A stretch of DNA of 64,000 nt from Laetmonice hystrix (taxonomy: Eukaryota). The position numbers and the translations under genes were made by a program. Positions within the stretch are counted from its first letter, which is position 1, and each line of letters starts with the position of its first letter. The stretch covers positions 38,504,001 through 38,568,000 of the forward strand of contig OZ249436.1 in the NCBI GenBank assembly GCA_965235115.1, in the 5' to 3' direction. The notes beneath the pieces were generated by a model, which saw nothing but the letters and a program-made list of their open reading frames with translations, was not told the origin of the DNA and searched no databases. Below, one piece after another: positions 1 to 64,000 of the stretch.

Positions 1-1645
1 TGTTTTCATCTCATTACCTCTCCGCAGACCGGATAGTTGGGTTTGTTGTCACACTGACAATATCCAACAGTTTCTTGTTATCATCTCATTACCTCTCCAC
101 AGACCGGATAGTTGGGTTTGTTGTCACACTGAAAATATCCAGCTTCTTGTTACCATCTCATTACCTCTCCACAGACCGGATAGTTGGGTTTGTTGTCACA
201 CTGAAAATATCCAACAGTTTCTTGTTATCATCTCATTACCTCTCCACAGACCGGCTAGCTGGGTTTGTGGTCACACTGAAAATATCCAACAGTTTCTTGT
301 TATCATCTCATTACCTCTCCACAGACCGGATAGTTGGGTTTGTTGTCACACTGACAATATTCAACAGTTTCTTGTTATCATCTCATTACCTCTCCACAGA
401 CCGGATAGTTGGGTTTGTTGTCACACTGACAATATTCAACAGTTTCTTGTTATCATCTCATTACCTCTCCACAGACCGGATAGCTGGGTTTGTGGCCACA
501 CTGAAAATATCCAACAGTTTGTTGTTATCATCTCATTACCTCTCCACAGACCGGATAGTTGGGTTTGTTGTCACACTGACAATATCCAACCGTTTCTTGT
601 TATCATCTCATTACCTCTCCACAGACCGGATAGTTGGGTTTGTTGTCACACTGACAATATCCAACAGTTTCTTGTTATCATCTCATTACCTCTCCACAGA
701 CCGGATAGTTGGGTTTGTTGTCAAACTGACAATATCCAACAGTTTCTTGTTATCATCTCATTACCTCTCCACAGACCGGATAGTTGGGTTTGTTGTCACA
801 CTGAAAATATCCAACAGTTTCTTGTTACCATCTCATTACCTCTCCACAGACCGGATAGTTGGGTTTGTTGTCACACTGAAAATATCCAACCGTTTCTTGT
901 TATCTTCTCATTACCTCTCCACAGACAGGATAGTTGGGTTTGTTGTCACACTGAAAATATCCAACAGTTTCTTGTTATCATCTCATTACCTCTCCACAGA
1001 CCGGATAGCTGGGTTTGTGGTCACACTGAAAATATCCAACAGTTTCTTGTTATCATCTCATTACCTCTCCACAGACCGGATAGTTGGGTTTGTTGTCACA
1101 CTGACAATATCCAACCGTTTCTTGTTATCATCTCATTACCTCTCCACAGACCGGATAGTTGGGTTTGTTGTCACACTGACAATATCCAACAGTTTCTTGT
1201 TATCATCTCATTACCTCTCCACAGACCGGATAGTTGGGTTTGTTGTCAAACTGACAATATCCAACAGTTTCTTGTTATCATCTCATTACCTCTCCACAGA
1301 CCGGATAGTTGGGTTTGTTGTCACACTGACAATATCCAACAGTTTCTTGTTATCATCTCATTACCTCTCCGCAGACCGGATAGTTGAGTTTGTTGTCACA
1401 CTGACAATATCCAACAGTTTCTTGTTATCATCTCATTACCTCTCCACAGACCGGATAGTTGGGTTTGTGGTCACACTGAAAATATCCAACAGTTTCTTGT
1501 TATCATCTCATTACCTCTCCACAGACCGGATAGTTGGGTTTGTTGTCACACTGACAATATTCAACAGTTTCTTGTTATCATCTCATTACCTCTCCACAGA
1601 CCGGATAGTTGGGTTTGTTGTCACACTGAAAATATCCAACAGTTT
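1..1645 (+). repeat. 75-bp minisatellite (~22 copies) spanning a splice acceptor plus exon start
   Basis: Unit TTTCTTGTTATCATCTCATTACCTCTCCACAG|ACCGGATAGTTGGGTTTGTTGTCACACTGA(A/C)AATATCCAACAG. Confidence 0.97.
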
Positions 1646-1663
1646 CTGGCAGGACGTAAAGCA
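1600..1663 (+). CDS. Putative late exon of an unidentified upstream gene
   Basis: Strong acceptor CTCTCCACAG then DRIVGFVVTLKISNSFWQDVK; either stops at TAA 1665-1667 or splices at GTAAAC (1664). Confidence 0.45.
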
Positions 1664-1872
1664 GTAAACCACCACATCTCTTGTTCTTTTGTGTGTGTGT
1701 GTGTGTGTTTTTTTTTTTTGTTTTTTTTTTGGGGGGGGGGGGTCTTTTTGTTCTTTTTGCTTTCTTTTTGTTTTCTTATTTACTTCCTCCTTCTTCCACG
1801 AAACCTATAATGCATAATGTGCGCGTCCAATTCAAGAAAGAAGTGGATATAAATATGAATGTATTTGATTAG

Positions 1873-1927
1873 AACAAGGTTACATGAGGTTGTGTGGTGT
1901 CGGGTGAACGAGGCCGTTATGAGATAA
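1873..1927 (+). CDS. Putative terminal exon of the upstream gene
   Basis: After ATTAG, a phase-compatible continuation (Q)TRLHEVVWCRVNEAVMR-stop; the acceptor is weak. Confidence 0.3.
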
Positions 1928-4900
1928 TTATTATGGTGAACAGTTACAACATATTCTGCTTGGTGAACACTCCGACACGCGATGGCGATTTGTGAATAAC
2001 GGTGTCGAAATACTCCGGAGACTGTTTGTCATACATGCCGAGTCTGAGATCCACGCCAGGAACATTTTCTTATTGAGCTGTTATCATCTGTGTAACATTT
2101 GAACGTGTATAGAAATGGGGTGGTCGAGGGCTGGGTTTCTACGTCGTGTTGGTCATCTTCCGGATAGGAACAAGTCTTCGGGGGTTTTTTTCTGTCTAGT
2201 CATGATGGTGAGAGATACAGGAGAATCCTGCACACCGGGACTACACCGTACACTTACCGGTAAGTGGCAAGGTTCTTACACCACCTTCAACCCTGCATAG
2301 ATACAGGGTTACAGGGCTACCCCATGGCAGTCAGGGACACTGGATGCTATCAAACACACCCAGCGCTTAAACCGATTCAGGCAACCACCTCCGCCTGAAC
2401 ATGTAGAACAGAATATTTAAAGGCTTCAAGTTCCTGAAAAAAATTCGATCATGAACCGAGACACATCCAGACTGACGAATGGTTCCGTAGAATATAATAA
2501 TGGTCGAAAGTAAAGGAGCAAGGAAATATCGTTATTGAGAATTCTTAAAGAATGTCCTCCATTTGGGACTGTAAACAGATCACATTATCAAAAACTACAG
2601 TATATGATAAGTACAAGTGTATGAAATTACCAAAGTCTCCCTAGTATATAAACAGGCCCAACGGAACTTTATCTCTTTTCAAAAGGGCGATTTTCCCTTT
2701 GGATTCTAGGTTCCGCGGAAGCCTATCCCTTCAGGTTATCCCACCCTGTCCATGGCCTCCTGGTAGACCGGACATACATTTAGATATTCGATGATATACA
2801 GGAGCCACAAAGGTATCTCTAAATGTGTTCGACGCCTATCTAAAACCTCTTCCTCGGGGCATGGTGTACACAGCGATAAATCTTGTTGTAATAACGATGC
2901 TATAATAGGAATTGGGAAATATAGGCAATGAGGTAAGCTGGTCATTATTAAACGAATACATCTATAGGAGCCATTCAAGTGGCTACTTTTTTCCCGATCG
3001 AACAGATCCGGCGCTGAAGCCCGACCCAATCGTTGCTCCTGTTCCCGTAAACAATGAGCTCACATCCCCGGCAGCCAGGGCGGTCTCTCCGGGCCTCCCA
3101 GCCTGAATCCGTCGGTGCCCGTTTAACACTTTCACCAGGCTCGGCTGATAACACTGAACGAGCACGTAAAGACTTCCAGCCTGTCCGTCCATATTGCATT
3201 CGATGGAAATCTTGCCGTAAGTTGGCGTGTGTGTGGGCCGTATGTGGACGGAGGCTGGCCCACCGGGTGGAGATCGGCTGGACGTGATAACAAACGGACG
3301 GTGGATGTGATAACAAACGGACGGTGCGGGAGGCGTCGGCCAACGTCGGGCGCCATCTAGTGGAGGGGGCCGCAATGAGTCTGCCCAGCATAATACCCCC
3401 CAGATCCTTGGAGATCAAGTCACCCAGGACTGCATGCGCCGTTCTCTGCGCCCTTCTACTGATTGCCTATTTCAGGACGTAATAGCCAGTCCACTCTCTC
3501 ATAACGAGAAAAATAACATCATCAATAATATATCCTCTTTTACTGCTATAGATGCACGTGATGGCATGCATAATATAGGCCTCACTGTCGGCTAGTATAG
3601 AAGAACTGAATAGAACTAAATAGAAGGGACGGGTTGACCGCCATAAGGGCATTCACTGGCGTAGGAACTTCTCAGTAAAGATGTATGTTTGTGCCCCCCC
3701 CCCACCACTTTCAGACCCAGAATTTTCCATATCCGCTTAAATTCTGCTACAGACCTCAACTTCACCTAAATGCTTTAAGGCACTCCACAATTTCTATATC
3801 CATTTGCCAGGAAATAGCGTTTTGGGGTCTTCTAAATTCAAAAAAGGGCCCCCCCACGTTGTCACATCACGTCTTCGGCGCTCAAGGGCGCCCCCTTTCG
3901 TGCAGTGCTGGTTCCGCCTGGTTCCGCCCATGAGATGTGCCCCCCTCACTTTTTGTCACGTTCCTATACGCCGTTGGCATTTGTGTCCATTTTGTGGGGT
4001 TTACACTTTTCTATATTCTTCAAGGTAATTAGTGCGTACACGTGTGTCTTTATGGTTAAAAAAAAGACAATGGAACTTTCTTTGGCCCTTTAAGACCGAT
4101 TCTTTCATTTCTCTCTTTCTACCAAATATTTTGCAAATACATAAGCTGCAGTTTGAATGGAGAATAAGAAATGTTGTAATGTTTGAATGTTTGGTGATAC
4201 GATTAAGCCCATCACTTTGATTTTTTTTGCAAGAGTAGGTTGGATAATTAAAACCTTCCGGTTCTTGACCGACATGTTTGATTCAGACGGGAAACCGACT
4301 CATAATGGCCGTGAAATATTTCAGATTTATGTTACAGTGGCCATGTTTACAGAGGACGTGGTTTGAAGAGATCTCTACCGCACCCTCCCCCACCTCTGCT
4401 CATGCTACAGGCAGGAGAAACTTTTGACATTCAGCCAAAGCCCCGGCCCTTAAGAAGGAGACTCTCTCCAGATTTCAGCGGGAGTTATAGCAAGTAGTTT
4501 CTCCACTGATAGTAGCCGGTATACAAAACCAGTTTCTATCCTTATACAAGGGTGTAGCCAGGATTTTCTGAGGGGAGGGGAGACAGAGATCCGGCAGCCA
4601 AGCTAAACACATATTATAAATACTACTTATACGGTATGTAAATTTAGGTTGGGGGCACGGCCCCCTTCGGCCCCCTGGCTACGCCATGCCGTAAAATACA
4701 TTATAGTATCAACATCTTAAATTGCCCCTGGATTCTGTATAGATAGAACCGACGTGCACTATACGTTAAACTGTCCTTGGTTAGAATTTGGGTAGAAATG
4801 GTAAGATTTTGGTTGACTGATGTAGATGTCTTGTTAGCAAAAGCTACAAAGGTTGCCCCCTGCCACAGGGGGCGCTCGGATCGACCTAATCGATGACGCA

Positions 4901-5568
4901 TGCGCACTGCACTCGCCTGTATTCAATTGACCGACATGCCTTTCGGTCGGCCCGCGGCCTCTTTGGCTGCGTCTTCCATTTTGTTGTCGGTGCTTATTGG
5001 AGTGTCTCTTTGGGCCTCGGAAATTGATTTGGCGTCGCCAAAGGTACAGCGCCGCCCTTGCGAGGAAGATGTTCTATTATTCTAGCTTCCCTACGACCCT
5101 AACCATGTCCGCAGGCCGGTTTCGATCAATACACCATTTAGATCCGATCCCATTCAGAGAGATACATGTCACTGGGCTGATAACGGACAGAAACAATTAT
5201 AAACACATGAGCAGGGTATAGGGTCTAGTTCGCACGTTGATGGGTGCAATTTCCAAGAAGTTGGATAATGGAGTTTTCGGTTTCGGAGAATGCTAGGCGT
5301 AACTTTTCACCTTAATTGTCTACAAACAAAGTAAAAACCGAAGTAGGTCACGTGACGTCCCCGCGTGCAAAACCGCGCCATAACATATAGGCCTATTCCG
5401 GAATTTGTAGAATTGCAGATATCGCTAAGTGAATTAGTGATATCAAGAAATGAAATAAAAATATCACCAATTCCGGAATATTATGTTAAATCGGCTTGCC
5501 ATAGGTCTAGGCCTAGGTGCCAACCATGCGCCCAAAGTTATCGCAGTCTATAATAGTGGAGCAGTGCT

Positions 5569-5808
5569 GCCGACTGCTTTATCAAAGGCCGGCCGTGTCA
5601 CGATACGTCTATGTGGAGGGGCACGTTAAAGATCCCTTGACACCTATCGATAAGAGTAGGGGTTCGCCCCGATGCCAGGTTTCCTCCTATCATCTCATTA
5701 TCACCCAATGGATTTCACCGACTGAGTTAGTTACCTTGTTCTCGCCCTGAAATAGCTGAAATACTGCTGACTGGGCGTTAAACACCGACTACTCACTCAC
5801 TCACTCAC
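5569..5808 (+). mobile_element. 5'-truncated SINE (Nin-domain-like core, ACTC-repeat tail)
   Basis: GACTGCTTTATCAAAGGCC...AAAGATCCCTTG...ATCGATAAGAGTAG core, then TGAAATAGCTGAAATACTGCTGA...GGCGTTAAACAC tail and (ACTC)n; domain assignment from memory. Confidence 0.65.
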
Positions 5809-6939
5809 TATATAATAGTGGTGACAGGTGCCGAAAGCTTCTTGTTTTTGTCGCTAGGAGGCAACCCTAATCAGCCTGGTACAGATGCACAAGCCAGTTG
5901 CTCGCAGAATAGTCCAGGCCCCGGTTTTTGGTTCGTCATTTTACCAATCTTAAGACTGGAATTTTAAGACTGAGCAGCCAATCAGAAAATTCCGCCCATT
6001 TGCCAACCGTGCTGCGCTACTATACCTCAGCTCATTCGGCCCACCTCGGGACTGTCCGGGCCAGATCCTCTCGGCCCTCGCACAGTCGACACCATGTTGG
6101 ATCACGTGACACAACGTAGTCAAAACGGCGACGGCCGACACACCGACAAAGGTGAAAGACAAGCAGTGTCTGGCTTGTTTAAAAACAGATCTCCGCTTGA
6201 TACCTCTGACAAGTGGATTAGACGTCAGAGAAAATCTATTTAGGTCTCTACAGATACCTTTTTAGATGTTGACATTCCTATTGGCATTGTTTATCGTCAG
6301 ACGGAGGTCAACGTTTGTCCCACGGACGAGCTGTCTCACTTGGGATTCCCTCGGGATTCCTTTGGGCGTATGACGTCATTTCTTATGTTGATACAAGCTA
6401 GCAAAGTCGTATGATTTCATAAATACTGCAAAACTGAATGTGTTGCGGCTGCTAAGAACGATCGAGACTGCAAATCTTCGGAAATTATCCATCTTTCCTG
6501 ATGAACAATCCCGCGTTAGGCGGCGAACACCGACATTCTATGAACTACTTTGCGCCGTTGCGCACTACGCGAGTTGTGATGTACCCAAACCCGTGGAATC
6601 ACTGTCATATCTCTACGGCTTGCGACGTCCGAGTCCACAACTAGCGAAGCGACCGGAAGTTGGGCCGAGGTTTTCCGAATGTACCTCAGCTATGCCGTCG
6701 GTGGGCCCGCCAGATGGACTAACCCCATTGCACCTACTGGATCCGGTCCATAAGCGCATGCGCACGGCATTTGGTATAGGCTAATTCAAAAATAGTTGCG
6801 ATGTTGTCTAAAGAGTTGTTTTCAATGTGCAACGATAGGGCATAGCAGTCACATGATCATTAAATTGACATTGTGTTGTATATAGATTCAGAGATAGCTC
6901 AGTAGATTAACAGACACATCAAATTTAAAGTGATGATAT

Positions 6940-7201
6940 CAGTGGCGGATCTAGGATTTCAGAAAGGGGGGGGGCAACTTTTGTTGGATAATCAGTGGCC
7001 CATTTTCGGTGGGTCTGGGGCCCTCCCCCAGAATTTGTTTTCAGGAACGTCGGAAACATGTTTTTCAACATGTAGAGTAGAAATTTCTCCCAAATCTTTC
7101 AAAGAAATTCCATTACTTTTAAGCATGAAAGATCGAAAATAGGCAAGAGTTTGGAAAATAGGGGGGCTCCGGGCCGGGTGGGCCCCCTGGATCCGCCACT
7201 G
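6940..7201. mobile_element. Non-autonomous DNA transposon (CAGTGGCGGATC TIR, 5-bp TSD GATAT)
   Basis: TIRs CAGTGGCGGATC / GATCCGCCACTG flanked by GATAT. Confidence 0.85.
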
Positions 7202-8415
7202 GATATACTGGTGTGAAATGGGCTCTGAAATCGATATGCATGTATATGTGTGAGACATTTGGCAGTTTTCCTATAATTATGACCTTGAATGGGCACATGG
7301 ATTTATAGCCTAACGACACGCGAAACTGCGCCGCGTGTCAAATGTTCTTCATGTCGTTCTGATCTTCACTGATGCAGTAAAAATGGTAATACATTTTGTA
7401 CTAGGTCTACTAATGTAACACTCTACACAGACTATAACATAATGCCAAGAGTGCCAAGAGTAATATAAGTACTAGTAAAAAGAATTTCTGTCCGTTACCA
7501 AAAGGTGACTACGTTCCGTCGCCGATCAAGGACAAGATGGTAGTCGTCCTCTGTGTGGGCGAGTCATGCCTGAGTACGCTTGGCTGGAGGCAGAGGCTCT
7601 ACAGGTGTCTTGTGTTCATGACTGTGCATTCTTTACACAACTCCGAACTGTTGTGAACGTACGCAGCATCTCTCTGACCCCGAGGGTGACGGAAGACCGG
7701 ACTGAGAGTGAGAGGGGTATAACGTACCACCCCCGGGACAGGACGGGACCTGATCGAAGGGTGGGCCGAGTACACGTAGCCGAAGCTGGCCGAGCTGTCG
7801 CCGAATTTTGCCGAACCGTGGTAAGAGTGTGTCGATGCTTTTGACTCCATTCAGCCGGGGTGTAGGCCTATGTATACAATGCACCACTGAAGCTTCGGTT
7901 ATTCACGGCCAAATAAGACCTGGTTTGCACAACAAAAGGGGAATGAAGCAGTCACGCAACCTGTTTGTTAAAAAAAAAAAACCGCACATGAACCGTGAGA
8001 TACTTCGTTCTCATTAGAGTTTTAAGCCCATATGGATCTAATCTTTGATGCAAAAACATGCAAGTCAACTATATTAGAAGGCAGCCATCCTTAAAAAAAT
8101 AGTAGTGGTCAGCAGTTAGGGCGTTCTACCCTATTTTCCCGTCTATATGGAGGGAGCCGAGAAGGTGACCCCCGCTCCCTCTTGGGATGGTGGCTACGAT
8201 TTCCACCCCTCCCCCTCATTGAAAGACTTTTAAAACTGGTGCTGATATTCAATTATTTTTGCGGACCAACTTCTGTAGATCTTTAGCCAGGAGGTTGCGG
8301 ACAAAAATGGGCACTACGGTATTTATTTCAGATGCCAAGGGTTTCATGTGACATAACGTACAGCAATATGCAATATGGCCAACCCGACTCCATGTAACAC
8401 TAGTAGGCCTAGTAA

Positions 8416-8949
8416 AGGCCCGGCCACACAGAGCCGACTACCCCCAACCCGATGGTCGGAGGCCGGGGGGGTTCAAATCGGCCAACTACTCAGTAAGTCT
8501 GATATATGCCCAACCATGCCACACTGAATGCGACCCGAAAGTCGGGAGTGGGATGCCACACTAGCGACATCACTCGTGACCAGTATATACTATTGTAACT
8601 ATTCATTCCCCTACCGGTAGTTTCCACTCCGCCATGTTGTTTGTTTTGTCCCGCTCGCAGGGTATCTTGGGAGTAGCGTTTGTATGGTGCGCGCTGTGAT
8701 TTGCTGGTAAGCAGCCCGACTGTTGAGTCTGGTCGGTAGGTACGCCACACAGGCCCGACTAGGCCCGACCAGACCAAACCGTTTGGTCGCTCATCTTGTG
8801 CAGGACAAGATGAACAACCGGGACTGGTCAGTCGGTGAAAAACACCCGACTATACGGCCGACTGACCATGCCAGACAGGGCCGACTACCCCCGACTCGAC
8901 TCCCCCAGACCATCGGGTTGGGGGTAGTCGGCTCTGTGTGGCCGGGCCT
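8416..8949. mobile_element. PIF/Harbinger-like MITE
   Basis: ~40-bp TIR AGGCCCGGCCACACAGAGCCGACTACCCCCAACCCGATGGTC; TAA/TTA flanks. Confidence 0.8.
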
Positions 8950-9319
8950 TTACAAAAGTCTGATCAACAACGCGAAGGATGTTTGATATTGTGGAGGGTA
9001 GAAACCCAACTCGCTCAACACCCATGGTGAATTGGTAGTTCCTGTTACCATTAACCGTATAGCCATGGTTGAGGGGTTGTGGGTATACGCCATCCCTGGG
9101 CGCATCATGCATTTATGCCCTCTAGGCCTATAATGCACCGGCCATAACTACAATAACACATACCACAACACAAAGGTTTCTATACTCAGCGGCAACAAGT
9201 ATTGGCCGACAACCGTCACCCGAGTCACCCAAGATCCTGCTTTGTCGAATATGTAGGGAGAAGGTAGCGGGTTTATGGCGTGAATAAATAAAATGGTATG
9301 AATAAATAAGCGCAATTTT

Positions 9320-9429
9320 CTTCTTCTTCTTCTTCTTCTTCTTCTTCTTCTTCTTCTTCTTCTTCCAAATTCACAGGGACATTGCATTCGAATCGCCTAA
9401 TCCCACCTAAGAAAATCAATTTGAAAAAC

Positions 9430-9472
<43 letters not shown>

Positions 9473-9560
9473 TTCTTCTTCTTCTTCTTCTTCTTCTTCT
9501 TCTTCTTCTTCTTCTTCTTCTTCTTCCTCCTCTTCTCCTCCTTCTTCCTCTTCTTCATCG
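9320..9560. repeat. (CTT)n microsatellites (two blocks)
   Basis: Pure CTT runs at ~9320-9364 and ~9430-9560. Confidence 0.95.
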
Positions 9561-9724
9561 ACTACAGCTTCTTCTTATTCTCCATTGACAAAATGTTACA
9601 AAGGGGGTTCACTCAGGCATACAGTATGTATGCCATTTATCTAGGCCTGGGCCTAATAACTGCACCAACCAGTTGGGCGCGGATAGGCAGTGATCAAGGT
9701 TGACGGATTGGAATCCCCTATAGT

Positions 9725-11078
9725 CAGGGGCGCCGCTGCCGGGGGGGGGGGGCGGGGGGGACATGTCCCCCCCACTTTTGCTGGCGACCTAAAAAGGTCA
9801 AAGGCTCCTTGAAGTTGAAGCTAGGCCTAATAGATCTACAGGTCTTCTTATACTCCCTATGCCTAGCTTTTTAAGGTGAATTGCCCATGGGAGGCAAATT
9901 AAAGATAGATTTTCATCATTTTTAATCTTGGCCTTCAGCTATATAGGCCTAAGCCTATGTGTTTCGGAGATAGGTCTATGCTTTGCTGTTCTATTATTAA
10001 TATGGGTCTAACCGCGGCCTAGATCCCCTGCAGCTTCCCTGTGTACCTTAGTGCTACCACACTGGCGGATCCAGAGGAGGGGGTCACATATGGTCTGGAC
10101 CCCCCTAAAATTTCATGGCGCCCCTCCAGCCGTTCATGGCGCCTCATGGCATTGTAGGGCTACATAAGACTTTTGACATCATTGGTCTTTAAATAGCTTT
10201 GTGCTCCAAAATGCATCAGATTTCACCAAAGTACACCTTGAATTTGAAAATTTTCCGGCTGGCATGCCCCCGGACGCCCTAGCAAGGCTTTGTGCCTTCG
10301 GCGCTCCTACAGTCACACCGGTTGCGCCCCTAAAAACGTTGGACCCCCCTACTTGAAAAAGCTGGATCCGTCCCTGTACCGTCTCTTGTTTAGCCCATAG
10401 ACCATGTTGGGCCTTCCTATATTTGATTTTGAGGAAAAAGACCTCATGCGTGAATGTATTCAAATAATGAGTGAGGTTTACCAATTTTTTACGAGGCCTA
10501 GTGTGGTAGAATAGAAAGTGGCAAGTAGGATGGGGACGGTCTCTATTTTATTTGGTAAAAGTGTGTTTTAGGCCTAATCGTCAACTTTTTTTGCTTCTGA
10601 TAAATATTGCTTGGTACTGTTTTTTGTGATGTCAACGGCCAGGTGGGGCCCACCTAAAAAAAAAATTAGCCTCGCTACGCTCGGCATGATTTCATTGTAA
10701 TTGTAGGTACTAATAGTATGATACATCTTCATACAAAAAAAGAAGATCTAAGGGGGGCAAGCCCCCTGATGAATCCCTCACTGATTAATACATTAATCTT
10801 GAGCAAAAGGTCGGCACCGAAATGCTGAGAAGCCGGGAAATAGCATCGATCGCCTTTTATATTCCCAAACATTTTAAGTCGGACCCCCTTCCCCTCTCGG
10901 CGCGGGCACCTTCTGACCCCCCCCCCCCCCGCAAAGAAAATCCTGGATCCGCCCCTTGGGGGGGGGGGTGTGAATACACTGTTATTTTGCAAGTCTAATG
11001 GTACATAAATTTCGGGGGAAAAGGTCAAACACACCAAGATTGTCCCCCCCCACTTTGAAATAGGCAGCGGCGCCCCTG
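9725..11078. mobile_element. Non-autonomous DNA transposon (CAGGGGCGCCGCTGCC TIR, TSD ATAGT) with nested insertions
   Basis: 16-bp TIRs and 5-bp TSD; contains the element at 10060-10376 and another fragment near 10740-10960. Confidence 0.8.
10060..10376. mobile_element. Nested MITE (CACTGGCGGATCCAG / CTGGATCCGTCCCTG)
   Basis: Imperfect TIRs; flanks TACCA / TACCG. Confidence 0.7.
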
Positions 11079-11902
11079 ATAGTTGTTACCAAGGAAGACT
11101 TGGTCTGATTCGTGCCTACTTTTGGGTACCCTATTTTGACCATCGTGGTAGACATGACTTTTATAGGCCTATACATCTACATTCGAGTGCCTGAAGCAGC
11201 GAGAACCTTCTGTTGTAGGCTACATAGATGTCACTCAATCCACGCGTTAAAAAATGAAGTAAAAAAGAGAAGACATTTTTCATTTGCCTGAATTTCACTC
11301 AGGCTTCCTATGCTTCACCAAGCCTGTAAGCCACTAAGAAAACCGGGTCAAGGACGTGTTTTCGGGCTGGGAAGTGGGGGGGGGGGGGGGGCTGGACCAG
11401 TGTAGGATTGAAGTAGTTTAGGGTCTTTGAATCAGCTGGATGCGCAGTGGAGGGAGCGGCGAGAAAAAGGTTAAAAACTACTGGTCTACAGCCTTATAGT
11501 TTGTTATCGGAATGTAGGGATCGCAAGTCTCGTGGCCTAGTTATCAAAACGGTTTAACATTGTGTGAACGTACATCCAAAATTGTTGACCTTTCTTTTTA
11601 TTTTTTCTAACATAAGAGATGTTCGTTCTGTCGCATGGCAAGTTTGATAACAAAGAGAACAATAATTGTAGAGTTATCAATTGAACGTTTTTTCTAAATG
11701 ACCGGAACCGGAATTTGGCTGTCGCCAGTTTGGGCCTGCGTCCAAACCGCATTTCTCGTCGAATCGCGCAATGTGACGTCACATAGGCCTACTCCCGCTC
11801 CCTATACAATGCATCTATTCGTCTGTTTTTGGCCCTGTTTGGGTGGTTGATGCATGTCTGGCCTAAGCACTTCCATAGCTTGCCGTGCCAAATTATGGAG
11901 CG

Positions 11903-12084
11903 AAGCCCAGTTTATAGTCCATCGGCCGACCAACCATCGGCCGATCATCGCTGAACGTTTATAGTTGCAGCTTCCGGCCGCCGGCCGACCGATCGCTGCG
12001 AATTAAGTCTACGTGAACTTTGACCTTACGTCGAGCCATGGTCGGCCGATCGATGGTCGGCCGACGGACTATAAATCGGCCTTT
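11903..12084. mobile_element. Palindromic MITE (TTTATAGTCC..TCGGCCGA TIR)
   Basis: Inverted ends TTTATAGTCCATCGGCCGACC / GGTCGGCCGACGGACTATAAA. Confidence 0.65.
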
Positions 12085-12152
12085 ATCGAGTGCAACACGT
12101 ACACCCTCGCCACACATCGTGTTCTGACAGATCTGTGTTTCTGATCCCATCG

Positions 12153-12311
12153 CAGTGGGGGATCGGAGGGGGGGGGGTGGCTGGGGGGCCGGGCCCCCCT
12201 TAGATTTCCTTTTCTTCGTTTTTACAGTCAAAATAAAAAAAATGTAAGTGGCCCCCCCTTATCCTGGTCCCTGCCCCCCCGCCCCTTATCAAAATCCTGA
12301 ATCCCCCACTG
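12153..12311. mobile_element. MITE (CAGTGGGGGAT TIR, TSD CATCG)
   Basis: TIRs plus exact 5-bp TSD. Confidence 0.85.
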
Positions 12312-12558
12312 CATCGCCATCATCATCGTCATGACAACACGGGATTGGGAGATTATCTGACTGCACTCAGTGAAATGGCTAAATACAAACCGATGAAATA
12401 TTCTTTTACTCACACAGGGCAATCGTAGTTAATATCAGGGTGAAGTGGTCATGCCCTTAGATCCGTTAGGAACAAGCAAACCTGTGAATTTCGACCTAAT
12501 TCAAAACGGTTTGATAAATATGTGGAAGGCTTCTAGCAAGTGTGTTCTGTGTCAAGTT

Positions 12559-12818
12559 GGTCGCCTCGGGTGGCCGAGTGGTCAAAGGTGCTGGCTCATG
12601 ACACCTAGGACCATCGCCTCACACCGCTGCGGTCCGGGTTCGATCCCCGGCCAGGGCTGCATGTGTGAAAGGTTTGTCAGTCAGTTCCTTCCCGATGGTC
12701 GGTGGTTTCCTCCGGGTACTCCGGTTTCCTCCACCAAGAAAAACTGACTTTCATCATCATCTTCACCGCCGTGATATGACCCTGGCTGTTGCAAGGCGTA
12801 AAACCCCAAATATCCACC
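12559..12818 (+). mobile_element. Full-length tRNA-derived SINE with V/Meta-type central domain
   Basis: A box TGGCCGAGTGG, B box GGGTTCGATCCC, central GGTTTCCTCCGGGTACTCCGGTTTCCTCCACC; 12-bp TSD CTGTGTCAAGTT (12547-12558, 12819-12830). Confidence 0.88.
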
Positions 12819-13149
12819 CTGTGTCAAGTTAATCCCAAAATAGCAGCACGAGGAGTCCCTCAAAATACATTCAGTTTTGCAAAGTTTAGTCATTGTAACC
12901 AGCGTAGTCGTTATACAAGGATCGATAAAGCTTCCAAAAAGTTCAAATGTAGGCCTATACAAGGTCACAAAAGAAGCTCACAAGAAGGTCAACGCGTAAA
13001 AACATAATGACCCCAACCGTCATAGCCATAATAGTTAGAAGTTTTGGCAAATGCTAAAGCAAGTGCTACCGAACAATAAATACGCCCACATTTAACTTGA
13101 CTGATACTGAAACAGGCAACAAAATTGAACAGAAACTTTATTAATGAGT

Positions 13150-14060
13150 TCTTGGGCCTAAATTAGCTAGACAACATAACACGGTGTGGGAGTACAAGGG
13201 TATAAGAATAATCTTGCTATAGGGGAAATATCCACGACTACGGAAGAAATTATTAAGCTAGCTAAAGATATTAATATCTATAAATCGTCCTCAATCGATA
13301 CCGATCGATAATCGATAATTAAAAAGGCATTTCTTGCCGTACCTGAAAAAGTATGCTTCCTTTTCAATTTAATGAGCACTGGAATTTATTCACAGAAGTG
13401 GAAATGTGCTACTGTTGCCCCCACCCCCCAAAAAAACGTGTCAGTCCTCCCAATTCCGGGAAAGTTATTGGCGAAAGTGGTACATAAGAGACTGACTAGG
13501 TTCCTTGAGGACAACAAATTGCTGGACGATCGACGAGGGGGCTTTCGTTCTGGTCACTCGACCACTAACTCAGCATTATATATGACTTTTGAATGCAATG
13601 AATGAGAGGGAAGTCACATTTGCGGTATTTATAGACCTGACTAAGGCTTTCGATACCGTTAACCATTCTATACTATTGAAAAAAAACTCGAGTATACCTA
13701 GGTATTAACGGTCTGATGCTCTCCTGGTTAACCAACGACCTTTCTGGCCGATTCCCACGTACTGCCTGCAATAACTCCTTATCAACTCCCCTAGAAGTAT
13801 TTGGGTTTCACGTGGGACACACATCTTACATCCAATAAGCATTAGAGACAATTGTTACAGGTTAGCCGCTCGTAAGATATAATCTGTTGTCCAAAATAAG
13901 AAGATACATTAATTATTTTCAAGCAAGCCTAGTGATGTATAAAACGATGGCCCTTCCCTACTTGGACTACGGTGATCTATTTTATGATGGTGCTAGTCAG
14001 AAGGCTCTCAAAAAACTTTGCAAAATTGCATTAAAAAAGGAGGCTACATATCATCTACAG
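13150..14060 (+). pseudogene. Decayed LINE (CR1/L2-type) reverse transcriptase fragment
   Basis: Frameshifted motifs: WKCATVAP, VSVLPIPGKLLAKVV, GGFRSGHSTT, AVFIDLTKAFDTVNHSILL, YKTMALPYLDYGD. Confidence 0.85.
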
Positions 14061-15914
14061 AGTTGAAATAACAGTGTTTCTTTTAATCACAATGAAAACA
14101 ATAACTGATAGCCTGCTTACACACTGGTGTCACGTGTGTGTATGTATGTAGGTTTTTTTCTGGTTTGTATGCAGATGTGGACGCCAAGTATGGAAACTTT
14201 GAATTGCGGGTGATTGTATGGCATGCGACCTATTAATTCGAAGGTGTATTACATAATAGTAAAATAATGAATTCTTATTTTTCTAAGCTAATTTGCATCT
14301 ATTGCCCTTAACAAACTGGGAAGCATTTGTACCCTTCTTCCCTGTATTCCCCTGTATTATCCTACAATGTCAACAAGCCATGTGTTTGTGAATATTTACC
14401 GGTGATGTGTTTAATATCACCTTAGTAAATTAATAATATCTGTAGATCATCGACCATTGTGTAAGCTGGCAGATGATGTAAACCAGCGGTAACGCCGACG
14501 TCGAGCCGGCATGAATAAAGAAAATTTTTAAAAACCAAAAAAACGTAATTTCTTGAAGACTAAAATATCATGCGTGACCAACTAATAATTGCATAGTTAT
14601 TACATTATACATGAAGAATATGAGAAAGGTAACCTGGAAAGTGTCCATCAGATCAAGTGGTGCATGAGAATCTAGTTCTGAGTAAAAGAACGGAGACGTT
14701 TCCGCTCGAGTTATTTAGTACACAACGAAAGTAGGGTTGCCTATAGCTGGGTTCCCACTGTCGTACGATCCGTTACGAACGCCGCGATTGGCCATTCGTA
14801 GCTGATCCTGGAATTTTGAAATTACTTCTCTGAAATGTCACGTTTGGATACGAGGTGATTGTCCCGATTGAGTCCCGATCTGACACGATCATCACGATCG
14901 GGGTCCCCGATTTGGGACGATCTGGTACGTGCAGAAACGTTCTGATACGTTCGGATACGATAATCACGATCCAATACGATCTGATGCGATGATCACCATT
15001 GCCAATTAATCGTGTTGATCGTAGAAAAATTTTGAACCGTCCAAAGCTTTTCTATGATCAACAAGATTACCACGACTGACTTCAAGATCTGACAAAGCCC
15101 CAGTCCCACCAAAGCAAAATTAGCTACGACATGTCACGATCTGATAAATCGTGTAGAATCGGGAAAGGTCCTAACTCGGTCGTAGAGTAATCTTGATAGA
15201 TCCAATCTCCCGAAATGCAGAGGGGCTCGCTCCACTACCCCTCTGCCACACGTACCTGATTTTTACGGGCAAAAATCCGTAGGCCCCTACGCGTTTAACC
15301 CCGTTTTTGCAAAGTTGGCCGTCCTGTATGGTATCTGTAAAATTTACCGTATACCTCTGAATCCCAAAACCGAGATTATACCAAGTAACATTCATCGTAC
15401 GAGAAAAATACCTGATAAAATATTCGGAACTACATTTGCGGAAGGAAATCAGCTGTAGTCGCAAGTAGGTTGGTCTATTTCGGGATAATTCGGGTGTTCC
15501 CGACTAGGTGTAGACTACTTCCGTTCAACAGAGCGGCTGCAGATGATTTCTCCGAAGATTTAGATGTTTGTGCGGCATCATATTCTGATAGTCTGCGCCG
15601 TAAAAGTAAACAACAAGAGTGCCTCAGCAAAATCGAGCAGCCACGATTCGAGCTCGGCTGTCCCGGTCGGGGATTTCTAGGTCAGGTCAGGGGTCACTCA
15701 AACGGCAGTACCCAGCCTGTGGCAGAGATTGAATGAAGTGAACGACTTCTGTCTGGAGAGTGTGACAGATCCTCATAGGTCGCGACAATTTTGAAATGTT
15801 CAAAACAATCGGCATTGGTTGGGAAAAAACTCAAATCGGGGCTATATCGTAGGTCAAACGTTGCTCAGTCGGGAATAGTCGTGGAACAATCGGAATTTTT
15901 TTTGGGTTATTAAT

Positions 15915-16101
15915 TCATGGTAACTTCCCCACGAAAAGTATAGGTAGGGTCTAGGGTTAAGGTCAGGGATAGTGATGGGGATATGTTTTTGGGAGGTGTA
16001 GGGACCGAGGTTAGGGGTTAGGGATAAGGTCAGGGTTAGGAATAGTGCTAGATATTTAGATACTTCTGTCCAAAGTTCGTGGGGTTTAAGTTACCATGAA
16101 T
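15915..16101. mobile_element. MITE with internal degenerate (GGGTTA)-like repeats
   Basis: TIR ATTCATGGTAACTT..CCCCACGAA / TTCGTGGGG..AAGTTACCATGAAT. Confidence 0.7.
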
Positions 16102-16423
16102 AATATCCTTTTTTTGTTTCCCCTTTTCCTCAGCTTCTCCACTGTATAATTTATTGCCTTTTTTAACAAGAAACCATTTAATGACGGACTTTTTTTCCTC
16201 CTTTGCAAACCGATCTATCAAGTGTGACAGTCTGAAGACAGACAGAGGCATTATGGGACGCGGAGTGTCTGCCTGACATCCTCAGGCCGGACGTATACAC
16301 TACATGGGACGACACACAACGCCCTACCCACCGATCCGATCGGGTGTCCTGGCATAGTGCAGAATGCTACCCTTGCCTACAGTCATCACTGTTCTTCGTC
16401 GCCTAGTGAACAATCTTTGAAAC

Positions 16424-16497
16424 ATGCTGCATATCGGGGACTTTATTTGTCTGTATTGTGAAAATACGACTGGCTACGTCTACAGTGACAACAGCAG
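16424..16497 (+). CDS. ITPR: ITPR-like exon 1
   Basis: MLHIGDFICLYCENTTGYVYSDNS; in-frame TGA just upstream; donor GTAGGT. Confidence 0.85.
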
Positions 16498-18158
16498 GTA
16501 GGTGTTTTATATAAAATACCAGAAAACCGGGTATTGACAAAGTTATAGATTTATACTCATAGTATGGCATCCATGTATGCACAGTTGTAGTATCTACCTT
16601 CATCGGGTCATACGAATTCAAAGGACAATACGAAGACAAAATTTGGATTCAGTCCTTTCTCGAAAGGCTGACCGAGAGAGCCAGGATAAAAAGAAATCAA
16701 ATAGAAAAAGGAGAGAGAAGATTATTTTCCAGACACCAACACATACAACCAACTTGAATTGTGAACCGAATCCTGGTATGAAGTGCTCCGGGCTGACCTT
16801 TTGGAGAATTCATGACCGTAAAAAAAGAGAAAACAACCAGGGTATACATGTGTGCGTGGGGGTCAAGATTTTTTCCCGGAAGGGGGGGGGGGGCACAGCC
16901 TGAAGGTGGAGCCGATTACATTGGCGTTTCACGTTAAATTTAATACACATTTCATTTTATTTTTTCTCATATCTTCCAGGAGGGGGTGAGGGTATGTGTG
17001 AAAGAGAGCGTTAAAAAGTATCGTCAGAATGTGTTGTGTAAAGTTATAAAACCTGCTAAGAGGATATTAAAGGCGTTGTGAAAACACGCAGTATGGCTAT
17101 TGTGGCGAACACACAAAGGCACGACACAGTTGCCTATACTGAATTCCTGACAGCTAGGGTAGAAGAACGAATCTCTCGATGTGGTCTCGGTGAGGTTTCA
17201 GTGTGCAGGGCCGGATCCAGGATTCTTAGAAAGGGGGGGGGGGGGCGTAGCCCCTGGAGAAGATTGCGAGCGATGAAGGGGTAAAGCTCCCCCAGAAAAA
17301 AATTGAAAATTCATGTTTGTCAGATGCATTTTCCCGGCATCTGAGAAAAGAACTGTTCCTTTTTTTCAGGGGGCAAAGTACTGGTAAAATTCCAGTCTCA
17401 AAAAATCATTACTCTGCCAAAAATAGGGGGCCCCCCCCTTGGATCCGGCCCTGAGTGTGTGCCGTCCATTGTAAACTATATGATGTATAGTCTATCGTTT
17501 CTCACTTATCTGTGGAGTTCCGTGTGTACGCCCAAATTGCTGTATCGTTCATGAGTGTCCAGAGCAAATAACACCCCAATTTGGACCATATTATTACAAT
17601 TACTGGTTGCCTATTTGTCTGGTGTGCCAAGCACGCACTGAAACCAGTGAAGCTACTATAGTATTACGTAGGTTCAGACTTATATTCTATTCAATGGTAC
17701 TGTCGACTCGATGGGTAAAATATACGGTCACTGTATTCTACAGCATGTAGAGTACACCCTTCCCCTCTCAGAGGCCTGCTTATCCTCTGATTGTGTAATT
17801 CCTTCGCCGGGGCCGGAATCAGGAGTCCGGACTCCAACTGTTTTCTCTCTTGCTTCTCATACATTTAGTTTACTTAACCCCTACAGTGTTAGACCCTTTA
17901 CTTATTTCTTTATTAAAGTTGACCCCTCAATATATCGACTCTCCGGAAGTGAGTATAAGTAAAATCAGATGTATAGTATATTGGTTAGCTCCAGTTTAAT
18001 TCTAGCCTTGTGCTGCAGCTCGACCAACGAGTGGCTCTATGTACACAACGGACAGGACCGGGATAAGCCGGAAAGGATATCAAATGTTGAAGGTAAATAA
18101 GACAAATTGTTGTCATAATTATAGTCCTACATTATAATCTATCGTATGAATTCATTGC

Positions 18159-18216
<58 letters not shown>

Positions 18217-21200
18217 GGAGAGAGCCGTTAGAGGAACTGCATGTACCAACCATTGTCTCTCTATAAATTTTGCAGCCGTTACGTTTCAAATATCGACACA
18301 GAATAGGTATAAGTTGACCAAGAAGTACCGAAAGCTGTTGAACCAGTATGGACCAACCCCAGAGCAAGAGGATATCAAAACACTTCTACAGAATGCAAAG
18401 GTCACCAACTAAACTTTTCAGAACAAAACGTATCGATCCTTGAACCATAAAAGGATAGGCATATCGTTCCCTTTAAGTTTGAGTCGCAACCAGTCGTAAC
18501 TAAATAATGAAACTGAATTAAAAAAAATGCGTTTTCTGAATAGTCTGATGCTTAAAAAGGTATAGAATGTGGGGATGTTTATGGTACATTTTGAGAAAGA
18601 CGTCCTTTACTTATCCACGTTTTTAAACGTTCCATATCGCATCAATAGGCGTCGTCTCTAGCGGAACAACAGGACAACAGAAAAGAACAGAAACGACTTG
18701 AAGGAAAGAATCTCAAGTATGGAGATATAATCCAGGTAAGACATACGTATAGGTGGCCAATCTAACATGACTTTTAAATGTGGGTAATACATCATCTCGA
18801 AACAGTCGCTGAGCCTTCTTCATTGGAGTTGTTTGTTTTCATCTACGCAGTTGCGTCACGTGCTAAACAACCGCTATATCAACGTGAGCGTAACAGACAC
18901 GAGCGCTGTGGACAAAGACAAACTCAAGGTTAGTAGGTCTCTATAATTATGACAGTGAATCTGCCCATGTCAAACCTTTCCAATAGAGACAAACTCAAAG
19001 GTAGTAGGTCCCTCTATCTGTCAGTGAATCTGTCCATGTCAAACCTTTCCAATAGAGACGAACTCAAGGGTAGCAGGTCCCTATAGGCCTATGTCAGTGA
19101 ATCTGTCCATGTCAAACCTTTCCAATAGAGACAAACTCAAGGGTAGCAGGTCCCTATAGGCCTATGTCAGTGAATCTGGCCATGTCAAACCTTTCCAATA
19201 GAGACAAACTCAAAGGTAGTAGGTCCCTCTATCTGTCAGTGAATCTGGCCATGTCAAACCTTTCCAATAGAGACAAACTCAAGGGTAGTAGGTCCCTATA
19301 TCTCAGTGAATCTGCCCATATCAAACCTTTCCAATAGAGACAAACTCAAGGGTAGTAGGTCCCTATATGTCAGTGAATCTGCCCACGCCAAACCTTTCCA
19401 ATAGAGACAAACGTAAGGGTAGTAGGTCCCTATATGTCAGTGAATCTGGCCATTTCAAACCTTTCCAATAGAGACAAACTCAAAGGTAGTAGGTCCCTCT
19501 ATCTGTCAGTGAATCTGGCCATGTCAAACCTTTCCAATAGAGACAAACTCAAGGGTAGTAGGTCCCTATATCTCAGTGAATCTGCCCATATCAAACCTTT
19601 CCAATAGAGACAAACTCAAGGGTAGCAGGTCCCTATATATCAGTGAATCTGCCCACGTCAAACCTTTCCAATAGAGACGAACTCAAGGGTAGTAGGTCCC
19701 TATGACAGTGAATCTGCCCATGTCAAACATTTCCAATAGAGACAAACTCCTTAATGTCCGTGACTCTGTCAAACCGTTTCATTCCCTCTATCTGTCAGTG
19801 AATCTGTCCATGTCAAACCTTTCCAATAGAGACAAACTCAAGGGTAGCAGGTCCCTATAGGCCTATGTCAGTGAATCTGGCCATGTCAAACCTTTCCAAT
19901 AGAGACAAACTCAAGGGTAGTAGGTCCCTCTATCTGTCAGTGAATCTGGCCATGTCAAACCTTTCCAATAGAGACAAACTCTAGGGTAGTAGGTCCCTAT
20001 ATCTCAGTGAATCTGCCCATATCAAACCTTTCCAATAGAGACAAACTCAAGGGTAGTAGGTCCCTATATGTCAGTGAATCTGCCCACGCCAAACCTTTCC
20101 AATAGAGACAAACTTAAGGGTAGTAGGTCCCTATATGTCAGTGAATCTGGCCATTTCAAACCTTTCCAATAGAGACAAACTCAAAGGTAGTAGGTCCCTC
20201 TATCTGTCAGTGAATCTGGCCATGTCAAACCTTTCCAATAGAGACAAACTCAAGGGTAGTAGGTCCCTATATCTCAGTGAATCTGCCCATATCAAACCTT
20301 TCCAATAGAGACAAACTCAAGGGTAGTAGGTCCCTATGACAGTGAATCTGCCCATATCAAACCTTTCTAATAGAGACGAACTCAAGGGTAGTAGGTCCCT
20401 ATGACAGTGAATCTGCCCATGTCAAACATTTCCAATAGAGACAAACTCCTTAATGTCCGTGACTCTGTCAAACCGTTTCATTCAGTAAATGTTTCATTCA
20501 GGTGCATCTCTCGTTTTATGGAACAAAGAATGCGCAGTTTAAAATTCTTCCTTCGTACAAAGTCAAGGTCGAGGGAGAACAGGTGAGAAGGTCCACTTCT
20601 GAATGATAACCTTTAGAAGAAAAAGGTCATTTAAACAAATCTATTAAATATTCCATTTCCCGGTATAGGAGGATAGCAAAAAAAATTAAAATTAAAGAAT
20701 AAAAGAAAAAATAAGCAGACAAGTAACGTTAGGATCTAATTTTAAATTTAGCTTAAAAGTTCTTCTTTTATGAACGTAGTTTCCATATAACAAAATCATT
20801 GTCTGCTGAGCAGATCGAAAACCTTGACCAGGTGGTGTTTGAGAGCATCAAGTCTCCAGGCAGCTACCTGCACACCAGTGACCCATACCAGGTCTCTCCG
20901 GGAATATACGCGTGCGTATCCGTCATCGACAGATTTCATGATACTCATCCTTATTTCCCTGGGATTTCATGAAAATTAAGCCAGGAAATCCCAGGATAGC
21001 AGGTTACGAATGATACCTACCCCACCCATACAAAAATTAAAGTGTTAATTTAGATGTTTCCTTTTCAGGTCGGAAGTTAACCTTGCGACGACACAAGCCC
21101 GATTTACAATTGTCCAGCATCGCACACAGGACCCTAATGACCCATTTATCAACCGCTATCTATGGGTGAGACACGGCTGAATAACTGTCAAAATGTATTC

Positions 21201-24200
21201 ATCCGTTGCGGAAAGAATATGAAAAAATGATTTGTCTTGATGAAACCTGCTATAATTGCAATGCACGTGCAGATCAAATCAACTTTTGTACCTAAGTTAC
21301 ATTGTATGCTGTAAAGTATGTCAATATCTAGTCGTATTTGAAGGCATATTATTGAGGCATGCAGAATAAAGTGCTCTGATTGTAATTGTTCAAGGCGTCG
21401 TCAGTCGTTCAGTTGTTCCACCGTGACCTCGAAGCGTACCTTGTGGCCGAGGGAGTGTTCGGTGACGTTCCCATGGAAGATGGTAGGACTTGCGAGAAAC
21501 TACTTCAAATTATTCACTTCCTTTGGAGCTAATGTGGACTTGAAGGATACTCTGACATGTTATTCCTTGATTTATAGGGGGAGGGGGTAATATTTTCAAG
21601 CCTTTAACGCTCCATTTTAAATGTAAAAGCCGTGATGGATGGGAATTTGGACGGCCTGGAGGCCCAGTAATCTGCTACCAATTTTTGGAGCCAGTTCAAA
21701 TCTTCGCGTTCCCTATAGGGGGCCTACTATACCACCATCCTGTCCTTTCTCTATGTCAAACAAGAAAGCCATGGGTAATTATAGAACTAGTTTGGACGTA
21801 ATTATTTGGAAGGTTGCCTGGCAACACTTAACTTCTCCACTAAAGCATAAAGGACACTGCAGAGATAAACGATTTTCCATGCTACGCCGGTACGGAGGTG
21901 TGCATGGCCCGCCCCAGTCACACTGGAGCTTACGATAGGACAAGATCATCTCCGACCACCTGCAGGTCCTGAGCAATCTTTAAGAAGTTGTGCGACAAGT
22001 CTTCAGTAACCTCTGAAAGTCTTGGAGAATCCTTTTTTCACTCGTACGAGTGATTTTAGTCGTGGCCAGGATGAACATGCACAAAAACCTGGCTACGACT
22101 GATACGTCGTCAACAGTCGTAACTTATCCTAAAGCTGGAATTCCACTGGGAAAATCGGACCGCATCGGTTAAATACAAGTGGTTAAATGCGCACTAAATA
22201 CAAAGTTAAATACAAGTTAAATACAAAATGATAGTTAAATATACGCCAGTGGTTAAATACGCACTAGACGATTCGCCCCGATGTCACTCTGGGCATCGCT
22301 TTCTTGGCCAGATGCCATCCGATGTGTCCGATTTTCCCAGTTTAATTCTAGCTATTAAAGTTTCAGGTTGTTTCACGATGGTCGTACGACACAATCTTAA
22401 ACAATCGTAACCTCTCACGACCACCCGGAAGCCCCAGTCACACAGACAAGGTCATCTCTGACCTGGGATGGGTATCTGATCGCACACAACCATGACGTAT
22501 GGTGTGACCGGAACGAAATTTCTGGGTTGGAATCACAGGCAATTATTGTCACGATTGTGTGCGATCAGAAACCCATGCCAGGTCAGAGATGATCTATTAT
22601 ATAAATACTATCGTAGGCTCAGTGTGACTGGGGCTTTCCATGCTCCAGGACCAAAGCCACATTTACCGGCGTTGACACTTGGCCCGCACGGGTTCTAGAA
22701 CTATATAGGTCTCGGCGGTGGTGCACTATACTGAGCCTGCAGGCAATGTGGGAACGCTCCCTTGAACAGAGACTAACTATTAAAAGCCAGGGCTCAGTTC
22801 CTAAAAACGTAAGACCTGGCTTAAGTTTAAGCTTAACGTCTCGCTTCTGCTAATCACATTTTTTTAGGAACTAGGCCCTATGGTGCAGTCAAAATGAGAA
22901 ACCTCAACGAGTGTCCCACGCCAATAGCTCAGCATCTACCTTGCTAGAATATTATTAAGGTTCCAGTGAGCGGATGACCAGATACAGGTCACAACCATTG
23001 ACCCCACCAACAATCAAAAGGATTATACTTCGGTCCGGCCTGGTTTCGGAATTCCCTATACAGACCCCGCCCAACAACTGTTCGCTCCCCCCCACTGTGT
23101 TCTTGCCCCCCAACTGTTCGCTTGCCCCCCCCCCCCCCACCCATTGGTCACCTGGCCTGTCATTACTTCTTCTTGCCTGTTAAATCCACCAACCAGAGTA
23201 AAACTCTGCAAGCCAACGACACCACTTGGCCTGTCATTACTTCTCCTTGCCTGTTAAATCCACCAACCAGAGTAAAACTCTGCCAGCCAACAACACCACT
23301 TGGCCTGTCATTACTTCTTCTCCTTGCCTCGTAAATCCACCAACCAGAGTAAAACTCTGCCAGCCAGCAACACCACTTGGCCTGTCATTACCTCTCCTTG
23401 CCTGGTAAATCCACCAACCAGAGTAAAACTCTGCCGGCCAGCAACACCACTTGGCCTGTCATTACTTCTCCTTGCCTGGTAAATCCACCAACCAGAGTAA
23501 AACTCTGCCAGCCAGCAACACCACTTGGCCTGTCATTACTTCTCTTTGCCTGTTAAATCCACCAACCAGAGTAAAACTCTGCCAGCCAACAACACCACCT
23601 GGCCTGTCATTACTTCTCTTTGCCTGTTAAATCCACCAACCAGAGTAAAACTCTGCCAGCCAGCAACACCACTTGGCCTGTCATTACTTTTCCTTGCCTG
23701 TTAAATCCACCAACCAGAGTAAAACTCTGCCAGCTAGCAACACCACTTGGCCTGTCATTAATTCTCCTTGCCTGGTAAATCCACCAACGATAGTAAAACT
23801 CTGTCAGCCAACAACACCATTTGGCCTGTCATTACTTCTTCTCCTTGCCTCGTAAATCCACCAACCAGAGTAAAACTCTGCCAGCCAGCAACACCACTTG
23901 GCCTGTCATTACCTCTCCTTGCCTGGTAAATCCACCAACGATAGTAAAACTCTGTCAGCCAACAACACCATTTGGCCTGTCATTAATTCTCCTTGCCTGG
24001 TAAATCCACCAACGATAGTAAAACTCTGTCAGCCAACAACACCATTTGGCCTGTCATTACTTCTTCTCCTTGCCTCGTAAATCCACCAACCAGAGTAAAA
24101 CTCTGCCAGCCAGCAACACCACTTGGCCTGTCATTACCTCTCCTTGCCTGGTAAATCCACCAACGATAGTAAAACTCTGTCAGCCAACAACACCATTTGG

Positions 24201-27200
24201 CCTGTCATTACCTCTCCTTGCCTCGTAAATCCACCAACCAGAGTAAAACTCTCCTCGCCAGCAACACCACTTGGCCTGTCATTACTTCTTCTCTTTGTCT
24301 CACGTTCATCTTTTTTAAAATAAAAATTGATGTGATCTCAATTTCAACATGACAGTAATTACACAGGCTTAAAACTTGATAAAATGTTTGGTGTTATGTC
24401 ACATGTTTACCAATCTCATATTCATCTCTTTTTTCTCAGAGAGAAAGTCGTTTTGGAAATAATTAATCGAGCTGGTGTCGTCACCAGGGCGTTAAGAGTG
24501 TTTTGTGTGACCTCCATTTGATCCACACGAGCGGGATCTGGCCTTTCGTGACATCAATAACAAGCACTCCATGAGCATCATCTTCAAAGATAAATTAAGG
24601 ATGTGGAATGGCCGAGGGTGTGAAATGGGGGTTGACTTTAGAACGCGAGTTATAGCATTTTAATCGGTACATGGCGTATAGGCCTACTCCTGTAAAAAGT
24701 ATGACCGTACGTATACGACTGTTTTTTTGTACCGGAGGTTCTGAAGGTAATTTCGAACGCGATTAGTAACAAGTCTTACTTGCAGCAGGTCTGACCCCAG
24801 CCCCCTCCCTAACACCCCTAACACCCCCCCCCCCCCGCACCCCAACCACTTCAGCCACACCACCGCCATCTTAGACTCTCGCCAATGATTTCCAATTTAC
24901 CCCTTGTCTTCCAGTGCACCTCCGTGTACGGGAGCAGAACCATGCGGACACCCGCACCCTGTACCCGCCACGGTCCGGCATCACCTTCTGGCAGGTGGAG
25001 TCGGAGAGGAGTCTCGTCGACGGTATGTAGGCATGCGATGGTTCATGCGATGTTATGCTGCATCGCAGGAAAAATCGTGCGATAAATCGTCGTACGATGC
25101 ACCCACAGTGCACCCACGACGGGTAATTCCACTGGCTGCGATGCGACGGCGATCATGTACCAAAAGCAGTCGTATGACGCACTACGATGGTTGAATCCAC
25201 TGATGCGAACCATCTATGATGCTCGTACGATGGTCGTACGGTGCTTTTTACGTACAGGAAATTGACAAAAACTATACCCAGCAGCCTTCTAGCGGAAATT
25301 TATTGCAACGGTATGGACACCCACACTGATTTCAGTGAGCACCGTCGCACGACGCTCGTAGGCACGGCGATAATATAAGATTGAATAATGTTGTAGCATT
25401 ATTGCAACATCCTGCGACGTCATAGAACTCTCCTGCGATTTCTTGCCCTTTCTGTGATTTATGACCCATTTCCTTTTGATGTTTCAATATTTCAAAATTT
25501 ACCGAGTTTGAAATTTCTGGTGACCCTAATTGGGTGTTGTTTGTTGTCATTTTTTTTAAAGGCCCTTATCCACAGACCGTTTCGCACGGCCGATTTTGCC
25601 TCGTACGACAATCGTGTGAAAAACTGGGAAAATCGTGCGTCGTGCGTGTTCATGGATATGACCGTCGGCCCGACGCTCAGAATTTCAGCCGACGCTGTAC
25701 CGTCGTGCGAGTGTCGCACGATGGTATTAAAACTTTTTAATATTCCCGCCGGCGATTGAGCCATCGCACGACTAGTGCTTAGTTCCATGGCCGCCATTTA
25801 ACTGGAACAGGCCGTATTTCACGTCCCAATCGACAGATTTTGATGAAATTTGAGGCCATTCCAACGTTTAGCCGGATGCTGAATTCATTTCTTACATTTT
25901 CGAAATTCAAGATGGCTGCCAAATCCAAGATGGCCACCATTTAACTAGAAATAGCTGCATTTCCGCTCCGAGTGACCCGATTTTGATGAAATTTGAGTTG
26001 ATTCCTAGGTTCATACAGAGGGTGAATCAATTTCTGACATTTTCAAAATTCAAGATGGCCACCAAATCTAAGATGGCCGCCATCTAAACCGGAAATGGCA
26101 ATATTTCAGCTGCCGGTGAGGCTAAATTAATGAAATTTGAGCTGATTCCGGCCTCATTAACGATGCTGAATCAATTCCTCACATTTTTCAAACTTAATAT
26201 GACCCCCAGGCCAAGATGAATGCCATTTTAGAAGTAATCATTCGCCGGACCTTTTCATGCATGGAAGTGTGGCCGGTGCTGCCGGTGTCATATGGAAAAT
26301 GGTAACCCTCTGTACCTGGGGTCCAATTTCTATTATAGAATCTGGACCCCCTGGTCTATATTCTATAATAGAAAATGACCACCCATCTTATGGAAATTGT
26401 ACCCCCCACCATCCGTTTTGCTACTAGCTGTTTTACATGAACTATAAAACAATATTTATTGCATGTAATAGGACTTTTGCGAGATCATCATTGAGAAAAC
26501 AGTTACCCAGTAAAGTAAATTTCTTGCTAACAATTATATAGTCGGTGTAATTTTTTTCCTGACAACTTGATCAGCCGGACCTAAATTCTACTTAAAGGTA
26601 ATGTTCTGGGATGGGTCAAGTCATAAATCGTCAAGTTACAATAATAACTTAATAATTATCCAGAATTGCTCGAAAGAAAACATGAGGTTATATATAACAG
26701 ACGGCTTACCAATTCCTTAGCCTTACTCTTATGAAACATGTGGACATCGTCATCACTCATAAAGGTCCTATACATGATGTATTTATTATGATTCGATATT
26801 CCTTATAAGTATATTGTATAAGCTCTATTTCATGTTTTTAGGTTGTACATGCAGTGTGGAATACGCAGTAATCTTAAAGGTCCTATTCGTGAACAAAAAT
26901 TCAATTTTTTTATTTTTAATTTTGTTGACGTTTATGTGATCCCACCTATCATGGAAATAGATTCACAACAAAGGAAATCAAATTTTTTTATGGATAACGG
27001 CACAAATGGGGCTCTCTCAGAAGGCCTGTGGAGACCCTGACACGCCTCACCATAGGAAATGGCTCTATCTCGGTGCGCACCGAGATAGGTTTCAAATGCT
27101 GCACACAAACTAATAGAAGGTTTATCAGGCCAATGGTATCGGTAGGAATTTTTTCTAGTACTATGTGCACAATGTATGATAGGAGAAATGCCATTCTGTG

Positions 27201-30200
27201 CGAGACGAATAGCACCTTTAATAAATGTCATGTTGGCATGGTTAGAGTCCGCGTTCTTAGGCATAAAATTTCGAATCTACAATGAAAGGCTATATGTTTA
27301 CGATAACTGCAATAGGCTTATAGAATTTGCAGTATTTTGGATGTATGCAGAATTTTAAATAGGATGTAGTTCACATAAATTGGGCGGGATGCAGTCGATG
27401 TGGATAGTACCATCGTGCGAACCATCGGCTGGTTCACACGACGGGTTTTCGCCCGATGCTTCCCATGACACCCACACGATGATCATCGTGCAATGCACCA
27501 TCGGCCGGCCGTGTCAAAGTTTCTATGGATAAGGGCCTTTAGCATCGTACAACCATCGTACGAGCATCGGATCAGTGGAATCCCCCATTGTGGGTGCATC
27601 GTGGGTATGTCGTCCTACGATTTATCGCACGATTTTTCCCGGGATGCAGCATCGCATCGAACGAACCATCGTAGGAAAAATCGCCTCAGTGTGTACCAGG
27701 CTTTAATTAGCAATTTGAGCCCAAAAGGTTTGAGACGTAGAATGTCCTACACAGTGTAGATTGACGATACGCACCAAACCAGTGAGGGAGGGTCTTTTAA
27801 CTGCAGTACAAATGGAATCAACAGAGCAAGACCAGCCTTCATATCGGAGCCCTATAGGGGGCCTACCGTCTTTAGGGCCTACCGGTCTCGGTCGGCCGGT
27901 CAGCCGATTCCGAAATGCATTCTTGGAATCGGCCGACTGACCGGCTTCGTGGATACGGTTCTTTAGACATAAACAACAGCCAGAGTCCTGCCTTCATGGC
28001 CCTTGTCCTCAGATGAATGGTCCGGACGGCCGATTATTAAGTCGCACTATTTTCAGAATGTTGGCTCGTAATGATTTCTATATCGTTTGATTTCAACCAT
28101 GTTGGTCTGTATATAATAGAGGAAACATTGGGGATTGGGGTAAAAGTTCAAGGCCCTCTAGTTCCGTTGGGCTTTCCGGAAACACCAATAGTGTGAAAAA
28201 TGGTAAAGTTGTCCCCGGTCTCCACTACCTTGCGAGTTTCTTATCCATGTCCACAGAAATCGTCTAGAACCACGCACATCAATATACACCCCTTTGAAAA
28301 TGATCGTACGAGTATCGTGCGAGTATTTAAATCGGGCAGGTTTTGAAAACACGTAAAGAGATCTACGACTGCCATGTCTACAGGCCTGAAACATCACCAA
28401 TATTGGACCGACTCTCACAGAAACCTGGCAAATAAAAGACGGTATAGGGCTCCTATATGAAGGCTGGTCTTGCTCTTTTGATCCCATTTATACTGCCGTT
28501 AGAAGGCCGTCACTGGTTTAGAGTGTATCATCAATCTACGCTGTGTCGGAGGTGTAGCCGGATGCCTGTTGGAGCAGAGGACATACATGTTACAAATTGA
28601 AATAGACGCTGTACTGTCTGTAGACTACACGGCAGCGAAGCGACTATAATAGCAAGACACAATATGATAAATAAAACACTCTCGCTAACTTAAAACATGA
28701 AAAACAGCGAAGGATAATCTTATCAGCCTGCACTTAAATCCTTATTAATCTTGTTAAATCCTCTCAATGCCTGCTCCAATCTTTGCAAGTCGTACAGATT
28801 GATATTTCGTAAGCCGAGTTGTTTTTGTGTCGTCCTCCAGGGATGCCAATTCGATGGAAACAAAAAGTGCGCCTGCGGCATATGACAACGAGGCTGTATT
28901 TGTCGGTAGAGGAAGGCAATGTGTTCAAGTTGGTGTACAGCAACGTGTCACCTGACACCGTCTTCAGGTTGCACTCCATCGTACAGGTTAGACATTCAGG
29001 TTGCACTCCATCGTACGGGTTAGACGTTCAGGTTGCACTCCATCGTACAGGTTAGACATTCAGGTTGCACTCCATCGTACAGGTTAGACATTCAGGTTGC
29101 ACTCCATCGTACGGGTTAGACATTCAGGTTGCACTCCATCGTACGGGTTAGACGTTCAGGTTGCACTCCATCGTACGGGTTAGACATTCAGGTTGCACTC
29201 CATTGTACGGGTCAGACATTCAGGTTGCACTCTATCGTACGGGTTAGACATTCAGGTTGCACTCCATCCTACAGGTTAGACATTCAGGTTGCACTCCATC
29301 CTACAGGTTAGACATTCAGGTTGCACTCCATCCTATAGGTTAGACAGACCCCGGAGAATACTTTATTGACTCTATAAATAACGGCGTCATATAATCCGCC
29401 TTGATAGATTATACAGACTCGTTAAATGTGTGGGTGGTAATGTCTCTCTGATTAATGACCAATAAGTGTGAGTGAATTGTAGATAAGGACGTGACATGTG
29501 TAGATCCGTCAGATTTGTTTCAGCCATCAATATTATTATAAATCAGGTAATTTCTTCTTTAGATTTTACAGTGACTTGTCCCGACATTCATATCTCTCCC
29601 CCCTTTCTTTGGGAAGGGGGGGGGGGTTGAATGAGATTAAGCTCAATTTCTAAGTTACTCTGTTATTCTGAACCGGGTATTATTGAAAGGATTGTCGTTG
29701 GGAACGGGTACGCAATACTGCTAGCTTCATTAATTTTGTCATCTACAAAACGTTCCATATTTTAGTGACCTCGTTTAAAATTTATTAAAATCGGGACCAG
29801 TTATGAAAGTTTTGTCAATTTTTCTTTTTTTCTGCTTTAAAGGTTCAAACCAAACATATGCAACCCCCCGGTACCCCCCCCCCCCCCCCTGTTTGGCGCA
29901 AACCTGGATCCGCCCCTGCATACAATGAAGACTATTATAAACGAGATGCGGCCACAATGCAATAATATACATAAAAGCAAAACTGGATAAATATAACAAA
30001 CCCATTAATCTCCATTTCTTTTCAGTATGTTGACCGTGACGAAATTCTCCTGGGAAATCACGCGAGAGTTGAGCATCCTCTGACCGAGACTTGGCTGCAC
30101 GCCGAACGCGGTGAGAAAGGACGAATATATAAACGGCCAGCCGCCGTGTTGCTGGCATAGCAAGGAGTCTGGAGCGTATAAACATCATCAACTGTACTCT

Positions 30201-33200
30201 GGGCAGTAGGCCTCAGTCAGTGCTTGACAAACATTCGCTGTCATCAGGATGTCTGTTGAGGCATTTACCTAGGCGATAGGCTCCCGCTGTTTGCCCCTCA
30301 AATATTACAAAATGGAAGTGTGTCTAAAACGTTTAATAACCAAGTTCACAAACGGTGGCGCCATTATAGGCCTAACTTCATTAAAGCATAATGCACTCTT
30401 AGCGTCCGTCCCAAAATCTGCTACATTCTTTGCATGCAACAGTGTGCTAAAAAGAATATTGCATGGCGGCGTTGTGCCGTATGCACCCTCGACTGCGACT
30501 CGGACACATAATGTGAACCTCGCGCCTTCATCAATATCCACTAATTAATAAACGTATACTTGAGATAAATCACCTTCTCATAAAATTTATTTTCTCATAT
30601 AATTCATTGGAGCTAGATCTATACGTTCTCTCATAATACGTGTAGTATCGTTTTATTGTTGGAGAGTTGTTCTCACCCAATTCACATTAAATCAATGGAT
30701 GTTTTTTTTTCTGTGCGCAGGGGACACTTATGCACGACTGCGTTTGACATCAAGCGAAGGTACATCGATGGCTTCGCTACAATGGGACAAGGCCGACTTG
30801 ACTCAGGTAATGCCCATAGTATTGTGAATATGTAACCTTACAATATAGACTGAGCAGAAAGGTGTCTTTGGATAATTGACCAGGAGACCTCTTATCTCCA
30901 CCTCCCAGGTTCCCTAGGTAGTCTTTCTAAAACTAGGCCTGTCTCCGATAAAGTAAATATACATGCATGATGACGTCAGCTGATGATGGTGTATGTCCTC
31001 TATTCCCTCGTCTACGCCTCGGACATAATTATTATTACGGCATAACATTGCCTGAAACTACGGAGCCCTGTTGGGGACATGAAGAGAAACGATTTGTTGT
31101 GATCTCGAAATTACCACTTAGTGACGTCATTAATGCGTTGTTACGACTTAATGACGTCACTAAGTCGTTATTACGAGTTAATCGCGTTCGTTTCAGAGAA
31201 AAATGTATGTGGTGATCTCGAACTTACGACTTAGTGACGTCATTAAGTCGTAATAACGAGTTAATGTCACTAAGGGGTAATTTCGAGATCACCACACACA
31301 TTTTTCTCGTCATGTCCCCAACAGGGCTCCGTATGAAACATCGCGCCATTAATTTAAGTTTTTATTTTTCTGGAGGCACCTGTCCTCTCAATCAACCATA
31401 ATGAACCCCAAGTTAAGATGGAGTTTTTAGACTAATGTATCGGAATCCGTTTGATGTTGTTTAATTATTGCCCTCTCACCATCCGGTCAGATATCGTGGA
31501 TTAAACGCCGACCGTACCCAGACGCCCTTACCATACAAAAGGTAGATGTCACAGACGGTCTCAACTTTAACTTTGTGGCTGGCATGATCCCTTTCATCCG
31601 GGACATCATTCCACAGGTCAGTCAACTACTCTACATACAAAAAGACCGAAGAGAAATTTCTTTGTTTATTTTTGAAGAGATATTCTCTATTTTATTCATT
31701 GATCTTAAACATACCGAATTCCTTGCTAGGTGGCCGAGCGCACCATTTGAACCGCTATCACTCGGTTACTAAGGTCTATGTATCCTGTTTACCCTCCACA
31801 GATAACGAACACGCGGAAAGTGACCACAAAGAAGGCCATGGCAATATGTACGGTATGTGTGATATTCTGATTGTGTTGAACTAAACTTGTCCCATACGTA
31901 AGAAGACTGGCTTAAATATTATTTTATATTAACATTGGGGCATACACCATGGGGATTGCAGGCAATCATGCTGACTAGTTTTATATTAACATTAGGGCAT
32001 ACACCATGGACGTTGTGATGCAGAACTTTTTAAAAGGGGTAAAAGATACTCGTGTCTCAATAAAAGAAAGAATTTTAATGACGCCTGGGCCTGTTTTTTT
32101 TGTTTACTTTTCCACCGTGAGCAAGGGTGAGCTGAGGTGAGCAAGGGCAAGCATGAACTCATGCTCACCGTTTTGCTCACCGTTTTCGTTTTTTGTTGTA
32201 TTTTTCCATGAGTTTTCACCATGAGCACGGCTCACGCCCCCCCCCCCCCACCCAAAAAAACGCGAAAACGGTGAGCATTCAGCTCATGCTCATCCTTGCT
32301 CACGGTGGAAAAGTAAGCAAAAAACCAGACCCTAATGATTGCACATGCATTGGCGATAATCATGATAATGATAACCCAAAAACACAAGATTATGGCGTAT
32401 TAAATGAAATATGAGAAGTATACGTAGCAATAATTACCTGTTAACCAGGCTCTCGGGGAGTTGGACGATTTCCTAATTGTGAACGGCAAACCTGAGAAGA
32501 ATCGGCAAAAGTTACTACGAAACCTGAACGTATGTTATCTTTTACTTATCTAATCCGTTTTTATGATCTCCTTGTTCCTTTAACCGCCATATATCCACTG
32601 GTTATATTTGGAGGGTGTAGGCCTACATGGTTGGCCGTTGTGCACAGAATTTGGGATACATAATGCAGTAGACTTTATTTAGACGATAAAGCTATGCTTT
32701 ATGCCCTGATAAGAGTTACATTATAAAAGCATATTTAATACTCTTGTTTCGAGTTACAGCAGTGTGCCTAATAAAATATGAGAGGACGGCGCGAGCTCTA
32801 GGCGGTGTTGTGCCGTATACAGGGTGTCCGAAAAAAAAGCACAACCATATTACACCTCTTTTAGATTTGTGAGTTTCATATGTGTCAGAGTAAATCCTTT
32901 TCCAAGAAAAGTGGTTTAGACTTCATCCTGATATTATCCGTTCATGAATTATAGCATCTTTTGTTTAGCAGAGGCATGCCTCTAAATGGCACTGGCAGGC
33001 AGGCAACGTTCATCGATTTAACATTAAAAGGATTATGTCAGTCTGTCCTGACAGGTGGCTATCACATTAAATGTGTTTGTTTATTGAGGGCTTGAAATTT
33101 TCATAATTTATTCTTTGTTTCTTTTTTTTTAATGAATTATTGCTTGATTTATTTTTCGCTCATTTAATTTACATTATTTCCCTGCAGTTCATTCACAATT

Positions 33201-36200
33201 TTAATTAGGCATTAGCCAATCGTCCTTCAACCTGTTGACCATTAAGTTGAATGCACAAATCGAAATGCAATTGACATAAAATGTGTCAAAACAGAATCTG
33301 GCCGCTAACCTGGGATTTGGCAGGTGGCATTTGATTGACAGATGTGACGCCATTCAGACACAGTAGCACCAACCCTGCCTAAGACGTGCGTGACTACGTT
33401 AACTGCCCTGGTCCGGCATTGCAATTTTTGACATACAGTTATAAAAATGGCACTATTTTTTTAGAAGTTTTGACCTATTTATCTGAAATTTGTACCAAGG
33501 CCCCAAATAACCAGATGATATCATATATGCAAAATATTATGACATTGGGATAAAAATTGTGAAAGTTATAATCAAGAAAAGAGTGTTCCAGTTTTTTGGG
33601 CCAACCCGATATACATGAGCATTCATTGTACTAAGCCCAATTTCATCCGTACATTCTCAAAATCAGCCTGCTAGGCCCGGGTATATGCTATTTGATTTAA
33701 ATCTGACTCCAGAGAATGTTTTTACATCAAAGATCATGATCTCGCCTTACAAACACCAAAACTCATGATTTATTTACCCTCACTCATAGGTGTTAGAACT
33801 GCTGATCGAGGTGCTGAAGACGCCATGCCCAGAGGGAAGTAACTCCTTACACATCTACCGAATCTACCGCAGTATCTACAAGGTTCTACACACCTTCGTG
33901 CGAGGACGCAGCCGTAAGAACGCTCTCTACTTGGCCAGGTGTATCCCCTTCTTCCTAACTCAACTCGGACTGGAGGTGAGTTCACGTGTACTCAGTTTAC
34001 TCTCTACTTGGTCAGGTGTATCCCCTTCTTCCTAACACAACTCGGACTGGAGGTGAGTTCACGTGTACTCAGTTTACTCTCTACTTGGTCAGGTGTATCC
34101 CCTTCTTCCTAACACAACTCGGACTGGAGGTGAGTTCACGTGTACTCAGTTTACTCTCTACTTGGTCAGGTGTATCCCCTTCTTCCTAACTCAACTCGGA
34201 CTGGAGGTGAGTTCACGTGTACTCAGTTTACTCTCTACTTGGTCAGGTGTATCCCCTTCTTCCTAACCCAACTCGGACTGGAGGTGAGTTCACGTGTACT
34301 CAGTTTACTCTCTACTTGGCCAGGTGTATCCCCTTCTTCCTAACTCAACTCGGACTGGAGGTGAGTTCAGGTGTACTAAGTTTACTATCTACTTGGCCAG
34401 GTGTATCCCCTTCTTCCTAACTCAACTCGGACTGGAGGTGAGTTCACGTGTACTCAGTTTACTATCTACTTGGTCAGGTGTATCCCCTTCTTCCTAACTC
34501 AACTGGGACTGGAGGTAAGTTCACATGTACTAAGTTTACTCTCTACTTGGCCAGGTGTATCCCCTTCTTCCTAACTCAACTCGGACTGGAGGTGAGTTCA
34601 CGTGCACTCAGTATCATGGATGTGCACACTCTCACTTTAGGCCCGTAATTTCCATCACATTATTGAGGGGGCTATTGAATTATTGAGGGGGTTCGAAGAA
34701 CAGATCCAAGGTTCTTCTTGGTCAAGTAGGATAATTATTAGGCAACACTGAAAATATTGGGGGGGGGGGGGCTTAATGAGAAGATTCTCCGAGAGGTTCC
34801 AGTGCATAAACGCCGTTTATCTTTTTTCTGTCAGCCAGTATAGCAGGCCACAATAACAGCATGCATTGTATTGGCCATGCATGTAACATGCCATCGCTGG
34901 GACTGGGGGAGGAGGGCGCCACCCCAACCCCACCCCCTGCTCCGTTAATGATAGCTGCCGTGATTTAATTTCATACCAGTATTTTACTTCTGAAACACTT
35001 CGGAACACTTCAGCTCCCCTGACACCGGTATTGGAGAAGATCCATCACATAATGTAGGTCGGTAGTTGTCCCCGCCTGTAGCAGATTCCCGGCTGTAACA
35101 GTTTCCGAAGCGCAAACCCTATACAATACTAATTACTCAATCCTAACCTGGCTGCTATTGTTACATTCTGTTGACCATGGTCGGAGATATAAACCAGGAG
35201 ATCTAGTAACATTTGTTTTACACCAGGAGGTCTGGTAACATTTGTTTTACACCAGGAGGTCTGGTAACATTTGTTTTACATCAGGATGTCTACTAACATT
35301 TGTTTTACACCGGGAGGTCTGGTAACATTTGTTTTACACCAGGAGGTCTGGTAACATTTGTTTTACACCAGGAGGTCTGGTAACATTTGTTTTACATCAG
35401 GATGTCTACTAACATTTGTTTTACACCGGGAGGTCTGGTAACATTTGTTTTACATCAGGAGGTTTACACCAGGAGGTCTAGTAACATTTGTTTTACATCA
35501 GGGGATTTACACCAAGAAGTCTGGTAAAATCTGTTTTACACCAGGAAGTCTGGTAACATTTGTTTTACACCAGGAGGTCTGGTAACATTTGTTTTACATC
35601 AGGGGGTTTACACCATGAGGTCTGGTAATATTTGTTTTACACCAGGAGGTCTGGTAACATTTGTTTTACACCAGGACGTCTGGTAACATTTGTTTTACAG
35701 GGCGGAGTCGGGGTTCACTGTTGTAAGATGTTGATAGACCTGATCAAGGACAACCGTCAGATCGTCGACCGCATCACGTCGGAACAGCTCGATATCTTCG
35801 TGGACATGTTGAAGAAACACAAGGTAGGTCCGGAGTATACTGTCTCATCCTCGAGATATGGCTTATTCTGCCTGAAAACAAACCTGCCAAACTACTACAC
35901 CTAAAAATGGGGAAAGCCGACAATATGTACGAAGCTATTAATCTTGTATTTGAATGTATAAAAAGAAAACACAATACACTATGTTCTACCGTAGTCCTAG
36001 ACACCTTCATAAACATAGCGAATGCTTCATAGCAGGCCACGCAGGATTTTATATTGAAACAAGAAAAAAGTGTTAAAAATAAAGAAGAAGAAAAGAAACA
36101 ATGCACCCATTGTTCACTATATAATGACTTCGTAAGCTAGATGTGACAGTCACAGTGATGTTATTGTTGCTGACAGAAATCACAGTTCCTGGATCTGTTG

Positions 36201-39200
36201 TCCGTGCTATGTGTATGTAACAGAACAGCATTGCCGGACAACCAACTCAGGATAGCAACTGCTCTTCTCGGCCAGGATCAGGTACGAACACCCACTGCCA
36301 CCAACTCGCCATGTGAAGTCTTTATCTCAGAGACTCTGACATTACTCGCTTGAATTGACTGTCAAATTTCAATCCTGACACCAATCGTTGTATCCCCAAC
36401 CAAATAATTGAGGGTTTCTTTTGATAAGATCTTTTGAAATCGTTGGTAGTGCTTTATCGTGTCCGCACATTTCGATTCACCGATTGTTTTTGTTCCCTGG
36501 CCAGGAGGTATTGTTCCACATTGAGATCAAGACCTATGAGTCGTTGGCCGTGGGAGACGAGCTGTGCATCTCAACCGACGGCAGGAGGACATGGTTGCCA
36601 CTCCATAAGTTCGCCTACGTGAGGAATTTCCTTCCTCTCTGTCTCTCTGCCCCTGTCTCTCTCATTCTCTGTCTTTCTGCCTCTGTCTCTCTCATTCCCT
36701 TTCTCTGTCTCCGTGTCTCTGTCCCTCTGTCCCTGTTCCTCTGTCTCTGTCTCTCTGTCTCAGTCTGTCTGTCTTTCTGTCTCTCTCTGTCTGTCTGAAA
36801 GACAAACGAAAAAAATAACATTCACATGAGGATACATAAGAAACGTGTACCAACAGATCTTTCTGTTTGCATAATTGATTTAAGGGTGAGCGAGAGGTGT
36901 CGAAGGTGGTATGACATAATTATATGCCCTCGGCTACGCCTCGGGCTTATTATCACAACATAATACCGCCTCGACCTCGCACCGTCATTCAATATCTATT
37001 CACAAGAGTTCGATGTCTCATGTCTACTTTACCATTTCCCTCAGCAGCGCACTGTTATCGCCATACTATTATTTTTATAAAACCATGATAAAAAAACAGT
37101 TGTAGCAGTATTTCGATATCTTTGTGACTTTGCTACCCACAGAAAAACTACAGCGACTATTCGGAGGAGCTCTTCATCTTCCTGGAGCATCAGCTTGAAC
37201 TCTACCGAAACCTCAGCTACGTGAGTCCAGATAAAGATGTCCACTGAATATAATTTCATCTCTGAGAAGGATATCGAAGGGTGTACTGATAGTGACATCG
37301 ATCGCGTGCGCTAACAAGACATATTGGTCCATGTCCACATAGTCCTTCCAATCCCACCATGCTCTGCTGCCACTTCTGCCCCCATCTAAAGCCTATTAAC
37401 TGCGCAGGCGCGACCCCTGACCCCGGCAGACGACGGGCTCGAGCGAGTGTTCTCTCACCCGTGGTAGACCAGCAATATGGTTTGGCTATTGATTTTCTGC
37501 CGTGTTTTTTCTCCAGCGTCGTAACGAGAAAGTCCTCAAGGTGATGGGAGCAGGGAGGCAGCTGTTTGCCTGGAAGGTGCTCTTCCTGGGGGTGGGAAGT
37601 CGAGTCCTACCGGGCAGTCTGCGCGCTAACCTCCTCGGGGTACTCACAAGTCAGTATTCTCGCACCGTGTCATCCCTCGGGACATCATCGTGTCTAATGG
37701 GATAAGTTAGGGGGCTATACGGTATACAATTTTGTCTCCTAATGAGAGGGGCATATAATACTTATATCTGAAACCTATATATTGGATAAAACATAACATT
37801 ATATATATCCGACAAAAATCCAAAAGATGCGACAAAGTACAACATCCCTGATAAAACGTTGGAACAACTTTGGGCCAACGTCAGTAGCTACGTTGGGCCA
37901 ATGTCAGATGGCAACATTGGGCCAAAGTCAGTTTGCTCATCGGGCCCACGTTGGGGCACCAGTTGGGCCAACGTTGAACCAGCCCATTGGCTCAATGTCA
38001 GACCAACGTGCTTACAAACGTTGAGCCAACGTCAGATGACCGACGTTGGACAAACGACATTTTGCTCATTGGGCCCACGTTGGGCCACCAGGGCCCCGTT
38101 TCATAACTAACAGCGAACGCACACTAATAACGCACAAGTGCGTTATTAGCAAACGATGAAGACAGCGATCGTTGCGTTGTGTTTCATAAGCATTTGCGTA
38201 ATTGTCCCCGGTCTCGCCTACTTTTCAATTTAAGTATCCACGTTACGTATTTTCGTAGAATTGCCAGCTTTATATTTCATAATGGGAAGTTAGCGCAAAC
38301 CCTTATAGGTGCGCATTAATTAAACGATTTTAGAGCCAGACAACGGGCGCTATGAACGCATAGTGCGTTGCGTTATTAGTTATGCAACACATTAACCTCA
38401 AATGAGGCTATTTTGCGCACCTGCGTTAATAACGCAGCTGCGTTATTAGTTATGAAACGGGGCCCAGTTGGGCCATCGTTGTACCAGCCCATTGGCCCAA
38501 CGTCAGACCAACGTGTTTACAAACGTTGAGCCAACGTCTAATACCAACGCTGGGCCAACGTCAGATGCCCGACGTTGGACCAACGACATAGTAGGGGCCT
38601 ACTGACTAAATGACAACATTGGGCCAACATGGGTGTTCCAACCGGGTTCCAACAAAGAGGGTGGTGATAGTACCGACTAAATGACAACATTGGGCCAACA
38701 TGGGTGTTCCAATCGGGATCCAACAAAGAGGTGGCGACAGTGCCGACTAAATTCCAACGTGGGCCAACGTGGGTTTTCCAACCGAGTTTCAACAAAGATG
38801 GTGCCGATAGTACCGACTACATACCGACGTGGGGCCAACCGGACAGCATGACAATAGTGATGACTAACTGCCAACGTTGGGCCAACGTATACGTGTTATC
38901 TGGGATTAAATCTGAGTTTGACTACAAAACTAAAAACTAAAATCCACTAATAGACTAAAGTCTAATTCTGCCCAAGGCATGTATTGTATATTTCTATAGG
39001 ACAACGTATCCTGAAAAGCAGCTCATACATAATATAGCACTATTTGTGTTTGTACCGCCTAAGGACTGACTTATACTGAGGTATCGGTCTCTGATCACAG
39101 GTTTCTATATTGACTACGGCCGTGAGTGTTGCACAGTTCGGACCACGCCTTTCAACTACGTCTACCACGACATCGACTCGAGGAAGGAAAACTATGGACG

Positions 39201-42200
39201 ATTGGACCTGGTACGCCGCCATCATGTATTCACAAATTGGCGACTGCCTGTTTGCCTTAAGAATCCAGTTAAAGACTGTTGACTGGCTGATTTTCTCCTC
39301 TCTCTTCCTTTCGCCCTCGAGTTACTAAACGGTTATCCACTTAACTAACTAGTTTCCATAAAATATGTTATTACTTCGTTAATAACGTGTTGGGGGTTCG
39401 AGATACACTAATGGCCGGATGCAAGAACATTTTGTGAAGATCACACCAAGAATGACTTAATTTACTATCTAGCCTAGTCTCTCCCTCTCCCTCTCCCTCT
39501 CCCTCTCTCTCTCTTTCTCTCTCTCTCTTTACCTCTCTCTCTCTACCTCTCTCTCTACCTCTCTCTCTCTCTCTCTCTCTCTCTCATTCTAACCCTGGCG
39601 GGATTAACCTGTGATATGACCCCTCACCTCTGATTGGCCGGGAGGTGACCCGTCACTGGGGGTTACCAACCCCGCACCCCCAAAAGGGTACAGTGGGGAG
39701 GTAGTAGATCCTCAATATCAATTAGGGCTGCACCTAATATGGACATGTATACACATGCATGGTGACTATACTGTAGGAGACAGCTTTGAATATGCGTGCA
39801 CTTCAAAATATGGAATACATATTATATCATATATCTAGACGCCAATACTGATCAGCCGTAGGTTAACACAGGAAGAATTCAACTTTTGGCAGTAGTTTGG
39901 GAAATGGAATTAATGATACTTCATTCCGTTCTCTGGGACCATTAAACTGACCATTAAACTGGTACTTAATGCTGCTGCTAACAGATCGAGTCGGATATCG
40001 ACGAGAAATACCCAGGTCTACGGGAGTGGCTTCTCACGGTCCTTGACGAAACGCCGTTTATGATAGCCCAGCCTGTCAGCAACAGCATCTTTATCCAGCA
40101 GGTAATTAATTAATTAATTAATTAATGCGTGTTCTCCCGCTTGAAAATAAACGTATGCTACTCCTACATTAGAACATTAGATACCATTTTACATAAATAC
40201 ATCATTATTTTTAGGCCTGCCCCAGGCTCTGGTTGGGTAGTCGTATTCAACCTTGTGATGTTTCCTTCCAGTCTATATTTGTCTCTGATTACTGTTGTGG
40301 TTTGAGGTTATTTTAGACTACCGTCTGTCATGCCCCCATGTATGACCCCCCAATGACTTGCGTGACTGTTTCTGGCAGGTTCTCCGCCTGGTGGAATGTC
40401 TCATTAATTACGGTCACCTGTCAGCCGAGGAGGACCTGCAGCGCCTGCTACCGTTGATCACACGACTGGCGGACGGTCGCCATGACGCTCCGTTCCCGCC
40501 TGGTCGGGGTTCAGGTGGGATTTACGTCCGACTGCAGTTTGGTTTAGCAAGCCTAACACCACTTGATGTCTTTTCATTCTTTTATTCTCCACATAATACA
40601 ATCGGTAAAATTAAATTGTTGAAAGTTGTGCAAAATTGGTTCAAAATTGTAGGAGCGTTTGACCCCTACATAACATAACATAACATAAACATAACAAGAT
40701 CTTTATTTTAGTGACGTGTGACATGTAAATAATGTAAGTTACAGTGTAAAATGTACAAGAAAAAGTCACCCAGCCCATCGGGCTTATAAGTCACTATAGA
40801 CTTGGTTGGTAGATAATCTATATCAAAATAAACCAAAAACACAATGACAGAGGCGGATATTTCAGTTATCATGTATAGTGCAGACTTGAGCGTCTAAGGA
40901 ATGTAGGCCTAAGTAGGGTTCAGAGCCAGGCGCTAGGTCGGTGCTAAGCCTTGGTAGAAATCCCCAACCCGAACACAATTTTCTGTGCAGGTATCACCGA
41001 GTATACGTCATTTGAAAAACACCACATTCATCAATACCAGACAGTGCAGCGCTTTAAGAAGAACGAATCTCAGGAGGCAATTGTCAAGGCCAAGATCCAG
41101 TACGTATATCGGTTGAATATATCCAGTTATTAAATGTGAAATAAATAATGTACCTATAATAAAGTACATTATAAATAAAGTGAGTGAGTAAAGTGAGTGA
41201 TACTCATGGAGCGACCAATACAAAACCGCAAAAATAGTATGAAGAAGTCACGTTGCTTACTGACTTGGCATTAGGGAAATGTTAACAACAGTGTCTCCAT
41301 ATGTATGTTTACTTGGGTCTATTTAGTAGGAGGGGATTCAACATAATTATTGTCAAGCTATTTGACTTTTTCTCCAGGGCATTGAACGTGGTGGAGCTTC
41401 TCCTAAAGCGAACTTTCAATCGCAGATTGCAGGTTTGTACGCTAAGATCACACTATTATTATTACGGTCATCCCAAAAATATATAAAAACAATTTTCTGA
41501 GAATTACACAATAACCCCTGCGCTTTGTCGATTTAAATTTGTTAAAACACATTAATTCTCTCTTTAAGTCATCGAGTACCTATCTGATGAGAAGCAGTTC
41601 CTTATCACAGTTTTAAAGTTGTTTAAAATCATTGTTGTTGTTACTTCTAGTTCGTATTGTCTGTCTTCAAACACACAATGGAGAAAGAGATGAGTTCCCA
41701 CAGAGGGACTATAACCTCGAGAAACCTGCTCTACGAACTCATGCGGCGGGAATTCGAACACCGGGACTTCAAGTAGGGATCCAGGGGTTATTTTCCTTTT
41801 GTGTTCAATATTATAAAGTGCGACTGGGCTGCTGAACTATTTTACTCACTTTTTGGATAAAATAATACCTTATTAAGAAACCTCATGTTTTGGTTACTAA
41901 GCTTGGACACATAAGGCTAAAGGAAAAAACATCACAATGATATATGGGGCGGGTAAAATATTTTTCGAATACATAATTGACTTATCATAAGACCCACAGA
42001 GGGCGGGCTTTAAACTGCATTAAAACGTCATTATGTGCCATATTTATAATCATCGCCTAATTGATTTTGAAGATGTGGTTGTTTTGGGATACCTCTAAGG
42101 TAGGACTGACCATATAATTTATTTAAAGGGAGAGACAAGTTAGCATGCAGTGACCTAGAAGTACATTTTTGTAGATTAGGCAAACATCAGTAACGAATTA

Positions 42201-45200
42201 CATACCAACATAATACCAACTAATTTCGAACGTTTCCTTGGCCCGGCAGAAACAAAAATTACGAGAAAACAAAACAAAACAAAGAATTTACTGAAATCTT
42301 CAGTAGCAGACACTTGTGTCTAAATCCTATCCGTTGAGCCGATTCTTTGTTATATTGGTATAATCTTCGGATAATTAACATGGTCAAAATGGAAAGACGC
42401 ATTAATTTTATGTCATTTCGTAAGTACTTTGATAATCATCAGATAATGTACTGCAAACATGTCTTTCTTTTTAGGAAATTATAAATGTCACTGACAATGA
42501 TTTAGAAATAAGTCCTCGCAGACACCAAAAGGAGACAGCTTTTCCTTCGCAAAATATCTCTGAATCTTTTTTACAGCTTACCATTGATATTGAGCAAGTT
42601 TCAATAAATCAAATTTCAGAAAATCACAAATCGCCTTGCCTGCCATACACCATCTCCGAAACGCAAATCACATTTCAATAATCGTTCAAATTATATTACT
42701 AATACAATGTACACACGATTTGTTCAAGTTGTTTTCTATCCAGAATCATATTCACCAATAATATACCTTATTCTGGGAACAGACAGAAAACATAAAAATT
42801 GCCGATTTCAGATTGCCGATTAAAGTGACACCCCAAATTCCTTTGACGCCCAGTGACACCACGTTAACATTTCAGGTTCGACGGATAAGCGAAATTATTT
42901 TAAAAATGGAGTTATGATAGGGCGCCGAGTTAACGTTCGGCCCATCCGCTATTTTCCGAAGCCAGCGCGGGCTGGGAGCTAGCGGTACTCTCTTTATAAA
43001 TCATAGAGTATTTCCAATTTTTTTTTTAAATACTATCGCTCGAACCTGAAATTTAACATGGTTTTACTGGGGTTTAAAGGTAGCCTAAGGATTTGAGGAA
43101 TTTAGGGTGGCACTTTAAGTTAGTGTGCCTGCGAGCTCGATGCATGGGCGCGCTCTAGAGGCGTAAAATCTACACTGTAAAGAGTAATCGCTGTACATTT
43201 ACAGCAAAAATGGCTGGCAGCAAAGGTTCCAGCAAATTTTGCTGCAAAAGTACAGCACATCATGTGCTGTAATTTCTACAGCAATATGGTATGTAAATAA
43301 CAGGAACATGCACTGTAAATAGAAACAGCAGTTTCTACTGTAGATTTACAGGACGAAGATTTTAATGTATATTAGCACTATTAGTTTATTTATATACAGC
43401 ATGAAGTGCTGTTTTTCTATAAAGCGGATTTATATATTTACAGGGTAATGTGATGTATATTTACAGTATATTCTGATGTATAACAGCAGCAAATGGGAAC
43501 TATATGTACAGGACAAAGTACTGTTACGTTACAGTGGAGTATAACCAAGAAAATTAATTGTACACTGAACTCATGAAAATTATGACAAGCGAGAAACAAA
43601 CGTTTACATTCGACTCTACTTACCATCACAAAGGGTGTATTCATGTTATTGTTAATTTATTGCATTAACCGACTATCACAGGTAATATGACACTTTGGGG
43701 TACCTGTACTCAAATAAAGGGGCAAGTGAGAGTCATCACGTGACCACTGTGCTGGTTATCCAGTAACGTCTTACGTCCTGTAAATTTACAGTTCGCTTAT
43801 TGTACTGATCGAATACAGCAACAGTAATTGCCAAACTACAGTAACATTGGCAGTAATTTCCAATAACAGCAGCAAGCGCTGTTTCTTTTACAGTTTTATA
43901 TCTGTAGATATACAGCAGCATGTTACAGTGTATTTACAAGCAAGTCGAAGATGATGTGAAATAACAATATGCTGTAGACTAGCTACCAGCACGTGCTGTA
44001 TCTCTGTATTACCATGCTCTGTTAATCTACAGCAAAAGTTTCTGTTAATATAAAGTAGAATTTGCTGTGCATATACAACTTTTTACAGTGTAGACTATAA
44101 TCGGCGATATATGTCTCATCGCAGCATTATACCTGTCTGACCCTTGCAATATATCGGCGAAGGATTTTTCACTGTGCTCCCATGATAACGCAGGTAGTAT
44201 CGGGCCTGCGCCAGTGAAGAATCTATACATGATTCCTCGATATCGGCGACAGCCTCTCTGACATTGGCGTCATAGGCGACTTAAAATTATTTCATTGCGA
44301 CACCATTGCCAAGTCGCAAGACACGAATCCGAAGGCCGACATGCAAGCAAAATAACTATGCTGCGATGAGGGGCAAACATAATATTATACTACATGCTTG
44401 CAGTCTGTTCCCACCAAGTCTAAGGTTTTGACACGGACGACTTCAGACAGTTCTTCCTTTCAATTTTACGACTCTCGACTCTATAGGCCTACGCTTTATT
44501 GTCACTCTCCCAAATGCATTTAACGTACAGGCCATTCACCAACTTGTTCCCGGCAACTTGTTACCCCAGCCAGCGCATGCAAGCCTCTTGTATAATATAG
44601 GCCTACGTCCTCGACTGCTACCTCCTTCCGATCCTTTGAACCAATAGCCCTAAGCAGGGGCGGATTCAGGAGTTCGCAACAAAGTGGGGATAGATTGAGA
44701 TGGGGTATAGAGTACATTATACAGTGGCATAGCTATGTGTTATCATCACAGTCAGATTTGACGTTCAGAATTCTGGGTGTGGGGGGGGGGGGGGGGGGGT
44801 GTAGCAACCACTTTTATCATTGAAAAAGTAGAAATGAGGGATTTTAAGGGAAATTGTTCAGTGTGACAAAAGTGGGCAGAGGGGTGTGACAAAAGTCGTG
44901 ACCTTGAAAAGTTGGACAAAACTGGTCAAAAAGTTATGACTAAAGTGGTGTCCTCAAGAACGACAAAAGTGGGCGACTTTGTGACAAAAGTGGTGACCTG
45001 TGACAAAAGTGGGCGATTTGTGTGACAATAGTGGTGACCTATGACATAAGTTGTAAAAATGACAAAAGTGGTTGCTACAGGTGGGCACCTGGGAGGGCAC
45101 ACACCCCGAATGGTGAGTGCCCCCCCCCCCCGCCCCCAAGTACATGTATGTTGCGCTGTTGGCACCCTTCTCTGGGTCTGAGGTAGGCCTAGCCTTCTTT

Positions 45201-48200
45201 TCCCTTACAACTCAAGTCAGCTGGATTCGCCACTGCTAAGTAAGTAGACCTAGATCTGCATAAGTATAGCGCTCTGTTAGCTTTCCATCGATTAGCCATA
45301 ATTTTTTAGAGTGTAACTTTCTACAACGAGAATTAACGTTGTTCAACTTTTCCATATTTCGCAATGGGTGCCTCACTCAGAATGGGTGGGTGTAGGGCAC
45401 TAAACGGTACATTGCGCACACACACAAATTTGTGTGTGTGTGCCAAATACAAAAAGTTTTTGTATTTAATACAAAATCTTTTTGTATTTAATACAGAAAC
45501 TTTTTGTGTTAAATACAAAAAGTTTTTGTATCTAATACAAAAAAAAGTTGGCCCCAGAAAATTACTGTAGGCCTACTACGAGAAAGGTATAATATACCCT
45601 TAAAATATTATTTTAAGGGCGTATTTTCACAGATTTATACGTACTTATCATTTTATATAATTTGCATTTTGTCTAACAGATTCAGTGAGTAAAAACTAGA
45701 CCAAGTCAGCAGGTTTGTGGCGCCATCTATATATTTGTATTAGATACCAACAGTTTTTGTATTTATACACAAAGTTTTTGTATTATATACAAAAAGTTTT
45801 TGTATTATATACAAAAAGTTTTTGTATGTATAGACCATAGTAGATTAGTGAGATAGTGCTGTCGCCACGCCGATCAACAGATTGTACCAGTCACTCGTTG
45901 TTGGCTCCCATGCTTAGCCTCAATACCTTTACAGGGATGATGGATTGGACTTAAGACATGCTTATTTACTCAGGGCCACGACCAGACGTATCTCTTGCAC
46001 GATTTGATCCTCCACGATATCCCATTTTATATGTATTATAGACCTACATTATATGAAATCTAAATATATAACACGTCGATCTTAAAATGTATTTCTGTGT
46101 GTGTAATTTTGCGACAAGAAGAATGTGACAAATTAAGATTCTTGCACTATTTAGCATGCTTCGTTTTCCTTTGACTATTATTTTATAAAGGTATTTCGCC
46201 ACAAAAATGGAAGGTTCTGTGCTTTGAAGACAATACATATTAACGTTCGGATTATAATAACCCATTTCAACAAAACTATTCTAATTTTTACACATATTTT
46301 TTTGCAACAAATCCAGCAAACCGATGGTGACAGGAAAACTGGACAAGTTGTTGACCAAGATTCGACGCCGGACTGTGTATTTTGACAGCTCTTTGCCTGA
46401 ACTGTTATACGTGAGTGTACCCTCATCTTCCTCAACATCACGGGTTGTTATACGTGAGTGTACCCTCCTGTTCCTCAACATCCAGGGTTATTATACGTGA
46501 GTGTACCCTCCTGTTCCTCAACATCCAGGGTTATTATACGTGAGTGTACCCTCCTGTTCCTCAACATCCAGGGTTATTATACGTGAGTGTACCCTCCTGA
46601 TCCTCAACATCCAGGGTTGTTAAACGTGAGTGTACCCTCCTGTTCCTCAACATCCAGGGATATTATACGTGAGTGTACCCTCCTGTTCCTGAACATCCAG
46701 GGTTGTTATACGTGAGTGTACCCTCCTGTTCCTCAACATCCAGGGTTGTTATACTTGCGTGCACCCTCGTATTCCTCAACATCCAGGGTTATTATACGTG
46801 GGTGCACCCTCCTGTACGTGAGTGTACCGTCCCGTTCCTCAACATCTAGGGTTGTTATACGTGAGTGTACCCTCCTGTTCCTCAACATCCAGGGTTGTGA
46901 TACGTGAGTGTACCCTCCTGTTCCTCAACATCCAGAGTTGTTATAGGTGAGTGTACCCTCATCTTCCTGAACATCCAGGGATATTATACGTGAGTGTCCC
47001 CTCCTGTTCCTCAACATCCAGGGTTGTTATACGTGAGTGTCCCCTCCTGTTCCTCAACATCCAGGGTTGTTATACTTGAGTGTCCCCTCCTGTTCCTCAA
47101 CATCCAGGGTTGTGATACGTGAGTGTACCCTCCTGTTCCTCAACATCCAGAGTTGTGATACGTGAGTGTACCCTCCTGTTCCTCAACACCCAGAGTTGTT
47201 ATACGTGAGTGTACCCTCCTGTTCCTCAACATCCAGGGTTATTATACGTGAGTGTACCCTCATCTTCCTCAACATCCAGGGATATTATACGTGAGTGTAC
47301 CCTCCTGTTCCTCAACATCCAGGGTTATTATACGTGAGTGTCCCCTCCTGTTCCTCAACATCCAGGGTTATTATACGCGAGTGTACCCTCCTGTTCCTCA
47401 ACATCCAGGGTTATTATACGTAAGTGTACCCTCCTGTTCCTCAACATCCAGGGTTGTTATACGTGAGTGTATACCCTCCTGTTCCTCAACATCCAGGGTT
47501 ATTATACGTGAGTGTACCCTCCTGTTCCTTAACATCCAGGGTTATTATACGTGAGTGTCCCCTCCTGTTCCTCAACATCCAGGGTTATTATACGTGAGTG
47601 TCCCCTCCTGTTCCTCAACATCCAGGGTTATTATACGTGAGTGTCCCCTCCTGTTCCTCAACATCCAGGGTTGTTATACGTGAGTGTACCCTCCTGTTCC
47701 TCAACATCCAGGGTTGTTATACGTGAGTGTACCCTCCTGTTCCTCAACATCCAGGGTTATTATACGTGAGTGTCCCCTCCTGTTCCTCAACATCCAGGGT
47801 TATTATACGTGAGTGTCCCCTCCTGTTCCTCAACATCCAGGGTTATTATACGTGAGTGTACCTTCCTGTTCCTCAACATCCAGGGTTGTTATACGTGAGT
47901 GTACCCTCCTGTTCCTCAACATCCAGGGTTGTTATACATGAGTGCACCCTCCTGTTCCTCAACATCCAGGGTTATTATACGTGAGTGTACCCTCCTGTTC
48001 CTCAACATCCAGGGTTATTATACGTGAGTGTCCCCTCCTGTTCCTCAACATCCAGGGTTGTTATACGTGAGTGTATACCCTCCTGTTCCTCAACATCCAG
48101 GGTTGTTATACGTGAGTGTACCCTCCTGTTACTCAACATCCAGGGTTGTTATACGTGAGTGTATACCCTCCTGTTCCTCAACATCTAGGATTGTTATACG

Positions 48201-51200
48201 TGAGTGTACCCTCCTGTTACTCAACATCCAGGGTTGTTATACGTGAGTGTACCCTCCTGTTACTCAACATCCAGGGTTGTTATACGTGAGTGTATACCCT
48301 CCTGTTACTCAACATCCAGATTTCGACTGGACAGGTTTCGACTGTTCATGGAATCTTCAACAGTAAAGTTAATGTGAGTGTACCCTTCTGTTACTGTGAA
48401 TGCACTGCCAAAACGAATCCTTCTTACAGGACCTGACGAGCTACGAGTCGGACGAGTTGGTCATGAAGTCGCTTACTGTACTCAGTAACTTCTTCTCCTC
48501 CGAGGCCGGCGTCTTCGATATTATTACTCGTTGTCAGGTAACAGTGACTAGTATACTGATATACGATTATATTATATAAATTCTCACATTATTATATAAT
48601 ATCATAATGATTTATGTGATGCAATGTATCAGTATTAGTCTGTGTCTGTTGGGACTATTACTAAGCAGCAAAATCGACGGTCCCCATATATTAGGCCTTT
48701 AATATGATTAATGAAAGAGCTTGTCTACAAACCTGTGTGTTTCTACCCCAGCTGATGACAAGCCCAGAGATGATCGCTTTACACAATCTGACTGAGGCAC
48801 AGATTTCGACTGTTCAGGCCCTCTTCAACAGTAAACTTAACTCGCAGCAAGCCCAGGAAATAGTAGAAACACTGAACGACTTAAACAGGTATGCAAACGA
48901 TAATTTGTCAATTAATTGACCATTTTCGTATTTAGCGCTAACTATTTTATTTCTTTTTATTTCTTTTTTTTCATTATTCAGTTTCGTTAGTTCTTTTATC
49001 TTATTTTTTGTTTTTCTTTCTTGCCTTCTTTCTTTGTTTCCTTCGTTCTGTGTCTGCTTGTCTGTCTGTTTGCCTTTCTTTTCATTGGTTAATTCCTTTT
49101 TTTGCATTTTCTCGCACTTCTTTTTAAGCTTGTACGACAAGGGCGACCACGAAACGACAAACTTTGTGGCACAAAACATTGTTGTCAACAATGGTAAGTT
49201 AAACTTGACCAGACCAGAAAAGGCATTGTTTATTTCCCTTGAATGGACTAGAATTTTGCACTGTTGTGGCAGAGATGATGTGATTATTCCTGCTATAGAC
49301 CCAAAGCTTTCTCTTTGTAGGTGTACTTGATCTCCTCTTCACAATGATACTTCAAGACGTCGACCAATCACTAGAGGTACATTGATCAGATAATTATGAA
49401 TGACTGGGGAGAGTACGTACATGCCGTTGAAATGGTCACTTTTTACTTCAGAAGCGCGCGTCAGAGCTTTCTTGCTCTCGCCTGGTATGAATGTGTGACT
49501 TGTGCTGCCACCTAGCGTTAAGGCTTGAAACTAACCAGTGTGTTGTATTCAAAACGATGACAGCCAAGATCTTGGTCCTTGTTTAATGGGTTCATTTAAA
49601 TAAAACTTTTTATGTGGCTTACCATTTCAGCCAGCTGTCACCAAAAAATATTATTTAAAATAACCGCGCCTCCGCACCACTTTCGAAATTTTCTTCATGC
49701 CAAAAACCGGGATTTTTTTGGGGCCTCATATAGAAGTTCCTAATACTCTACCGCATTCAAAAGCTGATAATTGTATGGGACACAATTACATCATTTTAGC
49801 AGGATGCAATTGGGCAGAGAATTTATTCATTAACTTCTGACATATTAAAACTTTCTGTAACATTGATTCGTATATATTAAGGTTAATGCAACATTTTATC
49901 CCCATGTTTCTGATTTCCTCAATGTGAATAGCACCAGTCAAGTATGGCTCAGGAGATCATCGATACAAGTCTGGAGTTGTTGATGTCGGTGTCTAGCCAG
50001 AACGGTCTGGTGCAGAACTTGATCTTTGAAAACTTGGAGAAGTTCCTCTATGTTCGGAGCTCCGGGACGGTGTGGGCCCTGGTGCTCATCCACGTATGTA
50101 TATTATGGCAGAACTGACACATGGCCCTGAACACTGCATCATGGAGTCTTGTATTCCGTAACTCCTTATTCCATATATTTTATAATAGGCATCATGTGTG
50201 CAACAAATATTATAGAATCTATACCGTCACCTTGGTCTTATCTTCAAACCCACCCAAATATGTGCAAACATGTCTTTTTATTTTTTATTTTTATTTCCAA
50301 GGAGATTAGGCCCTCTACAAATGCTATATATATCCCTAAGTGACATGGCCACTTTAGGGCTTAGGGAGTGAGCAGTCGGAGATAACTCGCCCTGCCTGGC
50401 TACGTGCTCTTTCGTTATTGAAATAACCATATGACCAGTCGCTTACGAGGACGGATTTTCAAATTAGGTGCTCAGTTCTAGAGAATTCGGCTCAGTAACT
50501 GCAGTCTACAGTGATACCAACTAGAAGTATATATCCGACCTAGCCAGAACCCAAGAATCCGGCGACTCCCTGCAGGAAAAATAAGGAGACAGCCAGGGAA
50601 GCCACTCTACACGGTTTAGAGGCTGGGAAGATATTACCACTTTTGGGACAAAATATTCCCGAATAATTAAAACAATTTTTATAGATATAGGAACAGACTT
50701 TAGAGTTAGAAAATATGTTCTTGATGTAGTGGGTGGGAGCTCTCTTTTAAAAATGTACTTCCGGTTGCAGCAGACGAGCCAATCAGAAACTTGTGTTAAC
50801 CGTAAAGAGGCATTTCGGTAGAAAGTAATAAAAACAACTTCCTTTGCTGTTTTGGTGATGTGATCTTTCGTTGAAACTGATTCATAAACAAAGGGCGCAA
50901 GATTGTCGCCATTTCCCGTCAGAAATCAACTTTTCTATACAAGTCCCATTAGACTTGACAGACTTGGTCGCATGCTGTTCTGACCGTGGCCAAGCAGGGA
51001 TGGGAAGGAAGCATGTGTTCTTCCAGGGTTTAGTTTATAGAAGTTCTACGTTTATATGCAAGAAGCCTATCCGTCACCTATGTCTGTTGTCTGTGCGACG
51101 TCAGAAGATTGGGGCGTTGACAAAACCCAGTTTTACTGAAAATTATTTTGGGCCTAAGCTTTTAAGCGTTTAATCATAATCAGAGATTAAAAAATAATAT

Positions 51201-54200
51201 TATTGTCTGCAGTGGGACAGGATTAGAATTGGAAAAGGTGTCCATGGACCCCTCTTATTTAAAGATGGGAGCACCCCCCCCCCCCTTACAATTTTAGAGT
51301 CCTAGAATAACAATCATACGGTATATAAGCCGGTGCCATTGCATTTACGTTAAGAACCAACTACAAAGACAAACACACATCTATAGGCCTAACCTGCATG
51401 AACAACCGTTTGACAGGTGTTCCGTGGAAGTATCGGTCGGTGCCTGAAGGTGCAGCCTCGTCACATCCAACAGATCGTCAGGCAGGCAGGATGGTGCAAA
51501 GAGAAAGCACCAGAAATCGTCGACTTCCTGCGGAACCTCGTCAAGTGCAACAGTGTCATCATCAAGAGAAACCAGCAACTGGTACTGCGCAATCTCATGA
51601 ACCAGTTCAAGTCGGCCGGTTACGTCATGGACCTCACTGCCAACCAAAGGTGATTGACGTGTCCCACTTAACCCGAGAAACACCTAGTAGAAACCACTGC
51701 CGTTCTGCCGCCAATTAACCGGTCCCTCAGGCTGTTCAGAATTCGTACAGAAATCAATAGATCTTAGCTGTGATTAACTGAACTTCCGTTTTCTGCCTGC
51801 CCTCACACAGGTATGACATCCTGAAGGGGTTTAGGGGACCTGCACATTGTCGTTATCTGATCGCCCTGGTTGACCTTCTAGCGACCTGTGCTGAGGTGCG
51901 TATATTCCTTTTAACACCAGACTTTCATATGAGTTCAGGGACTTTATTATGGCAATATCATGGATTCTGATGTCGCAAAATTTTCCGTTATTTAACAAAT
52001 ATATCAACAAACACTTACAATGAAATACAGATACAATACGTACGTGTTACCTCACACGGACCGAAAATTGTGATCAATAAAGCAAACTTCAACTGAATTC
52101 CGCCTAGCCTAGGGTCAACTATATCTCTGTACAGTTAGAATCAGACAGAACCAGTTTGTGACAGGAAAATATCCCGCCAAAGCCTTACATAACAAAACAT
52201 CCGGCCCTGGTAATCTCAGCATTGATTAACTCTCATTTCACAGGGCCATATGCGCTACTCGGAATCCATCTGTCAGTCACTGATGACGCTCGAGGAACTG
52301 TTTAAGATTCTGAACAGTTCCGAGATACCGATTGAACACAAGGGACCCTTCGCTCGCTACATCGTGTGGGGATACCTGCGTACAGGGCGTACTGCAACGG
52401 AAGATGGCGTAGATCAACTCGCTCATAACAGGTGACGTCAGCAATTCTCTCGGTCCCTGTCGTCATGCTGAGCCTCAGAGGCAACTTTACGACTTTATCC
52501 AATAAACAGGCTGGTCAGCCGCCAACCAAAATTTGACGTTGTATAAGTTGTATGGATGGCCATAGAAGTAGACGAATATTGGAATATATACTGTAATATA
52601 ATATTTATATGTGTTCCTACTTTAGATTTATGATTAAATGTTTACATTATGTGTGCTGGAGCCAACCACACCCACGCTTTTTTAGAATAGATCGGATTCA
52701 GGAATTTTGGAAAGGGGAGGGGGGAGCGCCATCTTTTCGGCCTTCAGTGACATAAAACATGTCAGTAAAACACATGTTCAGGTAATTTCACAGGAATAAA
52801 GAGGGGGCGCCGCATGCCACTGCTTGCCACCATTTTGCGGAAAGTATATGCATTTATTTCGGGGATTGAAAAAAAAATATCGTCTTTGCTAGGGGTTATT
52901 GTTGATGAATGAGACTAATGACATAAATTAAGTTAGTGCTTACTGTTTTCAGGGACATCTGGCGACATTTAAGAAACATACGGCGGTACATGACGCCCTC
53001 GATCGTCAATACTCTCAAGTCTTGGCAGCAGACAGAGGGCAAACGTCTGCGGTAAGACTTCAACTCAACGTCATCAACTGTTGATTCCCATAAACAAACT
53101 ATTCTGCCGTGAAATGACAAAAGGAAGCAAGTCCAAAAGTTCAAGTTTCGAGACATGGACATAAACAAAGTTGTCTGTACAGTGCAGTTGGATTGACATG
53201 CTTACTTCTGTCATGCGACTGATAGCTTCATAGAAGGATGTTTAGCAGAAATACACCCATCGATAGATAGGGCTTAAACTTCCCTGAATCCAAATTTACA
53301 CTTAAATCGATTTTGGACTTGCTTCCTTTTGTCATTTCACGGTAGTATTGTGAAACGTTTGTAAAACCTTGTTGTTCGCTGGATTAATTCTATCCTAAGT
53401 GTCCGAAAGTCTGACTATAGGAAGAGGAGATTTTGTTCAACAAATCTTGTTGCCCATAATGCCTGATGTCCTTGACATCTCAGATACCGTCGAGACACCG
53501 TCTTCACAGTTCTCGATGTCGAAGGTCACTCCGCCGTCAGGTACGCCCTACAAGGCGGATTCTTACTCGTCCAGGTAAGGGCAGTGTTCACGTGGATGGT
53601 TTATTCTTGGTTACAACTACCGGTCTTCCTGTAAGTTGAATAGATTTGATTAACTATTATTGTATGTCTTCCTGCAGACATTTGTCAGCAAGTTTTATGA
53701 GCCGGATCCGGATCTATTTCCGGCGGAGGGGCAAATCCTGCTGCAGCTGACCAAGTTAATATTGGTAGGTCCAGTGACATGAAATCAGTTTATTAAACAA
53801 GTACAATGGTGTATAGGCCTATTGGGACCAACCATACCCGTGCATTTTTAACAATGGGTCCGCCGGCTTAGTGCATACCACGCTTCCAGGTTAATTTAAA
53901 ACCAATAGAGCTCCAACTTGCAATGCAAAGAATATTAAAGTTGGCTTGCCTTTTCCCAAAAGTATATGAAGGAGGAGGGTTAAGTGAAGCTTTTATATCA
54001 AAAGATTAATTTTTTTTACGTTTTTTAATTATTATTTTCAGCCGTTTGCACAGGCTTGCTTGGGGTTTGCCTCGGAAGTTGGCGAGGTTCGGATTATTGA
54101 CGAAACCGTCACAGCACTTCTGAAGAAACAGGGCAAGACGTCGAAGGTGTGCAACCCGATACTCGCCTGCATGTCTGGCACAATGATCTGATGATCTAAT

Positions 54201-57200
54201 TTAACTTTTAACCTCACATGTATAACACACTTGCTTACACTTTCAAACCAAGGTGCAGAGCGTTTAGTAAATTTCCTGATTTTGAGTGAGAATCTGAATT
54301 TTGGTGAGAAATATAACTCTGTGTTTCGTTATGTACTATACTCCCTACAGCTTTGTGACGACCTCCGTGAGCAAGGCGAGGTGACGAAGAAACTAGTGCA
54401 GATGGGGGAAGCCATCAAGGTGATTGTCTTCCAGTCTGGCTGTCAGATAGTCTTCCAGGCTGGCTGTCAGATTGTCTTCCAGTCTGGCTGTCAGATTGTC
54501 TTCCAGTCTGACTGGCAGATTGTCTTCCAGTCTGGCTGTCAGATTGTCTTCCAGTCTGGCTGTCAGATTGTCTTCCAGTCTGGCTGTCAGATTGTCTTCC
54601 AGTCGGGCTGTCAGATTGTCTTCCAGTCTGGCTGTCAGATTGTCTTCCAGTCTGGCTGTCAGATTGTCTTCCAGTCTGGCTGTCAGATTGTCTTCCAGTC
54701 TGGCTGTCAGATTGTCTTCCAGTCTGGCTGTCAGATTGTCTTCCAGTCTGGCTGTCAGATTGTCTCCCAGTCTGGCTGTCAGATTGTCTTCCAGTCGGGC
54801 TGTCAGAGCTGGTAAAGTGAAAGGGGGAGTCAGCAAATCCTGAATTCGTGAGCTCGAAATCGAGTTTTACAGTTGTCGTTTCGAGACTTATCGTGTACCT
54901 AAGTTTCAACTTCCAATACCCAACACAGATCTGCAATGAACTCTTTTATTCCATTGACTTTCAGAAAAAGGGAGACAAGGATCTAGAGGAGGAGGACCTA
55001 AACGAACGATTCCAGCTCTATGGGAATAACATCAGGTCCTACCTTAACGACCAGAAAACGGTAGCATCTGTACTGGGTATTTCAAGTCGCCGCGCGAAAC
55101 ACATGAGTAAGACGCAACGTGATTCATTTGCATTACTATTATTCTATTTTTATTCTCCCCCATTTATATTTTTATACTATTTACTTACTTAGTATATAAC
55201 AATGTTGTTAGGCTACTCTAGTATGTATCCCAGTGTCCATAGAGAGGAATGGATCCTGTCTCATTCACTGTCGCATTGCATTCACAATGTTGACTAGAAC
55301 AGCTACACGCCTGGGTGTTCGGGTTACTGTTTGATTTTTGTTTAGATCCATGTTTAAACCAATAAAGTAAGGCTTGCAACTGTTTCCTAAGATATGGGTC
55401 AGTCAGCATCTCTAAACATATGCCTTTATTTATCTTTAATTCTTTCCATAACTACATGTAGTCACAGTTTCTTCTTCACGTTTTGTTCCTCTCGCATTTA
55501 CTACTGTTTCTTTGTCCGGCTTTTGACGAACACCACTACCTTCCCCGCTACATGTTTGTGATGTCCCTGATTGTTTTCAGGTCTTAACTTACAAATTTTA
55601 CTATCTCAATTGGTAATATCTCGAGCTACTCCATAATTCACAATACTTGCAGACTATGTGAAGCCAGATGAAGAAGCCAAGCTCCCTCTAGAACCGGTAT
55701 TCCAACAACACGTGAAATGTTTCGTGACGTCACACAAGAACCTAGGCGAACGCTACAAGAGGGCACTGAAGCTAATCGACCAACTTGAGTAGGCGGTTCA
55801 CTGAATCATTCATTGTACTGTTGTACTGACCATCGTATCCTAGCCTGCTAAATCAAAATCAGAATCAGATCAGTCATTCGAAGTATTACGGTGTCCATTT
55901 CTCCTTACTAGACTAACTTGTGTGGGCTATAAATACTCTTCTCTATTCTTTCAGTCATTTTTCAAGAGTATGCCTATTTACATAATTTATTTATAGTCAC
56001 ATTTTCTTTAACATTATATCAATCTTGTAAATCTCCTATAAATCAGTTGTGAATACAGTGACTACAGGCCAACATCAGGGGGCTTTGCAATAACAAAGTG
56101 ACCCTGTAATTGTGAATGTTTTTTCGGCCTCCCCCCCTGGAAGATATCGGAAGTGGGGTTGCCCCCCACTCTGAATATATTCTCGCTCTTATATAAGGTG
56201 AATACAAGCTGGTTTTCTTTGATTTAAAAAAATCATATATTTATACATGCCACGTTTTTCCAGTCCTATTTGTGTAACTTGGCAATTCTGGTTTTTGTGT
56301 GTAGGATATCAAGCAGACTATACAAGCAGACAGCGGAACCGGAACAGGAGAAAGTCGACATCCGGTCACTCCAGATTCTGCGTGCTCTAATCTACAACCA
56401 GGTTGTTCAACTTCCTGATGACTGGACTGACAATTCTGGCAAGCATACAAAGTGGGTATTAAAAACTATATCCGTCATGAAAATAAATCTCAAGATGAAA
56501 ACCTTTTCGTTGATGCGATATAGATATTTGAAGGCACAATGGAAACCACAGTTATCAGCAACATTATTTCAATCAGCTTCGATCTTTTCTTGGAGAAGAA
56601 GAGAGAACAAGCAGTTCCTATGATATAGCTCCCTATAGACTCGGTTGAGAGAAATGGGATATAGGCCTATTCTAATTTCATAGTCCTCTAAGACAAAGGG
56701 CAATGCGACATATACAGGCAGTGAGGTGCCATTATCAGTAGGTTTCATGTAGGCCTATATAGACAGTATACTGGTAGGCCTACATTTAACCCGATCTCTC
56801 ACTAGGTTATAACGAACAGTTTAAGTGACAGTTTCACCTCGGATAGTCATAATAACTCGGATAATAGCTCGGATAATAGACAGTCGTCCCCTAATAGGAA
56901 CCTGCCAATAGGCAAGTTTGTTTAGTGCCTAAGTCTGAATTGAGTGTTTGAATTCTACATCCAGTTAGTCGTATAGCGGTACCCTACACCCTGCAAGTGT
57001 GCAGCACTGACAATCAGACATTTAACATCGTAATTGAATGATCAGACTTTCTTTGTGACTGAGGCTTGTCTTTCCAGTAGCAGTAATCTAATAGAGCAAT
57101 GACAGAATGAGCCATAATAAAAGGATTCCAGATCACGGCGTGCATGTACTTGTTTCTGCAGGACCCTGAAGGTGGTAAAGAGCATCCAGGACACGTACTG

Positions 57201-60200
57201 TGATTACAACGTCATCCGGAAGGTAATGCCCCTCTTGTCTCGGGAGAACCAGGTCCTCAAGCGGGAAGTCCTGGCCCTCATGGATATGATGTTGTTCAAC
57301 GCCAACACCAACATCCAGGTACCCATAGAATCTCAAGTACAACACCACTTACTATGCCTCAGGGAGCTGGACAGTAGGAACATCTCAAAACTTTAACCTC
57401 ACAGGGATACGATTACAGAAAAAAAGAATGCAGGTTTTATATTTGAATATCTCTATAAGAACCAGAGGGTAAAATTAATATAGGAAATATTTCCCCATCT
57501 TTCTGCGTCCTTGCCAGGCTTTAAAAACGAATGCAATGAATTAATAAAAAATACCTCTCTGTATATCCGGAAAGGTCGAAGGGAGTTTCGAGTGATTGTG
57601 CATAATCATATGTAGCAACGACTTTTCATCATATTTTAATACGTAATTTTATTCTATCTGTACCAGAGGTCGCTACTGCAGTATTTTAGCGGCACAAGTG
57701 AGGAGATGTTCTTCATGTATGTTCGTCAACGCCTTCATTCAGCAACGCTGGCGCTCAAAGAAAAGTAACTAAAAACGTCATTTCTCATTACGGCTCCCCT
57801 TAGGAACCAAGCCTAGTGCTTGTTCAGGCACTAGGCTTGAACAAAACTCCTAAGCTTCTAAGAAAATGGAATCATTTGAACATCCTCAGTGCTGTCTTCA
57901 AAATGTTGAAATATCTCCCGTTTGAAGGGACATGACTTGTATATAGAAGTCTTTTGCCATGAAGGTACCACGAGACGTCTACCAACGTCTGTACTCATTG
58001 GAATACATTTATCAATATGCAAAGATTTACTTCAAACCTCGGGTACATACATATGGTATCCGATGTATAATAGACCCAAACCAGATATATAGGATCATGA
58101 GTAATCAAAAGAACGCATCAAATCCTACCTCGTGAATCCCATGCCAACTCGGCGTCACGTGATTCTAGGGTATCTGTTTTACCAGGCGGTCCATGGAAAA
58201 TCAACGAAAGCAAAGGCAGAAATGGAAAGAGATGAAAGAGGCACACCTTAAGGAACAGGCGGCTAGGCTGCAAGAAGCCAAGGTTCTTCACCACTGTTAT
58301 CAATATGAAAATCTTGATTTTCAAAATAATAGTATTATCGTTATTTCAAATAACATGATATCATCCTTTACATAAAAACGTCGTAATATATTTATCCTCC
58401 TTTGTTATAATTCATAGTTAACTGTAGCTTTGCTAATTACTATCACTTCACTTTTATCTTAATTTTTCTCATTAGTGTATATTTTGAAAGAGTAATAAAA
58501 TGCTGATGGCGCTATTTTCTTCTAGGAACATGAAGAAGCGGCCAAAGTTCAAGTGAAGGTTACAAACAGGAAGCTTAAACGTATCCAGCCATACCTGAAG
58601 TTCCTGGCTAACCAAAGGATGGTGCGTAACATCACGAATGAAACCATCGAGGCTGAGGTAAGACTCTTCTTGATTCTGTCATACAGAAAGTTATTCAATC
58701 AAACAGGGACAGGCAGGTCGCATGAATTGGATTTCAGCGTTTCAAACTTCAGCTGTGGAAGAAAATTACTTTATCCACATCCAGCTAACCGAATATGAGA
58801 GTAACAAAGAAATCAATCAATAAAAATTATTACAAGTGGGCTAATCCTCTTGATGTCTGACGTTGAGCAGTATTCGGACAACTTGGCATTAATCGATGAA
58901 GAGATTGGCGTAGATCAAAGCACTGACAACCCGGAAGAGGATATTGGGCTCATCTTCAGGGTCATAGCGGGCCTCTGCGACGGACAAAACCGAGACTTAC
59001 AGGTTGACATCTAAAGACATCACTCTTGTCCTTGTGGCGAAATCATCAAGTTCTTTATGATCCTACTTCCCTTTTAAATACAGAATAACAATGAAAAGTG
59101 TCTAAGGAATATAACTTACAAGGAACGATCTAGACATATCTATCGTCCACCAGTTAATATGAGAATAATATTGATTGATTTTTTTATTAAAATGGTTGAG
59201 GGGATGTTCCCTGAAACTCCATAAGGGAGAGCGTCACTTTGACCCATGGCCTAGCTCGGCGCCTGACGTATAATACTGAGGCGTATATATGTTTTATGCG
59301 GACGCAGGACTACCTTCGAGAGCAGCCAGACAACGTTCGAACTGTGAACCTAGTGAGTGAGCTGTGTCAGTTCCTGGCCGCCCACTACTCGGCCGTCGAT
59401 GCTGAGTCCATCAGTCTCATCTCACTGATCTTTCGGACACTCAATGAGATATGTCAGGTAAAACTTCTACAGGGCCCGGTCTTTCGAAATTGCTTAAGCT
59501 TCAGGCTTCTGATTGGCTGGTCTGCTTAGACCAGCCATTCAAAAGCGTTAAGCTAAAGCAAGACCCAAGAGTATCATGCGTTGCACCTGTCTTGTCCATG
59601 GGCGTCGCTAGGATTATTTCCAGGGGGGTGAGCACACAACCTGATATTGAGGGTGGAGCCGTGGGCGGCGAAACCATCCACCGCGAGCGCCAAAGGCGCA
59701 ATTTTAACACATTTGTGACGTGCCATATCAAAACCAGGCAGAATTCGCATGTGTGAAGTTCTAAGCTAGGGGGAGGGGTCAAAAGGTCAAAATGGCCGAT
59801 TTTGGTGATTTTGAGATTTTTCCAGAAATCAAAAGCCAAACATGTCATGTTTCACATTAGAAAGTATAATTGTCGAAAACCCGGTCTATGTTGATAAAAA
59901 ATGGATTATTTGGGCTTGTTTCACATGACTAATTTTGATGCTGAAAAAAATCAACATTCAGGATCAAAGCTGTTTTTTAGCATTTTTTTTCCAAAATCAG
60001 CAACTCATAAACTGTCACACTCAAAGTTCGATATCTTCAGATATATTTGACACATCACATTCATTGTGGTGTCATTTTGAAGCTTGTGACCTGTACGTTT
60101 TGATTATTCAATAAAACACACATCGATTTTTGCCGACTTCTGCCTGGTTTTGGCATGGCCCCTCACATTTGATTTTCCCCATATTTTAAAGGGGGCATGT

Positions 60201-63200
60201 GCCCCCCTTGCTCCGCCCCCTCGCGACGCCCCTGGTCTTGTCTATATGTGCGGGGCATAATACGCTTTGTGAGAGGCTAAATGTTATTTCTTCATCATGT
60301 CTCACATTTTTATTGTGTTTTAAGTGCAACATTTGCATTAGCTATATTTAATCGAAAGTGCTCTTTTGGCAGAAATAACCAAACAAAACGCTGACTGTTT
60401 GCAGGGAAACCAACCAAATCGGACGGTACTCGTCAACAACAAGATTGTCGACTACATCAACTTTCTGCTGCGAATCGGTCATTTTGATGGATGCAGTGCC
60501 GAACAGGTATCGTAGGCTACTTGTGGTCGGTCGATTTCAAAACTCCCGCACCGTAGCTTACCGAGGAAAAATAAGAGAGTCAGGAAACCACTGTGAAATA
60601 CGGGGAAATGTTTGACTTCTTCAGGAAAATAGCGTGTTTCCGGCTGAACATTTGAGAATTTGTTTCTGTAGGTGATAGAGTTGCGATCTATGATTGCGAC
60701 ATTGCTGAGGTCCCTGACCGAGGAAAACTGCCCCGAGGCCGAGATACTGACCAAGGTGAGAAGGGAAGTGGTGAAGGGATTACAAACATATTATGTTCCT
60801 TGGCAAATCGACTCATGCGAAATCAACAATAAACTCTAGTTATTCTCACAAGGTTCATCGAACATTTTCAAGAATTTTCTGAGTAAGGCATCCTGACCCC
60901 AGACCTCCGTAGTCCAGTAGAGGGGTGTCGTATTTTACCCTTGCCGTGGGGTTCTATACACCCTCCATCTGTCTGAAGAGATAGCGAGATGACCTTAGAG
61001 ACCCCCTACCTACGAACCTTTCACCTTGCTCTGTGCTGTTGGTCACCTCTATAGGAACTCCGGGACACTTTAGACTTGGAGGCCATCTTCAGTATCATGT
61101 CCGCCTCGCGAGCTCTCTACCAGGTAGGGTTTTTTTCAAATATACGCAGCTAATGTCGTTTATATGTGGTATCGATATTTTTGAATTCATTCATCACGTA
61201 CGTATACATATTTAACTCTCACAATATCCAGGACCAGCAGGCCAGCGCTGAGCACCTCATACTGGGATATGAACAACCGCCCCCGTCTGGCATGTTCTGC
61301 TTTCAAAAGGTAGCGTTTAAATGTTACAATGCATTCTTTGTATGTAAAATATTTACCAATTAAAATACTTATCATAATGCTTAGAAAAGTATTAATCCTA
61401 AATCTTGTATACATTATTTTCAGGGAGAAAGTAAACAAATACGCGATTCTGCAAATGAAGTTGGGTTGACTCTGTATCTTGTAATCGCGAGAATGCGAGA
61501 TACTGACCAATCCGTCGAGAAACAAGGTATAGGGTTTGAATGTTTTATTTGTGGTTTAGGCATCACTCATGGTTCTGGCAGTATAGGCCTAGTTTGTAAA
61601 CGATCTGACCCATTACAGAAGAGCCTTTAAAAGCATGGATCTTATAAAGTCATGTACATGTAGGCCTATATGAAACTACTAATAACGTCATGCCTGCCCC
61701 TTTATAGTACTTTATGAATATTCCACCGGTCATCTAATACGTGTAATTCCATGTGTCTGTTAGGTCTAGTGGACCCAGGGGTGAAGAAAGGATATCTCTT
61801 CTACAAGCATCAATGTTACTCTGTCGAGGTGGTCAAGGGCAACCATCTCCAAAGGGCTCACTTCCCAGTCCGCCATAAGGTGAGCCCATACACGTGTCGA
61901 CATTTTATCCGTTAGGAGGAGAGCTTGGATTTGAAAAAAATGCCTTTCATAATTAAGCCTATGGCATTATACAAATGTACACGTTTCTGAAAACTTAAAA
62001 TATAATTAACTGAGATATCTCTAAAATAGGAATTGCCCGCCATGAAAGTCTGTGACATTATACAAATGTACACTTTTCTAAAAACGTAAATATCATAATT
62101 GAGAGAGATAGCTCTAATGTAGGAACTGCTCGCCATGAAAGCCTATGACATTATACAAATGTACACTTTTCTAAAAACGTAAATATCATAATTGAGCGAG
62201 ATAGCTCTAATAAAGGAACTGCTCGCCATGAAAGCCTATGACATTATACAAATGTGCACTTTTCTAAAAACGTAAATATCATAATTGAGAGAGATAGCTC
62301 TAATGTAGGAACTGCTCGCCATGAAAGCCTATGACATTATACAAATGTACACTTTTCTAAAAACGTAAATATCATAATTGAGAGAGATAGCTCTAATGTA
62401 GGAACTGCTCGCCATGAAAGCCTATGACATTATACAAATGTACACTTTTCTAAAAACGTAAATATCATAATTGAGCGAGATAGCTCTAATAAAGGAACTG
62501 CTCGCCATGAAAGCCTATGACATTATACAAATGTGCACTTTTCTAAAAACGTAAATATCATAATTGAGAGAGATAGCTCTAATGTAGGAACTGCTCGCCA
62601 TGAAAGCCTATGACATTATACAAATGTACACTTTTCTAAAAACGTAAATATCATAATTGAGAGAGATAGCTCTAATGTAGGAACTGCTCGCCATGAAAGC
62701 CTATGACATTATACAAATGTACACTTTTCTAAAAACGTAAATATCATAATTGAGCGAGATAGCTCTAATAAAGGAACTGCTCGCCATGAAAGCCTATGAC
62801 ATTATACAAATGTGCACTTTTCTAAAAACGTAAATATCATAATTGAGAGAGATAGCTCTAATGTAGGAACTGCTCGCCATGAAAGCCTATGACATTATAC
62901 AAATGTACACTTTTCTAAAAACGTAAATGCCAGTTTAAAACCTGCGTTATATTTTGTGGCGTGCAGGACCTCCTAAGGGAGGAATTGATCATGCAGGTCA
63001 AGTGGCACATTGACCGTTCCTCGCCGTCCGGTAAGCTCAGGGACCTGGTACTGTGGGCACGAGACATCATCCACGACGTCGGCTACCAGAAAAAGATCCG
63101 AGGGAACCCTATCACTAAACAACTGGCTGCCCGATGGTAACGATCACCTTCAGAGGGGCTAGACAATGATTTCAACTGGAAGATTTTATTGTTTCAACAT

Positions 63201-63493
63201 AGAGATCTATTAGGCGGAGTTAGCAACACCAATAAAACAGAAAGAGATTCTGATGAATTAGCCCATTTAATCTAACAATCATAATTGCGCAAGGCAGATT
63301 TGGATAGCAATTGACGTTTAAGCATGATGACTATTGAGAACTGTGAAAACTATTGTTTCAGGGCGATATGGAACTACGCTTGTATCCTGATCAGCTTGAT
63401 CATCCAAATCATCATGCTGTTGACATGGCAGTCGCCTCTGGTCGTCGACCAAGTGCCGTCAAACGCCACCCATCTCCCGATTGAGTTGTACAG
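16424..63493 (+). CDS. ITPR: Divergent inositol 1,4,5-trisphosphate receptor-like Ca2+-release channel, 59 exons traced, 3'-incomplete (runs off window after TM1)
   Basis: Spliced translation shows IP3R-family motifs in the expected order: MLHIGDFICLY (cf. FLHIGDICSLY), QNRYK, LKYGDIIQLRH, VVQLFHRDLEAYL, VRLRHMTTRLYL, NRQKLLRNL, RKNALYLA, IKDNRQIV, FLDLLSVLC, LVDLLATCAEG, LCDGQNRDLQDYLREQ, TLNEICQGN, SVEVV, then a hydrophobic TM1. All 58 internal introns are GT-AG with matching phases. Confidence 0.93.
17206..17453. mobile_element. MITE (CAGGGCCGGATCCA TIR, TSD AGTGTG)
   Basis: TIRs plus 6-bp direct flanks. Confidence 0.8.
18019..18092 (+). CDS. ITPR: ITPR-like exon 2
   Basis: STNEWLYVHNGQDRDKPERISNVE; phases 2/1. 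Confidence 0.8.
18163..18222. repeat. (GA)n microsatellite
   Basis: Direct observation. Confidence 0.95.
18276..18400 (+). CDS. ITPR: ITPR-like exon 3
   Basis: AVTFQISTQNRYKLTKKYRKLL...NAK. Confidence 0.85.
18649..18735 (+). CDS. ITPR: ITPR-like exon 4
   Basis: ASSLAEQQDNRKEQKRLEGKNLKYGDIIQ. Confidence 0.9.
18851..18928 (+). CDS. ITPR: ITPR-like exon 5
   Basis: LRHVLNNRYINVSVTDTSAVDKDKLK. Confidence 0.9.
18916..20460 (+). repeat. ~65-75-bp minisatellite (~23 copies) filling ITPR-like intron 5
   Basis: Unit AGACAAACTCAAGGGTAGTAGGTCCCTATATGTCAGTGAATCTGCCCATGTCAAACCTTTCCAATAG; starts in the last bases of exon 5. Confidence 0.95.
20502..20582 (+). CDS. ITPR: ITPR-like exon 6
   Basis: VHLSFYGTKNAQFKILPSYKVKVEGEQ. 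Confidence 0.9.
20814..20911 (+). CDS. ITPR: ITPR-like exon 7
   Basis: IENLDQVVFESIKSPGSYLHTSDPYQVSPGIY. Confidence 0.85.
21069..21165 (+). CDS. ITPR: ITPR-like exon 8
   Basis: SEVNLATTQARFTIVQHRTQDPNDPFINRYLW. Confidence 0.85.
21395..21482 (+). CDS. ITPR: ITPR-like exon 9 (MIR)
   Basis: ASSVVQLFHRDLEAYLVAEGVFGDVPMED. Confidence 0.9.
22429..22638. mobile_element. MITE (AAGCCCCAGTCACAC TIR)
   Basis: Inverted termini AAGCCCCAGTCACAC / GTGTGACTGGGGCTT. Confidence 0.7.
23150..24290. repeat. 74/77-bp minisatellite (~15 copies) in intron 9
   Basis: Unit TTGGCCTGTCATTACTTCTCCTTGCCTGGTAAATCCACCAACCAGAGTAAAACTCTGCCAGCCAGCAACACCAC. Confidence 0.95.
24915..25022 (+). CDS. ITPR: ITPR-like exon 10 (MIR)
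   Basis: VHLRVREQNHADTRTLYPPRSGITFWQVESERSLVD; phase 1/1. Confidence 0.9.
25035..27704. mobile_element. Composite nested DNA-transposon remnants (ACGAT-rich long inverted repeats)
   Basis: 25040-25140 is an imperfect inverted copy of ~27560-27670; inner TIR pair AAGGCCCTTATCCA at ~25559 and ~27538; CAAGATGGCCGCC tandem block at ~25790-26230. Confidence 0.6.
27776..28519. mobile_element. MITE with ~80-bp imperfect TIRs
   Basis: AAACCAGTGA...AGAGCAAGACCAGCCTTCATAT.GGAGCCCTATA mirrored at ~28444-28519. Confidence 0.75.
28841..28986 (+). CDS. ITPR: ITPR-like exon 11 (MIR)
   Basis: GMPIRWKQKVRLRHMTTRLYLSV...VFRLHSIVQ. Confidence 0.9.
28963..29346 (+). repeat. 32-bp minisatellite (~12 copies) spanning the exon 11 donor
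   Basis: Unit TTCAGGTTGCACTCCATCGTACAG|GTTAGACA. Confidence 0.95.
30026..30110 (+). CDS. ITPR: ITPR-like exon 12
   Basis: YVDRDEILLGNHARVEHPLTETWLHAER. Confidence 0.9.
30721..30806 (+). CDS. ITPR: ITPR-like exon 13
   Basis: DTYARLRLTSSEGTSMASLQWDKADLTQ. Confidence 0.85.
31059..31333. mobile_element. Palindromic MITE (TACGGAGCCCTGTTGGGGACATGA TIR, TSD TGAAAC)
   Basis: Perfect 24-bp TIR and 6-bp direct flanks. Confidence 0.85.
31491..31616 (+). CDS. ITPR: ITPR-like exon 14
   Basis: ISWIKRRPYPDALTIQKVD...FVAGMIPFIRDIIPQ. Confidence 0.85.
31802..31852 (+). CDS. ITPR: ITPR-like exon 15
   Basis: ITNTRKVTTKKAMAICT; good acceptor and donor, phase 0/0. Confidence 0.75.
32087..32332. mobile_element. 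MITE (TTACTTTTCCACCGTGAGCAAGG TIR)
   Basis: Inverted termini. Confidence 0.75.
32449..32529 (+). CDS. ITPR: ITPR-like exon 16
   Basis: ALGELDDFLIVNGKPEKNRQKLLRNLN (IP3-binding RQKLxR motif). Confidence 0.9.
32820..33610. mobile_element. Tc1/mariner-like non-autonomous element
   Basis: TA|CAGGGTGTCCGAAAAAA left end; degenerate TTTTTTGGGCCAACCCG right end. Confidence 0.5.
33790..33975 (+). CDS. ITPR: ITPR-like exon 17
   Basis: VLELLIEVLKTP...GRSRKNALYLARCIPFFLTQLGLE. Confidence 0.9.
33923..34612 (+). repeat. 77-bp minisatellite (~9 copies) spanning the exon 17 donor
   Basis: Unit ...CTACTTGG(C/T)CAGGTGTATCCCCTTCTTCCTAACTCAACTCGGACTGGAG|GTGAGTTCACGTGTACTCAGTTTA... Confidence 0.95.
35193..35700 (+). 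repeat. 29-bp minisatellite (~17 copies) ending at the exon 18 acceptor
   Basis: Unit GAGGTCTGGTAACATTTGTTTTACACCAG; the last copy ends TTTGTTTTACAG|GGC. Confidence 0.93.
35701..35823 (+). CDS. ITPR: ITPR-like exon 18
   Basis: GGVGVHCCKMLIDLIKDNRQIVDRITSEQLDIFVDMLKKHK. Confidence 0.9.
36177..36281 (+). CDS. ITPR: ITPR-like exon 19
   Basis: KSQFLDLLSVLCVCNRTALPDNQLRIATALLGQDQ. Confidence 0.9.
36505..36618 (+). CDS. ITPR: ITPR-like exon 20
   Basis: EVLFHIEIKTYESLAVGDELCISTDGRRTWLPLHKFAY. Confidence 0.85.
36630..36797. repeat. Degenerate (CT/CTGT)n microsatellite
   Basis: Direct observation. Confidence 0.85.
37143..37220 (+). CDS. ITPR: ITPR-like exon 21
   Basis: KNYSDYSEELFIFLEHQLELYRNLSY. 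Confidence 0.85.
37517..37649 (+). CDS. ITPR: ITPR-like exon 22
   Basis: RRNEKVLKVM...LPGSLRANLLGVLT. Confidence 0.85.
37846..38904. mobile_element. Non-autonomous element (CCC(A/T)GATAA TIR, AT flanks) with TTGGGCCAACG subrepeats
   Basis: Termini CCCTGATAA / TTATCTGGG; many internal GTTGGGCCAAC motifs; possibly CMC/EnSpm type. Confidence 0.65.
38092..38464. mobile_element. PIF/Harbinger-type MITE nested in the previous element
   Basis: Perfect TIR GGCCCCGTTTCATAACTAA; 3-bp TSD CAG; uninterrupted host motif visible at ~37951-37990. Confidence 0.88.
39101..39210 (+). CDS. ITPR: ITPR-like exon 23
   Basis: FYIDYGRECCTVRTTPFNYVYHDIDSRKENYGRLDL. Confidence 0.8.
39478..39586. repeat. (CT)n microsatellite
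   Basis: Direct observation. Confidence 0.95.
39985..40101 (+). CDS. ITPR: ITPR-like exon 24
   Basis: IESDIDEKYPGLREWLLTVLDETPFMIAQPVSNSIFIQQ. Confidence 0.8.
40379..40514 (+). CDS. ITPR: ITPR-like exon 25
   Basis: VLRLVECLINYGHLSAEEDLQRLLPLITRLADGRHDAPFP. Confidence 0.85.
40991..41099 (+). CDS. ITPR: ITPR-like exon 26
   Basis: ITEYTSFEKHH...RFKKNESQEAIVKAKI. Confidence 0.85.
41378..41432 (+). CDS. ITPR: ITPR-like exon 27
   Basis: ALNVVELLLKRTFNRRLQ. Confidence 0.85.
41651..41772 (+). CDS. ITPR: ITPR-like exon 28
   Basis: FVLSVFKHTMEKE...YELMRREFEHRDF. Confidence 0.75.
42824..43114. mobile_element. TTAA-target MITE (Kolobok-like AG..CT ends)
   Basis: TTAA|AGTGACACCCCAAATTCCT ... AGGAATTTAGGGTGGCACT|TTAA. 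Confidence 0.75.
43173..44090. mobile_element. CACTA/EnSpm-like non-autonomous element
   Basis: CACTGTAAA / TTTACAGTG termini, TA flanks, many TACAG/CTGTA subterminal motifs. Confidence 0.75.
44655..45235. mobile_element. MITE (CAGGGGCGGATTCAG TIR, TSD CTAAG)
   Basis: TIRs plus exact 5-bp TSD; internal GACAAAAGTGG repeats. Confidence 0.8.
46317..46410 (+). CDS. ITPR: ITPR-like exon 29
   Basis: KPMVTGKLDKLLTKIRRRTVYFDSSLPELLY; donor GTGAGT. Confidence 0.8.
46403..48319 (+). repeat. 43-bp minisatellite (~44 copies) spanning the exon 29 donor
   Basis: Unit GTGAGTGTACCCTCCTGTTCCTCAACATCCAG GGTT(G/A)TTATAC. Confidence 0.97.
48430..48537 (+). CDS. ITPR: ITPR-like exon 30
   Basis: DLTSYESDELVMKSLTVLSNFFSSEAGVFDIITRCQ. 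Confidence 0.85.
48752..48888 (+). CDS. ITPR: ITPR-like exon 31
   Basis: LMTSPEMIALHNLTEAQISTVQALFNSKLN...LNDLN. Confidence 0.85.
49129..49193 (+). CDS. ITPR: ITPR-like exon 32
   Basis: LYDKGDHETTNFVAQNIVVNN. Confidence 0.8.
49321..49376 (+). CDS. ITPR: ITPR-like exon 33
   Basis: GVLDLLFTMILQDVDQSLE. Confidence 0.8.
49932..50093 (+). CDS. ITPR: ITPR-like exon 34
   Basis: HQSSMAQEIIDTSLELL...SQNGLVQNLIFENLEKFL...VLIH. Confidence 0.85.
51417..51649 (+). CDS. ITPR: ITPR-like exon 35
   Basis: VFRGSIGRCLKVQPRHIQQIV...VIIKRNQQLVLRNLM. Confidence 0.9.
51811..51895 (+). CDS. ITPR: ITPR-like exon 36
   Basis: YDILKGFRGPAHCRYLIALVDLLATCAE. Confidence 0.9.
52244..52431 (+). CDS. ITPR: ITPR-like exon 37
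   Basis: GHMRYSESICQSLMTLEELFKIL...HKGPFARYIVWGYL. Confidence 0.9.
52953..53051 (+). CDS. ITPR: ITPR-like exon 38
   Basis: DIWRHLRNIRRYMTPSIVNTLKSWQQTEGKRL. Confidence 0.8.
53101..53349. mobile_element. MITE with ~35-bp TIR
   Basis: CCGTGAAATGACAAAAGGAAGCAAGTCCAAAA / TTTTGGACTTGCTTCCTTTTGTCATTTCACGG. Confidence 0.8.
53484..53574 (+). CDS. ITPR: ITPR-like exon 39
   Basis: YRRDTVFTVLDVEGHSAVRYALQGGFLLVQ. Confidence 0.8.
53678..53764 (+). CDS. ITPR: ITPR-like exon 40
   Basis: TFVSKFYEPDPDLFPAEGQILLQLTKLIL. Confidence 0.8.
54042..54146 (+). CDS. ITPR: ITPR-like exon 41
   Basis: PFAQACLGFASEVGEVRIIDETVTALLKKQGKTSK. Confidence 0.75.
54351..54419 (+). CDS. ITPR: ITPR-like exon 42
   Basis: LCDDLREQGEVTKKLVQMGEAIK. 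Confidence 0.75.
54423..54806 (+). repeat. 24-bp minisatellite (16 copies) starting just after the exon 42 donor
   Basis: Unit ATTGTCTTCCAGTCTGGCTGTCAG. Confidence 0.97.
54965..55106 (+). CDS. ITPR: ITPR-like exon 43
   Basis: KKGDKDLEEEDLNERFQLYGNNIRSYL...KHM. Confidence 0.8.
55653..55788 (+). CDS. ITPR: ITPR-like exon 44
   Basis: YVKPDEEAKLPLEPVFQQHVKCFV...KLIDQL. Confidence 0.85.
56305..56451 (+). CDS. ITPR: ITPR-like exon 45
   Basis: ISSRLYKQ...DIRSLQILRALIYNQVVQLPDDW. Confidence 0.85.
57162..57318 (+). CDS. ITPR: ITPR-like exon 46
   Basis: TLKVVKSIQDTY...REVLALMDMMLFNANTNIQ. Confidence 0.9.
57667..57764 (+). CDS. ITPR: ITPR-like exon 47
   Basis: RSLLQYFSGTSEEMFFMYVRQRLHSATLALKE. Confidence 0.9.
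58186..58282 (+). CDS. ITPR: ITPR-like exon 48
   Basis: RSMENQRKQRQKWKEMKEAHLKEQAARLQEAK. Confidence 0.75.
58526..58657 (+). CDS. ITPR: ITPR-like exon 49
   Basis: EHEEAAKVQVKVTNRKLKRIQPYL...TIEAE. Confidence 0.75.
58871..59002 (+). CDS. ITPR: ITPR-like exon 50 (RIH-associated)
   Basis: ...DIGLIFRVIAGLCDGQNRDLQ. Confidence 0.9.
59308..59457 (+). CDS. ITPR: ITPR-like exon 51 (RIH-associated)
   Basis: DYLREQPDNVRTVNLVSELCQFL...TLNEICQ. Confidence 0.92.
59597..60234. mobile_element. hAT-like non-autonomous element (8-bp TSD GTCTTGTC)
   Basis: CATGGGCGTCGC / GCGACGCCCCTG termini with exact 8-bp TSD. Confidence 0.8.
60405..60506 (+). CDS. ITPR: ITPR-like exon 52
   Basis: GNQPNRTVLVNNKIVDYINFLLRIGHFDGCSAEQ. 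Confidence 0.9.
60672..60755 (+). CDS. ITPR: ITPR-like exon 53
   Basis: VIELRSMIATLLRSLTEENCPEAEILTK. Confidence 0.88.
61055..61123 (+). CDS. ITPR: ITPR-like exon 54
   Basis: ELRDTLDLEAIFSIMSASRALYQ. Confidence 0.82.
61232..61309 (+). CDS. ITPR: ITPR-like exon 55
   Basis: DQQASAEHLILGYEQPPPSGMFCFQK; phase 0/0, could be optional. Confidence 0.65.
61424..61526 (+). CDS. ITPR: ITPR-like exon 56
   Basis: GESKQIRDSANEVGLTLYLVIARMRDTDQSVEKQ. Confidence 0.85.
61764..61879 (+). CDS. ITPR: ITPR-like exon 57
   Basis: LVDPGVKKGYLFYKHQCYSVEVVKGNHLQRAHFPVRHK. Confidence 0.9.
61955..62928. repeat. 93-bp minisatellite (~10 copies) with 279-bp higher-order period in intron 57
   Basis: Unit AAAGCCTATGACATTATACAAATGTACACTTTTCTAAAAACG...CTCGCCATG; variant GAGCGAG/TAATAAAGG in every third copy. 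Confidence 0.95.
62967..63136 (+). CDS. ITPR: ITPR-like exon 58
   Basis: DLLREELIMQVKWHIDRSSPSGKLRDLVLWARDIIHDVGYQKKI. Confidence 0.9.
63362..63493 (+). CDS. ITPR: ITPR-like exon 59 (first transmembrane helix)
   Basis: AIWNYACILISLIIQIIMLLTWQSP...IELY; donor GTAGGT. Confidence 0.88.
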
Positions 63494-64000
63494 GTAGGTG
63501 TAGACCAAAGGCTTATAGCGTGTTCTTCAGATCGAGTTGTACAGGTAGGTGTAGACCATAAGCTTATCATGTTCTTCAGATCGAGTTGTACAGGTAGGTG
63601 TAGACCATAAGCTTATCGTATGTTCTTCAGATCGAGTTGTACAGGTAGGTGTAGACCATAAGCTTATAGCGTGTTCTTCAGATCGAGTTGTACAGGTAGG
63701 TGTAGACCATAAGCTTATCGCATGTTCTTCAGATCGAGTTGTACACGTAGGTGTAGACCATAAGCTTATCATGTTCTTCAGATCGAGTTGTACAGGTAGG
63801 TGTAGACCATAAGCTTATCGTATGTTCTTCAGATCGAGTTGTACAGGTAGGTGTAGACCATAAGCTTATAGCGTGTTCTTCAGATCGAGTTGTACAGGTA
63901 GGTGTAGACCATAAGCTTATCATGTTCTTCAGATCGAGTTGTACAGGTAGGTGTAGACCATAAGCTTATCGTATGTTCTTCAGATCGAGTTGTACAGGTA
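63480..64000 (+). repeat. 49-51-bp minisatellite (>=10 copies) spanning the exon 59 donor
   Basis: Unit ATCGAGTTGTACAG|GTAGGTGTAGACCATAAGCTTATC(GT)ATGTTCTTCAG. Confidence 0.95.

Follow-up and report, generated by a model that had tools for sequence, protein, structure and literature searches.

Do minisatellites gather at exon borders, and if so, does something act on the splice junctions themselves? The question is raised by a 64-kb window (G000:C1:38504001-38568000; by window we mean this whole stretch of DNA), which lies roughly central on a 73.8-Mb contig in an animal genome of 627 Mb and holds ten arrays with at least nine copies. The original prediction placed eight of ten arrays on an exon border and proposed a process aimed at splice junctions, with RNA-templated repair among its candidates and intron gain as a possible outcome.

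On the plus strand, an ITPR-like (IP3-receptor-like) gene identified by homology and spliced alignment extends with its exons 1-59 over 16424..63493, and nine further exons lie past the window end. Our 59-exon model, with which the predicted exon numbering agrees, was built by reading the sequence with three one-base corrections; its 6497 nt translate without a stop into 2165 aa, collinear with mollusc ITPR-like proteins (P0001/P0040/P0010) at 32-41% identity. Judged from the collinear homologue match, the Ins145_P3_rec, MIR, RIH, and RIH-associated domains are present in the expected order, and the PF08454 match falls at the position of exon 51. Independently of the model, spliced alignment to a profile of 25 homologues recovered 56 of the 59 exons, and exon 1 by its donor only. 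The same alignment missed exons 29 and 42; the introns flanking these two are common to five to eight of eight family members. This check is partly circular because the window gene model served to train the splice-site matrices.

A PF08454 search returned nine ITPR/RyR-family loci in the genome, four of them on C6. For three well-conserved ITPR-like paralogues the best matches are proteins of Capitella and Owenia, which makes the animal probably an annelid. The minus strand carries a second ITPR-like gene (G000:C1:38,603,006-38,639,773), tail to tail with that of the window. The window also contains (TTC)n and CT-rich microsatellites at 9318-9581, 36635-36797, and 39478-39585, the second of which begins 17 nt past the exon-20 donor. 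Decayed reverse-transcriptase-like frames at ~13300-14050, in the gene-free stretch before the ITPR-like gene, have the look of what we take to be a non-LTR element.

Seven of the eight predicted border arrays held up, all of them in the ITPR-like gene and read on its plus strand. Five include the exon end together with the donor: a 67-bp array of ~23 copies (18916-20448; 13 nt of exon 5, donor after 18928), a 32-bp array of 12 copies (28963-29346; last 24 nt of exon 11 and 8 nt of intron, donor after 28986), a 77-bp array of nine copies (33923-34612; last 53 nt of exon 17 and 24 nt of intron, donor after 33975), a 43-bp array of ~44 copies (46403-48319; beginning 8 nt inside exon 29, donor after 46410), and a 50-51-bp array of 17 copies (63479-64000 and on to 64341; last 15 nt of exon 59 and intron). 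A 24-bp array of 16 copies (54422-54807) starts just after a donor, at base 3 of intron 42, and a 29/43-bp array (35193-35699) stops at an acceptor, 1 nt before exon 18, which starts at 35701. Introns 5 and 29 are nearly all array, as had been stated (97% and 95%). Two further plus-strand arrays complete the gene: a 74-bp array (23149-24301) well inside intron 9, not at a junction and with 613 nt between it and the acceptor, and a 93-bp array (61955-62928), overlooked in the original prediction, which makes up 90% of intron 57 and stops 38 nt short of the exon-58 acceptor.

The eighth border array did not fare as well. It consists of 22 copies of a 75-bp unit at 1-1647, is unique in the genome, has no strand assigned, and had been attached to an acceptor of an upstream gene; in the 50 kb upstream we found no plus-strand gene leading to it. 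The closest recognisable plus-strand exons on that side, 45 kb off, resemble COX5A. A minus-strand reading, with an acceptor, a 56-nt segment (candidate exon 1645-1590), and a donor, scores slightly above the plus-strand acceptor reading, both being putative, and Pfam returned no match for the peptide of either strand. The frame of segment 1590-1645 is open and carries a Cys...PVCG pattern that we take to be Kazal-like; a search for partner exons of this segment found none, and it could be an untranslated exon of an upstream LRR gene. On the minus strand, 3 kb before the window, there is a long leucine-rich-repeat coding region without interruption, whose start resembles a signal peptide (L002 ~5370-6925).

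Most units had been described as a mini-intron plus a micro-exon copy. This was overstated: among nine in-gene arrays scored, those of exons 11, 17, 29, and 59 have both a donor-like and an acceptor-like site in every unit, and the description stands for these four. Units of the exon-18 and exon-42 arrays have no donor-like site, and GT is intact in 0 of 20 copies of the exon-5 array, which also has an internal break at ~19750-19787 that repeats its own 3' flank. At the other extreme, 43 copies of the exon-29 array were scored, of which 39 have GT intact and 38 score at least as high as the real donor. Directly behind this array, in intron 29, plus-strand positions 48331..48372 hold a 42-nt copy of part of exon 31 (48799-48840), 86% identical (E 5e-8; score 54, that of the best other exon being 19). 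To judge from this alignment, it is a templated insertion of an exon-31 piece. A donor-like remnant of the 43-bp unit comes after the copy.

In the window gene, seven of ten arrays with at least five copies span a junction or lie within 10 nt of one, against 2.2 expected (P=0.001), in a count that includes one array just past the window and for a window that was itself chosen for the feature. Introns are short in this family (medians of 223-360 nt in eight ITPR-like genes), so about 30% of random placements fall within 30 nt of a junction and a null model is needed. We collapsed each array to one unit and compared it with all placements of the same length that were not wholly exonic, using the real intron lengths. 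The test genes were seven ITPR-like paralogues and 11 ABCC genes on nine contigs, annotated by homology; the window gene was kept out to avoid selection. Excluded from the counts were arrays in introns beside an exon scoring <20, wholly coding repeats, an ABCC intron with alternative exon copies, and the weak-match ABCC block at C1:39.84M, and the ITPR/RyR-family loci on C13 and C3 lie outside the gene set. One array (paralogues g4 and g5) and one two-copy repeat (ABCC genes a8 and a9) are counted twice, being shared by conversion.

The enrichment that had been predicted against shuffled positions was recovered in these 18 genes. Junctions are spanned by 57 of 160 arrays against 27.6 expected, a number reached in 0 of 200,000 simulations, and 96 of the 160 lie within 30 nt (48.9 expected). 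Donors account for 31 of the spanning arrays and acceptors for 26. The seven ITPR-like paralogues contribute 40 spanning arrays out of 111 (20.0 expected), with 75 within 30 nt (35.3 expected), and the 11 ABCC genes contribute 17 out of 49 (7.5 expected, P=4e-4); in the latter, the spanning class alone is enriched, and the 0-30 nt classes show no excess. The surplus persists among arrays at most 100 nt from a junction (57 spanning vs. 37.8 expected), under a GC-matched null (57 vs. 31.0), with 6 nt cut from both array ends (47 vs. 27.4), and with high-scoring exons only (43 of 123 vs. 19.4). It also persists in introns of at most 250 nt (31 of 58 vs. 22.0, P=0.009), with an enrichment of 1.4-fold in short introns vs. 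2.7-fold in long ones. Across all 19 genes, 16 are above expectation and three are not, one ABCC gene having 0 of 11 arrays near a junction where 1.0 was expected; the total is 62 junction-spanning arrays in 746 introns, 26 of them acceptor-side. In a microsatellite control of only 19 repeats, five lay within 30 nt (2.4 expected, P=0.08). We conclude that the junction bias exceeds chance and extends to other genes, and that it goes beyond a consequence of short introns.

The bias rises with copy number. Two-copy duplications fit the expectation (6 of 46 spanning vs. 6.9; 13 within 30 nt vs. 12.8), as does a tolerant, partly overlapping two-copy set obtained by self-alignment (10 of 25 spanning vs. 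8.8), so that the null is calibrated, although both sets are small and may stem from another pathway than the long arrays. From 1.0 for two copies, the near/far rate ratio climbs to 2.3 for 3-5, 3.0 for 6-11, 5.2 for 12-23, and 7.7 for at least 24 copies, and the difference between two-copy repeats and those with at least 12 copies is significant (P=7e-6).

Arrays peak within ~30 nt of both donors and acceptors, but a process aimed at the splice point itself is not supported. The offsets of array ends to that point range from about -72 to +30 and only 7 of 104 fall within 2 nt; the exonic share of the unit ranges from 0 to 100%; the units are unspliced exon plus intron DNA; and two-copy duplications are unbiased. 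Arrays have no fixed end position relative to the splice point, and they affect donors and acceptors to about the same extent. Splice-site strength at array-bearing junctions compared with the others is 4.3 vs. 3.6 for donors (P=0.057) and 3.1 vs. 3.6 for acceptors (P=0.65).

Two other predicted properties were upheld. Units are mutually unrelated and of local origin: across the blocks compared, 54 of 59 spanning units match nothing else, and the other five match a paralogue or a neighbouring piece. The spliceosome also faces many near-identical decoys, with GT intact in 410 of 460 donor copies and AG in 218 of 234 acceptor copies, while 11 of 59 spanning arrays, that of exon 5 included, are mostly dead or unscored.

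Which of these sites is used was approached with read contigs from four runs, all from one sample and one study, compared over 35660-46450 only, a stretch with exons 5, 11, 17, 42, and 59 outside it. Three runs are DNA-like. The fourth, X4, is RNA-like: though not recorded as RNA, it is treated so here on account of contigs that join exons 19/20 and 25/26. One X4 contig aligns up to 46411 and then goes on with 121 other letters; since it departs from the array despite 39 further repeat-unit bases on offer, it points to use of the first of ~40 exon-29 donors, on the evidence of a single contig and with contigs dropping rare splice forms. From there it would continue into exon 30. The same contig also covers 46190-46316, the end of intron 28, which reads as unspliced intron 28 or as an upstream acceptor at 46191 bringing stop codons.

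Against an assembly artefact, a possibility raised with the original prediction, stands the depth at the end of the 29-bp array: it is 279-357 vs. ~50 in the three DNA-like runs, a multi-copy depth in short-read contigs that makes this array real in short reads. At 35659, run X3 seemed to hold an additional 29-bp unit, which we discounted as an artefact of the border of the compared stretch. In intron 25, ~235 nt at 40661-40895 are present in the assembly and missing from the short-read contigs of two runs, likely a heterozygous indel.

Intron gain found no support. In the ITPR-like family, none of the 80 near-junction arrays occupies an intron that is restricted to one gene, vs. 22 private introns among 417 array-free ones, and array-bearing introns are common to five to eight of eight paralogues; with all 80 arrays in introns that paralogues share, there is no sign of intron gain. 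Among ABCC genes, 2 of 21 array introns and 15 of 258 array-free introns are private. Arrays recur at the same junction in paralogues without significant excess (21 pairs vs. 17.7 expected, P=0.23).

Conversion between paralogues has also taken place at exons. The ITPR-like g4 and g5 have 59% protein identity, with 49-74% in the other 36 exon pairs compared, and share one exon (105 nt; 99% identical over 102 nt) plus the adjoining 39-bp acceptor array. The two loci lie ~200 kb apart on C6 in opposite orientation, at ~6,946,400 (minus strand) and 7,142,900-7,143,600 (plus strand), and the g5 array is chimeric, with shared units plus older units further out. By these alignments, the tract is a gene conversion that covered exon plus array, a single event and between paralogues rather than alleles. 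Two ABCC pairs (C21:22.13M/22.28M and C5:23.89-23.92M) have five more exon-sized conversion tracts, of 94-99% identity between paralogues that are otherwise 65-72% identical. One ends within a few bases of both exon edges; the others include intron ends or a junction-spanning two-copy repeat. Elsewhere, an ABCC1-like gene (G000:C1:36,289,700-36,296,100) has four tandem copies of its 311-nt second-membrane-domain exon, an arrangement that, as we presume, resembles the mutually exclusive exons of insect MRP1.

The explanation that we favour, with roughly even confidence, is that these 'mirage'-type arrays start from position-blind duplication and then grow preferentially beside exons by exon-anchored recombinational repair. 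Ordinary tandem duplications of 10-100 bp would arise at any position, consistent with the two-copy control, and those wholly within an exon would mostly be purged by selection. Junction-straddling ones would be tolerated because the exon-side copy retains the real site and the extra copies fall in the intron. Whole-unit growth would then be far more frequent within ~30 nt of an exon, a pattern that the counts display and for which the likeliest cause would be gene conversion, with strand invasion and template switching anchored in the exon and running into the repeat. The exon may serve as anchor for repair as the best-conserved homology of a polymorphic genome. Spare splice sites would be a by-product, the site beside the full exon being used, in line with the exon-29 contig and the human F7 precedent, and no new introns arising.

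This growth beside exons is supported by the enrichment in independent genes, the copy-number trend, the unbiased two-copy class, the conversion tracts at exons, and the templated exon-31 piece. Passages of PMC2599865 describe change at human minisatellites as largely interallelic conversion, with active ends at hotspots, and part of PMC7615360 gives a two-fold bias to whole-unit insertions for repeats in meiotic hotspots. Against it count the lack of any polarity in how units diverge along 64 long arrays (0.096 on the proximal side vs. 0.095 on the distal side, P=0.98), the fact that conversion of exon plus array is one event, the weaker effect in short introns, the three genes without excess, and the restriction of the ABCC enrichment to the spanning class. 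Only the end unit farthest from the exon shows a slightly higher divergence (0.138 vs. 0.110, P=0.011).

Among the alternatives, the strongest is that arrays grow equally everywhere, while intron interiors are deleted or replaced by mobile DNA and arrays tied to an exon last and enlarge. We consider this doubtful, although it would account for the unbiased two-copy class and for the rise with copy number without a special mechanism, and it predicts the stronger effect observed in long introns. Dispersed repeats fit it as well, as they account for 9 of 26 arrays beyond 100 nt from a junction vs. 6 of 110 nearer ones, and so does the haplotype indel of intron 25. However, homogeneity is the same in near and far arrays (median 91% in both, P=0.75), and between real exon and copy consensus only 4.4% of positions differ (44 of 1006 nt), which gives the near arrays no older look. 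The bias also remains inside short introns, and the ends of many arrays fall close to complete units (25 of 40 near arrays, 15 of 27 far ones) instead of being cut by deletion.

That a transcription- or splicing-linked process (polymerase pausing, R-loops, exon-border chromatin, mismatch repair, or small circles) creates or expands the junction arrays is in our view improbable. Such a process would suit a peak beside donors and acceptors alike and an array density of 19.5 per 100 kb in annotated genes vs. 11.2 outside, where the outside includes unannotated genes. It fits poorly with the lack of an end pile-up at the splice point, with unbiased two-copy duplications, with the missing recurrence excess, and with spanning units that show no G-rich bias of the sense strand (G>C in 27 of 62). 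Since the units are neither mRNA nor lariat copies, a splicing- or RNA-templated origin, as the original prediction had suggested, is not supported; a transcription- or chromatin-linked cause of the expansion bias is possible.

Selection that keeps the arrays because they regulate splicing, or as reserves of new introns or in-frame micro-exons, is very improbable. In its favour, decoy sites are mostly intact and four window arrays have both kinds of site in each unit; yet unit length shows no in-frame excess (divisible by three in 14 of 59 spanning arrays), the one-unit 'mini-introns' of exons 29 and 59 measure 32 and ~37 nt vs. 103 nt for the shortest real intron of the window model, units are unrelated, the array-bearing introns are ancient, and the RNA-like contig takes the first donor. 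An assembly or annotation artefact, or chance, which the share of random placements near junctions and the splice-site models trained on the window gene might suggest, is most improbable in view of a null that collapses arrays, uses real intron lengths, and fits the two-copy class, of the short-read depth at the 29-bp array, and of the patterned variants among units.

Under the preferred reading of growth beside exons, exon edges may be hotspots where repeats expand rather than arise, in this and perhaps other highly polymorphic marine invertebrates, with repair anchored in the exon or in exon-border chromatin. About one intron in 12 of multi-exon genes would then carry a row of decoys, acceptors being affected nearly as often as donors; we put this forward tentatively, at somewhat less than even confidence. 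If true, a lancelet curiosity gains a measurable rule and mechanism, and thousands of natural tests of the choice among identical splice sites become available. The 62 spanning arrays are themselves natural experiments on donor and acceptor choice, and they call for caution in annotation because array copies resemble micro-exons. New here are a measured two-fold bias that depends on copy number, the lack of intron gain in two gene families, and the conversion tract that carries an array. In the literature searched, outside which most subscription papers lie, we found no genome-scale enrichment test of junction-spanning minisatellites.

The class is already known: the arrays are of the same kind as amphioxus 'mirages' and the junction-spanning minisatellites of human F7 and CBS type, and first-donor choice was already tested in human F7. 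Several other systems were compared. Insertion by lariat, reverse splicing, or cDNA is at variance with the few array ends near the splice point and with the wide range of the exonic share. In the human MS32/CEB1 type, as far as partial descriptions go, germline conversion is interallelic and polar to a flanking hotspot; the observations here are one inter-paralogue tract of exon plus array and no polarity of unit divergence. In the Rogers model, as outlined in PMC3087553, tandem genomic duplication of AG/GT-bearing sequence leads to intron gain; it duplicates exon-internal sequence into a new intron, while the worm arrays enlarge old introns. Tandem repeats of plants and green algae are commoner towards intron-exon junctions (PMC3887541), with motifs of 1-50 bp, mostly short simple repeats binned by relative intron position; units with exon sequence and copy number, considered here, are not dealt with in the sections of that paper available to us.

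Human junction VNTRs are of the same kind. The excerpts of PMC1557585 at hand name F7 intron 7 (37 bp), 6-16, CBS intron 13, LMNB2, and PDGF, with the most upstream donor used in F7, LMNB2, and PDGF, and the next two sometimes used too in 6-16 and CBS. As in our arrays, the first unit spans the donor and identical pseudo-sites follow behind. Those cases, as excerpted, are isolated and on the donor side, unlike the 62 spanning arrays counted here, with their acceptor-side members.

Closest of all are the amphioxus mirages, described for Adh3, the globins BflGb6/BflGb9, troponin C, and PGBD5 in the accessible parts of PMC3087553 and PMC3902484 as tandem copies of an exon-intron boundary, on the donor or acceptor side, with normal splicing. 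In Adh3, the same sources give several arrays per gene with unrelated units of 10-72 bp. Mirages were described gene by gene and suggested as a route to intron gain, and their mechanism is called unclear in the relevant portion of PMC3087553. As far as these descriptions reach, our arrays agree with them in units that span boundaries (five window arrays and 62 in 19 genes), are derived locally, and mostly keep GT/AG. They differ in that the worm families show no intron gain, that arrays merely abutting a junction are included, and that, in another phylum, 746 introns were counted against a null and revealed a two-fold bias rising with copy number.

Follow-up and report, generated by a model that had tools for sequence, protein, structure and literature searches.

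The window, the whole 64-kb stretch of DNA analysed here, comes from a genome of 627 Mb and covers the greater part of a multi-exon gene, which is encoded on the + strand. In the product of this gene a Pfam search recovers RIH (E 8e-5) and RIH-associated (E 2e-10) domains, and our model as a whole is similar over long stretches to mollusc proteins named IP3 receptor and to a Branchiostoma protein; for one such IP3-receptor-named homolog the best match among solved structures is ITPR1-3. These domains and this whole-model similarity are what the gene has in common with the ITPR family, from which it differs as a divergent member, being 24-35% identical to the long homologs found (from molluscs, Branchiostoma and Macrostomum). 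Judged by its sequence, the gene at 16433-63493 is a divergent IP3-receptor-like member of that family, with putative orthology, and it is predicted to group apart from the close vertebrate-like ITPRs. The model is a rough one (47 exons over 28.8-63.5 kb, 1734 residues, one residual stop), so its intron lengths are approximate. With tblastn, about 10 further exons appear upstream of the modelled 47, which is consistent with the exon numbering (29 to 31) of the original prediction. Searched singly, exons 29 and 31 matched no Pfam family, exon 30 matched none of the solved structures, and the exon at 51417-51647 had no homolog among proteins of 136-2000 aa. On a 50-aa exon, the nearest hits came to 60% at most. 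The features that concern us lie between exons 29 and 31:

46317..46410, + strand: exon 29 (gene model, homolog alignment); the array was seeded by its donor and last 8 nt
46338..46349, + strand: possible second template in exon 29, an 11/12 match to insert positions 48326-48337, noted post hoc
46403..48319, + strand: 43-bp "mirage" minisatellite, ~44 units (TRF, unit list, site counts, genome matches)
48320..48373, + strand: 54-nt insert (pseudo-exon), probably templated, an exon 31 copy with a 15-nt CAG-to-CAG duplication (sequence, self-search, both haplotypes)
48374..48429, + strand: terminal partial unit (22 nt), degenerate unit start and real exon 30 acceptor; the would-be 56-nt intron (sequence)
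48430..48537, + strand: exon 30; a spliced contig covers exactly 48430-48537; acceptor 9.3 bits, leave-one-out
48752-48888, + strand: exon 31 (gene model); contains the insert template
48800..48841, + strand: probable insert template inside exon 31 (36/42 match, E 3.7e-6)

Tandem arrays of the host gene

The intron between exons 29 and 30 (46411-48429, 2019 nt, phase 0) is nearly filled by the 43-bp array. Each unit consists of the end of exon 29 (8 nt), the donor with the first 22 nt of the intron, and a filler of 13 nt whose end is formed by CAG and three further bases; from unit to unit the likeness is 92-94%. Along the array there are 43 acceptor-like CAG sites and 40 GTRAGT donors, of which the first is the genuine donor; in each unit the CAG lies 11 nt before the donor, and closed pseudo-exons result. 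The 11-nt "micro-exon" slot of the original prediction is indeed present; it consists of a duplicate of the 8 nt that close exon 29, plus 3 nt of filler. The donor behind the insert had been regarded as donated by the minisatellite, and here the relation has to be turned round: the repeat itself copies the exon 29 donor. All 36 genome matches to a 30-nt unit pattern (≤2 mismatches) fall inside the exon 29/30 intron and nowhere else, and because of this the repeat did not import splice sites from outside; it is a locus-specific copy of the gene's own exon-29 end and donor. The terminal partial unit shares a TGTTACT variant with four units, at 48126, 48214, 48257 and 48302.

Some further details of the array may be recorded. 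One of its units (46798-46817) is cut down to 20 nt, apparently because the stretch between two TG(TT) words was deleted; the terminal partial unit, at 48374, may have arisen in a similar way, and little of the original intron may remain. At a distance of 9 kb, the exon ending at 57318 closes with CAACATCCAG followed by G (57309-57319), the same 11 nt as in the filler of the 43-bp unit, a match that may be either chance or the filler's template. As for a fold-back origin of the 13-nt filler, its 9-pair hairpin is no better than those of shuffles (z -0.8), and the insert region (z +0.8) and its source (z -0.35) likewise fold no better than shuffles, so we have given no weight to hairpins.

Spanning its own exon-intron boundary and being private to its locus, the 43-bp array belongs, as its sequence indicates, to the class of mirages. 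Those described in amphioxus genes (Adh3, troponin C, the globins BflGb6 and BflGb9, PGBD5) leave regular splicing undisturbed (PMC3087553, PMC3902484); as those papers describe them, they too repeat an exon-intron boundary in tandem, are locus-private, carry AG/GT signals in their units and can be several per gene. The array here differs from them by a filler of 13 nt in the unit, which the terminal copy lacks, and by holding at one end a 54-nt copy of another exon; the passages concerned describe no insert of this kind. A second parallel is offered by the human donor-spanning VNTRs of F7 intron 7, CBS intron 13, 6-16, lamin B2 and PDGF (PMC1557585). Their first unit spans the exon/intron boundary, as it does here, and according to the same source their downstream identical donors are mostly silent, the most upstream one being chosen, as in the 37-bp repeat of F7 intron 7. 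Repeat donors are not always silent, however, because the 6-16 and CBS repeats use the two most proximal pseudo-donors (PMC1557585). In contrast to these VNTRs, the units here also have a CAG that closes the pseudo-exons, and the last slot is occupied by foreign exon DNA.

The 43-bp array is not the only one at a splice site of the host gene; there are others, with units of 32, 77, 29, 24, 51 and 67 bp:

18916-20448: 67-bp-unit array, spans a donor
28963-29346: 32-bp-unit array, spans or abuts a splice site
33923-34612: 77-bp-unit array, spans or abuts a splice site
35193-35699: 29-bp-unit array, spans or abuts a splice site
54422-54807: 24-bp-unit array, spans or abuts a splice site
63479-64000: 51-bp-unit array, spans or abuts a splice site

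Of the 8 long arrays found over 28.8-64 kb, 6 have an end that lies ≤25 nt from an exon boundary, the chance being 0.094 for each (p = 2e-5); the 25-nt limit was chosen after the correction of one boundary, and a 20-nt limit likewise gives 6/8. The host gene is unusually mirage-rich.

In the 77-bp array (33923-34612) the unit reproduces the end of an exon together with its weak donor, CAG/GTGTAT; each unit has inside it a second donor, GAG/GTGAGT, that looks stronger. High-copy dispersed elements lie at 49500-49750, 50800-51000 and 53098-53351 (contig depth from thousands to 150,000, summed), the last of them with 41-bp terminal inverted repeats and MITE-like, and more intronic inverted-repeat elements are found at 8412-8953, 27745-28550 and 31059-31333.

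The 54-nt insert and its source

At the downstream edge of the array, between a CAG and a GTGAGT, sits the insert. The 54 nt at 48320-48373 are preceded by ...CAACATCCAG and followed by GTGAGTGTACCCT, and they are stop-free in phase 0 with the very peptide that the original prediction gave. Other parts of that prediction hold as well: the host intron is phase 0, in keeping with the phase 0/0 assigned to the insert, and the downstream intron would measure 56 nt (48374-48429). The likeness to exon 31 is borne out by an ungapped match of 48331-48372 to 48799-48840 at 36 of 42 positions (E = 3.7e-6 in a self-search of the 64-kb stretch with long repeats masked); its score is 54, and 30 shuffled queries run over both strands of the stretch reach 21-31. 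The source, which had been put at ~480 bp downstream, lies 480 nt away, and the insert is 14% diverged from it. Two details have to be corrected. Where the first ~13 nt had been read as duplicated, the real period is 15 nt, from CAG to CAG (48800 and 48815 in the source, 48317 and 48332 in the insert). Where the peptide changes had been called mostly conservative, 5 of the 7 differences from the source (counted by hand from the codon table) change the residue, with 79% expected at random, and hence show no sign of selection. The last 6 nt of the insert fit the repeat's GTTATAC and the source equally, with two changes either way, and they may represent the return to the repeat's GTTATAC.

The original prediction had left room for a truer source elsewhere in the genome; none better was found by DNA, pattern or protein search. 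At ≤2 mismatches the 27-nt core of the insert occurs once only in its own genome, and a DNA search of that genome with the 671-nt region returned only this locus, although such a search skips common words and hence is no proof. A paralogous gene as donor was rejected, exon 31 having matched only itself in a protein search of the same genome, with no paralog at E≤1. The exon 29 match of 11/12 was reached in 2 of 200 shuffles of that exon, a comparison made post hoc. As originally proposed, the insert would be a local templated copy of exon 31 filling the slot of the unit's last 11 nt, and this templated origin is well supported by the 36/42 match and by the want of a better source.

Because it adjoins the end of a repeat of 1.9 kb, a setting in which assemblies fail, the insert might be suspected of being an assembly or read artefact. 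Independent short DNA contigs of the runs X1 and X3 nevertheless cross it on the other haplotype, which is continuous over 48295-48577 through the insert and has 4 differences of its own there, and an artefact is thus virtually inconceivable; because this second haplotype carries it, the insert is real and predates the divergence of the two. The four runs represent one sample, which is probably the source of the assembly because many of its contigs match the 64-kb stretch exactly. Between the haplotypes, 4 of the 54 insert bases differ, with three residue replacements (G>E, G>C, I>L); in exons 30-31 the count is 3 of 245, and all three are silent. The contrast in density is significant (Fisher p = 0.022), whereas that in residue-changing differences (3/4 against 0/3, p = 0.14) is not so alone, with such small numbers. 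Both splice dinucleotides of the insert are unchanged in the other-haplotype contig that covers them. Small as the numbers are, the insert varies without sign of constraint.

At 48312-48331, the CTGGA of the insert in the assembled haplotype is the reverse complement of the repeat's TCCAG, and the other haplotype reads as an inversion of the two-base loop of the source; either allele could be the older. In the introns, haplotype differences are dense at 48642-48942 and 49398-49424, with clusters of 3-7 substitutions and small indels, and suggest that the animal is highly heterozygous.

Splicing across the insert

With AG/GT flanks, an open reading and the frame kept, the insert has the outward features of the possible de novo cassette exon that the original prediction made of it. 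Evidence on its use comes from run X4, which is spliced: its record 29 joins four exons at modelled boundaries. This is one run from one sample, with no RNA label on its record and recognised as spliced from its contigs alone; it is kept as contigs, at ~15x, with rare forms dropped, and gaps in its cover elsewhere in the gene are left out of the argument. Over exon 30 there is a single spliced contig, record 25 (344 nt, depth 14.6). It covers 48430-48537 and extends upstream by another 222 letters (orientation per record 29), with no letters on 48284-48429, so that the insert is absent from it. It uses the acceptor at 48430, and its mapped stretch excludes the array and exon 29; the 222 upstream letters we infer to be exon 29. 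The depth of X4 is 0 at 48330, 48350, 48352, 48353 and 48415, and the first bin has a mean depth of 4.15, exactly the value of 14.6 x 58/204; with inclusion, 8.0 would be expected. Since X4 was mapped at 85% likeness, either insert allele would be caught; a 65-nt exon was caught in this run, and joints with 21-letter sides were caught in the DNA runs. X4 has the assembled-haplotype letters at 48474, 48501 and 48793. In view of record 25, the zero depth over the insert and the bin mean, the main transcript of X4 enters 48430 from outside the mapped stretch and skips the insert, as far as this one run goes.

The splice sites of the insert are inside the range of real ones, and weak. Scored with matrices from the gene's own sites (43 acceptors and 43 donors, with 4 + 4 mis-snapped ones omitted), its acceptor reaches 3.1 bits, as low as 5 of the 43 real acceptors and a score attained by 17% of intronic AGs, and its donor 4.1 bits, as low as 3 of the 43 real donors and attained by 12% of intronic GTs; the two lie in the lowest 12% and 7% of real sites, respectively. 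The would-be 56-nt intron falls below all 46 modelled introns and is about half the shortest of them (103 nt). Finally, the exon 29/30 junction is ungapped in 6/6 aligned homologs from 4 independent clusters (23-28% identical at the junction; of 7 tried, P0139 could not be aligned), and an addition of 18 residues would therefore interrupt a conserved block.

Given a spliced contig without the insert, weak sites, a 56-nt intron, ungapped homologs and haplotype variation without constraint, the reading of the insert as an exon is not supported; minor inclusion may yet occur among the rare forms that contigs drop. We regard it as improbable that the insert serves, at a low rate or in particular tissues, as a young cassette exon by which 18 residues are added with the frame kept. 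Such an exon could point to its AG/GT ends, open frame and phase 0/0, to the lack of a stop and hence of a trigger for decay, to its occurrence in the two haplotypes, its splice dinucleotides being both unchanged in the covering contig, and to the invisibility of rare isoforms in contigs. Against it, besides its absence from the spliced contig, its weak sites and the 56-nt intron, there are 42 near-identical upstream acceptors that compete for the same donor, and 3 of its residues differ between the haplotypes.

Origin and meaning of the insert

It seems highly likely that we are dealing with an old scar of DNA repair or replication, a microhomology-primed templated insertion that formed a silent pseudo-exon. 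The end of exon 29 and its donor were amplified into the locus-specific 43-bp array, whose last unit has beside it a copy of exon-31 DNA starting at a shared CAG; a 3' end ending in CAG would have primed at the CAG at 48800-48802, 480 nt downstream. About 16 nt would be copied, followed by release, re-priming one CAG back and the copying of some 30 nt more, and the return to the repeat would take place at a shared TTA, as in templated insertions of the polymerase-theta or MMBIR type. The two sides of the 5' junction share CAG exactly; for TTA to be shared at the 3' one, two later changes must be assumed. In the source another CAG follows at 15 nt, a period that recurs unaltered in the insert. 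Behind its second CAG the insert has a G, as the source has behind its own second CAG, which fits the copying of 16 nt before a re-priming one CAG back. An alternative to CAG re-priming would be a detour through exon 29 (46338-46349), giving a three-piece patchwork.

The exon-like ends of the insert may be a by-product of this mechanism, because CAG priming would set AG before the copy and the return to the repeat would set GTGAGT behind it; on the other routes considered below, too, such ends would come with the mechanism. A stop-free reading would be expected by default, since coding DNA would have been copied in its own frame, and the source frame and a length that is a multiple of three would each come with a 1-in-3 chance; only these two chances would therefore separate the product from a frame-breaking insert. 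The spliceosome would pair the foremost donor, at 46411, with the strong acceptor of exon 30 (48430), so that array and insert would leave as one 2019-nt intron and the insert would drift without constraint.

Often, templated insertions are built as patchworks by iterated priming with minimal pairing, the signature described for polymerase-theta end joining (PMC12426944), and MMBIR-type insertions exist as germline variants (PMC8421209). The insert resembles both, as these sources characterise them, in the copying of nearby DNA, the 3-nt shared ends, the re-priming, the short-tract patchwork and the germline setting. It differs in its template, 480 nt away, and in its tract of more than 25 nt, both of which exceed the usual polymerase-theta insertion size (<25 bp) given in PMC12426944; it is also old, with substitutions gathered, and the enzyme is not nameable from the sequence.

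The same silent outcome could be reached by a tandem duplication of ~480 nt, from the end of exon 29 to the middle of exon 31, and then a CAG-to-CAG deletion that spared the exon-31 tail of the first copy. The 3' junction, with exon 31 sequence followed by the GTTA..GTGAGT boundary copy, is just the leftover to be expected from this, and boundary tandem duplication is common in the host gene (6/8 long arrays). It needs two events, however, and a third for the 15-nt duplication, and a masked self-search, in which most of the array was masked, found no remnant of exon 30 or intron 30; we consider this path rather unlikely. Perhaps instead the order was reversed: the insert-bearing copy would be the founding duplication, from which the 43-bp unit arose by internal deletion and then expanded 5'-ward. 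This would accord with the escape of array edges from homogenisation mentioned in PMC3087553, with the confinement of the TGTTACT variant to the 3' end and with an insert 14% from its source beside units that are 92-94% alike; moreover, the possible exon-29 template (11/12, 2/200 shuffles, post hoc) would be less than ~100 nt from the break if the array was still short. Yet the deletion would leave a product that lacks one G of the unit, and repeat-like sequence flanks the insert on both sides, as if it had landed in an existing array, and we doubt a reversed order to much the same degree as the duplication with deletion.

On our preferred account of a silent, templated pseudo-exon, the locus brings together two phenomena already known, a minisatellite that copies a boundary and, at the edge of it, a templated insertion. 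In narrow searches by titles and abstract openings of open papers, we found no exon-derived insert inside a boundary-spanning minisatellite. The birth of exons and introns from mirages has been proposed as a hypothetical model (PMC3087553). Boundary-copying arrays offer ready AG...GT slots, and repair would here have put an in-frame piece of a neighbouring exon into one of them; that this piece is included in some tissue is very improbable. If this were true, the locus would be exon birth caught in the act in a calcium-release channel gene, by mirage slot plus templated insertion and with neither a transposon nor a whole-exon duplication, and it would be a direct case of the model put forward in PMC3087553.

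Repair scars can mimic exons, CAG priming and a donor-bearing repeat making AG/GT ends automatically, and this calls for caution in the annotation of genes in repeat-rich invertebrate genomes. At the same time, the density of arrays in the host gene, with six of the eight long ones at exon boundaries, makes this genome well suited to a test of the mirage birth model.
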